Part shown: piece by piece, positions 1-64,000 of the stretch
Layout of the letters: each line of letters begins with the position of its first letter
Numbering within the stretch: position 1 is the stretch's first letter
IMG/VR virus record: IMGVR_UViG_3300025141_013434
Span: 81,244 to 145,243 of that record
Reading direction: 5' to 3' (one strand)
Source of the DNA: a virus
Length of the DNA stretch: 64,000 nt
Notes under the pieces: model-generated
The model's database searches: none
What the model saw: the letters and a program-made list of their open reading frames with translations, nothing else
What the model was told of the DNA's origin: nothing
Made by a program: the position numbers and the translations under genes

Positions 1-493
1 CAGATTCCATCACCCACCCAATGTCAGTAGAGCAGCTTAAAATTGATCCGTGATAAAGGGCGATATTGATGCGGTCACTATCAGTTGGATCCATCCAACC
101 ATCCTCATCGAAAACGGAAAGAACATTTAAAGAAAAGTCATCACCTAGAAGAACCTCTCCCGAATTCTTGATCAAATGAAGATCCGGATGATTCATCGCA
201 TCCACGATTGGAGTCAATGCATCCTGCCTACTGCTATTTTTTAAATTGCCATCATGGTTGCCCAAAATAATATATGTCGGTGCAATGTTTGCTAGATTCC
301 TAAAGAAGTCAGTACATAACTCCACAAACTCTGGAGATATTTGCGTTTTTGTATGCGCAATGTCACCGCAGTGAACGATATAATCTATTTCTTCTTCTAG
401 TAAGGAATTATATAATTGTTTGAATACTTCCCGGTATTCGTGGTGATATTTTAAGTTGCGGATATGCGTATCCGCAATATGCGCAAATCGCAT
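1..493 (-). CDS. Calcineurin-like metallophosphoesterase, SbcD/Mre11/T4 gp47-like nuclease subunit (runs off the left edge of the window)
   Basis: Not in the ORF track; translated by hand from ATG at 493 as MRFAHIADTHIRNLKYH...VHCGDIAH...ILGNHDGN...LYHG, giving the DxH, GD, GNHD and H motifs. GGAGG SD at 502-498. Confidence 0.85.
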   Translation of the reverse strand, partial: MRFAHIADTHIRNLKYHHEYREVFKQLYNSLLEEEIDYIVHCGDIAHTKTQISPEFVELCTDFFRNLANIAPTYIILGNHDGNLKNSSRQDALTPIVDAMNHPDLHLIKNSGEVLLGDDFSLNVLSVFDEDGWMDPTDSDRINIALYHGSILSCSTDIGWVMES

Positions 494-522
494 ATAGCCT
501 CCGTATCTAAATAGTTTTATTT

Positions 523-551
523 ATTATAGGATAGTTTTGTTCTTAAGTCAA
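523..551 (-). promoter_or_regulatory. Sigma70-type promoter for the phosphoesterase gene
   Basis: Minus strand TTGACT (551-546), exactly 17 nt spacer, TATAAT (528-523), followed by an SD and ATG at 493. Confidence 0.75.
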
Positions 552-739
552 GAGTTTTCTTCGTTTAGAAAACCGACAAAACGATTTAGAAAGACCTGCT
601 GGTCCTGAGGTGTAAGGTTGCGAAATTCCTTAATAATATTTTCGGCCATTTCGCTTCCCGCACTAGATTCTTCAGTCTCCACCATTCTGCTTATCTCTTC
701 TCGAATGATCTGCTTAAGCCTACCTCTAGTGATTTCCAT
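548..739 (-). CDS. Small hypothetical protein with N-terminal ITxxxLKQIIREE motif
   Basis: 63 aa ORF with AAGGAGG SD directly upstream; co-oriented with the operon. Confidence 0.7.
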   Translation of the reverse strand: MEITRGRLKQIIREEISRMVETEESSAGSEMAENIIKEFRNLTPQDQQVFLNRFVGFLNEENS

Positions 740-751
740 GTTCGCGCCTCC

Positions 752-1681
752 TTAAAAATTTAAGTACTGATATAAGTAGTCAGTATTGTCAACAACAGTC
801 GCCTCTTTCTGCAGTTTTAAGAAAGTCTCTTTTGGCATGTCTCCGACGTCCAAGTAAGAACCCAAACTTATCTTTCTTACTTCTACATCGTAATCCATCA
901 AATTCTTAACTATCTTTCTTTCTTTGTGTTCTGCATCAGAATCTAAAGCTATATAAACCTCTTTGCGACACTTTACAATCTTTCTGAATAATTTTGAGTT
1001 TACTCCCAGGCTTGAACCCAAGATAGGAATTGCGTTTTCCGCCCTCATTGCGTCAAAGACCCCCTCGACCAAAACAACCGGCTCGTCCCAATCAATGTAT
1101 AAATCGTTGAAAACCACATCGCGACTTACAGGTGGATTTTTATATTTCGGAAAATGACCTGCATAAGATCTAGCTATAAAATAATTTAAATCTCCATTCT
1201 CATCAAAAGAAGGTATACAAATCCTTTTTGCATAATCTCCAGCATCGCAATATCCTATTTTCCATTTCAAGATGTCCTCCCTATCTATACCCCTGCCCTT
1301 TAAATAAGACAAGGCATGTCGAGCGCCGAAGGATCCTGTCTTGCCGGTCAGCGTTTTAAAGGATTCCGGTAAATGAACTATTGACTTTTCCTCTTTTTGA
1401 ACCTCTGTTGAGAAGATATCTTCGAATCGAGCAAGGTCGACCACTTCTTCGAAAGAAGCCCACTTAGAATATTCAGAATATGGGGCGTATCGTTTTACCA
1501 GTGCAGAAATGTCTATACCTGAGTATCCACAAATCCAGCACTTAAAAACATTTTTATCAACATTTACAGATAATTTACGTTTAGAGTGTTCGCACTTCGG
1601 GCATTTGAATAAATACTCTTCACCCGTCTTAAAAAATCTTCCAAAAGACCTTTCTAAGATTTCAACTTTTTCTCTTTCCAT
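752..1681 (-). CDS. DnaG-type/phage DNA primase (Zn-binding domain plus TOPRIM)
   Basis: CPKC...H and FKCWICG zinc-binding region; ALSYLKGRG; RICIP; KYKN; LVEGVFD and ALDSD TOPRIM motifs. Confidence 0.9.
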   Translation of the reverse strand: MEREKVEILERSFGRFFKTGEEYLFKCPKCEHSKRKLSVNVDKNVFKCWICGYSGIDISALVKRYAPYSEYSKWASFEEVVDLARFEDIFSTEVQKEEKSIVHLPESFKTLTGKTGSFGARHALSYLKGRGIDREDILKWKIGYCDAGDYAKRICIPSFDENGDLNYFIARSYAGHFPKYKNPPVSRDVVFNDLYIDWDEPVVLVEGVFDAMRAENAIPILGSSLGVNSKLFRKIVKCRKEVYIALDSDAEHKERKIVKNLMDYDVEVRKISLGSYLDVGDMPKETFLKLQKEATVVDNTDYLYQYLNF

Positions 1682-2193
1682 TTTAAGAAGCCAGCTTTCG
1701 CTATGACCCAGCTGTCGGCTCTATCAAAAGCTCCGGGGCGTGGGTTTCCATGTTTTGTATATTCTACAACGAAACCGGGTAAAATGTCAAGTACATGTTT
1801 CAAAACTTCTTCTTTTGCTTTCGAACCCCTTGGAACCTTTATTTCACAAGCCTTTCTGGCGGAGGGGGCTGATATGTATTCTGGCTTTATTCCCAAGGAT
1901 TTAAAACAAATCCAAGATACAATTCCATTAAATCTAGATAAAGTGGATAAAGTCTGCGCAGACGAAAAGCCGGATCGAAAAGACTGAAGTGATTGTTCTA
2001 TATAAACCTCTTTTATTTGAAACTTGTGCGACAAGGCAAATATTTGCAATCTTATAAAATCCGCCTTTTCAAAAAGGTCTTTAAACTTGTTTGCGTTCCT
2101 GGTATCCCAACTTTTACAAAAAACTACTTCGCCTTTTTCGTTTAGTATTGTGGCACCGGTTATGCTCGTCGAAACATCTAATCCCAATATCAT
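1654..2193 (-). CDS. RuvC-like Holliday junction resolvase
   Basis: MILGLDVSTSITG, VYIEQ and FDRADS acidic catalytic motifs. Start moved to ATG 2193, which forms an ATGA overlap with the upstream stop. Confidence 0.8.
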   Translation of the reverse strand: MILGLDVSTSITGATILNEKGEVVFCKSWDTRNANKFKDLFEKADFIRLQIFALSHKFQIKEVYIEQSLQSFRSGFSSAQTLSTLSRFNGIVSWICFKSLGIKPEYISAPSARKACEIKVPRGSKAKEEVLKHVLDILPGFVVEYTKHGNPRPGAFDRADSWVIAKAGFLKWKEKKLKS

Positions 2194-2807
2194 TTGCACG
2201 TCTCATAAATAAATTGAATATATCTCACCATTAGTATTTCTTTCACCTTATCATCTGCATTATACCATTCCCAAGAGGCTGTAGACTTCATTCCTTTTAA
2301 TTCTTTTTTTAGTGTTTCTATTTCTTCGTTTAAGATTTCAATTTGGCTATCATCAGGCGGTGGCAGTTCAACTTTTAGTTTTTCCGAAATCTCGTACAGA
2401 TCGCTCAAGTTCTTTTTATCCGCGGCTTCTTGAGCTACTTTAAATAATTCCTCTTTCTCTTTTCTCTCGTTGTCAGTCATTTCGACAAGCTTATCTGGAT
2501 GGATTTCTTTTGCTATATTTCTGAATATCTTTCTTACTGTACTAGAAGGTGGTTGAATTTCTTTTATTTCTTCTTTTTGAACTTCCTCTGCTCTCTTTTT
2601 CGAATTGTCTATCATCCCCTTCTTTGTAATATCCTCAAAAACCTTCCTATCTTCTTTTGAAAGGTTGTTTTTAATAAAATTATTAAAAGCCGAAGCAAAA
2701 TGGGCTGAAGCAGCTGATGCTAGATCTCTATTTATTTCTAATTTTGCTTTTAAGAACTTTAATTCTAAAAGCCGAAGATCGAACTCTTGCTTTGTCACGG
2801 AGGGCAT
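2190..2807 (-). CDS. J-domain (DnaJ-like) co-chaperone
   Basis: VRKIFRNIAKEIHPDK helix II plus HPD motif, followed by KEELFKVAQEA (helix III); coiled-coil flanks. Confidence 0.75.
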   Translation of the reverse strand: MPSVTKQEFDLRLLELKFLKAKLEINRDLASAASAHFASAFNNFIKNNLSKEDRKVFEDITKKGMIDNSKKRAEEVQKEEIKEIQPPSSTVRKIFRNIAKEIHPDKLVEMTDNERKEKEELFKVAQEAADKKNLSDLYEISEKLKVELPPPDDSQIEILNEEIETLKKELKGMKSTASWEWYNADDKVKEILMVRYIQFIYETCK

Positions 2808-4087
2808 TAAAAATCCAGTTTGAGCTTGAAAGTGTATTCTCTTTCTTCTGTCTTCCTCACTGGCTTAGCAAGCTTGGCTATACCGATAAGGTTTCTATCT
2901 TTATCATACACCCCTATCTTCGAAATGTAAACCTCTTTTTTATATGATCCTGTGGGATCCACATATTGAGAATTGTTAAGATTAACAAACTCCAAATCGT
3001 CAAATTCTTTAAAATGTTGACTAGAAGTTTGTGGAGTTTTTGATTGATCGAACCTCGTTACTGTTGGATTTGTTGAATTATTTAATTTGCCGCGGCCCGC
3101 ATGAGCCATCATCGTTACAGTTGGGATGTAGTTAACTCCCTGATATTCTAGCACGAATGCCGAACCTGTCACTACGCCGGCGGCTGTACCGTCAAAAGCA
3201 CCTGCGCCAAAGTCCGTCCACTTTGGAGTCGAAAAAGCCCCGCCAGTGTACTTATCTTGAAAATCTGCGTTTATGTTCCAGCTACCAGTAAGTGCAATAA
3301 AACCTTCATTGTACAAGACAACGCCAGCAACTTTGTCATTATAAGCAGTAGAAGACCCGGCAGTGCCGGATACCTGAATTAATTCGCCGTTCTTCTTCTT
3401 GTCCGTAATTTCTGCAGCTAAAGCGCCAGTGATATAAAATTTTAAAGATACTGATCCTTTTCTTATGGAGGATCCGTAAAATATCGAAGGTATCTCTATG
3501 AGATTTAGTAACTGGCGGCCCTTGTCCCAGTTTACATCAGGTGGTGCAGCTTCGACCGATGAGGAAGAAAACAAATAGTGTTTACTGATATTAGAGTAGC
3601 TATTGAAAACGTTCTTTAAAGCTAGAATATTTTTCTTACTATTAGCAACCTGGGTGACTTCACCTTGCACAAATCTGTCTGTTATCGATGCCGTTGGTGG
3701 GCCGACCGCAAAACGAGTCCTGGTTATACTTGCCGTAAGGGGGTAATTACTTTTTATAATATCCCCGTAATTGAACTGATTGGCAGAGTCAAATTCACTG
3801 GTACTTATTGTCTTAAATGCTGTACGAGCGCCGTTCTTTGTTACGAATGGAAAGATTGAACCTGAACCAGGAGGTTCTGATGTGCTTTGGTCAATTACCC
3901 TGTCTATATTGAGTTCATATAAACTCAAATATCCCTGTGTAGTTGCAAGCTCGTTACTAAGGAGTGATTTGCTAGTCTTTATTCCGTCAATATAAACTTT
4001 AGAATCGTATATAAAAAAAGATTTTCTGGGATATGCTTTTACTCTGTTGTAGAACAGGTCTTCTGAATTGAATTTGTAAAGTGGCAT
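2807..4087 (-). CDS. Virion structural protein (baseplate/fibre attachment); paralogue of 4103-5443
   Basis: C-terminal YISKIGVYDKDRNLIGIAKLAKPVRK...KLDF resembles the end of the tail-collar/fibre-attachment (DUF3751-like) domain. Shares IxKGS, GxVxYxxG and NxSxNPT blocks with its neighbour. Confidence 0.6.
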   Translation of the reverse strand: MPLYKFNSEDLFYNRVKAYPRKSFFIYDSKVYIDGIKTSKSLLSNELATTQGYLSLYELNIDRVIDQSTSEPPGSGSIFPFVTKNGARTAFKTISTSEFDSANQFNYGDIIKSNYPLTASITRTRFAVGPPTASITDRFVQGEVTQVANSKKNILALKNVFNSYSNISKHYLFSSSSVEAAPPDVNWDKGRQLLNLIEIPSIFYGSSIRKGSVSLKFYITGALAAEITDKKKNGELIQVSGTAGSSTAYNDKVAGVVLYNEGFIALTGSWNINADFQDKYTGGAFSTPKWTDFGAGAFDGTAAGVVTGSAFVLEYQGVNYIPTVTMMAHAGRGKLNNSTNPTVTRFDQSKTPQTSSQHFKEFDDLEFVNLNNSQYVDPTGSYKKEVYISKIGVYDKDRNLIGIAKLAKPVRKTEEREYTFKLKLDF

Positions 4088-4102
4088 AGCATTTCTTAAA
4101 TC

Positions 4103-5443
4103 TTAATAGTCTAGTCTAACTCTCAGAGTCAGTTCGTTTGTTGGATCTTTTCTAAGCGGTTCTGACAACTTCGCGGTTGCCATCAATTCATTGTCCGGAG
4201 AATATAAGCCAACTGAAGTTATATAAGATACCGGCATATCGCTTGGGCTGTTCTTTACCCTTATCTTACTTTCTGTCAAGTAAGTTGGGTTGGAACTATA
4301 ATTAAACTCATTGTGATTCGCACGACAGAAATAAACTGTTGAATTAAGTTCTGTCGTGTTGTTGAAAGAGATCTGCTTAATTCTGCGCCTAAGTGCGCTA
4401 CAACCAGTTTGAATTGTAGAACCCGTCAACATAGAGTATACATCTGCTTGAGCTAATGCTGTGATATCAATACCAGCTGCATCTACAATTTGCTTGTGCA
4501 TCATGCAGCTTGCTGAATTGAGAATACCTCCAGTAAGAGCATATACAGTTGGGTTTCCGGCCGCTTTGGCATGGTGGCCTCCGCCGGCGGTAGTAGACGC
4601 GGTAACAAAGCGATTTACTGCACCGCCGAAGCCGGGCCCAGTGGTCTGGTCCGTTGGGGCGGCAGCTTTTGCAAAAACTCTAGCATCCAAAACAACAATG
4701 CCAGCCTGATAGAATACCAACCCTATATTTCCTGGTTTGGTCGGATGAAGAGAGCCCGTTGTCGCGCCATGCGCTATAGCGCCGGATGCTTGCGTAGAAG
4801 AAGCTGACAATATTCCATATTCACCGGCGGGAGAGTTGATCCTGTAATCGTTTTGTGCATTTGTATCTTTTACAGTGATTGTTCGACCAGTATATTTTCG
4901 TAAATCACCGCTAGTCTCTGAAGGAGAGTCTGGTGAACCATAGTTCGGCGCAACACCGAGTTCCATGCTGAAGCTGCCTTTCTTTATTTCATCTTTGACC
5001 AAAAGCCTTGCAAAACTGATGAAAAATGCTTCATTGATCTTCCCTCTCTGACTATCCACAACATCACCGTCTTGATCAAACGCTCTAACGTTTCCGTGCT
5101 GATCGTGACCCATAAGAATCTGAGCCATTTGATTGTATATTGCTATCTTTTCTTCTTGCTCTGTTCTTGCAACTTCCGCAAGAACACCAGATAGTGCCGA
5201 CCCTGTACTGAACCCAAGAGTTATATCAAAAATGTGATTTGCGGAAGAACTAAGATAAGGGTAGTCATATACGCTTTGAAACATTTTGTGAGAATAATTC
5301 TTAATGTTCAACTCTGTCGAAAGACTACCGTCTTTGTTGTAAGTCCCGGAAACAAGAGACCCGGTAATCGGTATTGCCTCGTGCAACAAAGTCTTTGTTG
5401 TTACGATGTCACTGTTTAGGAAGGGTTTGAAAGTTGTCGCCAT
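4103..5443 (-). CDS. Virion structural protein (baseplate/fibre attachment); paralogue of 2807-4087
   Basis: C-terminal YITSVGLYSPDNELMATAKLSEPLRK...RLDY; IKKGS; GLVFYQAG; NYSSNPT. AGGA SD. Confidence 0.6.
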   Translation of the reverse strand: MATTFKPFLNSDIVTTKTLLHEAIPITGSLVSGTYNKDGSLSTELNIKNYSHKMFQSVYDYPYLSSSANHIFDITLGFSTGSALSGVLAEVARTEQEEKIAIYNQMAQILMGHDQHGNVRAFDQDGDVVDSQRGKINEAFFISFARLLVKDEIKKGSFSMELGVAPNYGSPDSPSETSGDLRKYTGRTITVKDTNAQNDYRINSPAGEYGILSASSTQASGAIAHGATTGSLHPTKPGNIGLVFYQAGIVVLDARVFAKAAAPTDQTTGPGFGGAVNRFVTASTTAGGGHHAKAAGNPTVYALTGGILNSASCMMHKQIVDAAGIDITALAQADVYSMLTGSTIQTGCSALRRRIKQISFNNTTELNSTVYFCRANHNEFNYSSNPTYLTESKIRVKNSPSDMPVSYITSVGLYSPDNELMATAKLSEPLRKDPTNELTLRVRLDY

Positions 5444-5458
5444 TTATACAGTCCTTTT

Positions 5459-6496
5459 TTATGAAGTTCCAGACTTCTTAAGATATCTAATTGGAACATC
5501 AATCGATGCCCCCGTTGTTGCTGCCGTTATTCTAATGTACGTGTCTATGTAGAGATATGTCTTCGATCCCCGAAAACCCGGGCACGCGCCAGATGTATCT
5601 TCGACCGAGGTAGCGCCGGTTGTAGTTTTTGAACTTCCAAGTTTCTCAAATAAGTAAGTGGAAGTTTGAAGATTGGTGCTTGGTTGTATCTTGAAATTAA
5701 GCATTTTTCCTCGGGGTCCACGCATGCGATGCCTAGTATGAGCACCACTGGTGTCGGTGCCGGTGCCGCGAATGCCGTCGAAGGGGTCGCCAATCAATCC
5801 ATTATTGGCGGCATTTGCACTCAAATAATAAGAAGCAATTTGATCATCGTCAATAAAAGAAACAGGTACCTGACTGCCGGCAGGGTCGAGAAGATGACCT
5901 AGTCTGTCGTCCATCTCAACAATGAATTGGTTTTCCTGCAAGTCAATCGGGAGATTAATCGCCGGAGATATTTGTGTCGTATCTAATCCTGATTCTATCA
6001 TTATGGAATTGGTAGTTGGGCCCTGGGCCTGAGCCCCTAGCAGAATACCCTTACTTCTGACGTTTGCATTGATCAGGGATTTTTGGACATCCTCCGTATT
6101 CGGATCAACTGTTACAATGTAATATCCGCCGCCTTGCTCATTCGCGCCGGCTGCGGTGGTTTGACCGGAAGTACCAACGTTCTCCTTCCTGTACCCTCCA
6201 TTATGAATTTTAAGAACGGGGAGGTGCAGAGCATTAGTTCTTGTGATTGTCATGAGCTTTGACTTCATCGCAGATGTGTTGTTCGTGAAAGCTTCCAAGA
6301 TCGGAGTTTTTAAGACCTCCAAATCGTAGTAGGCAGAACCACTTGGATGACTTCTGTTGAAGAGAGAATAGTCTATCTCATCATCACCAAGGGCAAATTT
6401 TGTAATTTTAAAATCGCCGCGGGCCATTCGAAATCGGCCTGTGTCCGTAAGAACTGCATCGAGGAGGATATCTCCTGAATTATCAAGAAACGCCAT
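5459..6496 (-). CDS. Virion structural protein (baseplate/fibre attachment, N-terminal LTxxG...FALGDD motif)
   Basis: MAFLDNSGDILLDAVLTDTGRFRMARGDFKITKFALGDDEIDY resembles the start of DUF3751-like domains. AGGAG SD; structural context. Confidence 0.6.
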   Translation of the reverse strand: MAFLDNSGDILLDAVLTDTGRFRMARGDFKITKFALGDDEIDYSLFNRSHPSGSAYYDLEVLKTPILEAFTNNTSAMKSKLMTITRTNALHLPVLKIHNGGYRKENVGTSGQTTAAGANEQGGGYYIVTVDPNTEDVQKSLINANVRSKGILLGAQAQGPTTNSIMIESGLDTTQISPAINLPIDLQENQFIVEMDDRLGHLLDPAGSQVPVSFIDDDQIASYYLSANAANNGLIGDPFDGIRGTGTDTSGAHTRHRMRGPRGKMLNFKIQPSTNLQTSTYLFEKLGSSKTTTGATSVEDTSGACPGFRGSKTYLYIDTYIRITAATTGASIDVPIRYLKKSGTS

Positions 6497-6524
6497 ATTG
6501 TATGCTCCTAGTTTTTTTTACTAG

Positions 6525-6562
6525 AATAATTAGGATTCTAATCAAATAAAATTCTAATTATT
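6525..6562. repeat. Intergenic inverted repeat (13-bp arms, one mismatch)
   Basis: AATAATTAGGATT (6525-6537) versus AATTCTAATTATT (6550-6562) in the largest non-coding gap of the structural region. Confidence 0.6.
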
Positions 6563-6572
6563 TGTCCATTTA

Positions 6573-9503
6573 TTATCTATCAACTATATTACTATAGTCT
6601 TTTGTAAAATTAAAATTTAAATCAATCTGTTTTCCTGTTGATTTAGATGTAATTCTAATTTTAAATTGCTTTCCCCACACAGGGTGATCTGAAATTCCAA
6701 CTGGGCCCGACTTGCCTGGAGCTGATTCCCAACTATTAAAAGACCCGTCTGCTGGTAAGTCTAGCATCTTCTGAGAAAATGCTGGTTCTATGAGAATGTC
6801 CTTCTTGAAGGACAATGTTCTTTTTCTTTCTTCTTTTGGAAAATAGAAAAGATCCGACTTCAAATATACCGCATCGAGATCGCTAACTAGCTCAATTTGA
6901 TATATGTTCGATGGATTAGAAACATGCCCATGGATATCCTCGGTTCTAAATGTGTACCAGTATTTTTTATTCGGAACTATTTTATCTATAAATGATCCCG
7001 CGGTTGCGTCAGATTCCACTCTGCCTATTTTTGATTGAAAAAACGAACCCCAAGAGGTTGGCTCTCGGTCTACCCTGAAAACTTCGAATACTTGAGTTGG
7101 GTCATCGTTTTTGAATTCTACTGCGGAATTCAATATTTCTTCTCCAAGTTCGGGATCTGCTCCTTGACTTATGGCTATCAAGCTAAACTGAGACACGTCA
7201 TCTGGCTCCAACACTACTGGCTTTGCTGCAAAATTCCCAGTCATGCTGTCCATATTGAACATCAGCCTCTTCTTGTCTCCCTTGAAAGGTATCACATCAA
7301 CATTCGGAGATATCGGGGGATTATCCATTGTTATAATTTCTTTAGAATATACCGGGTACTCCAATATTTTAACTGACGGAGTGTGAATAACTCCCATATA
7401 AAAATCCTGGAATCCTCGCTGGGATGCGCCGGTGGGATCCCAAAAATCAACAAGACCCGGAGAAGACATACAGTCAGAATAGGCGTATACCGTCCCGACA
7501 ACAACCACCACTTGATAAATTGTGTACCTATACCTCTTTGAGTATTTCACCTGACTATCTACCATTTTAATGACTTCTGTTTTATCATTTGTTGCAAGAT
7601 AGGTTACTTGTATTGTTTCTCCGGTTTCTGCATCTTTCTTTTCGATCTTAAAACCAACGACTTCTGAATGTGCTGGCTTTCCTCTCAAAATATCCATGAA
7701 AGATCTTTCATTTCTCTTGACGATATTCTTAATTCTTGTCTTCATTAAATTCTTCGTAAAAAGTAGTCTGAATTTCTCTACCGGGTGGAGATCTCTGCCC
7801 TCAACGTTGAACCAATCACGGAACAAGCTTGCAAACCACACTTCTCTGATCTTTGGGCTGCTAATTCTTGACAGAACTAACTCCTGAACATCTTCTGCGC
7901 TTTCGACAACTTGCTCTACTGCATTCCAGTTGTGATTGCGATTGAGACCTTGACGAGCCAAAATTCCGAAGATATTCTCGATAGCTGATGTATCTTCTCC
8001 TTCTCTCAGAGACTGGGCTATTAAAGATTTCTCTACTGAAGTTATTTGAATATCGGTGTACATCGGAAGAAACGGCCGATCGTTCTCGTAAACGGATCTG
8101 AATTCTTCTGAGGAAGGATCGCCATATGAAGATGTGAAAGGAGACCGGCCGGGCAATATACCGAAGACTTCTACGAGATTTTCTTCTGAAATTCTTTCCT
8201 CTGCGGTGAGGTGGCCATCTTCGTCTACTCTTATGTGTGCCCCGGGGCGTCGTATATAATAATTTGGCAGTTGCCTTTCTTCATAATTCTGTAAAACTAC
8301 ACTTTCGTAAAGATTACTGTAAAAATTATACTTCCCTTTTACAGAAATCGTAGGAGCGCCTCGAAGCTGATTATCTTCTGTCTCTTTTTCGCTAAAAAGA
8401 ATAGGAAAATTTGTGGCATAATCGTGAAAATAGTGTCTGCCGGTAAATGGAGGATTATACACCGGCGAGTTGACGCCATTGTGTTGTCTTGATACGGGTG
8501 ATTCGAGCTGCCATGGAACCGGGGTACCATAAAACGGTATAACTGGAAATAAATTTTCTGAAAAGTTGGACCTTTGAGTACTCCAGTTTTGATGATCGCT
8601 CGTGTATGTCTGTAAGCGGCCGTATCGGGCTCTTCGATGTTCGTCTCTCAATTCTCTCCAATTTTGTTCTATCATTTCACGAGGTGTGCCGTCAGAAAAA
8701 TCACCATTCTCTTGCAAAGTTGGTCGACCATACAAATAACATGGCCATTGCCATCGCTGTTCTGGAGTGAAGACATACGGAAAGCGTAACTTTAAAGGCT
8801 CATACCTGATCGGGCCTAGGCGTCTTTCGCTGCGAAACGGTGGTCGATCGAGCAAATCTTCCTTCTCCCAGAACCTTGTCGGGTTGATTGGACCATCATT
8901 GACAGCAAGCTGGCGAAAGCTTTGTTCGGAAACGGATTCGATGTAAGGAGCGCCGGCGTAGAGTTGGTCGTCCACCTGGGGGCCACGAAAAAGTATAGCT
9001 GAGGGATTATGAAAAGAGATGCTGTCCCTTCGATTTGCTTCAACTTGAGCCATGAGATTCGGAACAAATGTTTGTATTCCATTTTTCCAAAACTTTCCTG
9101 TCACATATCTAAAACTATCTATCATTGTTCGGCCATCGGGGCCCGGGACGTTCGCAGGAATTCCGGCCGGGTTCAATGGATCAAACTTTGCATTAGAGTA
9201 AAGATAGGTCGTTTCATCTGTTGGCTCTCCAGCCAAATTATGTGAATGAAATAGCCAAACGCTTTTGCCGGCTGCATACTCTTCGTGATGAAGTCCAAAC
9301 TCTTCCCGGTCTGGAGACACAGAAGAGAGCAAGATCTCTTCTGGTGCGCTCCCAGTTATGCCTGTCTCTGAATCCCCACCAGGGCCATTATTATCATCAA
9401 GATCGGTATTCTGATCGCCGCCATCACCTTCGAATGGGTCATCATCGCGAGAAACCGGAGGAGCGAGGCATGGATCTAATATATTGTCATTTTCTTCTGC
9501 CAT
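6573..9503 (-). CDS. Large structural protein with probable FN3/Ig-like C-terminal domains
   Basis: 976 aa; VVGFKIEKK...MVDSQVKYSKRYRYTI and FIDKIVPNKKYWYTFRTEDIHGHVSNPS match the FN3 tyrosine-corner pattern; acidic N-terminal tail; GAGGAG SD. Confidence 0.55.
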   Translation of the reverse strand: MAEENDNILDPCLAPPVSRDDDPFEGDGGDQNTDLDDNNGPGGDSETGITGSAPEEILLSSVSPDREEFGLHHEEYAAGKSVWLFHSHNLAGEPTDETTYLYSNAKFDPLNPAGIPANVPGPDGRTMIDSFRYVTGKFWKNGIQTFVPNLMAQVEANRRDSISFHNPSAILFRGPQVDDQLYAGAPYIESVSEQSFRQLAVNDGPINPTRFWEKEDLLDRPPFRSERRLGPIRYEPLKLRFPYVFTPEQRWQWPCYLYGRPTLQENGDFSDGTPREMIEQNWRELRDEHRRARYGRLQTYTSDHQNWSTQRSNFSENLFPVIPFYGTPVPWQLESPVSRQHNGVNSPVYNPPFTGRHYFHDYATNFPILFSEKETEDNQLRGAPTISVKGKYNFYSNLYESVVLQNYEERQLPNYYIRRPGAHIRVDEDGHLTAEERISEENLVEVFGILPGRSPFTSSYGDPSSEEFRSVYENDRPFLPMYTDIQITSVEKSLIAQSLREGEDTSAIENIFGILARQGLNRNHNWNAVEQVVESAEDVQELVLSRISSPKIREVWFASLFRDWFNVEGRDLHPVEKFRLLFTKNLMKTRIKNIVKRNERSFMDILRGKPAHSEVVGFKIEKKDAETGETIQVTYLATNDKTEVIKMVDSQVKYSKRYRYTIYQVVVVVGTVYAYSDCMSSPGLVDFWDPTGASQRGFQDFYMGVIHTPSVKILEYPVYSKEIITMDNPPISPNVDVIPFKGDKKRLMFNMDSMTGNFAAKPVVLEPDDVSQFSLIAISQGADPELGEEILNSAVEFKNDDPTQVFEVFRVDREPTSWGSFFQSKIGRVESDATAGSFIDKIVPNKKYWYTFRTEDIHGHVSNPSNIYQIELVSDLDAVYLKSDLFYFPKEERKRTLSFKKDILIEPAFSQKMLDLPADGSFNSWESAPGKSGPVGISDHPVWGKQFKIRITSKSTGKQIDLNFNFTKDYSNIVDR

Positions 9504-9513
9504 TTATAACTCC

Positions 9514-12500
9514 TCAAAAACCACCGTAGCCGCCGGGTCCAGATGTTGTAGTGCCACCAGTCGGTGCACCGCCGCCGCCGGGGGATGGTGGAGTGCCGCC
9601 GCCGCCAGGGCCAGGAAAACATTCATCATACAGTGTCGCCATGTCTTCGGGCGGGGGAGATTCCTCTCCATGATACTGACTCTCGTTTGGCATGTAGAAT
9701 ACTATTCCTGGATATTCTAAAAAGGTGTGAGCGTGGGTTTCTAAGCCCTCTATCGGCTCACACACACTTGTCAAGTATAGTGGATAGAAATATCCAGTCA
9801 CGCCACTAGTGTCTCCCGAATCGCTGGTGCCGAACAAATAGTAAGGCCCGCAACCACATACTTCCTGAGGTGCTGCCTGCCTTGATGCTTGGGTTCTCCT
9901 CCTATTCCTGCGGCGAGTGCGTTTAGTCCTGCGACTTGGAGGGCTAGCGGGGACTTCAAAATATGACTGACCCTGCGCTGGTCTAGTAGCGGAAGTGTTT
10001 CCTCCATCCGCCTCTCCAGTGTATGGCCGCCAATTTGCAGCGGTTTGGTTTCCCGCCTCAGTTGAAGAGTCCTGAGCATAACGAAGTCTGTATTGGCCGG
10101 ATAATACCCTACCAGCAGCAACCATGTCTTGATTTAGAGTGCTAAAAATTGGACGTCCTAAGTTTATATTCCCATCTGCATCCCTGGCAAAACCATCCAT
10201 CCTCTCCACTACCACTGCGGCGTCAGTAACTGCACGACTAACCGCTGGGTAGGGTACCGGGTCGGGACGGCTTTCGCCCCGGGGGCCGGCGAGGCCACCA
10301 ATACCTGGACCTAGACCCTGAAGGCCATCCGACGTTCCTTGCACCAAGTTGCTTGTTAATACGTCCGGATTTATTACGTTTCCCATGTCACTTACTAAAA
10401 CTCTCGATAAATCCAAAAAGCCAGTGTTGGCCCCTGCCAAAGAGCGCCAATGTTCATCCCAATCAAAAGGAAACCCTTCGGGTTCATCTGGTTCATTCCC
10501 CACGCCACATAACTCGCCCTCATTAGGAATAGCCTGTGTGTCATCAGATAGAAGTATTTCAGATGGCACCGTAACAGAAAAGTTAGTTACTGACGAAAGC
10601 TGTGCTGCCATTCTTGCCGTAATTGTATTTAGGGCGGTCGAGGGTTGATCAAAAGGATTAGCTGTGCCGGCTTGGCCATCATTTGGACTAGCAGCCTCAT
10701 TTACATCTCCCCAGTCAAACGACTGTATTGCAGGATCTTGTGTAGCTTGTCTAGACATATTGATGACATCCATAGCTCTATTGACCTCTGCTGCACCTGC
10801 TTGCCAATTGATCACAAAAGACCCCGGGGTCGTCATATTGTCCCCCCAGGTAAAATGTGAGTTCGTTTGCGTTGCATTGCCGCGGTAAGAGCTAAAAGTC
10901 AATACGGCAGAATTACCCAAATAACTTCTCATTGAGGAACCCCAACGTGTAGTTTCCGTATTCATTCTTCCTGCAAGATTTGCCGCTGTTATAACGGGAA
11001 AGGTAGAAGCTACTGATCTGGCCGTTGTCACCGGTGAGGGCAGGGGTAAGAGCGGAGGCCTGGGAACCGGATCTGTGGTGGGTGGCCTATCAAGAAATGT
11101 ATCTTCAGAAAGCTCGAAACCTGGGGTAGCAAAATCTTGAAGAGTCTCTGTCCTTTGTGGGTTGTCCGGACTGTCTTGGATGGTCGGCATTGTTGCCATG
11201 CTCCGGAGCCTAGCGCCGGCGGCGCGACGGTCAGCTTGACGTTGATTTTCGGCTAGCCACCGGTTTTCTTGTTCAACAAAACTAACAGAGTCGAGCTTTC
11301 TTTTGCTACAGTCGACATAATATGAACTGGGTTCGCTATCTCTGTGGCCGGTGAACCACCTCTTGACTCTCAATGTTCTATTTTTTCCGGCCGTGAGATT
11401 TCTTCTGCCGCCGATCTCGGAAGACAAGCTGGACTGATCTGCTGATGAGCCCCCGCCCAAAAGTTTATCTACTTCAGCTGACAGGTCTTTAAAGGATTTC
11501 AATATTTGTAAAATTTGCTCTGGTCTGGAATTGTTTGGATTGAGAAGGGTAGCGACAAGGCCGACCATTGCGTCATCCCTAAGTGAGATTGCAGAGTCGA
11601 CGGTGAAGAGGCCCTCCGAAACCGCGGCTTCGACAAAGTCGCCTTCGCCTTGTGCTGTCAAGTGTTCTGCAAATTTAGACGCCGAAATAATAAATTTCTT
11701 ATTTGCGTATACCAAGCCCAAAAGTTCAAAAAAAACTGCCTGCATAGCTTCAAAATCAAACCTCTCCATGGCTTCACTTACGAAAGAGGGTGAAAACTTT
11801 TTTGTTGCTGTGTTGTAATTTCCCACCGGAGTGAATCGAACTCTATCAACATTGAGAATTTCGTCTCGGGAGGGCCCATTGCCGCGAGTCTCCCTGAAGG
11901 ACTTTCCCGTTATTACTGGAATGTTTGCTAGGTTATAATATTCTTCCAATTGGAGAATTTGCTCTTTGAGTCGATTGAGTGCATGCTCGAAATATTCATA
12001 AATACTATCTTCGTATTCTAACTCTATTCCGTATTGATAAGTCCCATCAACTGTTTTCATTAGTGAATAATCGCGGCCATGGAAAATTCTATAAAACGGA
12101 AACAAGGGAGTACCTGCTAGTCTGGACTCTGACGAGTTGTCAATTGGCATAGGATCTTCGGGGTTGCCTGTTAACCAACTACTCAAGTTATCGAAATTGG
12201 CTCTCAATTGAGTCATAAGGTCTCTCACGAGCAAATCTGATATTGTTCCGGTCTCTCGACTATTATCGTTGGCACCCAAAAGAAACCGCGGGGCCGCAAA
12301 TGCCGCGGGTAAAATTGCGTCGACGAGGTTGTCTTCATGTTCATATAAATCTGAAGGTAAACCAGCGCGCTTCATTGACCTTTCGTTCCGATTTAAGAAC
12401 CATTCTTGAGATGCCTCTGCTACAACAAAATCTGGGGTGTTTTTGTCGAAAAGATCTTTTGCCGGAAAGCCAAGCGAATCAATTCCAATACTTCTGTCTG

Positions 12501-13776
12501 TAACCCTCCTTCTTAACACCCTTGTATTTAAGAGTTTGAAATTTACTTTCGGCCGGAGAATTTCATATTTTGTGAGATTTGGCAGATACTTAAACAGGTG
12601 ACCCAGGCTCGATTCTTTTTCTAAAATTTGCTTTTGATCTATTATAAATTTATAATCAACAACTCCGGAATCAGGGTTTTGATGTACAAACAGTTGTGCA
12701 TTGAAGTTTTTTTCTCTTTTGCTTTTTAAAAATTTTCTAACTTGACCCTGTTGCATTATACTGGGTAACATTAGCGGAGTATACAAGTCGTTCGTTCTCT
12801 GCATTTTTCTAAAGTCTTGAATTTTCGTATTAGGTACATTTATCGCTGTTAGATAGTCGTCAGGACCAGAAGCGTCAGAATGCCTCAACCCCTTCATAAA
12901 CACGGTTGTTCGATCGTCTTCGGGAGGCATCATATGGTATGGACCGCCATAAGGAACTCCCTTGCTGTCCCTCAATACCATAGTATAAGAGTCGACTCGA
13001 CCTCTTCTCAGTATTGTGTCCTTACTTTTTCTACCGTGAAGTAAGTTTAAATATTTAATATCTGAGTGGTCGAGATCAAGACCCAGCAAAGAAAAATCTA
13101 AATATGTAAAAGCATGAACAGACAATTCAGTAGTATCTCCAGAGATCAATTCATTTGGAATTTCTGGATCATTACCTATCGTAATTGTATATGGAATTCT
13201 GTAAAACGCAGGTTGAGTTCCAACGTTAGTTACCCTGAAATGTTCTGAAAAATCATCAAAATATTGATTAGGAAGAGCCTGTCTTGCCGGTTCAGTCTTT
13301 ATTAAAAAAGGGTGAAATCTTACATTCTCTCCGGTAGGTGAGTTGTCATGAGCAGAGCCCTTCTTGGTGGTAGTTTTAAGCTTGTCTAAGAAAGCCCCCA
13401 TCGAGGCGGCGCGGCCACGCATGCCCGCTGGGAGGTGCCGCGAGACGTCTCGCTCGGAGGCTCCTTCGTCGATAGCGACCCTGTATTTCGCAAGCTTGTT
13501 GAATTGCCTGTTTATCCACGTATCGCGGCCGTGATGTGAGATGATTATCCCAATCTTAAGAGCTTTCATGAACTCCTCTTCTTTTGGCATTCCAGCATCA
13601 GCATCAAAAGAATTTGGAAGAGACATAATAAAACCAGCGCCTTCAGATGTGAGATGGTCATCAATATAATAATCAAGTGTCAAAATTATATTATTATTTG
13701 CACCCGACTCCAAAGTTGCCCTCCTCATCTTGACGGCAGGAAGGATCTGATACATTAAGTCACCTTCTCTTGACAT
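9514..13776 (-). CDS. Large hypothetical virion protein
   Basis: 1420 aa; GGAGGAG SD; lies in the baseplate operon. Contains a YGGPYH...MKGLRH motif, an Arg-rich patch, a His-containing C-terminal module and a Gly/Pro tail. Confidence 0.55.
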   Translation of the reverse strand: MSREGDLMYQILPAVKMRRATLESGANNNIILTLDYYIDDHLTSEGAGFIMSLPNSFDADAGMPKEEEFMKALKIGIIISHHGRDTWINRQFNKLAKYRVAIDEGASERDVSRHLPAGMRGRAASMGAFLDKLKTTTKKGSAHDNSPTGENVRFHPFLIKTEPARQALPNQYFDDFSEHFRVTNVGTQPAFYRIPYTITIGNDPEIPNELISGDTTELSVHAFTYLDFSLLGLDLDHSDIKYLNLLHGRKSKDTILRRGRVDSYTMVLRDSKGVPYGGPYHMMPPEDDRTTVFMKGLRHSDASGPDDYLTAINVPNTKIQDFRKMQRTNDLYTPLMLPSIMQQGQVRKFLKSKREKNFNAQLFVHQNPDSGVVDYKFIIDQKQILEKESSLGHLFKYLPNLTKYEILRPKVNFKLLNTRVLRRRVTDRSIGIDSLGFPAKDLFDKNTPDFVVAEASQEWFLNRNERSMKRAGLPSDLYEHEDNLVDAILPAAFAAPRFLLGANDNSRETGTISDLLVRDLMTQLRANFDNLSSWLTGNPEDPMPIDNSSESRLAGTPLFPFYRIFHGRDYSLMKTVDGTYQYGIELEYEDSIYEYFEHALNRLKEQILQLEEYYNLANIPVITGKSFRETRGNGPSRDEILNVDRVRFTPVGNYNTATKKFSPSFVSEAMERFDFEAMQAVFFELLGLVYANKKFIISASKFAEHLTAQGEGDFVEAAVSEGLFTVDSAISLRDDAMVGLVATLLNPNNSRPEQILQILKSFKDLSAEVDKLLGGGSSADQSSLSSEIGGRRNLTAGKNRTLRVKRWFTGHRDSEPSSYYVDCSKRKLDSVSFVEQENRWLAENQRQADRRAAGARLRSMATMPTIQDSPDNPQRTETLQDFATPGFELSEDTFLDRPPTTDPVPRPPLLPLPSPVTTARSVASTFPVITAANLAGRMNTETTRWGSSMRSYLGNSAVLTFSSYRGNATQTNSHFTWGDNMTTPGSFVINWQAGAAEVNRAMDVINMSRQATQDPAIQSFDWGDVNEAASPNDGQAGTANPFDQPSTALNTITARMAAQLSSVTNFSVTVPSEILLSDDTQAIPNEGELCGVGNEPDEPEGFPFDWDEHWRSLAGANTGFLDLSRVLVSDMGNVINPDVLTSNLVQGTSDGLQGLGPGIGGLAGPRGESRPDPVPYPAVSRAVTDAAVVVERMDGFARDADGNINLGRPIFSTLNQDMVAAGRVLSGQYRLRYAQDSSTEAGNQTAANWRPYTGEADGGNTSATRPAQGQSYFEVPASPPSRRTKRTRRRNRRRTQASRQAAPQEVCGCGPYYLFGTSDSGDTSGVTGYFYPLYLTSVCEPIEGLETHAHTFLEYPGIVFYMPNESQYHGEESPPPEDMATLYDECFPGPGGGGTPPSPGGGGAPTGGTTTSGPGGYGGF

Positions 13777-14852
13777 TAATATTCTCCTCCTTCGGGATCA
13801 TCATCCCCTGGACCGCCGGCAAGAGTAGAACTAGTATCACCTTCTGATATTCCCTGGCCAGGGGTTGCTCTTTCAAAACCTTCGTACAGGCTATCTTCAC
13901 ATATGTCATCATCGTGTGGACCGAAGTCATAAAGGCCCGGCTGTTCCTGCTCTTCAAACATTTCTTCAGGTATGTTTTCATCAAACTTTATGTCAAGATA
14001 CGTATTTATATTATCTGATCTATCCCACTCATTCGGTTTCGCAATATACAACTTAGTTACAGTCTCCATTCTTCTCGATGGTCCGGTTGTGGCCTCGACG
14101 AGTTCATCTTCGATGACAAAAACCTCGATATCAAAATTCTCGTTTTCAAAATCCACGTTATCTTCCGCCACTGATAGCAATATCGAATTTTCTTTCATGG
14201 TCAGTTTTATTCCACCCCTGAACGTTATTTCCTGTTCTGTTCCGTTCTGATATGAGTATTCATATTCTGGGAGGTCGTCTTCATCTTCTTCTGATGCTAA
14301 GATCAAGTGACCAACCGACATTGATAATTGCGGCCTAGAAAGCCCATACCCTGCAGAAGAACTTAGCGTAATTGGAAGTATAAACTTTTGATTGTTTCGA
14401 CTTCTTATGTTCCAAGACGGCACCTCTTGAGAACCCAGTTGTGAGGTGCCTATCAGGTTTCTGATAATCTTTCTGTCATCGGGTGCCATAGACACATGGT
14501 CCGCGTAATCACTACCGTAGACATCATCAACCGGAGTTCGATTGAGGTTCGCTCTCTTCCTGTTGTTGTTACCGGGCAGTTTCTCTAAGATATGCGCGTT
14601 TAATTGGGCCACGCGAGTTTCAATTCCATCTGTTTCATACAAAGCCTTGAATCTCACAGTGTCGTTTTGAATTCTTTCGTGAGCTTTTGCAGCCAACTCT
14701 TTTGATCCACTGACATATGCTACATCGTATAGTACTTCATCGTCCGAAAAAGCATAAAAGGCCGGCTTAAACCTGCCCTTTGATACCAAGTATTTGCCAT
14801 ACTGGGTAAGCTGCAAATCCAAAACATCTTCTTTTCTATTAAAGAAAGTCAA
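13776..14852 (-). CDS. Structural protein, N-terminally similar to 5459-6496
   Basis: TTG start with GAGGA SD; LQLTQYGKYLVSKGRFKPAFYAFSDDEVLY aligns with VLTDTGRFRMARGDFKITKFALGDDEIDY; acidic C-terminus. Confidence 0.6.
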   Translation of the reverse strand: MTFFNRKEDVLDLQLTQYGKYLVSKGRFKPAFYAFSDDEVLYDVAYVSGSKELAAKAHERIQNDTVRFKALYETDGIETRVAQLNAHILEKLPGNNNRKRANLNRTPVDDVYGSDYADHVSMAPDDRKIIRNLIGTSQLGSQEVPSWNIRSRNNQKFILPITLSSSAGYGLSRPQLSMSVGHLILASEEDEDDLPEYEYSYQNGTEQEITFRGGIKLTMKENSILLSVAEDNVDFENENFDIEVFVIEDELVEATTGPSRRMETVTKLYIAKPNEWDRSDNINTYLDIKFDENIPEEMFEEQEQPGLYDFGPHDDDICEDSLYEGFERATPGQGISEGDTSSTLAGGPGDDDPEGGEY

Positions 14853-14855
14853 CTA

Positions 14856-17800
14856 TTATTCCTCACTGTCGGGATCACTCTCACCTGTAGGAAATCCATA
14901 GTTGATTGCATCGAAGGGGTCCTGGAAGTCACCTCCCGGTAGACCACTATATTTTCTATTTACTCCCTGTAACAAATCTGTTGTTCCTTGTGCTGAAAGT
15001 TCTGGCGTATTATACACCACTTCTGTGTCTAATCTAACTAGTTCTATCATTGAGAAATAATCATACGGCCAGTTATAACCATACTCAAAAATATCGTCTT
15101 CCACGTTTAAGGCCCGATGGGGATGATTTGCTGGTAATCTATCTCTTTTCATCTTCTTAAAATAATTGTTTTCTGCTCTTTGCTTAACCTTGAAAACAAG
15201 CCATTTAACATTTTCGCCGAAAGTGCCACCGTACATATCATCCCCAGTCATCGATAGGTCGTGAGTCACTGATGCCTGTGTCACCAAGGTATCTCTGTCA
15301 TTATTGTAGAACATGTTCAATGCCAAGTCTGGAGCGGTATTTTGCCAAATGTAAGCAACATCCTTCTTGCTCAACGTGTGTTCGAATTCAAAGACATACA
15401 TCAAAAAGGGCCTGACATAATTCTTGTTTGTATTGTTGTATTTGAGAAAGTTAAATTTCGGAGGAAGAACATAATTCATCATGCTCTTGACCATCTTTTG
15501 TATATTGCTTCTGACTGGCATGCCCTGCTCATTCGCAACTCTTATGAGTCTGTCGACAGTTGCATCCCAGGCTCCGCGGTTGCCATCGGTGAATCCATTG
15601 CTGTCTCTGAACTCTCTCACGATCCTATTCATATCTTCATTGTCGCTAGATCCATTTTGCATAATGGTATTAACATAAGCTTGCTTTGACTCTTCCAGGA
15701 ACTGTCTCTTATATTGGGCATGCCCCAGGTTGACAACTGACTGATAAACTTCCGGCCTGGGCAGATTGAAAAATGATCTGGCTTTCCCTTCCCCTTCTGT
15801 AAAAGGTATCGCGACGACTGCTTCTTTAATCTTTCTTTGTTCTGGCAACTGGCCGATGGGCCTCGTTATTAGACGGCCAGTACCCGAATCTTCGCCGACT
15901 TTCAATCCCTTTTTCTGGAAGTGCATGCCCAAAAGGCTTGCTAAGTTTCCATATTGAGGATCTTCTGGGGGCCTTATTTCTATTCTTGCCACCGGAGTAT
16001 CATATGTTCCTGTCTGGTGCCACATCCCCTTAGCTGTTCCGATATGGTGCGGTCTGGGTGCAGTAGGGGTAACCTTGCTAAAATCTAGATTTGGTACTTC
16101 CCATTTACTCTGGACTGCCCAAGACTTTCTAATGATGTCTCTCCTGACTGGGTTTCGAGGGTCGTTGTTCTCCTCTTCTCTGTCCTCATATATAGGTATT
16201 GCACTATCTTCGCTGAAATCTAGTCCGTAAAAACTGGCAGATAATTGCATTGCATGAGTTTTATGAAGTGATCCGGTCGCCGTAGAGATGACGCCGTCCA
16301 CGCCGGCGGTGGCAGTTTGCGCAAGAGTGGAGTCTGTCATGCCCGATCCCCAGGATTTATTGTATGATCCCGTGGCTCTAATGAATCTGCCATATTTTAT
16401 AGAAGGTCCCCGCTCTTGGTACCTGTTATCTGCTGTTATGGATGCCAACACTGATTCAATCGTATCGAAGCTGGTCCTATCTGTGGCAGTCGACCCTGTT
16501 GATTGTCCTGGGTTGAAAGTATATTCCACCTCTGCATAAGAATCATAATGGGGAGGAGTATATGGAGCAAACCCGTGACCCATGAAAAGACCACTCGTCG
16601 AGACATTGTCCGGAGGTGAGGCGTCGACGGGAGGCCCGAAAGATGAGGGTCTATTATAAATTGGAAAGTCTAGCTTCGATGGTCGGGTCAGCCGGAGTCT
16701 CATCTTATAAACTTTTCCATGGTCGACAATTTCCCGTAAGTGATCGCTCGATGCGATAACCGTTGTTTCTCTTCCATCTAAAAAGAAGTTCACACATTCA
16801 GAATAGAAATTATTTGCTGCTTTTGAATATGTCGTGTACGGCAAAGATCGGGCAACCGATAAGTCTAGACTACAGCTAAGGACTGAAGACGTGCATGGTG
16901 TGCCCCAGAAAATATCGTAGTCAGAACCGCCAACATCATATTTGCCATCTTTATCAGCGTCCGGGCGGATCTTTGATCTCAAAAACCCTGCTGGACTAAA
17001 ACTAGAACTTGGATGAACTTCGTTATCATAGAACGCAAATCGTTCTCTAATTCTCGCTTGATTCGGGGTCATCCCCACTGTGTCTATCTTGTTCGGTTTT
17101 AAAGCCTTTATGGGATCTATCAAAGCTTCAAAGGGAACTCGGTGCACTTTTTGTACTCCGCCTATGCCGTTATCCTTGTGCCACTTTGTCCAATAGTTCT
17201 GAGCGCCATGCCCCTTATGGAAGCCACCCGAACCCCCGGGGATCCGCCGCGGGCCCGAGATGCCCCAACTTGCAGAGCCTATTCTTGGTATACCACCATC
17301 AGCTGTTTCATTGTAGGCGGATCCAGTTATCCAAGAAGGATAATTATAACTTCCTGTCAGGCGACCCGCTACGCCGTTCAGGAGGCCATCGCCCAAGAGA
17401 GTAATTCCGTAACCACTAGCAGCCTTATCACTTGCCGCGGACCAGAGATCGGAGAAGTTTCCAAAATCTCCTTTTGTTACAGAGGTGAACTTGGCTTCGG
17501 GATGTCCACCGGCTGAGGCATATGCGTGGCCCACATCTTCGTACATTGGCATCGCATGATTAATCAAAGGAGAATTATTGGTCATGTGGACAGACCCGGT
17601 GCCGGTGTATATATAGCCCGCGTCGTTACCCATCCTGTACCACCCGATTAGGTTACCAGCATCAGAATCTTCTACGCAAAGATCTGGTCGGAAGGGGCCG
17701 CGATGGAGGACACCTCCTCCTGCGAGGCCTGCGACAGACTCGACACTAAGATCTGTGTTCCAAATCGACACCTCTCCGATTCCACACTTCATCGAATTCA

Positions 17801-20800
17801 GTGAATGATTAGTTTGAGTGTGGGCATAGCGATGATTGCCGATCGTACAATTACCGCGGTAGCCTACGCCACCTTCGGAACCTGTTGAGTCCATCGCGAG
17901 GTCTAATTCTACAAGATTGCTAGCAGAGCCAATAATACCTGCAGCAGTGGTGCCACCCTGAGTTGTTACGGCTGTACCGTCAATGTAAAAGCTTGGGGCA
18001 CTGCCATCAAACTTTTTCGTAACACAAAGATGATACCACTTCATTGTTGTCGTGATTGATTTGTACGGCTTTGTCCACCATTTTTTATAATTAGAGCTAT
18101 CGTTGAACATCGAAAGCATAATGCGGCCGCCATGTTTCGTGAATTGTATACCCTCCGTCTGACTATTTGAACCATCATCTTTAAACACAAGAAGGCTACC
18201 AGAAGTCTTATTATCGGCATCAGCATCTGGATCACCTGTGAGATCGCAGTACCACATAGAAATTGACAGGCCGCCAGCAGAGCCAGTTTGTTTTGCAAAA
18301 GAGCCCGTCATAAGATTTGCCCATTCACTAGACATGCCAATATTCACATAATTGTCGTCTGCGTCGGCGAAGGCTGTGACGAACTTATTAAACGGCCGAT
18401 CGCGGGCAGGCTCAAAAATAGGATAATCTACCGCTAGGCCCGACTTAATAGAGTTATAACAAATGCCAGGGGCATAAAATGCTGACAACATAGGTCGGAT
18501 ACCTGTTACATCTACCGCTTCTTGAGTTTCTGGCATTATACTCTTTCTGGCATAGGACTCGCTCATCAGAGTTGCAAGCTGCAGCGTTCTTTGAACGGGG
18601 TAGAACCCCTCGTATGGCAGAAACTTCTTCATCGCTTTACATCTCAGGGTGAGCATTCCCGGATGCTTGTTTACAGTAGCCTGATCTGCAGTGACTTCAT
18701 CAAAATGTCTTAAAAAGTCGCTATGGCCGTAAACCTTAAAGAAGTCCGTCTTGCTGCTGTCTGTGAAATCATCCGCAGCCCCAGTAAGCTCAAAAATCCC
18801 ATCTGGATGGCAAGTAAAGAACGGATCTTCAACTTTTGAACTATCAACATAGAAGGGCATGTGTTCGCTTATTCTATATTCAGGAAGAATTGAGAAATCT
18901 TTTGCTTTTCTCCTTATCACTTGTTGCCAATCTTCATAATCCTCGTATGGAAAAGGATTCCTGCCTGACATCTCGCCAACTTGCCACTTTGCTCCGCCCG
19001 CTAGGTGACGGCTCACTTTTGAAGTTGGTCTTAATAATTTTGTCAAGCGCGCATCTGCGTCATCAAACTGATTGCCTAGATAATCTCCTGCCCAGTCCTC
19101 GCCAAGATAGTGGCCGGACAAATATGAATTTTCCCAAACGCCTTTAAACTTTATCAACACTTTATTGTTACTACTATCACGGTGAACCGTAACAAGGTCT
19201 TTCCACCCAGAAGGGGCCTCAGCAAAGTTATCAACAATAGCTTTCGACAATTGACTGGCATTTGTAACAGTGCCAGACAGTGGAACTACCCAAACCAAGT
19301 GTTTTGGGTCAGACACATTTGCTTTTAGCGTATTTCCAGTTGTCGCATTCGAGGAAAAGAACAAAAACAACGGCAATGCATCGCCGGCTGGTGGATACAT
19401 TAGTAAATAATCGCCAGTATTATAACCAGGAGAGTCACTGCTTCCATAGAGCAGATTCTTGTTTGAAACGTGAGAAGCACAATTAAGTATAACCTGATAA
19501 GTAGTCTCTGGAAATTTTCTTGAATATACGGCTGAGGCGCTTGGGATTCTCGTGATTGGGTACCCGCCTCCTCTCGATCCGGATCTAAAGATTGAAATGT
19601 TTGAAACTAACTGACCTTCTCCGAAGGTATTCGGATCATCGGTACCTAGGCTTATCTCATTTGCAGTGCCGAAATTTACCTGCGCATCGAGGGGCCAAAC
19701 ACTACCTGTTATACCTTCGCCGCGAGAAGTTGAACCAGAAGGTTGACTCACTAGCCTGTCTGCCCTATTCTGCTTCCACCAATCAACCCTAAATTGACTT
19801 CGTGATCTTGCCTTTTTAAGATAAGAATTCTCATCTCGTGGATAAACTGTCTCAAAATAAGTGTTAAGTACAGAATTCCTAGTTATGGGAATGTTAAGCC
19901 TTTCTCTCATCCTCCCTTCATTTATACCAAACAAGAGCCTCATTTGCTTATTGGAAAAACTAGCTAGCGCGTTGCCATAAGTAAAGCGAAGTTCTTTTAT
20001 GTCTCTTCTGCCCAAGCCTCTGGAGGCTGCCCCGTTTGTATCTAAAAGGTCTTCTATTCTAGCCTCAGAAGTAACAGAAGGATTGCTAGCAAAGAACTCC
20101 TCTCGGGGAGTACCCCTTTCCTCAATCGGGGGAAGAACCTGAGTTTCAAGAACTGAAAGTTGTGTTATCGGTCCAAACTTAGAACTAACTACAGATTCTG
20201 TGAGTCTATATCTCGAAGCAGATGATCCCCTGGTTGTCGTTGCAGACCGATGATCAATTGAGTCGGGCCAAGAATAATTACCGCCCCTATTCGATTCGTA
20301 AGATAAAGCCTTCGCTGGAGAGTTGGGATCTATCTGCTCAACCGATGGAGCATAAATATTGTTTTCTCTTAGCTTTCTTGCAATAGGATGTTGGGCCACC
20401 CTCAACTGTTTCCAGCTAGGCCAACCATATGGGCCCTGGCGGTTATGTATCAGTGAATTGAGAAACAGCACATCAGTTTGATATAAGTGATCGTGATATC
20501 CCAAATAACCATAAAATATTCGAGCATCTCCTTCTTCCCCAGTTAGATGACCGTTTGGTTCCGCAAGGAGTCGGCGCTGGCGAATAGTATTCCCGTCAGA
20601 ATCGGTATCCGACCCAACCACATACCCATTAGAATTCCATTCAATATTGTCTGACCCTATTTTGTTCGAATCTAAATGCACAGGCTCCACTATAACCTGA
20701 TTCATACCAACGAAATCAACTGGAAGGAAAGACGCGTTTGCCTTAGTTTCTGCGTAAGCCCGATACCCATGAACAGAACTATAGTCTCCCGCATCCAAAA

Positions 20801-23800
20801 ACCCACCATCACTGGCACTAACAAACTCAGGAGAGCTTGCAGTTACGCTTGTAAGGGAGTAAGATGTTGGATCATCCTGCCCAGAAGGATGCGTAAAAGC
20901 ACTCTCTAAACGGTTGTAGGAGGCCGTAGTTTCCGTCGTAGCGGCCTTTATCCAAGCATACTGTAGGTCACTCTGGGGTATTTGATGTTGAACAAAATAG
21001 TTGTCATGTTTTGGCCTCACGCCCGGTTCGGTTGTCGTGTCCGTTCCCACATACTTCGTATTTCTATGAATTTTGTGAGGGTTGGCAAATTTCTCAAAAA
21101 ATGCATGCGAAAATACTGGAGAGCTTCCTGTTGTATGCGACCCGCTGATGGTGAAACTTGTTGGGTCTTGAAGCGGCGTTATATATACAAACTGCTCTTT
21201 GACTGAGCAAGATATTGGCAAGAAGTCTTCTTCTGCTGCCTTTCTCAGAGAGGTATACAGCGAATAAGCCAGTGCCTTAGCTGTAGAGATACCATTTACG
21301 CCGATGACAGTAGGAGAGGAAGCGGTCGCTGGAGTTGCTGTTTTAACTTTCGCATTATACTTTTTACCATTTTCAAATTCAAACGAAACAGACGGAATAT
21401 GCAAACTGTCCTTTAGTCCCGTAACGCTACAAGTTATTGCTGCAGGGCCGTAAGTATATCCGTGCCTTCTTGTGGTATTCATATAATGGCCATCAAGAGG
21501 GTATCTTACCGCTAGATTTCTATAGTTCAAGCAATTATAAACCGAATATTGGTTCGTTGGGCGATCAAGAAATGCACCGCCAAAGGCATCGCCGGCAGTC
21601 TCTGGGCCGCCGGGGGCTGAAAATCTATTAACAAAATAAGTTTTTCTTATCGGCCTTGATACAATTTTTGTCGAGTCTTTAACTGTGGCGATACTATCGC
21701 CGGAGCCAGAACCGAAGAGGTCTGTTTTGTTTCCACCTCTCCAGGCCGTTTCTCTAACTAAGAAAACCTTGTTTACTTCCGGGGAGGTACCTTGAACAAT
21801 TTGATAATCATGCTGATAATTACCCGCCTTGATACTTCCGCTCTTTGCATACTGTCTTATATTGCGAATATTAACTGGTCGTTTGGCCAAAGGCTCCCTC
21901 AAAACATGAGCGCGGCCGGCGTAACTACTGGTGGAAGAAATCTTGAAAAGAGACGGTGATTGTCCATGGAAGTTCGGGCCGTACATATCTGGATTTATAA
22001 CATAAAGGTTCCCTTGAGACATGGTAATGAAGAACCCTTCTATTCTCGTTGTCCTATCATCAAGACCTCTTAACGTCACTCCCTCTGCACCATCACTATC
22101 AGATGAATGGCTTGCAGTGTGATTTAAATCAACATGCCTGTGAAAATGGCCACCAACATGTCTTTCTGTGAACGGGCCCTGCATAGGGATTTCCCGATCA
22201 TCACCATATGCGTCCGAATGAAGATTCGTGATTTCCACACCTTGTTTGAAATTTCTATAAACCTGCGCTTTGTAATCTTTTGGATCGTCGATAGAACTAC
22301 TAAAAAGACTAAAAGGCACCACTGTATCCAAATCATAATCATTCTTTGTATAGCTGACGTCGACCTTTCCTTTAAACCTCTTCTTTTCGTAAACTATCGC
22401 TCCGCCGGCAGATGGACCTGAGTGCCACCGGCCATTGTCAAAATATTCGGTGACGCGATGGCGGCCGCCGTATCTAGGCTTATTTATATCTGAACAGTCT
22501 CTTCCTACGTCAATATCAGAGCCGCTGATTCTTATATACTGCCTACTTTCTGGATGTGTTGTGCCGAGAAAGAAATCCTTTTTCTTATTATAATGAAAAT
22601 TATCGCCGCCGTGGATTGCTGGCATCACAGAAACTGAAAGTCTATATGGTCTCGAAAGTTTGTTGATAACATACGTCGAACCTGAAACTTGCTTATTGGC
22701 AACTTTTCTTATGTTTTCTCTGTCTGAATTAAATCTACGAAGAGGAGGATCCGCAGACGCCGGGTCCACAGACGCCGAAAGTGGGAATTCCTTTGTTCTT
22801 GACGCCCTATCTCTCCACCAAAGGCAGTTTTCGTCTTCGGCCCGGGCGTTCTTTCCACCAGTGAACGCAGATGGTACATCCGGGTTGGAATTAGCTAGCC
22901 AATTTGCCTGATCGCTGAGCGCAATAGATGTATTGCCGCGCTCACCACCAATATCTTGAGTTAAAAGTACTACTCCACTACTCGGATTAGTTGCTGTAAT
23001 TTTTAAAGCTGACGCATTAACCGAGGAGACCATTATACTAGCCATACCCGCTGCATTATTAGTAGGCGGGTCCATAGCTATAGCTCCAGCAACTGAAGCA
23101 CCATCACCAGTACCAGAAGCATTATCAACTTCAAAAGTAGCTGATGTTCCTACAGCGTCAGTAAGTGTTATCGTAGTTTCTTCATTTGCTTTATCGGTAA
23201 AAGTCCATGTTGCAGTGGCTGCAACTGGGACCGACAATTCAGGCAACGGGGCATGCCCATGTTCCCAGTCATACAACAGTTCATTTATGCCCAAAATGTG
23301 ACCAACAGGTTCTTTACTCTTCATATCAAGAGTTGGGAACTTTGTCCAATATTTGCTCCTCTCAAGTAGGTGGCTCTCGACCATGGTCCGGATATCTTCC
23401 GAGAATCTAGCTGTGGCTGGCTTGAACTGATCTAGCATGACTGAAAGAGATGCATCTATCCACTTATAAAACTCCACATATTTCTCTAAGTCCATATCGT
23501 TGGCGATCTTTCTAAAGAAAATCTGTCTGAGTTTCTCCATCGCCTTGTATTGCGGGCGATACCTGTTAACTGGGTCTCCTATTATATCTCCGAAGTCAGA
23601 TATCGAAGCAAAGAAGTCCAACATCTCTTGCGAGATAGTGTGGTACATACTCTTTTCCATAGAAAAGAAGTGAGATACCGGGGTGGATTCTCTGGTGAAT
23701 GTTTGATCATCTCTTGTTAGCGGCTTCACCATGTTTGAAGAATTAATCTGTTCTGGGTGTCTCTTTCTTGCAGAATATAAATACTCCACATCAACACTGG

Positions 23801-26729
23801 CTGTGGTGCTAGCTTCAAAGAATCTTCCTTGTCCAGGATGATAATTTCCTACTATCTTTCCAGCCCAACCATAGTTGTTCTTGAGGTACACCGAACCAGA
23901 AGAAAAATCGGAAACTACAAATATGCCGTACTTATCGGATCCCGTAACTTGTGCAAAATCCCAATTCAAAGCCAATGTATCAATTTTTGGAACCCTAGAG
24001 TTGTCACCTTTTATGAAAGTAAAGCTGTCTTTATGTGGACCAGGAACACCATAAGACATTGGGTCAATTGCGTGTGCCTCAATTGTGTCATTATCCAAGT
24101 AAGATATCCAGTGCCTTAGGGACGAAAATTTGACATCAGTAGATGTTTGCACAGATCCTGTAAAGTTTTGCCTGTGCGCGCCGATATAAAACCTCTTTGA
24201 AAATTCGTGAAACCTTTTACCTTGGGCCTGAGTCAAAGAAGATGATATGAAGAATTTTTCTTTTATTTCACCTGCGTCAGTTTGGACTCCGAAGAATTCC
24301 ACATTATATCCCCTGGCCATAGAACCAGATACCATGTCTCCAAACAAGTGGGCCTTGGGAGCAACTCTTACTGCGAAGTTCCATTTACTGTTATCGTAAA
24401 CATCGTAATAATAATCTGTCTCTATGCCTGGGATAATCCCAGAAGTCGACCTCAGGATAAATTTTGCGTCCTTTGAATTTTTCTTGAACTTTTTAGCATA
24501 AACCTCGAAGTTTGCGAAATCTTTAGCAGAAGTTCTCCAAGTGAAAACGTCAGCTGTTGTGCTTGTGAAAGTCTGCGGCACTGTATGGCAACCAAAAAGT
24601 GAACTTGACAAGGGCGTAGAGAAATGGAAAGCAGAATTTATGTCAAAATGTTTTGGAAAAATTACTTCTGCTTCTGTCGTAAAAGCCATGCCAGATGCGG
24701 GAAACGTAGATGCAGTTATATAGCCAGAAAGAGCCCATGGGGCCGCCTTATGGCCGCCATATCCAAGATATGCATGCGGTGAAGACCCCGGATCAAAACT
24801 AGAACTAGCCTGATAAACAGTTGCTTTTTGATTTGATTCTTTATTGAAATTTATAGTTGGCTTCTTTATAGCACCTATTCTATAGTTTTCTTTGATAGGA
24901 TAAGTTACCCCATCTGCGTAAACGTTGATGTTTATTAATTCTTCGTCTATACCATAACAACGAAGAACATTTCTAAAAGCCCTTTCCGTGCCTTTCGATT
25001 TACATATTTCAACTAAATTATTATAAATATTTCTGTATATTAAATTCTTAACATCATGAAGATTTTGTTCAAAAGTCCTGTCCTCTGTTCTCTTTCCTAT
25101 CGTTTCAAGAACTTCGGCATCAACAAAGATCTCTGGTGCGTCGACGCCCAAAGAGCCAAGCATACGATCCATAAAGGGCAAAGGCTTGTGTTTGTAATCT
25201 GAATATTTTCTGTGTTTAAGTTCATTAAGGGCCTCTATCTTTAAAAATAAACTATCAAAATAGCTGGCAATAATATGAACCATCTTCTTAAGATCACCAT
25301 TGTCATCTTCTAATATCCACAAGGGAAACGAATGATACAAGCATGCTGAGTTGACCAAGTCATGGGACTTTCCTTGGGACTCTTTTTCGTCTTTTAGGGA
25401 AATAATATCCGGATGTTCAGAATGAACTATGGGGTCCTCGAATTCACTCAAAGATGCAGATGACTCAATTATTGCAGATCTAGTGGAGCGACCTGCTGAA
25501 GAATACCCTGTCCAGGCACCATTAGAAACCCTTCCCGAATAATCTAAAACTATTTTATCAATTGTACTATCTTGAACTATACCTTCGTTGAACTTATAAT
25601 ATATTCCGAGATCAGTATTCCCCTCTTCGTTGTTTGCACCTCCTCCAACTTGAGTAAACCAGTGTCTCCCGATGTCTTTAGACGACCTCTTGGTTTTCCA
25701 AAACCGAAATTCATCCAAAGAGCCAGATAACTTTCCGAGACCTAAAGCGGGTGTTCTTACCGCGGTCGAATCTTCGATATCTGATCCGGTACCGTCTTTG
25801 ACGGCCACCAGAGACCCAATGGTCCCAATAAGGGCAGTGTTTATACTACCTATTGAGGACCCGGCCAGAACAGATCTGTGTAAATTGCCATCAATGTAAA
25901 GTCTGGCGTTTATTTTACTACCCGTATTTTGCATGGCGATTGCGTAATGATGCCATGTATTATCTGAACCACTGGCATTGACGGGAGATGCTCCGCCACC
26001 TGGAGTGCCTTCGATTCCCAGAATTAAATTTTTAAATCCGGATGAGCCCGATCGATATGTTATTTGGAATGGAGACTTCGTATTATCTGTTCTTCCGTCC
26101 AGTTCCACAGTCAAGCGCCCGTAGCCGTGATCACCTGGGAAGGAGCCGGTGGTCCAAACGTCAAAAATTACTTCTTTTGTTGTCAGACCGTTGTAACCAC
26201 CCTTCTTGAGCCAGAACTCAACGGTATTTCCGCGGTTGCCGTCTATTTCCAGGTTAGAAGTTCTGTTGCTAGCCGTGTGCCACACATTATCTAAGTGCGG
26301 GCCGCCTTTTATGTAAATGTACTCTTTTGTGGCTGGGTTACCGTAACTTCCAGACTGGGATACCTTTGAACCCCAACCAGAAGGAGAAAACCTTACATAA
26401 CCCGTTGTTCTGGGATATTCGTTTCTGAAAATATGTAAATCTAGGCCGTTTGATTCGTTTAGCCACTTCTCTTTTTCGTAAAGAGATCCATCATATGGAT
26501 ATGTTTGGTGAGTTCTCTTAATGGCTACATCATAATACTCTTCTGCCATGCCGAACTTCGCAAAGTTTGAGGCAGTGTAGTAATCAATCGGAGGCTCCAT
26601 CCGATTCCTATTTTCAATGTAGGCGTCTACAAATCTATCCGACTCTACATCTTCTAAGGCCTGATTTGCGCTGGCTTTAGGGAGAACAGTGTTGGATTTT
26701 ACACCTTTAAAAAGCTTCTTAAGACTCAT
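14856..26729 (-). CDS. Giant (3957 aa) baseplate protein: P2 gpI/T4 gp7-like segment plus LamG/ConA-like domains
   Basis: LamG signatures TVEFWLK...WHHYAI...LYIDG...LDEFRFW...YYKFNEG (about 25581-26230) and SISMWY...WYHLCVT...FYIDG...IGEVSIWN...GWYRM (about 17622-18269). YFD...LGSLG...NNLVEICKSKGT...VLRCYG (about 24950-25340) resembles gpI/gp7 wedge proteins. Confidence 0.7.
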   Translation of the reverse strand: MSLKKLFKGVKSNTVLPKASANQALEDVESDRFVDAYIENRNRMEPPIDYYTASNFAKFGMAEEYYDVAIKRTHQTYPYDGSLYEKEKWLNESNGLDLHIFRNEYPRTTGYVRFSPSGWGSKVSQSGSYGNPATKEYIYIKGGPHLDNVWHTASNRTSNLEIDGNRGNTVEFWLKKGGYNGLTTKEVIFDVWTTGSFPGDHGYGRLTVELDGRTDNTKSPFQITYRSGSSGFKNLILGIEGTPGGGASPVNASGSDNTWHHYAIAMQNTGSKINARLYIDGNLHRSVLAGSSIGSINTALIGTIGSLVAVKDGTGSDIEDSTAVRTPALGLGKLSGSLDEFRFWKTKRSSKDIGRHWFTQVGGGANNEEGNTDLGIYYKFNEGIVQDSTIDKIVLDYSGRVSNGAWTGYSSAGRSTRSAIIESSASLSEFEDPIVHSEHPDIISLKDEKESQGKSHDLVNSACLYHSFPLWILEDDNGDLKKMVHIIASYFDSLFLKIEALNELKHRKYSDYKHKPLPFMDRMLGSLGVDAPEIFVDAEVLETIGKRTEDRTFEQNLHDVKNLIYRNIYNNLVEICKSKGTERAFRNVLRCYGIDEELININVYADGVTYPIKENYRIGAIKKPTINFNKESNQKATVYQASSSFDPGSSPHAYLGYGGHKAAPWALSGYITASTFPASGMAFTTEAEVIFPKHFDINSAFHFSTPLSSSLFGCHTVPQTFTSTTADVFTWRTSAKDFANFEVYAKKFKKNSKDAKFILRSTSGIIPGIETDYYYDVYDNSKWNFAVRVAPKAHLFGDMVSGSMARGYNVEFFGVQTDAGEIKEKFFISSSLTQAQGKRFHEFSKRFYIGAHRQNFTGSVQTSTDVKFSSLRHWISYLDNDTIEAHAIDPMSYGVPGPHKDSFTFIKGDNSRVPKIDTLALNWDFAQVTGSDKYGIFVVSDFSSGSVYLKNNYGWAGKIVGNYHPGQGRFFEASTTASVDVEYLYSARKRHPEQINSSNMVKPLTRDDQTFTRESTPVSHFFSMEKSMYHTISQEMLDFFASISDFGDIIGDPVNRYRPQYKAMEKLRQIFFRKIANDMDLEKYVEFYKWIDASLSVMLDQFKPATARFSEDIRTMVESHLLERSKYWTKFPTLDMKSKEPVGHILGINELLYDWEHGHAPLPELSVPVAATATWTFTDKANEETTITLTDAVGTSATFEVDNASGTGDGASVAGAIAMDPPTNNAAGMASIMVSSVNASALKITATNPSSGVVLLTQDIGGERGNTSIALSDQANWLANSNPDVPSAFTGGKNARAEDENCLWWRDRASRTKEFPLSASVDPASADPPLRRFNSDRENIRKVANKQVSGSTYVINKLSRPYRLSVSVMPAIHGGDNFHYNKKKDFFLGTTHPESRQYIRISGSDIDVGRDCSDINKPRYGGRHRVTEYFDNGRWHSGPSAGGAIVYEKKRFKGKVDVSYTKNDYDLDTVVPFSLFSSSIDDPKDYKAQVYRNFKQGVEITNLHSDAYGDDREIPMQGPFTERHVGGHFHRHVDLNHTASHSSDSDGAEGVTLRGLDDRTTRIEGFFITMSQGNLYVINPDMYGPNFHGQSPSLFKISSTSSYAGRAHVLREPLAKRPVNIRNIRQYAKSGSIKAGNYQHDYQIVQGTSPEVNKVFLVRETAWRGGNKTDLFGSGSGDSIATVKDSTKIVSRPIRKTYFVNRFSAPGGPETAGDAFGGAFLDRPTNQYSVYNCLNYRNLAVRYPLDGHYMNTTRRHGYTYGPAAITCSVTGLKDSLHIPSVSFEFENGKKYNAKVKTATPATASSPTVIGVNGISTAKALAYSLYTSLRKAAEEDFLPISCSVKEQFVYITPLQDPTSFTISGSHTTGSSPVFSHAFFEKFANPHKIHRNTKYVGTDTTTEPGVRPKHDNYFVQHQIPQSDLQYAWIKAATTETTASYNRLESAFTHPSGQDDPTSYSLTSVTASSPEFVSASDGGFLDAGDYSSVHGYRAYAETKANASFLPVDFVGMNQVIVEPVHLDSNKIGSDNIEWNSNGYVVGSDTDSDGNTIRQRRLLAEPNGHLTGEEGDARIFYGYLGYHDHLYQTDVLFLNSLIHNRQGPYGWPSWKQLRVAQHPIARKLRENNIYAPSVEQIDPNSPAKALSYESNRGGNYSWPDSIDHRSATTTRGSSASRYRLTESVVSSKFGPITQLSVLETQVLPPIEERGTPREEFFASNPSVTSEARIEDLLDTNGAASRGLGRRDIKELRFTYGNALASFSNKQMRLLFGINEGRMRERLNIPITRNSVLNTYFETVYPRDENSYLKKARSRSQFRVDWWKQNRADRLVSQPSGSTSRGEGITGSVWPLDAQVNFGTANEISLGTDDPNTFGEGQLVSNISIFRSGSRGGGYPITRIPSASAVYSRKFPETTYQVILNCASHVSNKNLLYGSSDSPGYNTGDYLLMYPPAGDALPLFLFFSSNATTGNTLKANVSDPKHLVWVVPLSGTVTNASQLSKAIVDNFAEAPSGWKDLVTVHRDSSNNKVLIKFKGVWENSYLSGHYLGEDWAGDYLGNQFDDADARLTKLLRPTSKVSRHLAGGAKWQVGEMSGRNPFPYEDYEDWQQVIRRKAKDFSILPEYRISEHMPFYVDSSKVEDPFFTCHPDGIFELTGAADDFTDSSKTDFFKVYGHSDFLRHFDEVTADQATVNKHPGMLTLRCKAMKKFLPYEGFYPVQRTLQLATLMSESYARKSIMPETQEAVDVTGIRPMLSAFYAPGICYNSIKSGLAVDYPIFEPARDRPFNKFVTAFADADDNYVNIGMSSEWANLMTGSFAKQTGSAGGLSISMWYCDLTGDPDADADNKTSGSLLVFKDDGSNSQTEGIQFTKHGGRIMLSMFNDSSNYKKWWTKPYKSITTTMKWYHLCVTKKFDGSAPSFYIDGTAVTTQGGTTAAGIIGSASNLVELDLAMDSTGSEGGVGYRGNCTIGNHRYAHTQTNHSLNSMKCGIGEVSIWNTDLSVESVAGLAGGGVLHRGPFRPDLCVEDSDAGNLIGWYRMGNDAGYIYTGTGSVHMTNNSPLINHAMPMYEDVGHAYASAGGHPEAKFTSVTKGDFGNFSDLWSAASDKAASGYGITLLGDGLLNGVAGRLTGSYNYPSWITGSAYNETADGGIPRIGSASWGISGPRRIPGGSGGFHKGHGAQNYWTKWHKDNGIGGVQKVHRVPFEALIDPIKALKPNKIDTVGMTPNQARIRERFAFYDNEVHPSSSFSPAGFLRSKIRPDADKDGKYDVGGSDYDIFWGTPCTSSVLSCSLDLSVARSLPYTTYSKAANNFYSECVNFFLDGRETTVIASSDHLREIVDHGKVYKMRLRLTRPSKLDFPIYNRPSSFGPPVDASPPDNVSTSGLFMGHGFAPYTPPHYDSYAEVEYTFNPGQSTGSTATDRTSFDTIESVLASITADNRYQERGPSIKYGRFIRATGSYNKSWGSGMTDSTLAQTATAGVDGVISTATGSLHKTHAMQLSASFYGLDFSEDSAIPIYEDREEENNDPRNPVRRDIIRKSWAVQSKWEVPNLDFSKVTPTAPRPHHIGTAKGMWHQTGTYDTPVARIEIRPPEDPQYGNLASLLGMHFQKKGLKVGEDSGTGRLITRPIGQLPEQRKIKEAVVAIPFTEGEGKARSFFNLPRPEVYQSVVNLGHAQYKRQFLEESKQAYVNTIMQNGSSDNEDMNRIVREFRDSNGFTDGNRGAWDATVDRLIRVANEQGMPVRSNIQKMVKSMMNYVLPPKFNFLKYNNTNKNYVRPFLMYVFEFEHTLSKKDVAYIWQNTAPDLALNMFYNNDRDTLVTQASVTHDLSMTGDDMYGGTFGENVKWLVFKVKQRAENNYFKKMKRDRLPANHPHRALNVEDDIFEYGYNWPYDYFSMIELVRLDTEVVYNTPELSAQGTTDLLQGVNRKYSGLPGGDFQDPFDAINYGFPTGESDPDSEE

Positions 26730-28703
26730 TTACTTTTCTACTCTAAATTTAAATACCTGCTCTTGTACAATATTTTGACCGCCATGGTCATAAGCCAGTT
26801 GTATGGCATAAGAATAATCCGACTCGAACATGGACATGTCTAAATCAAAATAGTTGCCCTTCTCGTCATAAGACATTCTCGTATATTTGCCCTGCTGGCC
26901 TGAACCCGTACCAAATGGTATTACATCAAACTCGTCAATAATTCTATACACTCTATAATATGCATTTTCTATATATTCTGCTTCTGCAGTGTTCTTGGCA
27001 ACATTGTAAATATTTGGCTGCCAATCTTTTTGCCTAACATGTACTCTAAATCTTGGCTTATCTCCTTGGGAATATGCGCTTTTCAAGTTTGTTATCTTGG
27101 TAACGTAGCGATTACCCGGATTATAATGCAAAGAGCCAAACTTCTTGACATCGAATACAGAACCAGTTACTAGCTGAATTCCTTGTATTACTTTGGTAGG
27201 CTTGCTCCAAATATCAAAAATCTCTTTTTCAGAGCCAGTAAATGCAAAAGATGCGGAATATATTCCGGTCGAAACCCAACCCCCACTTATCACAGTAGCT
27301 CCGTGGACGGTGACGCCGCCGCCGATGGGCAAACTTTTCGCCTTTATAATTTTATTCTTTATATTGCCAGAAGGAAAAACCTGCACATGTATGCTTGTAT
27401 GTGCATCGTTACTTCCGGAATTGCCGCCCAAGACTGGTATATTCTTTAGTTTGCCTCTTACATAATTGTACAGATACAGAGTGTTTAAATTGTCTTCTCC
27501 AGATGCCAAAGAACTGCTCATAAAGAAATTTCCGCGGTCGTCTCTTTTTGAGCTGTCCCAACGAGCTTCGATCAGAGGCCTCTTATAAAAGAATTCACTA
27601 GTACGAGAAAAGAACTTTTTAGTATAATAAGATCTGCCTCTGGTCCCGTCTTCGTAGGAGGATTCCGCCGTAGATGAACCCGATAACCTTATCATCACGC
27701 CGTGATTTTCTCTATCGGGGTCTGTAGCACTTTCTGCTTTTATCCATTCTTCCACTAGTGAAGTTATGTTGACCTCCAAATTCTCGGGACCTTTTGTAAA
27801 AGACTGCACATAATGTGGAAGGTTTCGACCAGCAGTATAACCTATTTCATGAAAATCTCCGCCAGGATTCGTCCACACGGTCATGCCACCAGTTTGTTTC
27901 GTTTCTATAGAAAGATGAGCGGTACTCACCGACCCCTGATATGACCCGGAAATACCACCCTCAGATGTAACTGTTATTCTTACTGTTGCTTGGGTTGCTT
28001 CTGCTGTGTCGCCGGCGGTCCAAGAGGCAGAGAGGCCCGTTACAGTTGTACCATCTTGAGAGCCCGTGTTTACCGCTCTGGCGAGTTGTTTTGCAAACTC
28101 TTTGGCAGTGTCAATCGCCGCACCAGTAAGAGGTACTGTAACCTCGGTTCCCTCTGGGTTGGGCCCACCATCGCTGGATTCTACCATGAACCAGAAATTG
28201 TATTTTGTACCTTCTTGATTATGTATCGAAAAATATTTATTTTGATAATTGGTCTTTGTGTTTGTGAGGAATTTAACATCGGTTATGTGCTTCTGTTTTG
28301 TAGTGTTAGCAACGTCCCAGTTCGCAACGCCCTCGTCGCTATATTGTTCCATATCCAGGCCAGTGCCCTCCGTGAAAGATCTAGAGAGGGGCAAGATTTG
28401 TAATTTATAATCTTTAGGGAGAGTTTGTCCATGAGGACAATTAAAAAGCCTCAAATAAAAATTCACACTTCCAGAGTGCGGAATAGTTCCTGCGTTCCTG
28501 TCCGATAAGATTGTAGATACCGGAAACTTCAAAAGGGCGCGAGACTTCTCCACAGAAGAGGTATTTGCTTGACCATATATTGAAAACACCTCTAATACAT
28601 CAGATGCGCCCATATTGGAGCCAGTTGCAGAAGAAGAAAGATTCGTCTTGTAAGCATTGCTTATGGTTGTATCCGACGTTGCTGTATATCTCTTTATTGT
28701 CAT
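26730..28703 (-). CDS. Structural protein with DNRLRE-like beta-sandwich domain
   Basis: SRALLKF, FYLRLF, VNITSLVEEWI, NHGVMIRL, FFSRT...RPLIE pattern; located directly after the gp6-like gene. Confidence 0.55.
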   Translation of the reverse strand: MTIKRYTATSDTTISNAYKTNLSSSATGSNMGASDVLEVFSIYGQANTSSVEKSRALLKFPVSTILSDRNAGTIPHSGSVNFYLRLFNCPHGQTLPKDYKLQILPLSRSFTEGTGLDMEQYSDEGVANWDVANTTKQKHITDVKFLTNTKTNYQNKYFSIHNQEGTKYNFWFMVESSDGGPNPEGTEVTVPLTGAAIDTAKEFAKQLARAVNTGSQDGTTVTGLSASWTAGDTAEATQATVRITVTSEGGISGSYQGSVSTAHLSIETKQTGGMTVWTNPGGDFHEIGYTAGRNLPHYVQSFTKGPENLEVNITSLVEEWIKAESATDPDRENHGVMIRLSGSSTAESSYEDGTRGRSYYTKKFFSRTSEFFYKRPLIEARWDSSKRDDRGNFFMSSSLASGEDNLNTLYLYNYVRGKLKNIPVLGGNSGSNDAHTSIHVQVFPSGNIKNKIIKAKSLPIGGGVTVHGATVISGGWVSTGIYSASFAFTGSEKEIFDIWSKPTKVIQGIQLVTGSVFDVKKFGSLHYNPGNRYVTKITNLKSAYSQGDKPRFRVHVRQKDWQPNIYNVAKNTAEAEYIENAYYRVYRIIDEFDVIPFGTGSGQQGKYTRMSYDEKGNYFDLDMSMFESDYSYAIQLAYDHGGQNIVQEQVFKFRVEK

Positions 28704-30496
28704 TACTTAATAGTACCTACAATGTCTAAGTTTGGATATTTAAGCTCAAATATATGGGTCTGAGGAGGGGTTATTACTCTTCCGTCTGCTGAAGTATTTT
28801 TAGCAATATCGAAAACTACTTGAGAATATGCTCCTGCAACCTTATTGATTATTCTAACTTCCACGACATCTACCACTTCGCGGACATCTTTCAGGGCTTT
28901 GAATATGTCTGTTATTATTATTGGTTCTCCGATCTCTTTTGTCATTTTAAGTAAACTTCGTATGGCTAAGTTTGAGGCCCTAAGGGCGGCATGCCTATTT
29001 ACGCCAGATTCAATAACAATGTCATATTCTATTCCAAAATTTATAATATGCGCATCAAGTATATCAACTGTATCGTTTATCATTCTATAATGATTTAGCC
29101 AAGTCTTTAAATTATTTTTAATTGTTATGTTTGTTCTAACAAGATGATTGTCTTGATTTTCAGATATCACATACAAATTCAAATTCCTGTTAAAGGCATC
29201 ATCGTCTCTTTTCACACAACATCTCTTAACTGCGCCAAACTGCGCAGGCATAGTATATGTTGCGGCAACATAATCCTCTCTAGTAACTGCTCTATTTTGT
29301 GCTGCGAAGGCGTCTATTGCTCTTATTTTTAATTCTTCTACGGTTGGCAGACTTATATCTCCCAATATTGGCTCGCCGTTTGTAACCTCTAATGAATTAG
29401 CTACAAAATCCCTTGTGGCCTCGGTTAAAGACGTAATATTATTAAATTCCACGTTTGCCTGAACAACACTATTTATAGAGTTTGCTGCTACATTTGTATT
29501 TTCTTCTGTATTTGTCCTATAAATTATTTTCAAAACAGTGTTTGACGGGCCGACTCCAAACTTATCAGTGGAAGTCAACTTTACAGGGTCGAAAGAAGTA
29601 TCTGAAATGAAATCTCTGCCCAATCTTCTCAAAACCACATTAGATGGATCAGCTATCGATCCGCTCATTATTTCGTTTTCTGAGCCGTAGCCAAATTGTA
29701 AAATTGTTTCATCGTCCAGGTGCTCAACAGTATACCTTCTCGGTACCGCAAAGGGCTTCATTACGCTGGGTACTCCATCTTTTTCGGCCTTTCTGTTTAC
29801 GACTGACTTAAAAATAATGTTTTGAGAAAGATGATCTACCTCGTAATACTCGTGCCCTTCTGCGTCGACAACAGATAAAATTTCCGAAATTGATTCTCCC
29901 GGTAAGGAGATCGATCTAAACTTTTTAAAATCTCCCACTGTGACTCTTTCGACTTCGTTTCTTCCTGAGACAACTCGGCCTTCTGCTTTTATTGCAAAAT
30001 ATGTTGGTGCACCTGTAGATTCATTAACTCTTGCTATTACAAGCTCATTTGTTGTGTCTGCAAAATTAACATTTTCTATTAGTGTAAATGGCGCATCGTT
30101 AATTGTTGAAAGTCGCGTGCCACTCCTCAGAACAGGGGCGTATCTCATGTCTGGTGCTCCTGTGTTTGAAACCGCGGGCACCAACATAAAAAATTGACAC
30201 AACCCATGAGAAGAGGGGTTCTTATTAAACTTTAGGCCCTGGGCCCTTGAAAGTTTTAAAACATTTTTATACTCTGCAGCTGTTTCCAAGAATGACTCGT
30301 TTGCTTGATAATCCAGATAAAAAGATAAAACGTCGCCGACGTAGGCTACCGTATCTATCATCAAGGATCCAAACGAAGCCTCATTAAAGTCTTTGTACGT
30401 ATTTGGGTAGTATCTTTTCGCATGTCGTACCAGAGAGTCCCGGATTGACGAAAAGTCTCTATTGGTATATTTTATTGGGATTATCTTTTTAGCCAT
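28703..30496 (-). CDS. Baseplate wedge protein, T4 gp6/baseplate J-like
   Basis: YTNRDFSSIRDSL, DFNEASFG, AYVGDVLSFYLD, NESFLETA, LQFG, AQNRAVTREDY. Start placed at ATG 30496 (AAGGA SD) instead of 30514. Confidence 0.85.
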   Translation of the reverse strand: MAKKIIPIKYTNRDFSSIRDSLVRHAKRYYPNTYKDFNEASFGSLMIDTVAYVGDVLSFYLDYQANESFLETAAEYKNVLKLSRAQGLKFNKNPSSHGLCQFFMLVPAVSNTGAPDMRYAPVLRSGTRLSTINDAPFTLIENVNFADTTNELVIARVNESTGAPTYFAIKAEGRVVSGRNEVERVTVGDFKKFRSISLPGESISEILSVVDAEGHEYYEVDHLSQNIIFKSVVNRKAEKDGVPSVMKPFAVPRRYTVEHLDDETILQFGYGSENEIMSGSIADPSNVVLRRLGRDFISDTSFDPVKLTSTDKFGVGPSNTVLKIIYRTNTEENTNVAANSINSVVQANVEFNNITSLTEATRDFVANSLEVTNGEPILGDISLPTVEELKIRAIDAFAAQNRAVTREDYVAATYTMPAQFGAVKRCCVKRDDDAFNRNLNLYVISENQDNHLVRTNITIKNNLKTWLNHYRMINDTVDILDAHIINFGIEYDIVIESGVNRHAALRASNLAIRSLLKMTKEIGEPIIITDIFKALKDVREVVDVVEVRIINKVAGAYSQVVFDIAKNTSADGRVITPPQTHIFELKYPNLDIVGTIK

Positions 30497-30525
30497 TTCA
30501 GAATTCCTTAACAACTATCTTATTA

Positions 30526-30924
30526 TTAATTAGTGCTTTGATCAGTACTTAATGTAAGAATATTTACATCATCCATGCTTTCTATGGAATAAACTATTTT
30601 TATAGATAAAAAATTTGATGTTGATTGGAATCTGTCATCGTCTGGGTCACTCATTATAATCTCATGGATGTCCACAAAGGGAAGATATTTTGCAGTTTGC
30701 GAGCGTATTCTCATCCTTACAGAATCATAAGTCGGCGGAGTTGCATTTTGAAACAAATACTTATATAGCCCCACTCCGAATTCTGGATCCATCATTCTTT
30801 CTCCGGGGACCGTCAAAATAAGATTCTTCAAGTTTTGCTGAACTGCTTCTGGTATGCTTTTTGTAGAACCATACCCGCCCTCTTCAGACATTGCCAGTGG
30901 CAATTTTGGTGATATTTTAGGCAT
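30526..30924 (-). CDS. Baseplate wedge protein gp25/GPW-like
   Basis: QNLKNLILTVPGERMMDPEFGVGLYKYLF...KYLPFV, the typical gp25 signature. Confidence 0.9.
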   Translation of the reverse strand: MPKISPKLPLAMSEEGGYGSTKSIPEAVQQNLKNLILTVPGERMMDPEFGVGLYKYLFQNATPPTYDSVRMRIRSQTAKYLPFVDIHEIIMSDPDDDRFQSTSNFLSIKIVYSIESMDDVNILTLSTDQSTN

Positions 30925-30927
30925 CTA

Positions 30928-33900
30928 TCATTCCTCCTCTTCAGTCACAATATCATCGACACAGAAAGGCGGTGGCTGCATTGGCCGGCCGGGTGTGTCG
31001 CACGAGATGCATTGAAACTCCTTTTGCTTCTTCCAATGTTCTTCCCCTGGAAGCTCTCTTATAGACAAGCCCCAAAGTCCTGGAAGAAAAAGGAGTTTTC
31101 CATATTTTCCTGTTTCTTCTCCGGCTCCAAGATTTTCTAAAAATTCAGTACCGAGAGCTGTATTAACTAGGTGCTGAACTGTTCCTTTTATCGGTTTTGC
31201 TGCACGCGACCACGAAGGCCCGAAAGGAAGAGCCGCCATAATAAGAGCCACCACAGATTTGCCAATATCCCCGGCGACCCGGTTAACTGGAACATAAAGT
31301 GGCAGTGCACCGCCTGCGCCGCAACGGGTGAGGCCCTCTTTTGTCAATTTTCTGGGTCGCCCTGCATATGGGAAAGAGTTAACCACAACCCCTTTATTTG
31401 ATAACGATCCCATGGTTAGGCCCCTTCTTAGCTTGCAGGGGTCTTTTTTATAGACCTTGTTCATTTCTTTGTAGGCCGGATCCAAATGATTTGCGGTATT
31501 TCTTATAGCAATTATCGGAGCCATCTTTATTGCTTTCTTTATCATGGGCCAGAAATCTTTTAGTTTCCTCTTGAGTTCTTCCATTGGGCCCTCAGAGCCT
31601 TGAGACGCCATGGCAGCACTAAACATATCACCATCGAGGGAAAGGTGACTGTCGTCGAGAGTCGGAGGGGTAATCATCGCCCTTAAGATCATGTTTGCTG
31701 CAGCTCGGGTACCATCAAACAATTCTGCTAAATCTTCATTTCTGTCTAGGATTGTTATGTGATTTATTAAAAATAATGAAACATACCTATCTAGAGGAAA
31801 AACGAAGTCAAAAAGATACCTTATGTCTTCCGATGGCTCTGAAGTTAGCCTCCACCGTACCTCATTGATCGACTCATCGCGGATAAGGGACCGTGGGTCG
31901 GTGTCTTTTTCCATCCCAAAATGCTCCTTCAGGAGGGCTTCTTTATAATTCTGCATCAATCCTTGGATTTCACCTAAGAAAATCGTATTGAAGACGCGCG
32001 TCTCGACCTCACCTTCTGTATCGAACGCGTTCTTATAGTTGAGCAGGAACTTGCCCAAACAATCTATCGATTTCTCGAAGTTGTAAATAGGAGTCGGTGT
32101 CATGTCGCCGCGGCCTTCTGGCGGCCAAACGCCGGCTTGACTTATACCCCTTTTGTCTTCATGGGAGAATTGATCCATCTCTGGCTGCAGATTAATATGG
32201 ACATTGGAAGGGATTGTACCCCCGTCTTTCACGCGCATAGGGAAAACAGTATAAGTTCCCCAAGGGTCTCCTCTGTGAGCGCTTGGATCTCCTTCTTGGC
32301 CCGCACCGCCCGCACCGCCAGCAGCTTCGGCACCACCGGCACCGGTACGTTGACCCATGGTGGATGTGTCGATATCTTTAACGTGCATCGCCCCAAAAAC
32401 GCCCGAAGACATGTCAACACCTTGAACGATGCTGCCTTCATCTGCCAGTCCGGACGGGGTACCAACACCCCTGCGTGGAAGTAGAGGAAATATATTTGGG
32501 TGGTTTGGCTCACGATTATAAAGATTTTCTTGCTTTTCAATGGGATATTCACCGCGAAGAAGTTCATTAAATCGGTCGAGCCTTTGCTGTGGTGTCATCT
32601 CTTCATGGATTATTCCCACCGCCTCAGGGTGAGTGCCGGCATGGATGATGGTATTCTCAACGTCGGCGGCGTGGCCATGTTCTTGCCAATGTTTTTCTTG
32701 TGCCGCAACCAGAGCTTCCATTTCCCCTTGACGCCTATAGAACCAGTTATGAGTTTCAAATCCAGCCGTTGGACTACCAAGAAAGGCGCGAGTAGTTGTG
32801 ATAAACTCATTTGCACCCTTGTTCCATTGTTTATGCACCGTGAAGTCGCGACTTCGTTCATTCGAGGTATCGCCCTGGGTGAACATCTGGTGATTATTGC
32901 TTGCAAGCGAAGGTTGCGAAAACCGGATTTGGTTTTGTCGCCCCTGTTGGAGTCCCTGGTCTATTTTAAGGCCGTCGTCGTATTGTCCAACAATTTGGTT
33001 AAACGACATATCCCTTCCAATAAGAGCCCGAGGTTGGATCGGTCGAGAATCTGATTTCCATCCCGCGGGTCTGACTGCCTGTCGCGATTCGTCGTATTCG
33101 TCTTCGTTCTGGTACCAAACACGACGATTATGCCTAATTGAACGCCGAATCGATTCATTTGCCGGCGGTATATACATTAATCTAACTCCGGCAGTCAGGG
33201 CCCCGGGCTCACTTATAAGATATTTTGCCAAAGTCTCGTATTCATCAGCCTTGGCTTCGGGGAAAATTTCCCCATCTAGTTCAGATCCTCCGACAAGAGT
33301 GGGGGAACCATGTTCCGCAAAATAATTTAACAAGCCATTTAATTCATGCTCATTGAATGGTCCGAAATATGCATTCAGCGGTATCAGATTTCTTTCGCTC
33401 GCGCCTCGCCGATGTCGATGGTCACCCACGGGTACTTCTCGGCGACCATGGCCGCCTTCATGTACATCTTCATAGTTACGAAGCCAATCACTATCCGCCA
33501 TCAAGCCTACCAAGAAAGTCTTACTGAATCTGAAATATTCCTCTAAATAGAAACAGCCATGAGTAAGTTTCATTTGACTTACCGAACCGGCCGTGATTTG
33601 CTGGTTGCCTGCAGCATCATATGAAAACTTATGATTATTGAAAAACTTTCTTCCTATGTTTATATATCCTCGACGGATAGGGTTTTGTATTTGTTTGTAA
33701 CCCTCTATTTTATCACTGCCAAGAGCTAGCTCTTCAAAGAACTTCTCTTTGTAAGATTTATATTTGGGCATAAAAAGCTTGTTTGAAACGCTTGTAATTG
33801 TCTTCTTCGCATTTTTCATAACTCTCGCTATCAACTTATCCAAAGCAATATTGAAGTCATCCTCGTTTGTTATTTTTTTAATTCTATCTACGATCCTTTG

Positions 33901-36900
33901 GCTATCTTCTTGCTCTTCCTCTCCAAAGACCTCTTCTAATATTTTTGACTCTAGATAGTCTTTCATATAAGAAGATATTATTCTTGTTTGCATAATATCT
34001 TCTCCGTCAAATTCAGAAAAGAGGAATATCCCCTTCATTACAAATTCCAAGGCAAAAGACATTATATATATGAATATCATCTGATCTGCAATGGCGTTCT
34101 CAAGAGGGCCGGGTTCTCTGAAGTCTCTCGTTACAGGGTCATTTTCTGGTTCGCACAATGATTCATTATAGGCCTTCATTATATCTTTCTTAAGTTGTTC
34201 GAAATCTAAAGCAATATCATTCTTTTTGATGCAGGGCTTTTCCGCTGTGGCTGGAACGATTGCTGAGGGGCTCTGCTCTTCCTCTGGGACATCAGGATCC
34301 CCTTCATTTCCCATTGGGCCTTGGCATGGTTCCTCGTCACACTCAACAAAGGCTGCAACCAGTTTTGTATTTAATGCCTCTAGTTGTGCCGGATCGAAAA
34401 ACTTAGACTCGGATATACTCTCGCCGATGGCCTCAAGAAATGCCGTTGCTTGTGCTCGATAAAACCCTTGATAATTGTTATCTGGCCATCCGGCCAAGTT
34501 ATTGAGGCTTTGGTGGGTATTCAGAAACTCAAGGCTCTGGTTTATCCACTTATCCTGAAGGTTTCTGGTCTCAGCGGTGCGCGGGTCGGTGATTTGTTCA
34601 ACGTCTGAGTTAAAAAATGGAAAACGACTGTTAATCTGATGTCGCATAGGGTCATGACCAAAAGCATACTCCGACGATGTAAAGGCTGCCTCTCGGGCAG
34701 CGCGAATGAAAGGTAAATTATCTCGGTGGGCTTCGAGTTCACGTATCCAAGCATTCACAAACAAATCAGCAAACATTGGTGGACGAAGCGATCGTGGCGA
34801 GTCGGGGCCGGGGCTGCCCATGGCCTTCTCATTGGCCAAGTTAAGTCTTCTCGCCTTAAATTCTGGCGGAATTATAAAATTTGCTGTCCTTACCCTGTAA
34901 ACCATTTGTTCCTCTCTATCTTCCGGTCTCAGGGTCCTGTCGATGGTGTGACTTATTATATTAAAACAATCTTTAATATCGTGGTCGTGACCTCCAATCG
35001 GCAACTCTTGATAGGCTATATCATCATGTGTGATATCATTCAACTGTGCAATCGATGTATTTTTATTGGTACCAAGAACAACCAACTCATGGCTATCATC
35101 CATAAACCCTTCTCTTTTGGGTAAATTATTTATAAAATTTTCCATTTGCCCAGCAACAGGCAATGGGTAGGTGCCGTTCCAGAGGCCAGGAACATTTTTA
35201 TAAGAATATCCAAAAGCATAGTTGCTCTTCATCAAACTCTTCAATAGTGGTATAACTTTTGTTTTTCTGACCGCATTGGCAGGTAAAAATCTCGAAGCGA
35301 GGCGTTCTTGAAATAATTTTCCATCCTCTATTGTGGATCGATATGCTGTCACATGTTTTTTAATGTTGTCTATACTTTTCCATCGCTTTTTCTCGTCTGA
35401 TGCTGTGCTCGGATGAAAAACCAAAATTGGATACCCCGCCCTTCTATGTTCTTCTGGGGTTGCAAGAATCTGTATTTTCTCATTTTCGTCTATCCAAAGA
35501 TACGGTTTATAGATGTTCCCCTTCTCACCTTCGGATGCGATCCACTGGCTCTCTGTTGATGCTCGCCTTGGGTCTCTAAATGTAGGGTCTTCGCCCCTAG
35601 TCTGAAGATCTTGCATCTGTTTCATCAGATTCATATGAATGTGAAAATCTATCACATCCATATCGTCCTCTCCCGGGAGATCCGCAGTCTGTTCGAAGAA
35701 CGCTGGCACGTACGATGTCAAGTCCATCTTATAAGACATCTCCAGTGCGTTCAAGGCCCCCTTCACCGCTACGGTATTGGCCTTCTGTGAATGCTCGTTG
35801 TCATAAGGTCCCGGCAGACCGCCCTGGTCCGGACACCCGACAGGCGGGAGAGAATCTTGTAGCGGATCTTTTGCGAAGAGATCCTTAATTGCATCCCTCT
35901 TTTTTGCAGCATCAGCCATGGCTGCTTTAATCTCCTCTGGAGATGCTCCAAGATCCTTTAATCTTTGTCTTAGAGATGGAATTTCTTTTTCTGGACAGAC
36001 CTCATCCGAAATTACAACGTTCGAAAGTCTGGCTATCTTTCCGCACACCGAGGGATCAATCAAGTCTCCCATACAAGAGAAAAACATTTCTATCTGACTT
36101 TCTGTTCCGATGTAATCCTTAAGCGTGGGCTTTGTTTTGTTAATTATCTCTTTAATAATTCCGATAACTTCTGGAGGTGCGTTGCCACCTAATAGAGCAC
36201 AAAGTTCCGCAGGTGTGAGAACCAGAGATACTTCATCAAACAAGTTTGCTAATTCCGAATAGTGCTCAACGGGGATACCCATCTTTTCCAAGCAATCAAC
36301 CCCTTTGTCAATACACTCAGCTCTTGAGCTTGCTTCTGGCCCGAGGAGTTCACACAACTCTTTATCACCAACATCCAAAAGATCTTTACAGCCAGGAAAT
36401 CCCGGGATGGACAAAAGATCTTTTAGAAGATCTAGAATCGCCCTCGCAATACCGCACAAAATGCCCAATATTATACTAATAATCATTAAAAGTAGCATTT
36501 CCAGTAGAAACCCCAAGGGATCCCATGATGGAAGTTTCGGCAACATAGGAAGTTGAAAATCGAAATCCCAATCAAACTCCAATGGCCACGGAATATCAGG
36601 AATACAGCCGGCGAAATTACAAAAAAGAGAAGTAAAATCAAAAATGTCCAAGAACTCTGCAAAAAGACCCTCTAAGGTGCATGCCGCTCCAGCTGGCAAT
36701 TTATCCGTAATAGACGCAGGATTCATTGCTTGTTCTGCTGTTATTGATGCTTTCCATGCCCCTCCTGAAGCAATAGCTAAATCTTCTTCTAGTTTTTTAG
36801 CAGCTGTTTTTAGTTCGTTAGAAAACGGAGGAAACGTACTCTTGAATTCATTCAACAAGAAAACAGTCTTAAGTGCCGGTATCCTGTGTGTGAATTTTTT

Positions 36901-38772
36901 AAAAAACTTCGTTCCTGGCATTGGCTTTGTTGTAGAACAAAGATTACTGTTTCTTGATATCTTATACATTTCTTCAATATTATAAAGATATCCCATCGTC
37001 CGTGGATTGTTCCATGGCCTCTCATTAGTCATCAACCAATCAATTCCAGAGGTAAATTCTATTTCTTCTTTGTTCTTCTTTACAATATGTACGGACAACA
37101 CCTTAAGACCAGCCGTCACGAGCTGCATCGGAGGCTTCTGGGCCCAGGGCTGGAGATTTGCTTTATGATCTCCTATTTCAAATTTTGTAGCCAAGCCCTT
37201 TATCGAGCCGAAAAGCGGCCTAACTCTTTCGAGCCTCTTTACTTCATCGAAACAGAAGCGAATCTTGTCGCCGGGCTGGGGAGTATAATCGTTTGTTCTT
37301 ATCAGTTCCTTTGTGGCCTCTATGACTCTCTTTAATTCTCTCGACTCGCTAGGAACTCTCAGACCGGGCTGGAACCGGCCGCCGACCAGACGCCATGGTT
37401 GCATTTGGATTTCATAGTTGTTCATTCTTGTTACGACTGTCTGAATTAACCCTTCACCGCGGAAGCTACCATGCTCATCTCTGATTTCGCCGGCCAGGAG
37501 CGCATCTATGTTATACTCTCGACACGCTGGAAAGCTTTCGTCTGAAACGTCTTTTGCGTGCTTTTCTGCTCTGGCTAATAATTCGTCTCTCAGGGCTGCT
37601 CGAATTCCATCTTTGTCTAAGCCATCAGATTCAGAATTTCTCGCCATTCGAGCTATACATTTTTCAACTATTTCAGAAGTCGCCTTGTCTATCTCATCTC
37701 TTGAGCTTTCCAACCAATTTGACGCAGCATCTGCAGCCAGTTGCTGAACTTCGGCTTTAGCTTCCTGAAGAGCATCAAGATCCTCTGGACTAGGAAGTTC
37801 ATGAAGCGTCCCTTTTGCTGGAATCGGATCAAACAAGTGTCTATTTATTGCAACTGAAAATTTAAAAGTAGAGCCGGGACGTTCCCCGGGGCTGTGTATT
37901 TTTTTGATGGCAGCGAAAATAGGCTTGGCCCTTTCTCTCAAATCCTGACCGTATAGTATATCCACAGTAGGTGCGCTGCCAGCCAGAGCAGCGGTCGGAA
38001 CAGGTGCAATAGTAAGCTGTAAATCTTCATTTCTTAAAGAAGTTGGAAAATTTTGATAATCCATTATCTCGTTCCAGGTACCCTTGTTGGGATCTGGCTT
38101 CCACACTGGAGATTTGCCATAAAATTTAAAGGCTTTAACAACTGCTGATCTAAGAGCCAACTCACTTGTAGATTCTACAAAATTCCTATAACTGGGATCA
38201 TCCCCTATGTCTGCTCGGGTTTTTCCAGAAAGCCACGTAACATATATAAATTTGCCGTCTCTGGTTGGCGGGCGATCAGTATCTTCCGGGACTCCAAACT
38301 CATTCCAATAATCTTTAGAATCCAAGTCTGAACCCTTTATAAGCTCAGATTTTGTATCTAAATATTCCAGAACCCTTTGGGCGGATTCTTGTATTTTTTT
38401 GAGACCGGTGTTATCGAACGTTGCGCCGGGGACCTGCATCATTGACATAAAGGTTGCGGGACGAACTACACCAAATTCCGAGAACCAACCGCGGTCGGCG
38501 GAAGATGAGTTGTCTTCATCAATGATAAGGCCTGCGAATTCGCTTATTTCTGTTTTGTGCTCTAACTGCCATTTTCTAAGTGCGTCTTTGGTAGCATCAT
38601 CAAAGACATCACTCTCAAACATGCCAACTCCCAGAAAATCACGTATTACTAGAACTTGAACTCCCTTGTCGCCCTTTTTCAGCGGGAGTTCAAAAGTTAT
38701 AGCCCTTTCATCGGTCCCCGGCAGCCCGGTGACAACAAATTTAGATGCCTTTAAAATTTCACTGTTACTCAT
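30928..38772 (-). CDS. Giant (2614 aa) tail-tip/hub-associated protein with N-terminal peptidoglycan-binding-like domain and hydrophobic segments
   Basis: LKKGDKGVQVLVIRDFLG...FDDATKDALRKWQ...GVVRPAT resembles PG_binding_1. FLLEMLLLMIISIILGILCGIA is TM-like within a Cys-rich region. Lies between the spike and gp25. Confidence 0.55.
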   Translation of the reverse strand: MSNSEILKASKFVVTGLPGTDERAITFELPLKKGDKGVQVLVIRDFLGVGMFESDVFDDATKDALRKWQLEHKTEISEFAGLIIDEDNSSSADRGWFSEFGVVRPATFMSMMQVPGATFDNTGLKKIQESAQRVLEYLDTKSELIKGSDLDSKDYWNEFGVPEDTDRPPTRDGKFIYVTWLSGKTRADIGDDPSYRNFVESTSELALRSAVVKAFKFYGKSPVWKPDPNKGTWNEIMDYQNFPTSLRNEDLQLTIAPVPTAALAGSAPTVDILYGQDLRERAKPIFAAIKKIHSPGERPGSTFKFSVAINRHLFDPIPAKGTLHELPSPEDLDALQEAKAEVQQLAADAASNWLESSRDEIDKATSEIVEKCIARMARNSESDGLDKDGIRAALRDELLARAEKHAKDVSDESFPACREYNIDALLAGEIRDEHGSFRGEGLIQTVVTRMNNYEIQMQPWRLVGGRFQPGLRVPSESRELKRVIEATKELIRTNDYTPQPGDKIRFCFDEVKRLERVRPLFGSIKGLATKFEIGDHKANLQPWAQKPPMQLVTAGLKVLSVHIVKKNKEEIEFTSGIDWLMTNERPWNNPRTMGYLYNIEEMYKISRNSNLCSTTKPMPGTKFFKKFTHRIPALKTVFLLNEFKSTFPPFSNELKTAAKKLEEDLAIASGGAWKASITAEQAMNPASITDKLPAGAACTLEGLFAEFLDIFDFTSLFCNFAGCIPDIPWPLEFDWDFDFQLPMLPKLPSWDPLGFLLEMLLLMIISIILGILCGIARAILDLLKDLLSIPGFPGCKDLLDVGDKELCELLGPEASSRAECIDKGVDCLEKMGIPVEHYSELANLFDEVSLVLTPAELCALLGGNAPPEVIGIIKEIINKTKPTLKDYIGTESQIEMFFSCMGDLIDPSVCGKIARLSNVVISDEVCPEKEIPSLRQRLKDLGASPEEIKAAMADAAKKRDAIKDLFAKDPLQDSLPPVGCPDQGGLPGPYDNEHSQKANTVAVKGALNALEMSYKMDLTSYVPAFFEQTADLPGEDDMDVIDFHIHMNLMKQMQDLQTRGEDPTFRDPRRASTESQWIASEGEKGNIYKPYLWIDENEKIQILATPEEHRRAGYPILVFHPSTASDEKKRWKSIDNIKKHVTAYRSTIEDGKLFQERLASRFLPANAVRKTKVIPLLKSLMKSNYAFGYSYKNVPGLWNGTYPLPVAGQMENFINNLPKREGFMDDSHELVVLGTNKNTSIAQLNDITHDDIAYQELPIGGHDHDIKDCFNIISHTIDRTLRPEDREEQMVYRVRTANFIIPPEFKARRLNLANEKAMGSPGPDSPRSLRPPMFADLFVNAWIRELEAHRDNLPFIRAAREAAFTSSEYAFGHDPMRHQINSRFPFFNSDVEQITDPRTAETRNLQDKWINQSLEFLNTHQSLNNLAGWPDNNYQGFYRAQATAFLEAIGESISESKFFDPAQLEALNTKLVAAFVECDEEPCQGPMGNEGDPDVPEEEQSPSAIVPATAEKPCIKKNDIALDFEQLKKDIMKAYNESLCEPENDPVTRDFREPGPLENAIADQMIFIYIMSFALEFVMKGIFLFSEFDGEDIMQTRIISSYMKDYLESKILEEVFGEEEQEDSQRIVDRIKKITNEDDFNIALDKLIARVMKNAKKTITSVSNKLFMPKYKSYKEKFFEELALGSDKIEGYKQIQNPIRRGYINIGRKFFNNHKFSYDAAGNQQITAGSVSQMKLTHGCFYLEEYFRFSKTFLVGLMADSDWLRNYEDVHEGGHGRREVPVGDHRHRRGASERNLIPLNAYFGPFNEHELNGLLNYFAEHGSPTLVGGSELDGEIFPEAKADEYETLAKYLISEPGALTAGVRLMYIPPANESIRRSIRHNRRVWYQNEDEYDESRQAVRPAGWKSDSRPIQPRALIGRDMSFNQIVGQYDDGLKIDQGLQQGRQNQIRFSQPSLASNNHQMFTQGDTSNERSRDFTVHKQWNKGANEFITTTRAFLGSPTAGFETHNWFYRRQGEMEALVAAQEKHWQEHGHAADVENTIIHAGTHPEAVGIIHEEMTPQQRLDRFNELLRGEYPIEKQENLYNREPNHPNIFPLLPRRGVGTPSGLADEGSIVQGVDMSSGVFGAMHVKDIDTSTMGQRTGAGGAEAAGGAGGAGQEGDPSAHRGDPWGTYTVFPMRVKDGGTIPSNVHINLQPEMDQFSHEDKRGISQAGVWPPEGRGDMTPTPIYNFEKSIDCLGKFLLNYKNAFDTEGEVETRVFNTIFLGEIQGLMQNYKEALLKEHFGMEKDTDPRSLIRDESINEVRWRLTSEPSEDIRYLFDFVFPLDRYVSLFLINHITILDRNEDLAELFDGTRAAANMILRAMITPPTLDDSHLSLDGDMFSAAMASQGSEGPMEELKRKLKDFWPMIKKAIKMAPIIAIRNTANHLDPAYKEMNKVYKKDPCKLRRGLTMGSLSNKGVVVNSFPYAGRPRKLTKEGLTRCGAGGALPLYVPVNRVAGDIGKSVVALIMAALPFGPSWSRAAKPIKGTVQHLVNTALGTEFLENLGAGEETGKYGKLLFLPGLWGLSIRELPGEEHWKKQKEFQCISCDTPGRPMQPPPFCVDDIVTEEEE

Positions 38773-38786
38773 ATTTTGATTTTCCG

Positions 38787-40973
38787 CTAATTAACATTAT
38801 TATACCTACTTCTTATACTCATTTTACCGCCGCGTTCCAAATATCCCAGTTTAGACCTTGCGAGGTTCCACTTTTGCGCAACTCCAGAAAAAACATCTTT
38901 GCTAGCATTTTTTGTAGCAAGGGTAATATCCAATGGAATCAAATTCGGAGAAGGCCCCGAGAAAGCAGCTGGGCCGGTGTTGATATGTATGTGGGACGCC
39001 AACGCGGTATGGAGCATGATTTGATCAAGTAAGAGCGACTCAACAGTTCCCACGACCATGTCTATAACCTCTGTGAGATCTGTAAGGCATCTTGTTAAGT
39101 TGTTTCCTAATACCATTGGCTGCAAAGCTCTTTGATTGTTGTTCGCAATAATATCCACGCCTCTTATCTTTGTTATCGGACCACCTTGAGAATTAAATTT
39201 ATCTGATCTTGTTACTAATTTAATTCCTTCATTTCCTATTACCCTTACTGCATCAGCTTTTATACCTATTCCGGAACGTGCAACACTTGACCCAACGCGG
39301 CCATCGGTCAGCTTAAAATTTGAATCTATGTCAGTTTTTTGGCTTATGTGAATTCTCGCAGCATCGCATACGTATCCATCCTTTAATGGCTTATTCGGCT
39401 TTGGCCACGAACGAACATTAAACTCGGGATCGGCATATATCTTTTGTCCGTCAGAGACTGTAACAGAACGTGGACCTGGGTTACCTGCATGGCGACCGAC
39501 AACGATATCGATGGCTCCGCACTGGGTATGGCCCTTGCCTCCATAACCGGATATTCTATTGCCAGGGCGATCGACACCCAGAACAATAAATGAGTTGTAT
39601 CTACTTTTCGGTTCAAGAAGCACTTCCGCGTCAGCTTTTGCAAACTCAGGGACAGGATCAACGCGGTGAGTGCACCCCACTCCAGAGTTCAAATTTTTGT
39701 CTCCCTCTGATAAGTTCTTTAATGCTTCTTTTGTTGTTGAATCTGCTCCATCAGTATTAACTGCAGCACGAGCTTGCATTGCCGGCTCGCCAGCGCCGGA
39801 TGCATCTTCTTCCTCTGCAATTAGTTCTTTTTCTTCATCAGGCTCATCCCCAACTTCATGTTCAGACTCTTCAGATAGCCTCATTCCTTCGACTTCTAGC
39901 TCCTCTGGGCATCCATTGTTTTCTAGGAGTTTTTTGAGCATTTGGGCGCGCGCGCATGAAAACGTTTTCCCAGCCTCTCGTTCGGCTGGATCTTCATGGG
40001 AATCTTCACACAGACGCTCCCATTTCTGGATTTCTTCCCTGGTTGGGATACATTTACGAGGAGAGCCATCTGGGCAGGGGCCACTCCAAACACTTGGGGT
40101 AAATCCTTCTCTACAGGGGCCGCCGGCGTTGCCTGCCTGGGGTGGTGATGCCGGATCAGCGTCTTCAGTGAGATTTGCTTGTCCTCCAGAATACGTCGCT
40201 CCGTAAGGGGGGCCATCGTCGGTGACAGACGGGGTAGAGCTTCTGGAATCTCCTCTTCCGAAGCCGGACAAATCAAACCGAGATCCTCGAACTGTTAATA
40301 GATTGTTTGTTAAGTCGTCCAAATTTCGATCTAGGTCTGGATTTGTACTTGGACTATCAGGACTACGACTAGGGACAGAACTATCTCCGAATATCGCTTC
40401 AAAATTTTGTATTTGGCCCGCAGCGAGAAAACTAGCCCTTAATAACTCCTGGTACTGTTGCCATTGAACTGAGTTTTGTTCTATATCTTCTATATTGACT
40501 GGTCTGGACAAATTTCCAGTAAGAGTGACCGGATCAGACAGCGGCTTCTCTTCTAGTGCATATGGTACGTAATTAGGATCCCCGGGCAGTGGCTGACTCT
40601 CTGACCACCGAGAATTTGGAGACTCCCCTGTATTAAGGGGAGAGTCCGGAATCATGGTTGAAGGGTCCCTATCTTGTGCGTATACTGTACCTTCTTTTGC
40701 TATTTTGCCTGTTTTGTCAGTTATATAATTGGTGCTGGATATGACTGTACCGTCTGAGTCTATGCCTTCCAAGGTATACTCTTCATGGTCAGGGTCCGTT
40801 AAATCGAAACCGTACTCTTTCCAGAGAAATTCAAATGCCTTATCTAAAACAGATTTACTTGGAGTTTCGTCAAAAATCTTTTCTCTTTCTAGATTGCCGA
40901 AATCTGCATTTATTACCAAAACTTTTAGCTTTTGGTTTTTGAAATTTTTTATATGAAAAGTTTTTCTACTCAT
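38787..40973 (-). CDS. Probable baseplate central spike (gp5 C-terminal-like) with long acidic N-terminal extension
   Basis: C-terminal beta-rich region (AIDIVVGR, DAARIHISQKTDID, GIGIKADAVRVIG) ending in LASHIH...PSP, an HxH motif typical of spike tips; upstream of gp25/gp6. Confidence 0.55.
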   Translation of the reverse strand: MSRKTFHIKNFKNQKLKVLVINADFGNLEREKIFDETPSKSVLDKAFEFLWKEYGFDLTDPDHEEYTLEGIDSDGTVISSTNYITDKTGKIAKEGTVYAQDRDPSTMIPDSPLNTGESPNSRWSESQPLPGDPNYVPYALEEKPLSDPVTLTGNLSRPVNIEDIEQNSVQWQQYQELLRASFLAAGQIQNFEAIFGDSSVPSRSPDSPSTNPDLDRNLDDLTNNLLTVRGSRFDLSGFGRGDSRSSTPSVTDDGPPYGATYSGGQANLTEDADPASPPQAGNAGGPCREGFTPSVWSGPCPDGSPRKCIPTREEIQKWERLCEDSHEDPAEREAGKTFSCARAQMLKKLLENNGCPEELEVEGMRLSEESEHEVGDEPDEEKELIAEEEDASGAGEPAMQARAAVNTDGADSTTKEALKNLSEGDKNLNSGVGCTHRVDPVPEFAKADAEVLLEPKSRYNSFIVLGVDRPGNRISGYGGKGHTQCGAIDIVVGRHAGNPGPRSVTVSDGQKIYADPEFNVRSWPKPNKPLKDGYVCDAARIHISQKTDIDSNFKLTDGRVGSSVARSGIGIKADAVRVIGNEGIKLVTRSDKFNSQGGPITKIRGVDIIANNNQRALQPMVLGNNLTRCLTDLTEVIDMVVGTVESLLLDQIMLHTALASHIHINTGPAAFSGPSPNLIPLDITLATKNASKDVFSGVAQKWNLARSKLGYLERGGKMSIRSRYNNVN

Positions 40974-40984
40974 ATCAATATCAC

Positions 40985-42451
40985 TTAAGCCAGCTCCGGG
41001 ATATATCTCTGGGGGTCTATTCGCGAGGATTTTGCAATAGCATGCGTAGAATGCAACTGCATATGCAAATGAGGCTTAGAATCAAATATAGCAGTATCCC
41101 CTGTTCTGCCAATAATTTCGCCTTGCTTAACTTCTTGACCTTTTTTTACATATATCACGCTCATGTGCCCATAATAAGATCCCCATTTTTTACCATTATC
41201 GTCCATGTGTGCGATTCGTACCGATGCTCCGCCGATGCCGCCAGCAGATTTATATCCCGCTACGCCGGCCTTTTTAGCATCTCGCCAACGTGAAGAGACA
41301 ATATCACGTCGAAATATCTTTTTTACAAGCTTTTTAAATTGCAACCAGTCCGCAGCTGCGAGGAGTTGTTTCTTTTCGTCTGCAGTAAGGCCCTTTCCGT
41401 GGGCGCGGTCATTTCTAAAAAACTTATTCGAATTTTTGCCCTTTATTGTAAGATTTGCCCAGTCGTCATTGGCAACGGCGTTACGTAAACTCTGGAATTT
41501 TGAACCCGTCATTCTTGCCGTTGCGGACCTAATTATCCCTACTTTTCCTGGTGCGATTGCTCGGAGCGGGGTACCAACCGGAACATTTTGATCTATGGAT
41601 TTGTGACTTGTCTTTCCTCCGCCATGAGCCCGCCTACCTTGGCCGTATGTTGCATGAACCGCAAAGAACCCCTTAATCGGCGCAATCATGGGACATCCAT
41701 CAAAAGTTGGGATATGTGCCTCAAGTTGAACCGATTCAGTGCATACGGGGTCTGGTTCGGGCTGTTGTTGCCATTCATCTGGAATCTCTAGCGTCTCCGC
41801 TCTTGATGAGGCCTCTTCAAAGGGTTTCTGAGCACCAGTCGGCTTCGACGTGCTTCTGGAACTGACCTGGGTAGATGTTTCGTTAACTGGTCCAAGTAGC
41901 CAGCCCCATGATTGTAACTGCTTGTCGACAAATTCGACATACACTTGATTTCCGGCGGTGGGGGTGGCCATGCCCGGAGTAGCGTAAAACCTAGGGTATC
42001 TTATAATTCTAGTATAGTCAGTTGCAACTGATTTTGCTGGATCAGAATCCGGCAGCTCTGTGGGGTCGATTGGAACAGTCAACATTGAGGATGTACCTCC
42101 TGCAACAGGACCGTAAACAACTAATACTTCTGTCAATGTTCCTCCTGCCGCCTCTGCTTGGCTTTCCAGCACTGCTACAACGGAAGGATCTCTGATATCT
42201 TCTTTCGGTACTGTTTCATAGTGCACCACTAGACAAATCCTCTTTCCCCCTATGCCGTCATCAGCTCGGGGTTCGGAATAGTGATCCATGGTCATATTAC
42301 TCATGGCTTCCAAAAGGTCTATGTTGTTGCTAGCGCCGGGACGCATTGATGAAGGCATACCACGAGCAAATGCCGGCGAGACTTGGCCGAATGTCCCATA
42401 GTCTGGCCTTTGAAACTCCCTGAACCTGTCAAACTTGTCATCTTTAGGCAT
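40985..42451 (-). CDS. Tail-associated protein: conserved N-terminal domain plus C-terminal M23 peptidase
   Basis: HKSID (HxxxD), VPVGTPLRAIAPGKV, YGHMS...VKKGQEVKQGEIIGRTGDT...PHLH (HxH). Start moved to ATG 42451 (MPKDD), which matches the paralogue and avoids an 86-nt overlap. Confidence 0.85.
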   Translation of the reverse strand: MPKDDKFDRFREFQRPDYGTFGQVSPAFARGMPSSMRPGASNNIDLLEAMSNMTMDHYSEPRADDGIGGKRICLVVHYETVPKEDIRDPSVVAVLESQAEAAGGTLTEVLVVYGPVAGGTSSMLTVPIDPTELPDSDPAKSVATDYTRIIRYPRFYATPGMATPTAGNQVYVEFVDKQLQSWGWLLGPVNETSTQVSSRSTSKPTGAQKPFEEASSRAETLEIPDEWQQQPEPDPVCTESVQLEAHIPTFDGCPMIAPIKGFFAVHATYGQGRRAHGGGKTSHKSIDQNVPVGTPLRAIAPGKVGIIRSATARMTGSKFQSLRNAVANDDWANLTIKGKNSNKFFRNDRAHGKGLTADEKKQLLAAADWLQFKKLVKKIFRRDIVSSRWRDAKKAGVAGYKSAGGIGGASVRIAHMDDNGKKWGSYYGHMSVIYVKKGQEVKQGEIIGRTGDTAIFDSKPHLHMQLHSTHAIAKSSRIDPQRYIPELA

Positions 42452-43700
42452 TTTATGCCACCCCGCTGATAGCAGGCTTGCTAAACCTGATATGATAATG
42501 ATGATGGTGGCCAGCGACGTGAAACAGCCTTTGGTCACGTATACCCATCAGGGCTATCAGATTGCGATCAAGAAAAATAGAATGAACTGTTCCAGATCTC
42601 AAAAGTTCTTCAGTGAATCTCTTATTTGCCTCTACATGAAAATGTTGTTGATTTGTCTCAACAGCATCAATCATAAAATGGTCTCCGAACCTCTTCGTCC
42701 AAATAAAACCAGTATCTATGTCTAGCCCGTTTTGGTGCGATTTATGGATTACGCCACCACCGCCCTGAGCTTTACAACAAACTCCGCCGTCCTTAAGAGA
42801 AATATCGCCCATATATATGCGGCTTGTTTGATCTGGAAACTCTTTGAAGACGGTGTCCATAGCTTTTATTAGTCCGTTTATTAACACGGGGTTGGCCCAT
42901 TGTCTGGCTTTTCTGGCCCTATGCCATTTGAATAAATCTGGCCTTTGGCCGTGCATATTGACACCGTTTATTAATTGACCATCTCTGTTCCAGCGACCGG
43001 TCGATATGGTTTTATTATTGGGATCGTGTGTGAGATCCCCCACAGTTGTAGGCCTAGTGGTTGGCAGAGGGCTAGAAGGCACATCTTCATGCGCATCTCT
43101 TGCGCTTGGGGGAGTTGGAGAACCGGCCGATCTGGAACTGATTGCACCTGAACCTGCATCCATCATGCTATGAAACCAACCCCATGATTGTAGCTGCTTG
43201 TCAACGAACTCGACCCGACAAAGATGACCGAAGAGCGGAGCTGCCTTGGAAGGAATGGCGTAAAATCTAGGATATCTTATAATTCTAGCATAGTCGTCTG
43301 CTATGGTTTTCGCAGGATCGGTATCCGGCAATTTTTTAGGATCCACGGGCACAGTCAACATTGAAGATGTTCCGCCGGCAACAGGGCCGTAGACGACCAA
43401 CACCTCTGTCAATACCTCTCCTGTCGCTTCTGCTTGGCTCTCCAGCACTGCAACAACGGAAGGATCCCTAATATCCTCTTTTGGTATTGTTTCGAAATGA
43501 GCAACTAGACAGATCCTTTGACCCTTGATCCCATCATCTCCACGTTGTGAGGAGAAATGATCCAGCGCCATGTTTTTTGCTGCTTGCCAAAGATCTATAT
43601 TATTACTAAGGCCCGGGCGAGTAGAGTTAGGTACGCCGCGGTTAAAGGCAGACCTTATTTGTCCAAACGTTCCATAATCTGGTCTTTGAAATTCTTTAAT
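41900..43700 (-). repeat. Diverged duplication of about 520 bp (about 41900-42420 versus 43180-43700)
   Basis: Near-identical peptide blocks EFQRPDYGTFGQ, PKEDIRDPSVVAVLESQAEA, LTEVLVVYGPVAGGTSSMLTVP, RIIRYPRFYA and VEFVDKQLQSWGW. DNA similarity is visible (cccatgattgta(a/g)ctgcttgtc). Confidence 0.9.
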
Positions 43701-43718
43701 CTTTTCATCTATGGACAC
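42453..43718 (-). CDS. Tail-associated protein: same N-terminal domain plus C-terminal MepA-like (M74, LAS family) murein endopeptidase
   Basis: MGDISLKDGG...HKSHQNGLDID and GHHHHYHIRF match MepA motifs; GTG start with GAGGA SD. Confidence 0.8.
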   Translation of the reverse strand: MSIDEKIKEFQRPDYGTFGQIRSAFNRGVPNSTRPGLSNNIDLWQAAKNMALDHFSSQRGDDGIKGQRICLVAHFETIPKEDIRDPSVVAVLESQAEATGEVLTEVLVVYGPVAGGTSSMLTVPVDPKKLPDTDPAKTIADDYARIIRYPRFYAIPSKAAPLFGHLCRVEFVDKQLQSWGWFHSMMDAGSGAISSRSAGSPTPPSARDAHEDVPSSPLPTTRPTTVGDLTHDPNNKTISTGRWNRDGQLINGVNMHGQRPDLFKWHRARKARQWANPVLINGLIKAMDTVFKEFPDQTSRIYMGDISLKDGGVCCKAQGGGGVIHKSHQNGLDIDTGFIWTKRFGDHFMIDAVETNQQHFHVEANKRFTEELLRSGTVHSIFLDRNLIALMGIRDQRLFHVAGHHHHYHIRFSKPAISGVA

Positions 43719-43723
43719 TTCTA

Positions 43724-44017
43724 TTAATCCTCGTCTTTTTTAGACTGGATGATATCAAACAATTCGTCTTTTTCGATATCTGTTATTCCTTTCTCTCCGG
43801 AGGATTGTTTCTGTATCAAGGCAGCAAGCTTTACCAACTGTTCGTTCGACCTTTGTAAAGTCTCTACATATTTTGCTGCAACCATCCCCACTTCTTTATG
43901 ACGATCATCTTGAACTGTCATATACTTTATCAAAGTAACAAGGAGAGCTTTTGTAGCTGCCCTATCTTCTTTGATGTTTTGAGTTGCTTTGTTTATATAA
44001 TCTGTCAGATCTTTCAT
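43724..44017 (-). CDS. Hypothetical helical protein
   Basis: 97 aa, fits the gene packing; coiled-coil-like sequence. Confidence 0.7.
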   Translation of the reverse strand: MKDLTDYINKATQNIKEDRAATKALLVTLIKYMTVQDDRHKEVGMVAAKYVETLQRSNEQLVKLAALIQKQSSGEKGITDIEKDELFDIIQSKKDED

Positions 44018-44037
44018 GTAATAAATAGGGTTTATGT

Positions 44038-44748
44038 TTAAATTCTATTGATACTTTCGTAGTCGCCGCGGTCCCACTTTATCTTAAAAATTCTATATTT
44101 TTGCCGCAACTTATTCAAATTATTGACTATTTGCTTGGTGTTGAGGCCCGTTATTTCTCTCAAATATAGGTAGACCGCTTTTTTGTTAAAAATTTCTATC
44201 TCTTCTGCGTTCGTAAGAAGAATCTTTATTGCTTCAATCACTTTTCTTTCGTTGACTTTTAAGTCTGCGCCTTCCCAACGATCGATCTCTGACATTAATG
44301 ACATCCAGAATTCCTTATACTCTCTCTTTTCTACATAACTCTCTTCGTTTGTCACCAGATCTTCATGAATTGCCTCTTTTACCAGATCATCATAACTAAC
44401 TTCTCTTTTTGTTTGAGTCGAGTTCTTTTTTAATTTATGTATAAACCAATGTTTTGTCACAACGCTAAAATATGAGAAAGCTTTAGATCCCTTATTAGGA
44501 TCGTATTTGTCCAAAATTGTTGTCAGCCAAATTTTACATTCGTCTTTTAGTGGGTCTATGTTCGGCAGAGATGTGAATTTATAAGTGTAAGTTATTTTTT
44601 CAACCATTTCGTGAAAAGCCGGTTGTATGTAATCTACATATAATTCTGTTCTCTTTATATTACATTCAGTATTTGTATAATCTATGATTGCGTTTTCATG
44701 AACCTTTGTAAAATAATGATTCTTATTCCGCTTCCGTCTCTTCTTCAA
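44038..44748 (-). CDS. Phage sigma factor, T4 gp55-like (late transcription)
   Basis: HYF...; LDKYDPNKGSKAFSYFSVVTKHWFI matches the sigma region 2 motif of gp55-like proteins; C-terminal HTH-like LREITGLNTKQIVNNLNKLR. Start TTG 44748 with GAGGAGG 6 nt upstream. Confidence 0.75.
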   Translation of the reverse strand: MKKRRKRNKNHYFTKVHENAIIDYTNTECNIKRTELYVDYIQPAFHEMVEKITYTYKFTSLPNIDPLKDECKIWLTTILDKYDPNKGSKAFSYFSVVTKHWFIHKLKKNSTQTKREVSYDDLVKEAIHEDLVTNEESYVEKREYKEFWMSLMSEIDRWEGADLKVNERKVIEAIKILLTNAEEIEIFNKKAVYLYLREITGLNTKQIVNNLNKLRQKYRIFKIKWDRGDYESINRI

Positions 44749-45064
44749 TGAGTGCCTCCTCTTGTTCTGGTGAGTCGTATTCATCGAAATCAACGACCAG
44801 TTCGTAAATGTTTTCATATTTTTCCAGTTCATTAGAAAGATCTCTGGAGTGATCCAACAAGCTTTTTAATGTTTCATCTCCATAAAACGTTTCTAATTCA
44901 TAAATTGAATCCAGATGTTCTCGGAAAGACTTTATCTCTTCTTGAATTGAACTTAAGTTACTTGATATTACATATATCCTTTTGGCTGCAGCCACAGAAT
45001 AAAACCCTAGAGCAACATTTACAATTATTGAAATAAGTAATATAGTACTAAGAATAAATGTCAT
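44723..45064 (-). CDS. Small membrane-anchored coiled-coil protein
   Basis: N-terminal hydrophobic helix FILSTILLISIIVNVALGFY; acidic tail. Confidence 0.7.
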   Translation of the reverse strand: MTFILSTILLISIIVNVALGFYSVAAAKRIYVISSNLSSIQEEIKSFREHLDSIYELETFYGDETLKSLLDHSRDLSNELEKYENIYELVVDFDEYDSPEQEEALIEEETEAE

Positions 45065-45312
45065 TTGTACTCCTGATTTTTTAAGATCCTCTTTTCTTCT
45101 TTTAAATCTTTTTTAGAATTCTTTATAAATTCTTTAACCACCTTTCCAGGTGCTTGCGAATCAATAAATTTAAAATTACCTATCATGCTTGGTACTTTCT
45201 CTACAGAACCAGAAGCCTCGCAGAGATCGCACACCTCACACACCTCACTCATTAAATGAAAAGTATCGAAAGTCTTCTCGCACTTCTTACAATGGTACGA
45301 ATATATTGGCAT
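45061..45312 (-). CDS. FmdB-family zinc-ribbon protein
   Basis: MPIYSYHCKKCEKTFD...CDLC; start at MPIY (45312). Confidence 0.8.
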   Translation of the reverse strand: MPIYSYHCKKCEKTFDTFHLMSEVCEVCDLCEASGSVEKVPSMIGNFKFIDSQAPGKVVKEFIKNSKKDLKEEKRILKNQEYK

Positions 45313-45317
45313 AAATG

Positions 45318-45542
45318 TCAATCGCTGCCAACTGTAGAGTTTGTATCGAAATCATCGTCAGTTTCTGGCTCTCCTTCAAAGGCACCCGCATGCACGATCG
45401 GAGGGTTTGATACTACAAGCTCTTCCTCTTTATTCGCTTCAAAGTCGAAGCCTTTTAAAACCGGGACTATGTCGGTCTGTTCCATTAAGCTTTTTTGAAG
45501 CGCCAACATCACCGCTCCTAATGCTTGGTTTGAAAGTTTCAT
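45318..45542 (-). CDS. Hypothetical protein
   Basis: 74 aa, AGGAG SD upstream, in operon. Confidence 0.65.
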   Translation of the reverse strand: MKLSNQALGAVMLALQKSLMEQTDIVPVLKGFDFEANKEEELVVSNPPIVHAGAFEGEPETDDDFDTNSTVGSD

Positions 45543-45544
45543 AA

Positions 45545-46411
45545 TTATTCTCCTTCTGTTTCTTCCACTACTGCGCGGCCTTTAAGATTTTCCCAATCTT
45601 TTTCTGGCCGAACCTGCAAATTTGTTTGCCACGCGCCTTTTATCACGTTTGCTTGAATATCCAAAGATTCTGAAAAGTTAATAAACGCGTTTATATCTTT
45701 TGGAAAACAACTTCCTCCAAAGCCCCATTTACCATCAGGGCCTGGAACATTTAAATGTGAATCTCCGACTCGGCCGTCTGCAGCAAAGCCAGCAAGAGCA
45801 GCGTCCCAATTAACTCCTGCTTTTTCTGAAATTAGTTTCATTTCGTTCGCGAAAGCGACCTTTACTGAGAAAAAGACATTATTAAAATATTTTACGAACT
45901 CTGCTGTAGTACTATCCATCTCCATAATATTACAATGCTTGAATCTGAGTCTATAAAGTTCTGCTACTTTTTGGGTATGTTCTTTTAATCCGCCCAAAAC
46001 AATTCTCGATTGATTCAAGAAGTCATATTTTGCATGCCTCTCTGTTAAAAATTCCGGATTGAAAACAATATTTAGATCTGGGAATTCTTGAGCAAAAGAC
46101 TCGGTGGTACCCGGAATAACCGTAGATTTAATAATCACAATGTTATCTTTTCTTGAGTTTACTCTGCTTATATCTTGTAAAACAGACCTAACAATTCCTA
46201 AACTTATTGAACCGTCCCTGTTCATTGGCGTTGGTACCGAAACGAATACTACGTCTGATCTGTTAACAGTCTCTTCTAGAGAGTTCATGCTTCGGAGTGG
46301 GTCTTTGTCATGCACGAATATTGGCAAGACTGGTACGAAACCAAATCCTATTGCTTGGCCCACAAATCCGTTTCCAACAACTCCTACGGCCTTAATTTCA
46401 CTCATTTGCAA
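45545..46411 (-). CDS. UDP-glucose/GDP-mannose dehydrogenase family protein (short, lacks C-terminal domain)
   Basis: GNGFVG, VSVPTP, IKSTVIPGTT, FNPEFL, AEFVKY, GFGGSCFPKD. Confidence 0.9.
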   Translation of the reverse strand: MQMSEIKAVGVVGNGFVGQAIGFGFVPVLPIFVHDKDPLRSMNSLEETVNRSDVVFVSVPTPMNRDGSISLGIVRSVLQDISRVNSRKDNIVIIKSTVIPGTTESFAQEFPDLNIVFNPEFLTERHAKYDFLNQSRIVLGGLKEHTQKVAELYRLRFKHCNIMEMDSTTAEFVKYFNNVFFSVKVAFANEMKLISEKAGVNWDAALAGFAADGRVGDSHLNVPGPDGKWGFGGSCFPKDINAFINFSESLDIQANVIKGAWQTNLQVRPEKDWENLKGRAVVEETEGE

Positions 46412-47246
46412 ACTCCAAAAAACACTCTTTTATTCCAGTTGTTATATTTATTTTCGGACTCCACCCGAGGGCCTTGAGGGGTTGTATATTGGCCCTCGTC
46501 AGCAAAACATCACCCGGGCGGGGGTCGACATATTCAAAATCCAAATCCGGGGCAGCCTCTAAAACAAGATCTTTCATCTCATTAAGAGATATATTCTTTC
46601 CTGTCCCGACGTCAAAAACTTGGCCATGCAATTTATCGTTCTTTATATTGTCTAAGCAAAAGATGTTAGCGGATACAACATCTTTAACATGAGCCATGTC
46701 TCTCCTTTGTTCTCCATCACCAGTTATGAAAGGAGTTTCTCCGCGTTTGATAAAACTTCTCCAATTAGCAACACAAGTTGCATATGGGCCATCGGCCTTT
46801 TGATCTTTAGAATATACATTGAAATATCGCAAAGAAACTGTCCTAACTCCATAAAGCTCCCAATACAAAACAGTTTCAAGCTCGGCAGCAAACTTCGACA
46901 AAGCATATGGATTCGTCGGGCCATTGCCATTTCCGATCACAGAAGATGAACTAGAATACACGACCATTGCGTCAACATTCTTAGCAAACTCTAGAATAAT
47001 AGAAGTAGTATGTACATTATTGTACATCACTGCTTTCGGATATTTCACACTATAGGCAACTCTGGGAATTGCTGCTAAATGAAAAATTACCTCAGGATCA
47101 AATTCATAATGTTTCAGCCCTATATCTGTTAGTATGTCTTCTTCTTCTTTGAGATCTATACCCATAACTTCGTGACCTAAGTCCTGAAGCTCCTGAAACA
47201 AGTGCGATCCAATGTACCCTTTATGGCCTGTTACCAAAACTCTCAT
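46398..47246 (-). CDS. NAD-dependent nucleotide-sugar epimerase/dehydratase
   Basis: TGHKGYIG, FHLAA, YALSK (YxxxK), LRYFNVY, GDGEQRRD, RPGD. Confidence 0.9.
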   Translation of the reverse strand: MRVLVTGHKGYIGSHLFQELQDLGHEVMGIDLKEEEDILTDIGLKHYEFDPEVIFHLAAIPRVAYSVKYPKAVMYNNVHTTSIILEFAKNVDAMVVYSSSSSVIGNGNGPTNPYALSKFAAELETVLYWELYGVRTVSLRYFNVYSKDQKADGPYATCVANWRSFIKRGETPFITGDGEQRRDMAHVKDVVSANIFCLDNIKNDKLHGQVFDVGTGKNISLNEMKDLVLEAAPDLDFEYVDPRPGDVLLTRANIQPLKALGWSPKINITTGIKECFLEFANE

Positions 47247-47944
47247 TCAATATAACCCGCTTCTTTTAGTTCTCGTTCAAATTCTTCGATCTCACTTTCG
47301 TGGCAGAGATTTTTATATTTTTCTAGGTTTTTGCCAATCGAATCCTCTGACAGTTTTCTTTTTCCATAATCTGCACTAGCATCCGCAATACCTAATCGGC
47401 CCTGTACAGACACATTCCAATCATAAACCCAGTCTTCCACATACTTTGGATAATCCGAAAAATTATGATTTTTCTTAATCTTGAAAGCCTTCATGATTCT
47501 TTTTTGAACTTCGTCTGGACTTTTTACCAATTCTTCATAGGATATTTCCACATCAATAATTTCTGAATATTCTTTCCTCTGAGACATAGAAGATATCCAA
47601 CGGCGAGGAGAAACATAATTGCCGTCCGAAAGTACCACGTCGCGGCCGTCCCTTATTACGTTGATAATCCCTATGTTGCTGCTCTTTACCCACTCTGCCT
47701 GTTCCGTGAATTGCGTTTCAGTCGAGCGGGTATTGCTTAATAACGCCGGAGGGAGCCTTTTGCCTATCAAGAACTTTTTGTCACTCTCCTTTTCTACAAG
47801 CTCGTCTATCGTCAACTCGTGTCCGTTGAAGCCCTCTTTATATAGAACTTCAGTGTCTTTGAAGGCGTAACACATCCTTAATAATAAAGTTGTTCCAGTC
47901 TTGGCACACCCTGTAATGAAAATCTTTTTTGTCATATTTTCCAC
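47243..47944 (-). CDS. Sulfotransferase-fold protein
   Basis: ITGCAKTGTTLL (5'-PSB-like), IRDGRDVVLS (3'-PB-like), SYEELVKSP. Confidence 0.7.
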   Translation of the reverse strand: MENMTKKIFITGCAKTGTTLLLRMCYAFKDTEVLYKEGFNGHELTIDELVEKESDKKFLIGKRLPPALLSNTRSTETQFTEQAEWVKSSNIGIINVIRDGRDVVLSDGNYVSPRRWISSMSQRKEYSEIIDVEISYEELVKSPDEVQKRIMKAFKIKKNHNFSDYPKYVEDWVYDWNVSVQGRLGIADASADYGKRKLSEDSIGKNLEKYKNLCHESEIEEFERELKEAGYIE

Positions 47945-48549
47945 GTCTCGTATTCCGGCTGTTTGGTTTTGTTGTTATTATGCATTCTATATCTGTAAAA
48001 GGGGATCTTTAAGTGGTGGATCCTGTATTTATCGCCCAGGCGTTTTCTTAGCTCTTCTTCTTCTTTATGTCTCATTTTCGGGTTGTAGCCGCCAAGCTTC
48101 TCAAAAAGATCCCTTCTGTACATTATAGCACAAGATATATTGTTTTTATCCGCATACCTTCTTTCTAGCGTGTTTTCGTATTCATCGACCATCAAATAGT
48201 CAGAAGAAACACAAAATGCATCATGATTTGCTTCGAGATAAGTTTTCATAATAAAAGCCATATCCTTGTTGATATAATCATCAGCATCGACGCGGAAAAA
48301 GAATTGCCCCCTACAGTTCTGTATTCCCAGATTCGATGCCACTGCAACACCAGAGTTCTTCTTTGTTTTTAAAATTCTTACTTTGTCAGCGAAGGGCTTT
48401 ATTTTTTCTAGAGAATCGTCTGTGCTACAATCATCAACAAGAATGATTTCTACATTCACGTTTGCCTGAGACAAACAACTTCTCAAACATCTAGGGAGAT
48501 AATCTCCATAATTATAATTCGTAACAATTATCGATACTTCTGGCAACAT
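47932..48549 (-). CDS. Glycosyltransferase family 2
   Basis: VSIIVTNYN, LVDDCSTDDS, NSGVAVASNLG, RVDADD, YRYR. Confidence 0.9.
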   Translation of the reverse strand: MLPEVSIIVTNYNYGDYLPRCLRSCLSQANVNVEIILVDDCSTDDSLEKIKPFADKVRILKTKKNSGVAVASNLGIQNCRGQFFFRVDADDYINKDMAFIMKTYLEANHDAFCVSSDYLMVDEYENTLERRYADKNNISCAIMYRRDLFEKLGGYNPKMRHKEEEELRKRLGDKYRIHHLKIPFYRYRMHNNNKTKQPEYETWKI

Positions 48550-48550
48550 A

Positions 48551-49252
48551 TTACTTTCTCAAAATGTCCAATTCTTTTGTCAAGTCTCTAAATTGTTTTA
48601 GAGACTTGTTGTCAAAAGAACAAAGATGTGCGCCTTCGAATTTGCTTTGCGCAAAAATATCATTACTAAAGTGCTTTTCCAGAATCTTTGCGCCGCGGTG
48701 ATGGGCTTGCACTGCTGCTGCGATACCTATCGTGTGATCACTATATCCCGTAAAACTACTCTTTTCAAAATCTTTTGGCATCTTTTTCAACTGCTCATCA
48801 TGGAGAAACGTCGGATATTTAGAGACACAAAATAAATATTGAATGTTTTCAAACCCATACGGAAACTCACCCTCTGGCAGCATGCCTGTTGATATAATCG
48901 TTGGAAGGCCTTTTTCCAATATCTTCTTACATAGCCGCGGGTTTGTGGCAGCTGTCCTACTGGCTATCTTGTGGCGCTTAACATAAGTGCCCTCAAGCCA
49001 TTCAAGTCGTTCTTCATCGAATACTGACGCCATAAACTCTACACCAATAAAATCGCAAAAGGAACTAATCTCGTGAAGATCATCATAACTAATATCTCTA
49101 TATTTCCTATCTGTATTTCCAAAGAACTTTTCAGAATCCATCAATTGCACCTTCACAACGTCTGCGCCGGCAGTAAATGCGGAAAGAGCCATCCGCTTTA
49201 ATTCTTTTATGTCTCCGTGGTGCTGATTGCACAAATCAACTATTATTTCCAT
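48551..49252 (-). CDS. neuB: NeuB/SpsE/PseI-family nonulosonic acid synthase (no C-terminal SAF domain)
   Basis: NQHHGD, AGADVVKVQ, ASVFD, KIAS, IISTGM, CVSKYPT, GYSDHT, LEKHF. Confidence 0.8.
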   Translation of the reverse strand: MEIIVDLCNQHHGDIKELKRMALSAFTAGADVVKVQLMDSEKFFGNTDRKYRDISYDDLHEISSFCDFIGVEFMASVFDEERLEWLEGTYVKRHKIASRTAATNPRLCKKILEKGLPTIISTGMLPEGEFPYGFENIQYLFCVSKYPTFLHDEQLKKMPKDFEKSSFTGYSDHTIGIAAAVQAHHRGAKILEKHFSNDIFAQSKFEGAHLCSFDNKSLKQFRDLTKELDILRK

Positions 49253-49946
49253 GTAAAAACTCCGTCAGCACCCTTTTGGTTTTTGCTTTTATTTCTGTCA
49301 TTATTTCACCATTCATGTCTTTAGCTTGGTATAATTTACCACGAGAAGTAAGAGGCTTTGGTTCAATTTTGTTATTTAATATATTATACACGTTTTCTGC
49401 TAAAAGGTCAAACCCTGTTTTACAAGTTTTCATAAAAACATCATCAGGAGAATCGCGCGATGATAATCCCTGTGTCTGTCTCTGTAATATTATGTCGCCG
49501 CCGTCAATCGAATTATCGATATAATGCACTGTCGCGCCTATGGTCTCTGGGCGCTCCTCTTGCAACGCCCAATATGAACTATCAACGCCGCGGTGGTACT
49601 CAACAAGTCCAGTATGTATGTTAATACAGCCCAGACGGGGTATCGAGAATATTTCCCTTTCTAATAAAGGTGCACCGAAGACAAAACATATATCTGGATT
49701 TAATCTTTTAATTTCTTCTATTATTTGTTTTGAATGCAACTCTTTTGGAGCGCAGAATACCGGGCGCATTCTTTCGATCCACCGGGGCCAGCCTTCTCCG
49801 AAATGATTTAATTCTGATTTTCTAAAATCATCTATACCATTCAATTTAGAAACAATTATTGAATTGTTAATCTCTATTTCTTCTCGTAATCTGTTAATGA
49901 AGGCGAGGTGTCTTAAGCAATTTGATGTTATTATGAGCGACTTCAT
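49236..49946 (-). CDS. Formyltransferase (N10-formyl-THF dependent)
   Basis: CINIHTGLVEYHRG, GATVHYIDNSIDGGDII. Confidence 0.8.
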   Translation of the reverse strand: MKSLIITSNCLRHLAFINRLREEIEINNSIIVSKLNGIDDFRKSELNHFGEGWPRWIERMRPVFCAPKELHSKQIIEEIKRLNPDICFVFGAPLLEREIFSIPRLGCINIHTGLVEYHRGVDSSYWALQEERPETIGATVHYIDNSIDGGDIILQRQTQGLSSRDSPDDVFMKTCKTGFDLLAENVYNILNNKIEPKPLTSRGKLYQAKDMNGEIMTEIKAKTKRVLTEFLHGNNS

Positions 49947-50626
49947 AGTTTTATTGGATTCCTGCCCATTCTTGTAAAGGCTTCTCCCCTATTTGCGTCA
50001 ATAGAATAGCCCCTGATTTTAGTTATACCGTCTATATAACTGCATATATCGTTGAGGATCCCATGTTGCGAGAGGTAAATATCTAGTGCGGCCTTTTTGT
50101 GCATATAGGTTTCTGTTATATCAACTACAATATCTGGATTTGGGTGGGGATCCAATATTTCAAACGACCATAGATCTTTCACTCTGTGGGGCTGACCTAG
50201 TTCTTCTAAAATGTTTTCGTGTGCCTTCCAACATGCTTCTTCTGCCAGGAGAGATGTCCTTTTGTGATCTCTGTGTTTACAAATTTGGTTATGAGTTATT
50301 ACTAAATCCGGCCTTACTTCCCGTATTTTTTGTATAAATTTATGAAAATTTGCTTTCTTATTCGATACCTTTTGGCATTCTAAACCAAAGTTGTGCAGTT
50401 TATATACGCCCAGTGTGGCCGCGGCGTTGTGCGCTTCTTCCATTCTTGTTTCTACGATGTCGCGCGGGATGGTACCTTGTTCCACTCCTGTCGAGCCATC
50501 TGTCACAAAACAGACATGAATTTCAGATCCTTGATTTGACCATTTCTTAATAGTGCCTCCACAACCTATCACCTCATCGTCCTGGTGGGCTGCAAAAACT
50601 AAAACTCTTTTTGGGATATTAATCAT
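49943..50626 (-). CDS. PIG-L/LmbE-family N-deacetylase
   Basis: VFAAHQDDEVIGCGG, VTDG, PDLVITH, HRDH, VDIT...K...Y.SQ. Start placed at ATG 50626. Confidence 0.85.
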   Translation of the reverse strand: MINIPKRVLVFAAHQDDEVIGCGGTIKKWSNQGSEIHVCFVTDGSTGVEQGTIPRDIVETRMEEAHNAAATLGVYKLHNFGLECQKVSNKKANFHKFIQKIREVRPDLVITHNQICKHRDHKRTSLLAEEACWKAHENILEELGQPHRVKDLWSFEILDPHPNPDIVVDITETYMHKKAALDIYLSQHGILNDICSYIDGITKIRGYSIDANRGEAFTRMGRNPIKL

Positions 50627-51224
50627 GTTTCGTTCTCGATTCAACGAACTTTATATCTTCAATAGTATGCACGTCATGGACGTTACAAACATATGCGCCC
50701 GTCTTTATGCTCAGATCCCTTTGGAACACGTAACCCGACTTCATAATCCTAAAAGCTGCATTTTGCATTAAATTTATATCAACGCTTATCAGTTCATTCC
50801 TATCGTGCTTAATAAATTCGCTAATTGCATCATCTAGAATATTCGAAGTAATCTCTGGAGAGTTTGCCTGAAGAGATACGTATATCTGCGATTCCTGAAA
50901 ATTATCTTCTATATATTCCACTGTCGATCGAATGGCTTCCATTTTAAATATATGATCTTCTGACAGCCTTGGGTCTCTGCGATGTATTTTTGCGCCGTAT
51001 TCCGATGCTACTTTTATTATCTCTTCGTCTTCTGTAGATACCCAGACGTCCGAGATCAACTTACTTTCTTTTGCGGCTTTGATCGACCAAGATAACATTG
51101 GCTTGCCCCATATGGGATGAATATTTTTTCTAAGGAGCCTTTTAGAGCCTCCGCGGGCGGGTATAATTGCCGTTATTTTAGGAGCCTTATTGTGTGCAGC
51201 TATAACATCTGCAAGGCCAGTCAT
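50619..51224 (-). CDS. neuA: Acylneuraminate cytidylyltransferase (NeuA/PseF family)
   Basis: IIPARGGSKRLLRKNI, GKPMLSW, VSTEDEEI, LQANSP. GGAGG 6 nt before ATG 51224. Confidence 0.8.
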   Translation of the reverse strand: MTGLADVIAAHNKAPKITAIIPARGGSKRLLRKNIHPIWGKPMLSWSIKAAKESKLISDVWVSTEDEEIIKVASEYGAKIHRRDPRLSEDHIFKMEAIRSTVEYIEDNFQESQIYVSLQANSPEITSNILDDAISEFIKHDRNELISVDINLMQNAAFRIMKSGYVFQRDLSIKTGAYVCNVHDVHTIEDIKFVESRTKHD

Positions 51225-51235
51225 CAAGCCCTCCA

Positions 51236-53251
51236 TCATGGATTAGCTTGCAAAAAGCTAAAAAAGGCATATTTGGGACTTACACACGCAACGCTGGAGA
51301 ACGATATGTTTCTTCTTTCTTTGAAAATTGCCCTAGAGCCTGAATGCAATGCACAAGAATCAAAAAAGATAACATCTCCTGCCTTTCCAGTGCAGACAAG
51401 CAAATCATACTTTGAATCTCCGACTGTTACTGTCTTTTTTCTGTCGACTGGTAGCAACTCGTTGGGTGCACTATCCGGAGAGACGTATCCACAATGTGAT
51501 TTCGGCTTCTTTAGAGAATGTTTAGGCCAAGTGCGAGCTTCACCGTTCTTTGTTGGCCAGTTTGATTCATCGCCATACTTACTAAAACCAGTAAAAGAAA
51601 ACCTATCATGCAAGTGTTGTTTGTCATACTTCTTCTTCGCCCTGTGTGAACCTAGAGCGAAAAGCAGAGGAGCTGTAAACTCATCAACATCCTCCAAGAG
51701 AACCATCGCCTTAAGTCTGGTCACAGAAACATCGCGGTGCCAGCCATTGTGATTTATCGGAGATGGATATATCCATTCCGTGTTGCTCCTCCAATCATTA
51801 CGGGCAGGAACATTTTCATAGCCCGCGAATATGGCTTCAAAGATCGGATTTTTTGTGAGCTTCTCAACACCAGGGGGATGATTGTTGTTAAATATCTTCG
51901 ACTGCATTCTTAGCTGACCATCGTTTGGAAGAGAGGGGGTGTTCCAAAAAGCATCGGGCTTGACGGGGCCCAATATCTCTCTCCAATTGTCAACAAAAAT
52001 TTCCCACCGCTTGGGCCCAATTGCGAATTCTTGTATAACTCTCGAATTAACATATCCCGATATATACTCCCTGGGGTGGAGCTTATCTTTTATCATGTCT
52101 TGAAAGTCTTTTATTTCTTCTAATTCTTCTTCTGAAAAAAGCTTTTCTACTTTTACTATTCCGTTTTTAAACAATTCTCTCACATGCGGCCTAGCTTCTT
52201 CCGGGCAGGAAGAGGACTTTAAGTATTTTTCTTGCTCTTTGTCAAAGAAATTATACATATCAACGAAAAAATCCTTATCTTCTCGCATATTATCACCGAC
52301 AAGGGTCAACTCAGAGAAATCGAATTCTCCTGTATAACGAGATTGCATTTGCTTTTTTATAGAAACATCAGAATTCCAGTCAAGATCTTTTACTGCAGAA
52401 TACGCTCTTTCGGCGATAGACCTTGCCAAATCTTTTCCCTGTGCTGTTTTTTGCACATTTGTCTTAAAAAACCAAAAATCTAAACAATTAGTTTGAAGAG
52501 TTGCTCGGGTTCCTGGTAACTTTATGTTGTGACCTCTTGGCGAACATATGACTTTAAATCCATTTTGCTCGAACCTCTCTACGATTTTATTGGTTTTCGC
52601 GACGGCGGCTTCAGAGGACATATTCAAAACTTCACGAAGATATTGTAGATGAAATTCTCCGGTTAATTTTTTACAATTATTTAAAATAAACTCAAAACTT
52701 TCCTCGTTGTCAAAAATGGAATATTCCGACCCCTCTACATCTATCTTCATAAAATCAATATTAGTGATGTTATTCTCTCTCACTAAATCCATAAAGGAGA
52801 TTGTTTCCACATAATCCCGATTGCTCCTTAGGAGCGAATCGTCTGACGATTCGCGCTCGTCCACAGCGATACAATTTACGGTCCCCCATCTTTTGCCACC
52901 TGTTATGTTTGTATCTATCTTAATGAACTCACCAGTATTATCGCCGGTAATAGCACGGCAAATTGGGAAAAAATTCTCTCTTCCTAATACTCGATTCCAG
53001 TCCTTTAAGGCTGATTCTAGAATTTCAGAATTTGAATTTGAAGCCTCTATTGCATAGCATTTTACATTTTCGACGTCGAGGCACATTGAAGTAAAATCTC
53101 CCTTAGACGCGCCGAGGTCGACAACTACGTCACCTTCTTTAATTTTGAAATATTTGAAATATCCATTTTGCCACCCACTTTTTAATAACTTGGGGATCTG
53201 AAAGTCTTTTAGAGATTTTGTTTCTTTGTTTTGTTTTTCTTTGCTTGTCAT
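51236..53251 (-). CDS. Fusion of FkbM-family methyltransferase and PhyH-like 2OG-Fe(II) dioxygenase
   Basis: N-terminal VVVDLGASKG...IDFMKIDVEGSEY...GEFH; C-terminal GWHRD...GSHR...GKAGDVIFFDSCALHSG...R. Confidence 0.8.
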   Translation of the reverse strand: MTSKEKQNKETKSLKDFQIPKLLKSGWQNGYFKYFKIKEGDVVVDLGASKGDFTSMCLDVENVKCYAIEASNSNSEILESALKDWNRVLGRENFFPICRAITGDNTGEFIKIDTNITGGKRWGTVNCIAVDERESSDDSLLRSNRDYVETISFMDLVRENNITNIDFMKIDVEGSEYSIFDNEESFEFILNNCKKLTGEFHLQYLREVLNMSSEAAVAKTNKIVERFEQNGFKVICSPRGHNIKLPGTRATLQTNCLDFWFFKTNVQKTAQGKDLARSIAERAYSAVKDLDWNSDVSIKKQMQSRYTGEFDFSELTLVGDNMREDKDFFVDMYNFFDKEQEKYLKSSSCPEEARPHVRELFKNGIVKVEKLFSEEELEEIKDFQDMIKDKLHPREYISGYVNSRVIQEFAIGPKRWEIFVDNWREILGPVKPDAFWNTPSLPNDGQLRMQSKIFNNNHPPGVEKLTKNPIFEAIFAGYENVPARNDWRSNTEWIYPSPINHNGWHRDVSVTRLKAMVLLEDVDEFTAPLLFALGSHRAKKKYDKQHLHDRFSFTGFSKYGDESNWPTKNGEARTWPKHSLKKPKSHCGYVSPDSAPNELLPVDRKKTVTVGDSKYDLLVCTGKAGDVIFFDSCALHSGSRAIFKERRNISFSSVACVSPKYAFFSFLQANP

Positions 53252-53272
53252 CGATGTTCCTCTTTTATAGCC

Positions 53273-54295
53273 TTATATTAGCATATCCAAGATCCTTTTG
53301 CAAGATTCTTTATGATCAAAAAGGTGATTCTGTCTCGCCCTCTTGAATTCTTCTGTAAGATCCGCGGACGTCAAATAAGTAGCGGCTGCTTGAAGTTGCC
53401 CCGGAGTGAAGTCTGTTTTCAGTTGGATGCAATAATCATAATCATATAGATAATCATGCGTCACTCTAAATCTTTTTTTATTCCCGTTTCTCACGCTCGG
53501 CTTGATATCAAAATTTATAAGCGGAACATTATGCATTACGCACTCTTCTACAGTGGTTGATCCAAAGTTAATGACAAGCTTAGAGACCTCTAAAAGTTCC
53601 TGTGTGGTGTGAGGAAACCAAGATCGATCTTCTAAATGACGGCCCCCGCTCTTCTTCAACATCTCTTTATACTTTCTTGGAATCGGATCTTTGCCTCTGG
53701 TTTTTGCTAATACCCGGAATCCTGACTTTAACAAAAGTTTTAACAACCTTTCCATATTAACTCTACCCAAATCTCTGTTTTTTGGCCAAATTAAAAGAAC
53801 GTTGTTTGTATCTTGTAGTTTATTGTTTTTGAGAGCTTCAGCCTCAGTGAAAGAAACATCGTATTTCGGAATACCGAGATAGAGGTTATTCCCTTCGGTG
53901 CAGCTGTAGTATTTTGCACAAAACTCACTGGGCATAAGGATGTAATCTGCCACTTCTTTATAAAAGTTGTTATAACTTTCTACAAAATCTGTCTGATAAG
54001 TGCACACAACTTTTTTTGTACTAGGAATCTTTTTTAAGATCTCAATTCCCCATCTGTTTTCGCTGGAAAATAAAACGCCAGTACATTTTTTAACCTCTCC
54101 GATCGACCTAATTTCAATATTGTGCTTTTTCGCTAAATCTTTTATTTTGTCCCTGTAGAGAAATGGACAATTATATTTTTGCGAAGGTGCAATATAGAAA
54201 ACAGACTTTAACCCCCTGCTGTTACCCTCTAGCACGAGAGGCATCCAGTATCTAAGGTGGGTCATTTCCCTGAGAACAAATCCAACCTCACTCAC
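53273..54295 (-). CDS. GT-B-fold transferase (CDP-glycerol glycerophosphotransferase/capsule-type; possible nonulosonate transferase)
   Basis: LGIPKYD and SKLVINFGSTTVEECVMHNVPLI patterns; position in the sugar cluster near neuA. Specificity unknown. Confidence 0.5.
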   Translation of the reverse strand: MSEVGFVLREMTHLRYWMPLVLEGNSRGLKSVFYIAPSQKYNCPFLYRDKIKDLAKKHNIEIRSIGEVKKCTGVLFSSENRWGIEILKKIPSTKKVVCTYQTDFVESYNNFYKEVADYILMPSEFCAKYYSCTEGNNLYLGIPKYDVSFTEAEALKNNKLQDTNNVLLIWPKNRDLGRVNMERLLKLLLKSGFRVLAKTRGKDPIPRKYKEMLKKSGGRHLEDRSWFPHTTQELLEVSKLVINFGSTTVEECVMHNVPLINFDIKPSVRNGNKKRFRVTHDYLYDYDYCIQLKTDFTPGQLQAAATYLTSADLTEEFKRARQNHLFDHKESCKRILDMLI

Positions 54296-55205
54296 TCTTT
54301 AACCTTTCTAGGAACTCTTGAATCAACCTGTCGAAGGCCTTTCGGTCGACGTCTTTCAAGTATCCCTCTTCTAAATAATATTTTATCAGATCATCGCCAA
54401 ACAATGAGGAAAACCTCTTACACATCTCGACGTGATCGGGCTTTGCCTTCCATTTATTTAAAAAAGAGGCGTCTTCTTTTCTAATATAATTATATTCGCC
54501 GGGACCCAAGCATGGACCATGACGGTGGCAATATAAGACCTCCTCGAATCTTTCGCCGCGAACATGTACTTTTTTTCTTATCACCTTTTCAGTCCCACAA
54601 GTACTGCACTTATTTAGAATTTTCAAATCCTTATTTTTCACAACAGGAATATCTAAACACCTAAATATCCTACCTAATTCAGAATCAATATCATTAAAAA
54701 AGTGTTCAAAACTTATTATATGATCTGTTTCTGGCCTGAACGTTTGAGCTAGTTCGAAAAGTGAGGACATAAACGTAGTTTTAAACCACTCGAAGACGAT
54801 ATCGTCGGAAACTGTTTTACCATACCTTCTTTCTCCGTATTCTTTCCATTTCTTTATCCAAGTATAATAAAAAGAAACAGGATTTCTAAAGATATACAAT
54901 ATAGAAATATCTGGGTGGAAAGTCCTATGATAATTTATCATCTTAAGCGGCGGCTTATTTAAAACAAGCCACTCGCAATTGTTTATATCTTTTGCTGGTA
55001 AGAGTTGCTCTTTTACAATCTTTTTCGGGACCAAGCCTCGCGACAACATTTTCTTTAGGTCGCCCTTTGTTGTTCCACCTTGAGACCTAAATGATAATTC
55101 CTTCAAAGCAGCTATAGATGGGTGGCCATGTATCTTGTGTAAAACAAAGTGTGACCCGATGCCGCCGCTGGCTGTTATTAGTGCAGAAAACTTAAATTTA
55201 CTCAT
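54288..55205 (-). CDS. Divergent sulfotransferase-fold protein with Cys/His insertion
   Basis: ITASGGIGSHFV...HPSI, IFRNPVS, ISFEHF...LGRIF; CSTC...CHRHGPC. Confidence 0.5.
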   Translation of the reverse strand: MSKFKFSALITASGGIGSHFVLHKIHGHPSIAALKELSFRSQGGTTKGDLKKMLSRGLVPKKIVKEQLLPAKDINNCEWLVLNKPPLKMINYHRTFHPDISILYIFRNPVSFYYTWIKKWKEYGERRYGKTVSDDIVFEWFKTTFMSSLFELAQTFRPETDHIISFEHFFNDIDSELGRIFRCLDIPVVKNKDLKILNKCSTCGTEKVIRKKVHVRGERFEEVLYCHRHGPCLGPGEYNYIRKEDASFLNKWKAKPDHVEMCKRFSSLFGDDLIKYYLEEGYLKDVDRKAFDRLIQEFLERLKSE

Positions 55206-56107
55206 TTAGTTAAATCCTTTTCAAATAAATTAAAATATTGATTAAGGCAAGACTCCCAGTCTGTTGGTTGCATCTTATTTTGTTTGTATTTTTTCGAAGT
55301 AATTATTGATAATAATTCTTCTGTATCTTTAAAAACCATATCTTCCCCTGCAAACTCGATACAACCTCCTCCTTCGGTGTACACGTAGGTTGGTATTTTA
55401 CAAGCCAAGCTTTCTAATATGTGGTTCGGGCCAGGATCGAATCGTGACGCGCTAATATATAAATCATATTTTCCTAATTCTCTCCCCAGTTCTTCTCCGA
55501 AAAGTGGCGGTATAACTTTGGTGTTTTTGAAGGTTCCCATTTCCCGGCCAATATAAGTAAAAGTAAAGTCTTCGTTTTCACCTACAAAATTGTCTATCTC
55601 GTTGTAAAAATCAAAACCTTTCATAAAATTATCCGACCAGTGATGGGTTACAATATTGACTTTGCCATTATTAATTTTTTCTCGTTTTTGAAATATCTCC
55701 AAATCTGCACCGTTATAAATGGTTGAATAGTTTTTGCATTTCCATCCCTTTATTGAATGGTAGTTTTGCATCCAGTTAGACACAAACACAGTATGATCTA
55801 ACCACTCGCTACAAGACAACAGAAAAACATCCATAAAGTCTGTATTTTTCCTAGCATCACATTCATTTATCCTTTGTACAAGTTTTGTATTCTTATGAAA
55901 CTTACGATAATGAATCGCCTCATTAATCCCTATTCCAACTTTTGCACTTGGTCGAGGATCTTGTAAAAATATTAAATCTATATTATCCTCAAAAACATTT
56001 GTTATCTTATGGCCCCTTTTTGTACCGATTTCATAAAAAGCTTTAACAAACTTATTCCCTCCTCCCCAGGGGCCATTCACTATTTGCCTATTGATTAATA
56101 TCTTCAT
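55202..56107 (-). CDS. Glycosyltransferase, GT4-like
   Basis: PWGGG N-terminus, FVSNW, IYNGAD, KG, SRFDPGPNHILESLACKIP. Confidence 0.75.
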   Translation of the reverse strand: MKILINRQIVNGPWGGGNKFVKAFYEIGTKRGHKITNVFEDNIDLIFLQDPRPSAKVGIGINEAIHYRKFHKNTKLVQRINECDARKNTDFMDVFLLSCSEWLDHTVFVSNWMQNYHSIKGWKCKNYSTIYNGADLEIFQKREKINNGKVNIVTHHWSDNFMKGFDFYNEIDNFVGENEDFTFTYIGREMGTFKNTKVIPPLFGEELGRELGKYDLYISASRFDPGPNHILESLACKIPTYVYTEGGGCIEFAGEDMVFKDTEELLSIITSKKYKQNKMQPTDWESCLNQYFNLFEKDLTK

Positions 56108-56118
56108 GGACGTGCCTG

Positions 56119-57060
56119 TTAATAAACTGGGGTGCCATTAGTGTTTGGTGGATTTTTTGGCTTTATCCAACTGCCTTGAGAATCGACTGGCAAATTCCAA
56201 CCCAAAGCCTCCGAGACATCTTCTATAGACACTGGAATTTTATTGTTTTTGTGCTTTTCCAATAATTCTTGATAATCGTGAATCTTGTAATATTTTACTT
56301 TCTTATCATCACCGGGTGGGGCCCAATAATCACCGTATCTGGTCATTCCTCTGATTCTTGCGTTCTCTCCCTTTTCATTGAAGATACCAACCGAAACGGG
56401 AATTACCGGGGCGCTATAAAAGACAGTCATTGAATTTTCTCTCAATAATCTTTCTGCTTTTTTCAACATCTTTGTCTCGGAGTCTTCACCGCCTTCGTGG
56501 GACAGGTTGTCTATATCCCAAGGATAAATTAAGTCTAACATTTTCTTTGTAACCATACAGTTCATTGCGCCCATTACGGGATTTCGATTATAGTGATACA
56601 GGAATTTAAAATCACTACTACCCAGGGCATTTGAGTATGTGCCGGCACGATTTCTCACTCTTCTTTGTGCATCGAAAGAGATACACCCAGTAGTGTCTTC
56701 GTAGTTTTCAAAAAAATCAACATATTCTTTTAACCAGCCACCTTTGATGATAAATTGAAAATCTGCGGGGATGGGCGCTACATACTTCCCTGTTGCATTT
56801 TCTACTACGATGTTTAATGCCTTTGCATACTCATTCGAAGGGTTTCTCTCTTTTTGTCTAAAAACCTTAAATCCCCTTTTATCAAGATTCTCTAGATATT
56901 CCTCTGTACCCTCTTCTGTCGAGGCGTTATCAACAACTATTATTTCCTTTTCTGGATAATCTTCTGTACAAATTAAAAAAGATTCTAAACAACTTCTCAA
57001 ATAGTGAAGTCGATTACAGTTTATGAAACCAAAAGTAACTTTGGGTAATTTATTTTTCAT
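56119..57060 (-). CDS. Glycosyltransferase family 2
   Basis: CNRLHYLRSCLES, IIVVDNASTEEGT, ALN...ATGKY, GGED. Confidence 0.8.
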   Translation of the reverse strand: MKNKLPKVTFGFINCNRLHYLRSCLESFLICTEDYPEKEIIVVDNASTEEGTEEYLENLDKRGFKVFRQKERNPSNEYAKALNIVVENATGKYVAPIPADFQFIIKGGWLKEYVDFFENYEDTTGCISFDAQRRVRNRAGTYSNALGSSDFKFLYHYNRNPVMGAMNCMVTKKMLDLIYPWDIDNLSHEGGEDSETKMLKKAERLLRENSMTVFYSAPVIPVSVGIFNEKGENARIRGMTRYGDYWAPPGDDKKVKYYKIHDYQELLEKHKNNKIPVSIEDVSEALGWNLPVDSQGSWIKPKNPPNTNGTPVY

Positions 57061-57907
57061 GATCTTCTATAACCTTTTCTGTTTTTTCTATGTTATGAGT
57101 TAGGTCTAGGCCCTTTTCAAGTGCGTCCGAACCAGAAAACGCAAAGACCACCTTATTATTTACTTGTTCTTTTCTCACTTGAGAGAGCAAGTCCGCAAAC
57201 ATGGTTTCAGTTTCTTCTGCGGTCTGGTTGGGCGGAACTTCAAGCAACATTACATGATCTTCCCGGTATAAGAGGGCCGGAGTGTGATGTGGAAACACCC
57301 TTTTGTCTAACTTCCATCCAGGGTTATTTTCAACGAACTCATCTACTGCAGTCTTTACCCCCCGCTTTTTCCCCTGAGTGTCTTTTGGTTTAGCCAAAAG
57401 ATGCAAGTGTTCCTCGTATCCATCTACTTCTGAAAAGTATTCATCATCTTCTGCCCAGCGGCCGTCGTAATCATCTATGACCATCAGACCTGTTTTCGCC
57501 AACTGGTTTGAAAGAATTTCCAATTCTTTGGATACTGTATAATAATTGTGATCACCATCCAAAAAGACAACATCCCAATATCCCCATTCCTTGTAGGACT
57601 CGTCAGCATCTAATATTACTTGAAATTTCTCTAAAAAATCTAAACTATTGTTTCTTAGCATCATCACTGTTTGTTTCTCTGAGTCGAGGTCACCGGTCAG
57701 GTTGGCTAGTATGATTCCAAGGGTTTCATCCTGCATGACGTCGACCCCCGTGAGTTGGAAATTTTCTCTATTCTTCATAAGGTGGGCGACGAGAGGTATA
57801 AAAGTTTGACCTTTATGTACGCCAATTTCTAAAATTTTTGGAGTTATCTCTTGACCAAACCCAGAGAGGTAACCTCTTATAAATCCTAAATATCCCCAAT
57901 AAGCCAT
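57050..57907 (-). CDS. Class I SAM methyltransferase (Methyltransf_24-like)
   Basis: ILEIGVHKG, VFLDGDHNY, GLMVIDDY, GVKTAVDEF. Confidence 0.8.
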   Translation of the reverse strand: MAYWGYLGFIRGYLSGFGQEITPKILEIGVHKGQTFIPLVAHLMKNRENFQLTGVDVMQDETLGIILANLTGDLDSEKQTVMMLRNNSLDFLEKFQVILDADESYKEWGYWDVVFLDGDHNYYTVSKELEILSNQLAKTGLMVIDDYDGRWAEDDEYFSEVDGYEEHLHLLAKPKDTQGKKRGVKTAVDEFVENNPGWKLDKRVFPHHTPALLYREDHVMLLEVPPNQTAEETETMFADLLSQVRKEQVNNKVVFAFSGSDALEKGLDLTHNIEKTEKVIEDHEK

Positions 57908-57908
57908 C

Positions 57909-58982
57909 TTAAATTATCTCCTTTATTATTCTTGAAATTCTCTTTCCGGATTTGCCGTCCCACAGTTCTGGCTTCTCGAACGGTGGCAGATTCTTTGCTT
58001 TTATCATGTTCAAAGAGGATACAACCTCACTTTTCGAATCTACCAACCGGTTGCTTCCTGCATGAATTGTTGAGGGTCTTTCCGTATTTTTTCTAAGTGT
58101 CAAGCATGGAATACCCAAAGCTGTAGTTTCTTCCTGAATGCCCCCTGAATCAGTGAGTACTGCAGCACTGTTTTTCATCAATGCAGAAAACTCAAAATAA
58201 CCAACAGGATCTATCACTTCTAGTTTTTCTATAGAGTTAAGATCATTAAGTAAACCAAAATTTGCAAAACTATTTCTCGTTCTAGGATGTATGGGGAAAA
58301 TCATTTTAGTACTTACCGATTTACAAATATCCAGTATTTTATTTAATCCCTCAAGATTGTCAACATTGGAGGGTCGATGTAAAGTAACCAAAATATAATC
58401 CTCATCCGCGGGTGAGTCTTCTATCAACGGAAGAACATTATAAAGAGAATCTATCATAGTATTACCCACAAAAAAGATAGAATCTTGACTAGCGCCCTCA
58501 TTCAAAAGATTTTTAACAGCTGAGTTTTCTGTCACAAAGTGAAAATCAGATATTCTATCTACAATTATGCGATTTGTTTCTTCTGGCATTGACCTGTCAA
58601 AACTTCTGAGGCCAGCTTCTATGTGAGCAATTGGAATTCCCATCTTTGTTGCTGCAATAGCAGCGCCGAGAGTTGAGTTGACATCACCATAAACTACCAC
58701 AAGATCGACCCTCTTGCCTGTGAGATATCTTTCTATACCAGTAATGACATCTGCTACTTGCTTTCCTTGCATTCTTGAAGATGCAATCTTTAAGTTTATA
58801 TCTGGCTTTGGAATCTTCAAAGCTTTGAAAAAAATATCAGATAAATTTGCATCATAGTGTTGCCCAGTGTGTATAACAATCTGCTTTAAATCTTTTATTT
58901 CTTCCTTTAGAGCGTTAATGACTGGTGCGGCCTTAACAAAGTTGGGCCTTGCACCAACTACATGTACAATATTTTTAGTCAT
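57909..58982 (-). CDS. wecB: UDP-N-acetylglucosamine 2-epimerase (non-hydrolysing)
   Basis: GARPNFVK, HTGQHYD, GDVNST, HIEAGLRSFD, MPEETNR, TLHRPSNVD, TDSGGIQEE, TERP. Confidence 0.92.
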   Translation of the reverse strand: MTKNIVHVVGARPNFVKAAPVINALKEEIKDLKQIVIHTGQHYDANLSDIFFKALKIPKPDINLKIASSRMQGKQVADVITGIERYLTGKRVDLVVVYGDVNSTLGAAIAATKMGIPIAHIEAGLRSFDRSMPEETNRIIVDRISDFHFVTENSAVKNLLNEGASQDSIFFVGNTMIDSLYNVLPLIEDSPADEDYILVTLHRPSNVDNLEGLNKILDICKSVSTKMIFPIHPRTRNSFANFGLLNDLNSIEKLEVIDPVGYFEFSALMKNSAAVLTDSGGIQEETTALGIPCLTLRKNTERPSTIHAGSNRLVDSKSEVVSSLNMIKAKNLPPFEKPELWDGKSGKRISRIIKEII

Positions 58983-59961
58983 TTATAAGATTATCTCCTG
59001 TCTTTATTCCGGCCAATTGGGCCCAATGGTCGGCCCACAACTCGTTCCCATTTTCATCTGAAAGTCTTGTTATTTCTATACAATCGCCATCACTCACTAT
59101 TACCGAAAGGCCTGCACAATTGTTCTGACGATTGTTGATACAGACGACATTTCCAACTTTATAAGGAAAATAACCATACTTTCTTCTCAGGTTCCATATG
59201 GTTATTTTTCCATATTTTGTTTCTAAAAATGCGCCTGGATAAGGATGAGTCAGAGCCCGGGTGAAATCACAAATCTTCTTAACTGGCCAATTTAAATCTA
59301 TCTTACCATCCTCTGGAGTTCTTTTATAATATCTTGTTGCTTTTGAGTTATCTTGTGGGGCTATTGTTTCCTTGCTTTCTGCTATCTTTGGTATAGTTCT
59401 CTCCAGCATGGTCAGGGCTGTCTTGTCTACCTTGAGATAGGCAGTTCGAATATCATCCCTCTCTTCTATAATAAAGGGTTCAAAGTCTAACACGCCGCCA
59501 GTATCCGTCTTTTCTTCCATAATAAAAAGACTATTTCCCCACTCAACGGACTCTTGGTTGCTTTCTATTATCTTCCAGTTTATTACTGCTGCGCCGCGGC
59601 CGATAGGAAGAGGAGATGGGTGAATTCCTATGCAATATTTTTCAGGAACATTCAAAAGGTCTTTTTTAAAAATCTGTGACCAACCACATTGTACAATAAC
59701 TTCCGGGTTTCTTCTGGAAATCCAATCAACAGTCTTTTTATTATTAATGTTATCAGTCCAGAAAACGTTATAGGGGTTTTCTTTGTAAAATTCTGCCATG
59801 CAATCGTAGTTTGATTTAGTAGTGCCCAGGGATGGTTTTAAATTAACGACGCCAACAAGATCAGATATTTCATCCAAAAGAGACACTACTTTTCTGGCCA
59901 GGGGAGTACAGCCGACAACAAGAGTTCTTAAGTTTGAGACTCTAACATTTTCATTGCCCAT
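58975..59961 (-). CDS. Formyltransferase, Fmt/ArnA-like with C-terminal domain
   Basis: GIHPSPLPIGRGAAVINW, DTG, QDNSKATRY.KRTPEDGKIDLNW, RALTHPYPGA. Confidence 0.85.
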   Translation of the reverse strand: MGNENVRVSNLRTLVVGCTPLARKVVSLLDEISDLVGVVNLKPSLGTTKSNYDCMAEFYKENPYNVFWTDNINNKKTVDWISRRNPEVIVQCGWSQIFKKDLLNVPEKYCIGIHPSPLPIGRGAAVINWKIIESNQESVEWGNSLFIMEEKTDTGGVLDFEPFIIEERDDIRTAYLKVDKTALTMLERTIPKIAESKETIAPQDNSKATRYYKRTPEDGKIDLNWPVKKICDFTRALTHPYPGAFLETKYGKITIWNLRRKYGYFPYKVGNVVCINNRQNNCAGLSVIVSDGDCIEITRLSDENGNELWADHWAQLAGIKTGDNLIND

Positions 59962-60485
59962 CTTCTTGCTATCTCCTTGTGACCTTCGTTCGTGAAGTGA
60001 ACCCCATCAACGTAATATTGTTCAATTCCAAACATGTCGCAAACATCAAAATCCATTTTAACAGACAACTTCATTATAACATCATTATAGGAATCAATCA
60101 AGAAAGTATTCTTAAAATATAGAGGGGTGAAAGCTAGAGAAGGAAGAGTCGCGACAATGACGTGCATTCCATGTATTCTGCACATTGTAATTATTTGTCT
60201 TAAATTATCCTCATATATCTCTGTGGGCATAGCCTTTTGAGTATCGTTTGTACCTATCATAATTAAAGCAATTTTAGAATCCTTATGGGCCCTGGTGGCG
60301 TTCCAAGTTCTACGTAATAAATCAGAACTGGTTTCTCCGCTTATACCGTGGTTATGACAAATATAAACCTCTCCAGACTGTTCTGTCATTATTTTTGATA
60401 ATTCTACTGTAGGCGAGCGTCCGTATTCATCTCGTGCACCGTAAGTGATAGAGTCACCCAAACAAAGTATTTCATTCCAAATCAT
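59928..60485 (-). CDS. SGNH/GDSL hydrolase (esterase or acyltransferase)
   Basis: GDSIT, NHGISG, GTND and DGVH blocks. Confidence 0.9.
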   Translation of the reverse strand: MIWNEILCLGDSITYGARDEYGRSPTVELSKIMTEQSGEVYICHNHGISGETSSDLLRRTWNATRAHKDSKIALIMIGTNDTQKAMPTEIYEDNLRQIITMCRIHGMHVIVATLPSLAFTPLYFKNTFLIDSYNDVIMKLSVKMDFDVCDMFGIEQYYVDGVHFTNEGHKEIARRWAMKMLESQT

Positions 60486-61555
60486 TTTGGCTTCCTTTCA
60501 ATAGTTGACTGTATAATCGGCTTCCTTCCAAGGGCTTGTTGTATAATCTTATTAATATCTATGACCGAAAAGGAAGAACTATACGTCTGGCCCGGCTCTA
60601 CTTTTAAAAAAATCATGAAATCATCAACAATCCTGATACAATAATTGCCGCTGTCACTCAAAAACACACGATCATAGTAAGCCTGAACTGGATGGAGAGG
60701 TGTTTGACTGGAGTTTTTTCTTATTTCTCTTGTTTCCCCGGCAGACGGAGGAAACTCCAAAAGATATGCTTTTTCGATCTTTTCTTTTGTCATATAATAA
60801 TTTGGCGGTCTTTTTTTTGTCAGGTATACGCGATCTTGCTTTTGGCAACTTACCAAGCAAGTCAAATTAGATAAATCAAACAAATCTAAAACATTTGTAG
60901 TGATTTCTCCTAGTTTTGATATATGATCGTCACTAACAAAAATTAAATTTGACCCCGTACAAGCAACAAGAGAATAGCCCTTCTCTTTTGCCAACATTAC
61001 AAAAGACTTAATGGAAGCACCGGTGCCCAAATATTTCTGTATAGGATCGACATATTCTAAGTTTGGAGGTATTGTTTGGTTATACTCTATAACAACACAT
61101 TTTGGTTTATATTGTTCAAAATTCGACCATATATGATAGTCATTGCCATCGACATCGATTGATACCAAATCAAAATCTTTCTCAAATTTGATCCCGTGGG
61201 GTTCGTGCTGAACATTGAAATCATTCAAGATTGCATCCAAGTGATAATGGCCTTCATAATGCTCTGGGGAGTCTTTAGGGTATGCATCAACGAAACAATT
61301 AAGAGTAAAGACGTTTTTGAACTTTTCAACGTTTTTATTTAATTTATCATATTCGTCGATGCCGGGTTCAATCAGAATGGTTTGCCAACCTTTTTTATAA
61401 AAAGGAGCCGTGTTGGAATTCCACAAGCCATCATTTGCCCCAAATTCCACACAAGTTCCCTTTTCTATGCCCAGTCTTTTAAAAATTTCGATAAGAATTC
61501 CGTTAGTTCCATCTCCCGAGGTTATGTCTGATGCATATTCGTTTAAATTTTCCAT
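60482..61555 (-). CDS. FkbM-like methyltransferase
   Basis: CVEFGANDG...SNT, DLVSIDVDGNDY, PKCVVIEYN, GAS...KGYSLV...NLIFV. Confidence 0.7.
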   Translation of the reverse strand: MENLNEYASDITSGDGTNGILIEIFKRLGIEKGTCVEFGANDGLWNSNTAPFYKKGWQTILIEPGIDEYDKLNKNVEKFKNVFTLNCFVDAYPKDSPEHYEGHYHLDAILNDFNVQHEPHGIKFEKDFDLVSIDVDGNDYHIWSNFEQYKPKCVVIEYNQTIPPNLEYVDPIQKYLGTGASIKSFVMLAKEKGYSLVACTGSNLIFVSDDHISKLGEITTNVLDLFDLSNLTCLVSCQKQDRVYLTKKRPPNYYMTKEKIEKAYLLEFPPSAGETREIRKNSSQTPLHPVQAYYDRVFLSDSGNYCIRIVDDFMIFLKVEPGQTYSSSFSVIDINKIIQQALGRKPIIQSTIERKPK

Positions 61556-61556
61556 G

Positions 61557-62504
61557 TTATAGCCTATAATACTCTTTCATCCATTGAACTGTCTCCCACA
61601 CTCCCTCTTCAAGAGATACTGTGTTCTTGTGGTCCAAGTCCCTTACAGACTTTGCTGCGTCGACGTGTTTATGTTTTGTTGTTAAAATTTCATTGTGATC
61701 TCGATAATCAACCAAAGATGCGTCAGCCTTTGTGTACTTTACCAAAATTTTTGCTAAATCTTCAATACTATGTTCTTGGTCTGAGGCAATATTATAAATT
61801 TCACCGTCAATGAAATTATCCGCAATATTTGCCAAGGTCCGAACACTGTCATATATGTATGTACTTGTCCTGGAGTGACCCTTGAATACTGTTATTGGCT
61901 TTCCGTGGAGCAGATTATATGTGAAGAGACAGTTCACACTCCGAAAAGGGTGATACCACTCTCCGGGCCCGTATGTATTGAAAAACCGAACCATCACCGT
62001 CTGGGTATTATGTTGAGATCTGGAATTGTAAACCTGCATCTCATTGACCCTCTTACTCATTGCATAATCGTTCATCTGGATAATCGGGGTTTGTTTTAAA
62101 ACATCCTCATACATCATACCTTCGTAGTCTCCGTACACCTCGGAAGAAGAACAGTGCACCAATTTAAAACCATGTTTTTCTTGGAGTCTGATAATATGTT
62201 TCATTCCTATAACATTTGATTTCCAGACTTTTTCATAAAAATGTTCACCGTTCCAGCGGCCAAATTCTGCTGCGCAGTTATATACCAGATCAGGCTTAAC
62301 ATGCTCAATGATGTTTTCTATCTGCCTGAATTCACCGATATCACATCGAAAATAGTCATCTTTTTCTATCTTGCCCAGGCCATGGCCATAGTTTCGATCT
62401 GTATGATACAAATCAACACCAAAAACTTCGTGTCCTCTAATCTTGAGAATTTCTTCTAGCTTGCTGCCAATAACTCCTAAAACACCTGTAACTAATATTT
62501 TCAC
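61557..62504 (-). CDS. NAD-dependent nucleotide-sugar epimerase/dehydratase
   Basis: TGVLGVIG, SSSEVYG, YAMSK, RFFNTYGPG. Confidence 0.9.
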   Translation of the reverse strand: MKILVTGVLGVIGSKLEEILKIRGHEVFGVDLYHTDRNYGHGLGKIEKDDYFRCDIGEFRQIENIIEHVKPDLVYNCAAEFGRWNGEHFYEKVWKSNVIGMKHIIRLQEKHGFKLVHCSSSEVYGDYEGMMYEDVLKQTPIIQMNDYAMSKRVNEMQVYNSRSQHNTQTVMVRFFNTYGPGEWYHPFRSVNCLFTYNLLHGKPITVFKGHSRTSTYIYDSVRTLANIADNFIDGEIYNIASDQEHSIEDLAKILVKYTKADASLVDYRDHNEILTTKHKHVDAAKSVRDLDHKNTVSLEEGVWETVQWMKEYYRL

Positions 62505-64000
62505 TATTCTTCTCTCCTGCTGACTAACAAACCTTGTTCATAAAAATATAAATAATCTATCTCAGTTCCAAGAAAACAATTTATGGCATGCTCTGGATTT
62601 TCGCAGATAGGCTCCCTATCGTTGAAGCTTGTATTAAGTAGAATTGGAACTCCGCTTTTTTCACGCCACTTTGTTATGAGGTTATAGTACCACTCGTTGT
62701 CATTTTTTGTAACAGTTTGCAACCTAGCAGAACCATCAAAATGCACGACAGCTGGTACCTTATCTCTTACCTCTTCTTTGAACTTAACGACATAACTCAT
62801 ATAGGGGCTATCAACATCCTTTTCGAACCAGTTTTTAACTTCCTCTCTCAATACCGATGGGGCAAATGGCCGAAACCACTGACGATGTTTAACTTTTTCG
62901 TTTATTATATCCTTCATGCCTGGAGATCTTGGATCAGCAAGGATACTTCTGTTTCCGAGCGCTCTTCTACCCGACTCCGAACCTTCTCCGAAAACGGCCA
63001 CGATCTTCTGATCATCCAATAGATCTACCACTTCATCGACAGAAGATTCTCTAACTTTAATTTTTTCTTTAAATTTCTCAAGAATTGGACTCAATATATG
63101 AGAATAATTTCTCCCTAAGTAGGGAGTGAAATTATCCTCCCAGATAATCCTAGGATTATCTAAAGTCTGATGCCAAACATACTGCGCTGCGCCGATCGTT
63201 AATCCGCCGTCATGTGGTGTTGGAGTTACATAAAAATTCTTGTCTGGAAACCAGTCTAACATTTTACCCATCACTACCGAGTTTAAAGTCACGCCGCCGG
63301 CGAAACAAAGATTTTTGTGGTGGCCATGAGATTCCATGAACTTTTCCAAGATTGATCTCAAATATATTTCAGTGGCCTTTTGTAGGCCGGCGGCCAAGTC
63401 AAACTGAGCCTGTTCTCCTTCTCTCGCTATCAGTGTCCATTTGTGCAGATAAGGATGCTTTGGATCAGTGCCTATGTTTTCATCTGGCTGGCCTGCAGGC
63501 TTATGATAAGCTTGTCTTAAATCTCTTGTAAACATATTATAAAAATCATTGAAATATTTATCAGGATCGCCCATACAGGCCATGGCCATAACTGTACCCG
63601 CTTGATGGCCTCGTGGATATCCAGACTGTAATCCAAAAATATATCTTGTTGAGCGTGTCCAAACGCCACCAATATTGAGATTATCTATCGGAAAAACATG
63701 AATAGGTCTTATTTTATTATCTTTACCCTCCCAGACGGTAAAAGAGGTTATGAAGCCTTCCTCTGTCTCAATCCCTCCACCATCAATAGTAATAATGAGT
63801 GCCTCGTCGAAATTGCTAGAAAAGAAAGCATTCGCCGCATGGGCTTGGTGATGACCCACCACATAAAGATTGCCACCATTGCTCTTTAGTGTGCTTTCCA
63901 GTTTAGTTAGAGAATCATTATAGGCTTGTAATTTTTTGAAAGAATAATTCGTAGCAAAATATTTCAAATCTTTAAGAGGACCGAAGTCATCGAACATAAA
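62504..64000 (-). CDS. O-carbamoyltransferase, NodU/CmcH/TobZ family (N-terminus probably outside the window)
   Basis: HHQAHA, IDGGG, AGGVTLN, DGGLTIGAA, RALGNRSILADP, KHRQWFRPFAP, DGSARLQTV, LNTSFN. The frame is open to the window edge. Confidence 0.9.
   Translation of the reverse strand, partial: FMFDDFGPLKDLKYFATNYSFKKLQAYNDSLTKLESTLKSNGGNLYVVGHHQAHAANAFFSSNFDEALIITIDGGGIETEEGFITSFTVWEGKDNKIRPIHVFPIDNLNIGGVWTRSTRYIFGLQSGYPRGHQAGTVMAMACMGDPDKYFNDFYNMFTRDLRQAYHKPAGQPDENIGTDPKHPYLHKWTLIAREGEQAQFDLAAGLQKATEIYLRSILEKFMESHGHHKNLCFAGGVTLNSVVMGKMLDWFPDKNFYVTPTPHDGGLTIGAAQYVWHQTLDNPRIIWEDNFTPYLGRNYSHILSPILEKFKEKIKVRESSVDEVVDLLDDQKIVAVFGEGSESGRRALGNRSILADPRSPGMKDIINEKVKHRQWFRPFAPSVLREEVKNWFEKDVDSPYMSYVVKFKEEVRDKVPAVVHFDGSARLQTVTKNDNEWYYNLITKWREKSGVPILLNTSFNDREPICENPEHAINCFLGTEIDYLYFYEQGLLVSRREE

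Follow-up and report, generated by a model that had tools for sequence, protein, structure and literature searches.

The window, which is the whole 64,000-nt stretch of DNA analysed here, comes from an uncultured marine phage and holds structural genes together with a sugar-synthesis island. Matches to [ST][GAS]S were scored in each protein and compared with the mean of composition shuffles of that protein. In a second null model, residues were shuffled only inside blocks of 20 or 40 residues (1000 shuffles). The features are as follows, with observed against expected matches in brackets.

2807 to 4087, minus strand: 426-aa virion protein, motif-rich (9 against 1.9, z 5.5)
4103 to 5443, minus strand: 446-aa virion protein, motif-rich (8 against 2.3, z 3.9)
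6573 to 13776, minus strand: 976-aa protein (6573 to 9503; 2 against 1.9) and 1420-aa protein (9514 to 13776; 1 against 3.8), both motif-poor in every relative
13776 to 14852, minus strand: 358-aa protein, weakly motif-rich (3 against 0.6)
14856 to 26729, minus strand: giant 3957-aa baseplate-distal protein, motif-rich (53 against 15.5, z 9.8), with no internal repeats
26730 to 28703, minus strand: 657-aa protein, motif-rich (14 against 3.3, z 6.1), directly after the gp6/J-like gene, a string of Ig-like beta-sandwich domains
28703 to 30514, minus strand: gp6/J-like baseplate wedge protein, matching PHROG baseplate wedge families, not enriched (1 against 1.1)
30928 to 38772, minus strand: 2614-aa protein between the hub/spike and gp25-like genes, not enriched (3 against 3.2)
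38787 to 40973, minus strand: 728-aa spike/hub-region protein, devoid of the motif, a contrast to the carriers
45545 to 64000, minus strand: variable sugar-synthesis island, identified by Pfam matches and truncated by the contig end

A sequence-only reading of this DNA had proposed that [S/T]-[G/A/S]-S is selectively enriched in four outer structural proteins (3957, 657, 446 and 426 aa) and serves as an acceptor signal for glycosylation. Its manual counts for these four and for the 2614-, 976- and 1420-aa proteins were exactly reproduced. The enrichment persisted when the shuffles were confined to local blocks, with z values still between 5 and 11 (10.5–11 for the giant protein) and the observed count reached in 0–2 of 1000 shuffles. 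An unbiased scan of all tripeptides in the four proteins showed that TGS was the most over-represented (28 vs 3.3 expected), and SGS (19 vs 4.4), SAS (12 vs 3.6) and TAS (11 vs 2.8) were raised as well. Their mirror-only forms were at chance (SGT 5 vs 3.3; SAT 4 vs 2.8). The proposed definition stood for glycine and alanine at position 2, but serine there was weak (TSS 4 vs 3.8; SSS 10 vs 5.0); [ST][GA]S alone gave 46 matches in the giant protein.

Pooling of 529 sites from 47 proteins gave the same picture. At position 1, T was enriched 5.4-fold and S 4.6-fold, and every other residue 1.4-fold or less; at position 2, G was enriched about 5-fold and A about 3-fold; at position 3, S was enriched about 5-fold and T just 1.3–1.9-fold. 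This is a short, ordered motif with strict residues, over-represented beyond composition, as is expected of an O-glycosylation sequon. As had been noticed by eye, a beta-type residue often precedes it: L, V and I were enriched before the motif, and charged residues and proline were depleted around it. The matches are dispersed singletons and not tandem repeats, and the giant protein contains no repeats at the DNA or protein level. Codon usage at the sites was varied, also as noted earlier, which indicates selection at the protein level. The S/T/A/G-rich 125-aa stretch of the giant protein (residues 1168–1292), which had been offered as a composition control, turned out to be uninformative, because its 0 matches compare with merely 1.1 expected.

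The enrichment is not limited to the four proteins, as had been claimed, nor to the baseplate, which had been thought to be coated. A fibre, the sheath, the neck adaptor and the major capsid protein, all encoded upstream of the window, carry the motif too. These carriers and the giant, 657-, 446- and 426-aa baseplate proteins are mutually non-homologous (in the sheath the motif lies in an insertion region), and their folds include Ig-like sandwich, sheath add-on domains, capsid and fibre. The similarity between the 426- and 446-aa proteins is limited to 40 aa at the C-terminus. Since the carriers are non-homologous and lack internal repeats, the motif arose in them independently.

The same orthologues were enriched in relatives at 40–67% identity. 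Seven orthologues of the giant protein together had 216 matches vs 51.3 expected; the 446-aa family had 36 vs 8.3 in six genomes, the 426-aa family 28 vs 7.0 and the 358-aa family 6 vs 1.9. In the 657-aa family, which has an Ig/macroglobulin-like fold and about 3,500 homologues, 120 out of 120 homologues were enriched (median 5.9-fold), with 523 T[GA]S vs 97 expected and 125 of the mirror form. Its sites fall in conserved columns at positions 27, 77, 483, 489, 513 and 599. The fibre of phage immuto had 53 sites vs 12.1 expected, and 26 T[GA]S vs 1 mirror. Residues S, T, G and A were better conserved inside the motif than elsewhere (S: 0.64 vs 0.41). Sites also turned over at constant density: 10/11 were shared at 69% identity and 23/42, in the giant protein, at 55%, with gains and losses. 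Across the phage and its whole lineage, Ser/Thr-Gly/Ala-Ser occurs at four to six times the chance frequency in outward-facing particle proteins.

Capsid, neck, sheath and fibres are marked, and portal, terminase, gp6-like protein and spike are not. The gp6/J-like family had 5 matches vs 5.9 expected, the 2614-aa family 9 vs 11.1, and the 728-aa family 0 vs 5.0 in six genomes. In the sheath, 11/11 sites lie at residues 144–665 and none in the C-terminal core, the part alignable with all sheaths. In the AF2 model of the 657-aa protein, 9/11 sites are in coil and 4/11 in low-pLDDT loops, and sites in general favoured coil and low-confidence loops, exposure being assessed at the level of domains. 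At this level, the pattern of marked and unmarked proteins may reflect surface exposure. The 976-aa and 1420-aa families, to which family and fold searches gave no assignment, are presumed to be outer proteins, yet they are consistently unmarked across the clade (1 vs 6.7 and 7 vs 8.7), and this counts against an acceptor signal.

The excess is specific to the lineage. In nine genomes that carry the glycosyltransferase pair described below or belong to the clade, observed/expected ratios were 1.64–2.24, with 1–7 significant proteins each. T4, which lacks the pair, had 15 matches vs 25.7 expected in its virion proteins (0.58). Three other sheath-related phages without the pair, Paraglaciecola GD1, Syn30 and VPALA, had ratios of 1.03, 1.35 and 1.11 and zero significant proteins. 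Being strict, ordered, present in many proteins, conserved with turnover and lineage-specific, the motif acts like a signal read in trans, and our data support this.

The modifying enzymes had been sought in the soluble sugar cluster at 45.5–64 kb. The cluster is real. By Pfam, it encodes Ugd, two epimerases, NeuB, a CMP-transferase, WecB/NeuC, FkbM methyltransferases, PhyH, GDSL, a carbamoyltransferase, sulfotransferase-like proteins, two GT2, two formyltransferases and a PIG-L deacetylase. Sugar genes occupy this position in every relative, but the genes of this island are common only to the closest relative, G001, and the others have different sugar genes in the same place; NeuB was present in 10/39 related records. 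Because the transferases of the cluster are not clade-wide and the motif is, the cluster could at most elaborate a glycan and cannot be the reader of the sequon.

A better candidate for the reader is a pair of conserved GT4 glycosyltransferases encoded in tandem, which synteny with G001 predicts to lie in this phage just past the contig end, where the island has its far edge. The pair was found in 5/5 large relatives (55–62% and 47–51% identity), and GT#1 in 20/25 related records. Among 50,697 GenBank phage records, just 7 have the pair; these include three distinct cultured phages (immuto, Mel-JY01 and RM378), each with both genes and the motif. The two proteins score 43.3 and 28.2 bits against PF00534 (Glycos_transf_1; Pfam cut-off 26.4) and keep a conserved E-x7-E signature (EGFGLATLE and EGFGLPLFE), which together identify them as GT4 retaining glycosyltransferases. 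The best solved relative of GT#1 is chlorovirus B736L (3oy2, E 1.8e-7), a weak similarity confined to the C-terminal half of GT-B. Genes for PhoH-PIN and a PD-(D/E)XK nuclease adjoin the pair. The suggested co-occurrence of motif and glycosyltransferases thus held for the pair outside the window and not for the cluster: every complete or large genome with the motif has the pair and the unmarked controls lack it, within one lineage whose members are not phylogenetically independent.

Our computations show the statistics of the motif, that these are conserved, and that motif and pair are inherited together. As the motif excess travels with the conserved pair, the motif probably marks the points at which the phage attaches a sugar coat of its own making. 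We give a probability of about one half to the reading that, in a large group of aquatic myoviruses, hydrophobic-[S/T]-[G/A]-S-small/hydrophobic serves as a lineage-specific acceptor signal on virion proteins that face outward. This reading is partly supported and remains circumstantial, because the association between motif and pair rests on a single lineage; all phages bearing the pair belong to one structural lineage, no loss of the pair was found in it, and motif and pair may have been inherited together once, by chance. We found no published data on a glycan at this motif, and a marine-phage proteomics paper reports no phage glycosylation.

The modification, its acceptor residue and the roles of the enzymes are our inference, as follows. 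Late in infection, the retaining GT4 pair would recognise the tripeptide in the cytoplasm, on structural proteins that have folded or are still folding, and would O-link one conserved core sugar, or two, to serine. The acceptor would most likely be the invariant serine at position 3, and the small residue before it would be needed for access. The variable island adjoining the baseplate genes would supply the strain-specific outer part of the glycan, which in this window may involve making and activating nonulosonic acids, besides GT2s and sulfo-, formyl-, methyl- and carbamoyltransferases. Proteins that are buried or outside the particle would stay unmarked.

It is unlikely, but deserves most weight among the alternatives, that the tripeptide is an unmodified structural unit, favoured at strand edges or in tight turns, from which fibre shafts are built and which this lineage retains for folding or for the packing of subunits. 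The deeply conserved columns, the periodic [ST][GA]S[FY] arrays in fibres (spaced by 4–9 residues in that of immuto) and the hydrophobic flanks, which alternate as in a beta-strand and fit a strand edge, point this way and also count against an acceptor signal; several sites also lie at strand ends. However, the same strict tripeptide is enriched in non-homologous proteins with different folds, while T4 proteins with these folds (sheath, capsid, Ig-like Hoc and fibres) show no excess. Local structure at the sites is mixed, being coil, strand, helix end or disordered loop, and gains and losses of sites leave their density constant. Nor are the turn formers D and N enriched at position 1 or T at position 3, which would be odd for a conformational motif.

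We consider it quite improbable that something else acting in trans reads the motif, be it a host enzyme, a non-glycan modification system (for phosphorylation or acylation, for instance) or an assembly chaperone. The island and the pair would then have another role, for example in glycosylating DNA bases or in remodelling the surface of the host. The pair does adjoin DNA-metabolism genes, the content of the island varies as in a surface-polysaccharide locus, and the link between motif and pair is a correlation within a single lineage. Soluble glycosyltransferases also make lipid-linked glycans via host initiating enzymes. Glycosylation of hydroxymethyl-pyrimidines requires a pyrimidine hydroxymethylase of the thymidylate-synthase family, but PF00303 was absent from five clade genomes (two complete), which speaks against base glycosylation of the T4 type, although other routes remain. 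Phage glycosyltransferases that glycosylate DNA are known (Pyle et al. 2024, as cited in PMC12619734). In the clade core, neither a kinase nor an ADP-ribosyltransferase nor any further transferase was recognised. A shared host enzyme is unlikely, since the cultured members infect hosts as different as Bacteroidota, Rhodothermus and cyanobacteria. Finally, an origin of the excess in composition, in local patches rich in S, T and G or in a DNA-level bias is refuted with near certainty. The carriers do contain somewhat more S, T and G than other proteins, and the reversed motif as first defined seemed raised (33 vs 15.5) until palindromic tripeptides were removed. Such an origin is contradicted by the mirror, block-shuffle and codon tests, by the restriction of the enrichment to S/T at the first position and S at the third, and by the reproduction in 120 homologues and twelve genomes.

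To our knowledge, virion glycosylation in phages is chemically known only from mycobacteriophages, and we know of no sequon described there. If the acceptor-signal reading is true, an O-linked sequon would make glycosylation sites predictable from sequence in thousands of marine phage genomes, and the sugar islands without export genes that are common in large aquatic phages would be explained. A variable particle coat could affect adsorption, aggregation, grazing, enzymatic attack and host defence. Tentatively, and with somewhat less than even odds, a major, abundant lineage of aquatic myoviruses might have its own general O-glycosylation system, with the [S/T]-[G/A]-S sequon, a two-enzyme core and a hypervariable island that generates phage serotypes; nonulosonic acids, sulfation, formylation and methylation would vary the coat from strain to strain. 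The cultured members, Flavobacterium phage immuto, Rhodothermus phage RM378 and Microcystis phage Mel-JY01, make the claim testable at the bench.

Several known systems resemble the proposed one in part. Short O-sequons exist in Bacteroidota (D-[S/T]-[A/I/L/V/M/T]) and at the Ser-Gly site of eukaryotic xylosyltransferase, which is serine-specific and requires glycine beside the acceptor. These share with our motif a three-residue signal and a hydroxyl acceptor with a small or hydrophobic neighbour. No enzyme homologous to either system was identified here, and residues, order and compartment differ, the Bacteroidota system being periplasmic and lipid-linked. GtfA/GtfB, in which GtfB is a non-catalytic partner, O-GlcNAcylates serine-rich repeat adhesins. 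It is likewise encoded by two adjacent GT-B genes, and its serine acceptors in S-A/S-x repeats resemble SAS/SGS and the arrays of the immuto fibre, but the sites here are mostly dispersed singletons. Both phage enzymes keep the catalytic E-x7-E, so the pair is not a two-protein O-GlcNAc transferase of this type, and its matches to solved structures include no GtfA or GtfB chain. In flagellin, nonulosonic acids made by Pse/Leg pathways are O-linked in the cytoplasm by Maf transferases to Ser/Thr of surface domains. The window resembles this in its NeuB-, NeuA- and NeuC-type genes; the Maf/MptE-like domain PF01973 was found in 0/5 relatives and in none of the window genes, so that a Maf-type enzyme is not indicated. 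We know of no sequence sequon for flagellin O-glycosylation.

Chloroviruses glycosylate their own capsid (PBCV-1 Vp54; a putative glycosyltransferase is B736L of NY-2A; PMC4691112). They resemble the proposed system in having virus-encoded cytoplasmic machinery, an atypical acceptor signal and a GT#1-like enzyme, but their glycans are N-linked, they are eukaryotic viruses, and the acceptor of B736L itself is unproven. In mycobacteriophages, phage-encoded glycosyltransferases glycosylate the phage's own virions (Freeman et al. 2023, Cell Host Microbe, as described in PMC12619734). As far as that account goes, the glycan chemistry is proven there, whereas here it is predicted from sequence. Both systems would use soluble phage glycosyltransferases to decorate their own capsid and tail proteins in the cytoplasm. 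According to the same account, which mentions no tripeptide sequon, the mycobacteriophage glycans are attached to capsid and tail-tube subunits at their C-terminal ends; the present lineage has a dispersed, ordered tripeptide along many myovirus proteins and, beside the motif-bearing genes, a large variable island for sugar synthesis.

The ordered tripeptide [ST][GAS]S, mainly in the form [S/T]-[G/A]-S, is in excess in four proteins of the window:

2807–4087, minus strand, 426-aa protein
4103–5443, minus strand, 446-aa protein
14856–26729, minus strand, 3957-aa giant protein
26730–28703, minus strand, 657-aa protein

This excess is solid and wider than the sequence-only reading had stated. Its best single explanation is the one proposed there, an acceptor signal for O-glycosylation of virion proteins; we infer the modification itself, at a probability of about one half. 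A literature search turned up no mention of the motif, and a marine phage proteomics paper held no data on phage glycosylation.

The window comprises the final 64 kb of an IMG/VR viral contig that is 145 kb long and has an estimated completeness of 68%, and the minus strand carries all of its genes. PHROG matches revealed a contractile-tail baseplate module with a gp25/W-like protein (132 aa) and a gp6/J-like protein (603 aa), and the four motif-rich proteins are located downstream of these genes. The sheath, a 1072-aa fibre, a gp13-like neck adaptor (436 aa), the major capsid protein (594 aa), portal and terminase are encoded elsewhere on the contig, beyond the window. No close relative was found among GenBank phages, where the spike region of the window and the 657-aa protein had neither a DNA nor a protein match. 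Among the matches listed, the nearest cultured relatives of the sheath were Microcystis phage Mel-JY01 and Flavobacterium phage immuto, with 36–40% identity over part of the protein.

The hand counts of the sequence-only reading were exact on recount, and in all four proteins the motif exceeded the level of composition-preserving shuffles, with z still 5–11 in block shuffles (20- or 40-residue blocks). Because SGS, SAS and SSS are palindromic and read identically in both directions, forward-only and mirror-only tripeptides were counted apart: T[GAS]S occurred 43 times against 9.9 expected, and the mirror S[GAS]T 13 times against 9.9. When all tripeptides were ranked without preselection, TGS came first (28 vs 3.3 expected), followed by SGS, TAS and SAS, with the control structural proteins and the remaining proteome at the expected level. 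Position strictness was pooled over 529 sites in 47 proteins. Only S and T were enriched before G-S, only S was enriched after T-G or S-G, and G was favoured over A between the hydroxyl residues; L, V and I were enriched directly before the motif, whose flanks are poor in charged residues and proline. Composition or chance as the source of the excess is excluded. An S/T/A/G-rich stretch had been put forward as a composition control; the stretch exists, but with merely 1.1 sites expected there it does not serve as one. The varied codons remarked on earlier were confirmed, with usage as in the background, and no internal repeats were found in the giant, in line with the claim that its hits are not tandem repeats; varied codons and the absence of repeats rule out a DNA-level cause. 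A repeated domain common to the carriers was also rejected, as they have no detectable mutual homology.

Two other features were seen in these counts. A 201-aa ORF outside the window (contig 21101–21706, plus strand), S-rich and of low complexity, has 24 motif and 25 mirror matches; it is probably a spurious frame or a linker, outside the motif signal. The tripeptide C-D-G is also in excess genome-wide (10 vs 2.2), and likewise in two other genomes (G009 and G010). A plausible source is a 691-aa protein with MopE-like Cys/Asp metal-binding repeats (PF11617; contig 29116–31191, L191:15116–17191).

The motif had been described as selectively enriched in the four outer proteins. Enrichment in these four stands, but it is not confined to them: the contig's capsid protein and neck adaptor, its sheath and its fibre are likewise enriched. 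In the closest relative genome (G001; complete, 190 kb) and four further genomes at 40–55% identity, the same orthologues were enriched and the same ones were not. Counts were neutral in the gp6-like, 2614-aa, 1420-aa, portal and terminase families.

Motif counts per protein family, observed and expected, over six genomes
Giant family: 216 observed, 51 expected
657-aa family: 68 observed, 11.5 expected
446-aa family: 36 observed, 8.3 expected
426-aa family: 28 observed, 7.0 expected
Fibre family: 95 observed, 23 expected
Sheath family: 49 observed, 17.5 expected
Neck adaptor family: 19 observed, 6.1 expected
Capsid family: 18 observed, 8.1 expected
728-aa spike-region family (window 38787–40973, minus strand): 0 observed, 5.0 expected
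976-aa family (window 6573–9503, minus strand): 1 observed, 6.7 expected
1048-aa family (contig 78590–81736): 1 observed, 4.8 expected

The near-absence in the 976-, 728- and 1048-aa families may be avoidance by proteins that need to stay unmarked, with weak statistics because these families were chosen post hoc. An atlas search with the 976-aa protein yielded nothing usable. In the 657-aa family, the motif was enriched in all 120 homologues among the matches listed, and six sites fall in columns kept by more than 100 of 121 sequences; in these columns position 1 alternates between S and T and position 3 is constantly Ser. Motif residues are more conserved than equal residue types elsewhere in the same protein. 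Orthologue pairs share sites well above background, and there are gains and losses too, at constant density.

As modifier, the sequence-only reading had named the soluble sugar cluster at 45.5–64 kb. It is a true sugar-nucleotide and tailoring cluster, but the role of a clade-wide reader of the motif did not hold. The island genes are common to G001 only, and in the other relatives this position is taken up by different sugar genes. The cluster transferases (GT2 of 205 aa and 313 aa; weak GT-B-like of 301 aa and 340 aa) were rejected in that role, G001 being the only relative to share them; GT2 was present in three of five relatives. NeuB was rejected as a universal component (10 of 39 records), and Maf as the reader (none of five relatives). 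A 264-aa gene (window 44038–44832, minus strand) was rejected as the reader enzyme as well; its product is a basic helical protein that resembles a late transcription factor or a sigma-like one. This gene and a 97-aa gene (window 43724–44017, minus strand) sit in the interval that separates the spike genes from the sugar island, and both proteins are kept in all six genomes at 51–79% identity, with no family matched. In G001, the part of the island past the end of our contig holds a GT9 heptosyltransferase-like gene of 277 aa (98586–99419; L014:18586–19419). The GT9 family includes bacterial autotransporter heptosyltransferases.

As for the enzyme, the better-linked candidate is not the window's own cluster but a conserved pair of GT4 genes that lies beyond the window. 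Our PF00534 search found two adjacent GT4 genes of ~420 aa (GT#1 and GT#2) in every large relative; they are orthologous across relatives (55–62% and 47–51% identity), and both retain E-x7-E. The pair lies at 93.5–96.8 kb in G001, the far edge of the island. There GT#1 spans 93472–94737 and GT#2 spans 94713–96830; the corresponding genes of immuto are gp181 and gp180. Our contig has no copy, and by synteny the pair would be expected a few kb past its end. Of 25 related records, 20 have GT#1. The five without it comprise a contig that breaks off within the island (G008) and four partial contigs, 34–67% complete, and no loss event was found among the relatives. GT#1 is the sole recognisable transferase in the clade core, the remainder being replication, nucleotide metabolism, chaperones and proteases. 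Among proteins with solved structures, chlorovirus B736L (PMC4691112) is the best relative of GT#1. If the motif is an acceptor signal, the GT4 pair would be the candidate enzyme linked to it, and the window's own sugar cluster would be a variable elaboration part. In every relative, the following block precedes the pair:

G001 88915–89712 (L014:8915–9712) and neighbours, accessory block: trypsin-like peptidase, PIN-PhoH fusion, 257-aa unknown, PD-(D/E)XK nuclease

Alternatively, the pair could act on DNA. It adjoins PhoH-PIN and the PD-(D/E)XK nuclease, and a passage of PMC12619734, citing Pyle et al. 2024, describes phage glycosyltransferases as able to glycosylate DNA. However, no thymidylate-synthase-type hydroxymethylase was found in five genomes.

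As a check on virion O-glycosylation, co-occurrence of the motif with particular glycosyltransferases had been proposed, and the out-groups showed such a co-occurrence within one lineage. Just 7 of 50,697 GenBank phage records had a GT#1 homologue: immuto (four records), Mel-JY01, an uncultured 484-kb phage and RM378. The first three phages are among the closest sheath relatives, and RM378 is not among the matches listed. The adjacent pair was present in all three cultured phages (immuto, Mel-JY01 and RM378), and in each of them some of the large proteins carry the motif. The nuclease-GT-GT order in immuto is as in the relatives, and its motif-bearing proteins are downstream of a gp6-like gene. 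The 1053-aa immuto fibre contains 53 motif sites, with 26 T[GA]S against one mirror, and the sheath and capsid of this phage are marked too. The apparent mirror excess of Mel-JY01 is due to one collagen-like protein (PP395634.1, loci L181–L190), which is 805 aa with long (G-T-S)n repeats. GT#1 of this phage is split into two ORFs of 190 and 302 aa. The association reaches deep branches, yet it represents roughly one evolutionary event because all the GT-bearing phages are within one lineage.

It is possible that the motif is a purely structural element. The immuto fibre (NC_055915.1 97658–100819, loci L142–L143) has periodic [ST][GA]S[FY] arrays in its N-terminal half, which could equally be a shaft repeat or a dense array of acceptor sites. 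The C-terminal part of this fibre has repeated S-H-A-E-G-like units, resembling trimeric adhesin head repeats. The model of the 657-aa protein is a chain of Ig-like sandwiches, and a fold search with it gave nothing beyond generic Ig/macroglobulin-like matches. Sites in the models were placed in coil, strands, strand ends, one helix end and low-confidence loops. The sheath model matched solved sheaths at Z 22–25, and all 11 sheath sites are at residues 144–665, outside the C-terminal part alignable to all sheaths. In T4, the 13,877 aa of virion proteins, among them the sheath, the capsid, Hoc and every fibre, had 15 sites vs 25.7 expected, and three phages whose sheaths are related, Paraglaciecola GD1, cyanophage Syn30 and Vibrio phage VPALA, were at 1.0–1.35 times expectation with no significant protein. 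The motif is therefore a property of a lineage rather than of the carrier folds.

Follow-up and report, generated by a model that had tools for sequence, protein, structure and literature searches.

A Hypervariable, Membrane-Free Glycan Gene Island in a Large Marine Phage: Gene Content and Possible Acceptors

Which acceptor might a phage glycosylate with a long series of sugar genes and no export machinery? The question is raised by the last part of the window, the 64,000-nucleotide stretch of viral DNA analyzed here, in which 20 contiguous minus-strand ORFs occupy positions 45545-64000. The source is an uncultured marine phage of ~190 kb from a large far-T4-like myovirus family, and the right-hand two thirds of its ~26-kb glycan island of ~30 genes lie in the window. 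In our best reading, in which we place about even confidence, the product of the island is a glycan put on virion proteins in the cytoplasm.

Gene content of the island

The island ORFs were assigned to families by Pfam and NCBIfam profile matches with their cut-offs, and for two transferases by ESM Atlas neighbors (Table 1). The families and the tight packing of about 20 genes agree with the inventory given by an earlier sequence-only reading. Of the 19 junctions between these ORFs, 13 are overlapping and the widest gap is 21 nt; the almost complete lack of intergenic space noted earlier thus holds inside the cluster, but not toward the sigma gene, which is preceded by ~230 nt of intergenic DNA. 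The phage context of the window comprises a gp55-like late sigma factor, gp6/gp25-like baseplate genes, and a primase.

Table 1. Genes of the glycan island, putative promoters, and right-hand flank (window coordinates)
Positions	Strand	Feature	Basis or location
44038..44832	-	Late sigma factor, gp55-like; flank, outside island	phrog_234
45061..45542	-	Right island border, two small conserved genes	Acidic 74-aa protein and Zn-ribbon_8 protein
45545..46411	-	NDP-sugar 6-dehydrogenase, compact, 288 aa	TIGR03026, 190 bits
46398..47246	-	SDR NDP-sugar epimerase	Pfam Epimerase, 144 bits
47243..47944	-	Sulfotransferase, PAPS-loop match	Pfam Sulfotransfer_3, 31 bits (cut-off 27)
47932..48549	-	GT2 glycosyltransferase	Pfam Glycos_transf_2, 106 bits
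48551..49252	-	NeuB-family ulosonic-acid synthase, short, 233 aa, without SAF domain	Pfam NeuB, 117 bits
49236..49946	-	Sugar N-formyltransferase, N domain only	Pfam Formyl_trans_N, 56 bits
49383..49411	-	Sigma70-type promoter, 11/12	~130 nt upstream of NeuB-like gene
49943..50644	-	PIG-L family de-N-acetylase	Pfam PIG-L, 98 bits; BshB1 model, 128 bits, sub-threshold
50619..51239	-	CMP-ulosonic acid cytidylyltransferase (PseF/KdsB/NeuA family)	Pfam CTP_transf_3, 88 bits
51236..53251	-	FkbM methyltransferase and PhyH 2OG-Fe(II) dioxygenase fusion	Pfam
53273..54295	-	GT-B transferase, Glyphos_transf (TagF-like) type, 340 aa	Homologs; no Pfam match of its own
54288..55205	-	Sulfotransferase-like protein, weak assignment	Pfam Sulfotransfer_1, 22.5 bits (cut-off 22)
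55202..56107	-	GT4-like GT-B glycosyltransferase	Pfam sub-threshold; ESM Atlas neighbors
56119..57060	-	GT2 glycosyltransferase	Pfam Glycos_transf_2, 59 bits
57050..57907	-	Methyltransf_24, sugar O-methyltransferase type	Pfam, 49 bits
57909..58982	-	Non-hydrolyzing UDP-GlcNAc 2-epimerase, WecB type, makes UDP-ManNAc	Pfam Epimerase_2, 334 bits
58975..59961	-	ArnA/Fmt-like sugar N-formyltransferase, N and C domains	Pfam Formyl_trans_N, Formyl_trans_C
59928..60485	-	SGNH/GDSL hydrolase, probable sugar O-acyl esterase or transferase	Pfam Lipase_GDSL_2, 78 bits
60073..60101	-	Sigma70-type promoter, 10/12, extended -10 TG	~112 nt upstream of ArnA-like formyltransferase
60482..61555	-	FkbM-type methyltransferase	Pfam Methyltransf_21
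61557..62504	-	SDR NDP-sugar 4,6-dehydratase/epimerase	Pfam Epimerase, 131 bits
62504..64000	-	NodU/CmcH-type O-carbamoyltransferase, N-terminus cut at contig end	Pfam Carbam_trans_C, 213 bits; Carbam_trans_N

In the compact dehydrogenase, the GxGxxG motif and catalytic Cys are intact and a C-terminal UDP-binding domain is absent; the right-hand position of the neighboring epimerase is occupied by an SDR in most relatives. The NeuB-like protein is sub-threshold against both the NeuB and the PseI equivalog models, as are the cytidylyltransferase against PseF (112 bits), the ArnA-like formyltransferase against the NCBIfam ArnA-like model (139 bits), and the second SDR against its top NCBIfam match, dTDP-glucose 4,6-dehydratase. 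The WecB-type epimerase reaches 304 bits with TIGR00236 (cut-off 210) and just 87 bits with the NeuC model. About 45 residues of the carbamoyltransferase are missing, its ortholog in the relative G001 having 542 aa and 74% identity. Among the three methyltransferase domains of the window island (two FkbM, one Methyltransf_24), both FkbM genes are accessory by synteny: the PhyH fusion is missing in the relatives G001, G002, and G005, and the separate gene is present in G005 and missing in the other two. Both sulfotransferase matches barely clear their Pfam cut-offs, and a PDB search with the second protein gave no match.

The TagF-like transferase has 117 homologous clusters; PF04464 was matched by nine of 26 homologs (best E 8.6e-6), and Glyphos_transf and polysialyltransferase clusters are among its ESM Atlas neighbors. 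Its candidate donor is the CMP-activated ulosonic acid, as suggested by the adjacent cytidylyltransferase. The neighbors of the GT4-like protein are GT4 clusters, mostly viral (score 0.99-1.00), and its PDB sequence search gave no match. For the two accessory transferases, the nearest ESM Atlas clusters are 97-100% viral, which points to a probable long residence in phages rather than a recent capture of a host O-antigen locus.

Borders, variability, membrane content, and timing

The window ends at the contig end, and therefore the cluster is truncated. Three syntenic relatives (G001, G002, and G005) extend the island by ~8 kb, with an ADP-heptose module, a GT9 gene, a GT2 gene, and a pair of GT4 genes adjoining a PD-(D/E)XK nuclease gene. 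This conserved pair, the real anchor of the island, falls past the contig end in the source phage and is read from the relatives; it was thus invisible to the inventory mentioned above, correct as that was for the window. The pair follows the nuclease in all 14 relatives with a visible left border, and the island occupies a fixed site bounded by the nuclease gene on one side and the late sigma gene on the other. From the pair to the sigma gene, the relatives carry 0 to ~25 genes, and the island spans from 2.5 kb (the pair alone) to 25.7 kb. The two border genes, one with a Pfam Zn_ribbon_8 match, are kept ahead of the sigma gene in ~80 relatives, and the sigma factor itself is 53-79% identical across 80 IMG/VR loci.

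The position of the cluster at a contig end and its G+C content of 0.36-0.42, slightly under that of the tail-gene region, might suggest a bacterial fragment wrongly joined onto a phage contig. The probability of such an artefact is negligible: the same gene order, with 51-92% protein identity, recurs within no fewer than three independent contigs of other samples (G001, G002, and G005), two contigs from two more samples (L011 and L013) carry the right-hand part with protein identities near-identical to those of the G001 locus, the island of G001, whose 190-kb genome is complete, is flanked by phage genes on both sides, and the strand and gene packing of the cluster agree with the remaining phage.

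The reported absence of export machinery was confirmed for the window and extends family-wide. By hydropathy, the sole TM-like segment among the cluster ORFs is the Rossmann strand of the dehydrogenase, not a real TM segment, and no polytopic protein was found on the contig. Beyond position 64000, as seen via the relatives, the islands likewise lack membrane components: among 670 ORFs in the islands of 65 relatives, none has three or more hydrophobic segments. The complete G001 genome encodes a single polytopic protein, a 195-aa HlyIII/PAQR, and Bac_transf (phosphoglycosyl transferase) was not found in five genomes.

Both sigma70-type promoters of the island have perfect counterparts at equivalent places in G001, and no candidate late-promoter box was found in the island. 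Together these features suggest that the island is probably expressed before the structural genes. Late timing, proposed earlier as support for a virion target, is therefore not predicted; early expression would be compatible with virion glycosylation and lends it no support.

Candidate acceptors

The two GT4 proteins are adjacent, distantly paralogous retaining glycosyltransferases, both with the EX7E catalytic motif. The cultured Flavobacterium phage immuto and Microcystis phage Mel-JY01 also have the pair and the nuclease, together with a variable sugar island that differs from the present one, and Rhodothermus phage RM378 has one member of the pair. Since the pair recurs across phages of unrelated hosts, a phage-borne acceptor fits better than one specific to a host. 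In PDB fold comparisons, the glycosyltransferase B736L of chlorovirus NY-2A (3oy2; E 4e-20 and 3.4e-14) ranks first for both members; it is also the top sequence match of one, and for the 421-aa member its margin over MshA is small. GT-B folds are uninformative about acceptors. In outer virion proteins, namely the sheath, two proteins of 1072 and 3957 aa, and three more, the motif [ST][GA]S occurs four to six times as often as in composition-matched shuffles; by the same measure it is not raised in enzymes or inner giant proteins. A similar excess was observed in the tail-spike and fiber proteins of immuto (53 vs 11.9), and none in the T4 long tail fibers. The reversed motif is raised as well, and the excess could reflect structural needs of fiber and sheath insertion loops.

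The sequence-only reading had derived a protein acceptor from solubility. A virion-protein acceptor is indeed the best-supported reading, but the absence of membrane parts is insufficient to establish it, because LPS-core and LOS assembly on lipid A needs only soluble or peripheral transferases (Waa/Lgt/Cst) plus host MsbA, and because a phage could borrow host initiating and flipping enzymes. The main rival, to our mind rather unlikely, is a new glycan built on a host lipid on the cytoplasmic side of the inner membrane. The acceptor would be undecaprenyl phosphate or, as in LOS assembly, the lipid A-core, with export via host MsbA, Wzx, and ligase; the altered surface of infected cells would then block competing phages. 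Early expression from sigma70 promoters would suit a change of the host, and published work on pelagimyophages and cyanomyophages reads their hypervariable islands, rich in glycosyltransferases, as serving host modification (PMC7029224). The GT9 heptosyltransferase-like gene recalls LPS-core assembly and counts against virion glycosylation, and the ADP-heptose module in the close relatives also favors the rival; but the GT9 match is found in the three closest relatives only, far under the WaaC and WaaF cut-offs. Moreover, the core pair is kept in phages of Bacteroidota, Cyanobacteria, and the present marine group, whose envelopes differ, minimal islands consist of the pair alone, the GtrABC-type and O-acetylase membrane enzymes typical of phage serotype conversion are absent from 65 islands, and the motif excess on virion proteins would be left unexplained.

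None of the observations fixes the acceptor, and with another soluble one the island would be a metabolic or signaling auxiliary module: its glycan would go onto a host or non-virion phage protein, or its product would be a free oligosaccharide, a small-molecule glycoside, or a thiol-like metabolite. We consider this improbable. The 421-aa GT4 weakly matches BshA and MshA, and the PIG-L protein resembles BshB1, but all these matches are far below equivalog cut-offs, and Pfam matched none of the island ORFs examined to a BshC/MshC-type ligase. Variation from 0 to ~25 accessory genes, numerous tailoring enzymes among them, is what exposed glycans under diversifying selection typically show; diversity on this scale is atypical of a metabolite pathway. 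The further alternative of the sequence-only reading, DNA hypermodification, is largely excluded and would be very surprising; here a complex glycan would sit on a modified base of phage DNA and evade restriction. It was raised since glycosyltransferases, 2OG oxygenases, and carbamoyltransferases occur in base-modification loci; also in its favor are the constant place of the GT4 pair after a PD-(D/E)XK nuclease and the early-type promoters, like those of the T4 DNA glucosyltransferase genes. However, two complete and three partial relatives lack a thymidylate-synthase-family gene, the source of 5hmC, 5hmU, and 5hoC (PMC13326640), a C5 DNA methylase, DpdA/Que homologs (tblastn), and Tet_JBP matches (a search without positive control); TET/dCMP-hydroxymethylase-type genes, suggested earlier as something to look for beyond position 64000, are absent from the two complete ones. 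The PhyH dioxygenase is an accessory fusion missing in the closest relatives. Finally, immuto, which has the pair and a variable sugar island, shows by published LC-MS only dA, dC, dT, and fdPreQ1 and no glycosylated nucleoside (10.1101/2023.04.13.536721), the fdPreQ1 coming from a separate Dpd/Que cluster.

Known systems and the proposed model

Similar sugar islands in marine myophages have already been published. Zaragoza-Solas et al. 2020 (PMC7029224) described a hypervariable "host recognition cluster" and LPS-gene islands, including rfaE and UDP-glucose dehydrogenase, in pelagimyophages and cyanomyophages, and inferred host O-chain modification. Like the present island, these are non-syntenic, lie near structural genes of large marine T4-type myophages, and contain many glycosyltransferases, rfaE-type heptose genes, a UDP-sugar dehydrogenase, and Nol-type carbamoyltransferases; homologs of our carbamoyltransferase (30-42% identity) were found in HTVC008M, P-SSM2, and S-CAM phages. 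No pelagimyophage or cyanomyophage was among the named matches of the baseplate wedge protein, and therefore the source phage belongs to a different lineage. Unlike the pelagimyophage islands, the present one lies between the nuclease and sigma genes, is anchored by the GT4 pair, and has no tail-fiber genes.

In chloroviruses, the capsid protein is glycosylated by virus-encoded cytoplasmic enzymes, and the glycosylation gene sets of chloroviruses and mimiviruses are clade-specific. This machinery resembles ours in cytoplasmic, host-independent glycan assembly by viral enzymes, but these are eukaryotic giant viruses, and B736L has only 14-17% identity to the pair. According to the account in PMC12619734, Freeman et al. 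2023 (Cell Host Microbe) demonstrated by mass spectrometry that soluble mycobacteriophage glycosyltransferases modify capsid and tail proteins in the infected-cell cytoplasm. As described there, those cassettes have a few genes and use host sugars, whereas the present island has up to ~30 genes and its own nucleotide-sugar pathways in a Gram-negative-type phage.

The flagellin islands of Campylobacter, Helicobacter, and Aeromonas share all-soluble nonulosonic acid pathways, formyl and methyl tailoring, and hypervariable content, and modify a protein acceptor in the cytoplasm, as proposed here. Unlike in those islands, Maf transferases were not found in the phage system, nor was the PseB-, PseC-, and PseH-type dehydratase, aminotransferase, and acetyltransferase set (Pfam/NCBIfam); the NeuB- and PseF-like genes are below equivalog cut-offs, and the epimerase is of the non-hydrolyzing WecB type. 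The O-GlcNAc transferases GtfA/GtfB and SdgA/SdgB are likewise two adjacent cytoplasmic GT4-type GT-B proteins, which act on short serine-containing repeats of serine-rich or Ser-Asp repeat adhesins, and SdgB and GtfA are among the fold matches (ranks 9 and 36). However, the catalytic motif is intact in both members of the phage pair, in contrast to the non-catalytic GtfB, accessory Sec genes are absent here, and no DUF1975 insertion was found by Pfam.

Gene content, solubility, conserved architecture, hypervariability, and the motif excess are observed here; which acceptor is used, which sugars are made, and in what order the steps run are inferred. In the virion-glycosylation model, the GT4 pair would start the glycan in the cytoplasm by attaching the first sugars to serine or threonine residues of phage structural proteins. 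These residues would lie in exposed loops, at sheath insertions, fiber-like proteins, and, to a lesser degree, the head. No lipid carrier or export step would be needed because the particles exit by lysis. A swappable toolkit would make CMP-ulosonic acid, UDP-ManNAc and its uronic acid, ADP-heptose, and amino sugars that are de-N-acetylated and then N-formylated; GT2, GT4, and TagF-like transferases would extend the sugars, with tailoring by O-carbamoyl, O-methyl, sulfate, O-acyl, and hydroxyl groups. Thus the accessory enzymes may build the first sugars up into a lineage-specific glycan coat.

Composition and extent of the glycan-gene island

The window covers the final 64 kb of an IMG/VR contig of 145 kb, estimated to be 68% complete, whose end cuts through the island. 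Every gene of the window is on the minus strand, and 20 contiguous ORFs run from 45545 to the window end, with 13 of the 19 junctions overlapping and a largest gap of 21 nt. Assignment of these ORFs by Pfam and NCBIfam, together with a hydropathy scan, showed that the inventory of the earlier, sequence-only reading, an all-soluble set of sugar-nucleotide, glycosyltransferase and decorating genes, was correct. This myovirus also encodes a gp55-like late sigma factor, baseplate proteins resembling gp6 and gp25, a primase, a sheath and a major head protein of T4 type. The baseplate wedge protein shares only some 31% of its residues with its counterparts in Microcystis phage Mel-JY01, Flavobacterium phage immuto and an uncultured phage of 484 kb.

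Features of the island, its flanks and other loci discussed in the text; island genes are numbered in transcription order, and positions are those of the window unless a relative's genome (G) or locus (L) is named
Feature	Position	Strand	Remark
Gene 1/20, NodU-type carbamoyltransferase		-	N-terminus cut
Gene 2/20, SDR 4,6-dehydratase-like enzyme		-
Gene 3/20, FkbM methyltransferase		-
Gene 4/20, SGNH hydrolase		-
Gene 5/20, ArnA/Fmt-like formyltransferase		-
Gene 6/20, UDP-GlcNAc 2-epimerase, WecB type		-	TIGR00236 304 bits, above cut-off; NeuC model 87
Gene 7/20, Methyltransf_24		-
Gene 8/20, GT2		-
Gene 9/20, GT4-like GT-B		-	Pfam sub-threshold; among GT4 clusters in ESM Atlas
Gene 10/20, borderline sulfotransferase		-
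Gene 11/20, 340-aa protein		-	no Pfam match
Gene 12/20, FkbM-PhyH fusion		-
Gene 13/20, PseF/KdsB-like cytidylyltransferase		-
Gene 14/20, PIG-L deacetylase		-
Gene 15/20, second formyltransferase		-
Gene 16/20, short NeuB-like synthase	48551-49252	-
Gene 17/20, GT2		-
Gene 18/20, sulfotransferase		-
Gene 19/20, SDR epimerase		-
Gene 20/20, compact NDP-sugar dehydrogenase	45545-46411	-
Acidic 74-aa and Zn_ribbon_8 proteins	45061-45542	-
3957-aa structural protein	14856-26729	-
2614-aa structural protein	30928-38772	-
Near-perfect sigma70 sites	49411-49383; 60101-60073	-
ACTATTTA(T), first copy	44022-44028	-
ACTATTTA(T), another copy	508-514	-
Perfect sigma70 sites at or inside the island	G001 92335, 99391, 104178, 112794	gene strand
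PIN-PhoH fusion	L174:8023-9366; G001 90022-91365
GT4 pair	G001 93472-96830; gp181/gp180 in immuto
C-terminal domain of larger GT4	L174:13974-14828 (G001 95973-96827); L074:224-1093
HlyIII/PAQR homologue	L182:14063-14650; G001 54063-54650

More than 200 IMG/VR loci belong to the same phage family, several of them on contigs of 185-194 kb. A megablast of the island against GenBank phages gave no match; the FkbM-PhyH fusion, an accessory gene, led to just one weak giant-virus fragment, and the loci reached via the carbamoyltransferase were mosaic, non-syntenic glycan clusters. Relatives were instead gathered by anchoring on the late sigma factor, and 80 such loci were compared. Gene order is preserved in the islands of the genomes G001 (rated complete at 190,183 bp), G002 and G005, whose proteins are 51-92% identical to those of the window, and contigs of two further samples hold the right-hand part of the island, with protein identities near-identical to those of the G001 locus. 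A misjoined bacterial fragment is ruled out, since the island order recurs within no fewer than three independent contigs, all of other samples; in G001 phage genes flank the island on both sides.

Upstream of the carbamoyltransferase, G001, G002 and G005 have about 8 kb more of island, a region absent from this contig. It encodes a cupin, a HAD phosphatase, an RfaE-domain-I-like heptose kinase, an RfaE-domain-II-like adenylyltransferase (158 bits, cut-off 181.5), a weak GT9, a 323-aa protein, a GT2 and, at the far left, a pair of GT4 enzymes (421 and 705 aa); beyond this pair lie a PD-(D/E)XK nuclease and then a PhoH-PIN gene, which form a conserved left flank. With this extension the island spans some 26 kb and some 30 genes, two of which encode its conserved core enzymes.

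The NDP-sugar dehydrogenase, of 288 aa only, keeps GNGFVG and the catalytic CFPKD and misses the entire C-terminal UDP-binding domain; it has the same length in relatives (73-81% identity) and is therefore under selection. Two small ORFs that follow it were considered as the missing domain and rejected, being kept in relatives without the dehydrogenase. They encode an acidic protein of 74 aa and a Zn_ribbon_8 protein, invariably lie ahead of the late sigma gene in about 80 relatives, and may be partners in late transcription. The NeuB-family synthase (233 aa) has a shortened barrel without a SAF domain and falls far below the NeuB and PseI cut-offs. The family of the 340-aa protein comprises at least 117 sequence clusters, and 9 of 26 members match the TagF-like Glyphos_transf model. 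Its gene lies two genes from the cytidylyltransferase in the window and adjoins it in G001, where the FkbM-PhyH fusion is lacking, a position that makes the protein a candidate transferase for the CMP-activated sugar. PDB sequence searches with the 340-, 301-, 305- and 233-aa ORFs gave nothing usable.

A Kyte-Doolittle scan of the cluster found no membrane segment save the Rossmann strand of the dehydrogenase, and none was found in the left-extension proteins of the relatives. By hydropathy the contig encodes no polytopic protein, and the single one of complete G001 is a 195-aa HlyIII/PAQR homologue; neither contains a polytopic protein able to be WecA. Bac_transf was absent from five genomes (two of them complete) in a search whose positive controls responded, and no flippase, polymerase or ABC permease (10-12 TM) was found in the contig, in G001 or among the 670 ORFs of 65 relatives' islands. 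The earlier statement that the locus lacks Wzx, Wzy, an ABC exporter and an initiating phosphoglycosyl transferase is borne out, and it extends past position 64000 to the relatives' continuation. In this the island differs from Wzx/Wzy- and ABC-transporter-dependent O-antigen or capsule loci, both of whose defining membrane features it lacks.

A conserved glycosyltransferase pair beside a variable toolkit

The same two GT4 genes follow the nuclease in all 14 relatives with a visible left border, whereas the stretch from the pair to the small conserved genes varies from 2.5 kb (pair alone) through 5.2, 7.5, about 9, 21 and 23 to 25.7 kb. Across the 80 sigma-anchored loci, the window's genes are common to the closest few only; most of the rest have different SDRs, heptose modules, carbamoyltransferases or NeuB-like genes, and the FkbM-PhyH fusion and one FkbM gene of the window are missing even in the nearest relatives. 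The members of the pair are distant paralogues (hhalign probability 96%, 16% identity), and both retain the GT4 EX7E motif. The conserved part of the larger enzyme is about 410 aa, its C-terminal 290 aa or so being a variable fusion. This domain, which has no Pfam match, is present in some relatives, absent from others and a separate ORF in one; its predicted structure is alpha/beta (pLDDT 50-88).

By tblastn the pair lies side by side in immuto and Mel-JY01, and its first member alone was matched in LR756508 and Rhodothermus phage RM378. The PD-(D/E)XK nuclease of immuto is followed by the pair and then by about 9 kb of sugar genes (GT2, aminotransferases, methyltransferase, mannosyltransferase, acetyltransferase, epimerase and GT), and Mel-JY01 is similar, with the nuclease at the same position. 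AlphaFold models of the pair (pLDDT 80 and 84) have chlorovirus NY-2A B736L as their top PDB match (E 3.4e-14 and 4e-20), and the protein O-GlcNAc transferases SdgB and GtfA stand lower in the list. The pair differs from the GtfA/GtfB type in that Pfam finds no DUF1975 insertion and both members keep EX7E, where that type has a non-catalytic partner. Lineage-conserved, phage-encoded soluble glycosyltransferases, as found here in 14 relatives, immuto and Mel-JY01, are a feature of virion glycosylation of the mycobacteriophage type. The likeness to flagellin-type islands is incomplete: a full Pse/Leg/Neu pathway is not reached at equivalog level (NeuB-like gene 108 bits, cut-off 400; PseF-like gene 112, cut-off 206), the epimerase neighbouring the NeuB-family synthase is of the non-hydrolysing type, and the window island has no aminotransferase. 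Maf (MptE-like, PF01973) was absent from five genomes in a search whose controls responded.

Candidate acceptors of the glycan

Counts of [ST][GA]S were compared with 300 composition-preserving shuffles per protein. The motif is in excess in the sheath (11 observed, 2.9 expected), in proteins of 1072 aa (21, 5.4), 3957 aa (46, 9.4) and 657 aa (11, 1.8), and in two of about 430 aa (6, 1.1 and 7, 1.4), and there is no excess in those of 2614, 1420 and 976 aa. Among the enzymes tested the sole flag was a single copy in the island Methyltransf_24 gene. The reversed motif is raised too, in part since SGS fits both orientations. Applied to immuto, the test flagged proteins of tail-spike, fibre and baseplate-distal type (among the counts are 53 against 11.9 and 13 against 1.7) but not the polymerase, terminase or portal, and the motif-rich proteins there include the gp101 tail spike, gp056 and gp102-gp111; the long tail fibres of T4, a negative control, showed no excess. 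The 2614-aa giant has 1 copy where 2.3 are expected, and its difference from the 3957-aa giant suggests that one is exposed and the other internal.

The motif excess and the fold matches agree, short of proof, with a glycan laid on the phage's own particle, the acceptor proposed in the sequence-only reading. This is the best supported explanation, predicted from sequences and structure models, and we put its chance at about even. Its fuller form, which we advance tentatively at a little under even, is that a widespread marine and freshwater far-T4-like lineage coats its own particles with a self-made, host-independent glycan: the GT4 pair would recognise an [ST][GA]S tag on outer virion proteins, and the hypervariable island of 0 to about 25 genes would give each phage a 'serotype' of ulosonic acids, heptose, and N-formyl, carbamoyl, methyl and sulfate groups.

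The earlier step from missing membrane components to a protein acceptor is incomplete, as building LOS or an LPS core on lipid A likewise takes only soluble or peripheral transferases, together with host MsbA; the island enzymes could in this manner remodel the host envelope. The GT9-like gene and the ADP-heptose module of the closest relatives, in which RfaE domains I and II score close to or under their cut-offs, fit such a picture, and comparable islands of pelagimyophages and cyanomyophages have been read as O-chain modification preventing co-infection (PMC7029224). However, the GT9 is very weak and rare, being confined to three close relatives and scoring 35.7 bits in Pfam (cut-off 22) but 25 against WaaF (134.6). 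Some islands consist of the GT4 pair alone, none of 65 contains a Gtr-type or acyltransferase membrane enzyme, and two accessory transferases have a mostly viral neighbourhood in the ESM Atlas. Moreover, the pair is kept across host phyla, in phages of Bacteroidota and Cyanobacteria as well as in the present marine phage group, which favours an acceptor carried by the phage itself. Envelope remodelling is thus unlikely, while still deserving appreciable weight.

DNA hypermodification, the other alternative raised earlier, is largely excluded and appears very improbable. The ThyA family is the source of 5hmC and 5hmU. A 2026 paper adds that it supplies 5hoC for arabinosylation (PMC13326640). 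No member of the thymidylate-synthase family (PF00303) and no C5 DNA methylase (PF00145) was found in five genomes (two complete), with positive controls responding; Tet_JBP (PF12851) likewise gave no match there, in a search run without a positive control. Digested immuto DNA, analysed by LC-UV-MS, contains only dA, dC, dT and 7-(formylamino)methyl-7-deazaguanine (fdPreQ1), none of them a glycosylated nucleoside (10.1101/2023.04.13.536721), and the Dpd/Que cluster that makes this deazaguanine lies 14 kb from the GT4 pair. A tblastn search of G000 and G001 with the Dpd/Que, ThyA-like and PolA proteins of immuto gave no match. The island formyltransferases were also considered as DpdN-like preQ1 formyltransferases and rejected, as the immuto DpdN query is matchless in both genomes and these have no DpdA or Que genes.

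Expression timing and implications

Of the perfect TTGAC[AT]-N16-18-TATAAT sites in G001, 11 are on the gene strand and 1 is on the opposite strand; four of the 11 lie at or inside the island, and near-perfect counterparts of two of them occupy matching positions in the window. Canonical sigma70 promoters stand within island coding sequence, with positions conserved in this phage and in G001. On the gene strand there is no enrichment of TATAAATA, the late promoter of T4. The box ACTATTTA(T), tentatively a late promoter element, occurs in 7 of 38 upstream intergenic regions (0.36 expected), 11-62 nt upstream of the sheath gene and other virion genes, with its first copy directly after the sigma gene; it is not enriched over the window as a whole and has no copy in the island. 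The box is seen contig-wide in G000 and G001, and it precedes the HlyIII/PAQR gene of the latter. Sigma70 sites in the island and the absence of ACTATTTA(T) there suggest that the island is probably transcribed by the host sigma70 polymerase ahead of the late genes. Such early-type promoters do not distinguish between the acceptors; chlorovirus glycosyltransferase genes are also expressed early. Classical -35/-10 promoters point to a host that uses them, which is thus probably not a member of the Bacteroidota.

The observation of the island is confirmed and extended. Glycan-gene islands in marine myophages have already been published, and mycobacteriophages and giant viruses are known to glycosylate their virions. 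If the target were the host envelope, the island would be among the largest known phage-borne surface-conversion toolkits, without a membrane enzyme of its own. The conserved GT4 pair provides a simple marker for such systems, and the cultured relatives immuto and Mel-JY01 make the acceptor question directly testable. If abundant marine phages do carry self-made glycans on their virions, these would parallel, in phages, the O-antigen diversity of bacteria and the glycans of giant viruses, and virome 'LPS genes' counted as host-directed auxiliary genes would need re-reading. Adsorption, aggregation, grazing and decay at sea would then have to be rethought, as would the way in which host defences recognise phage particles.
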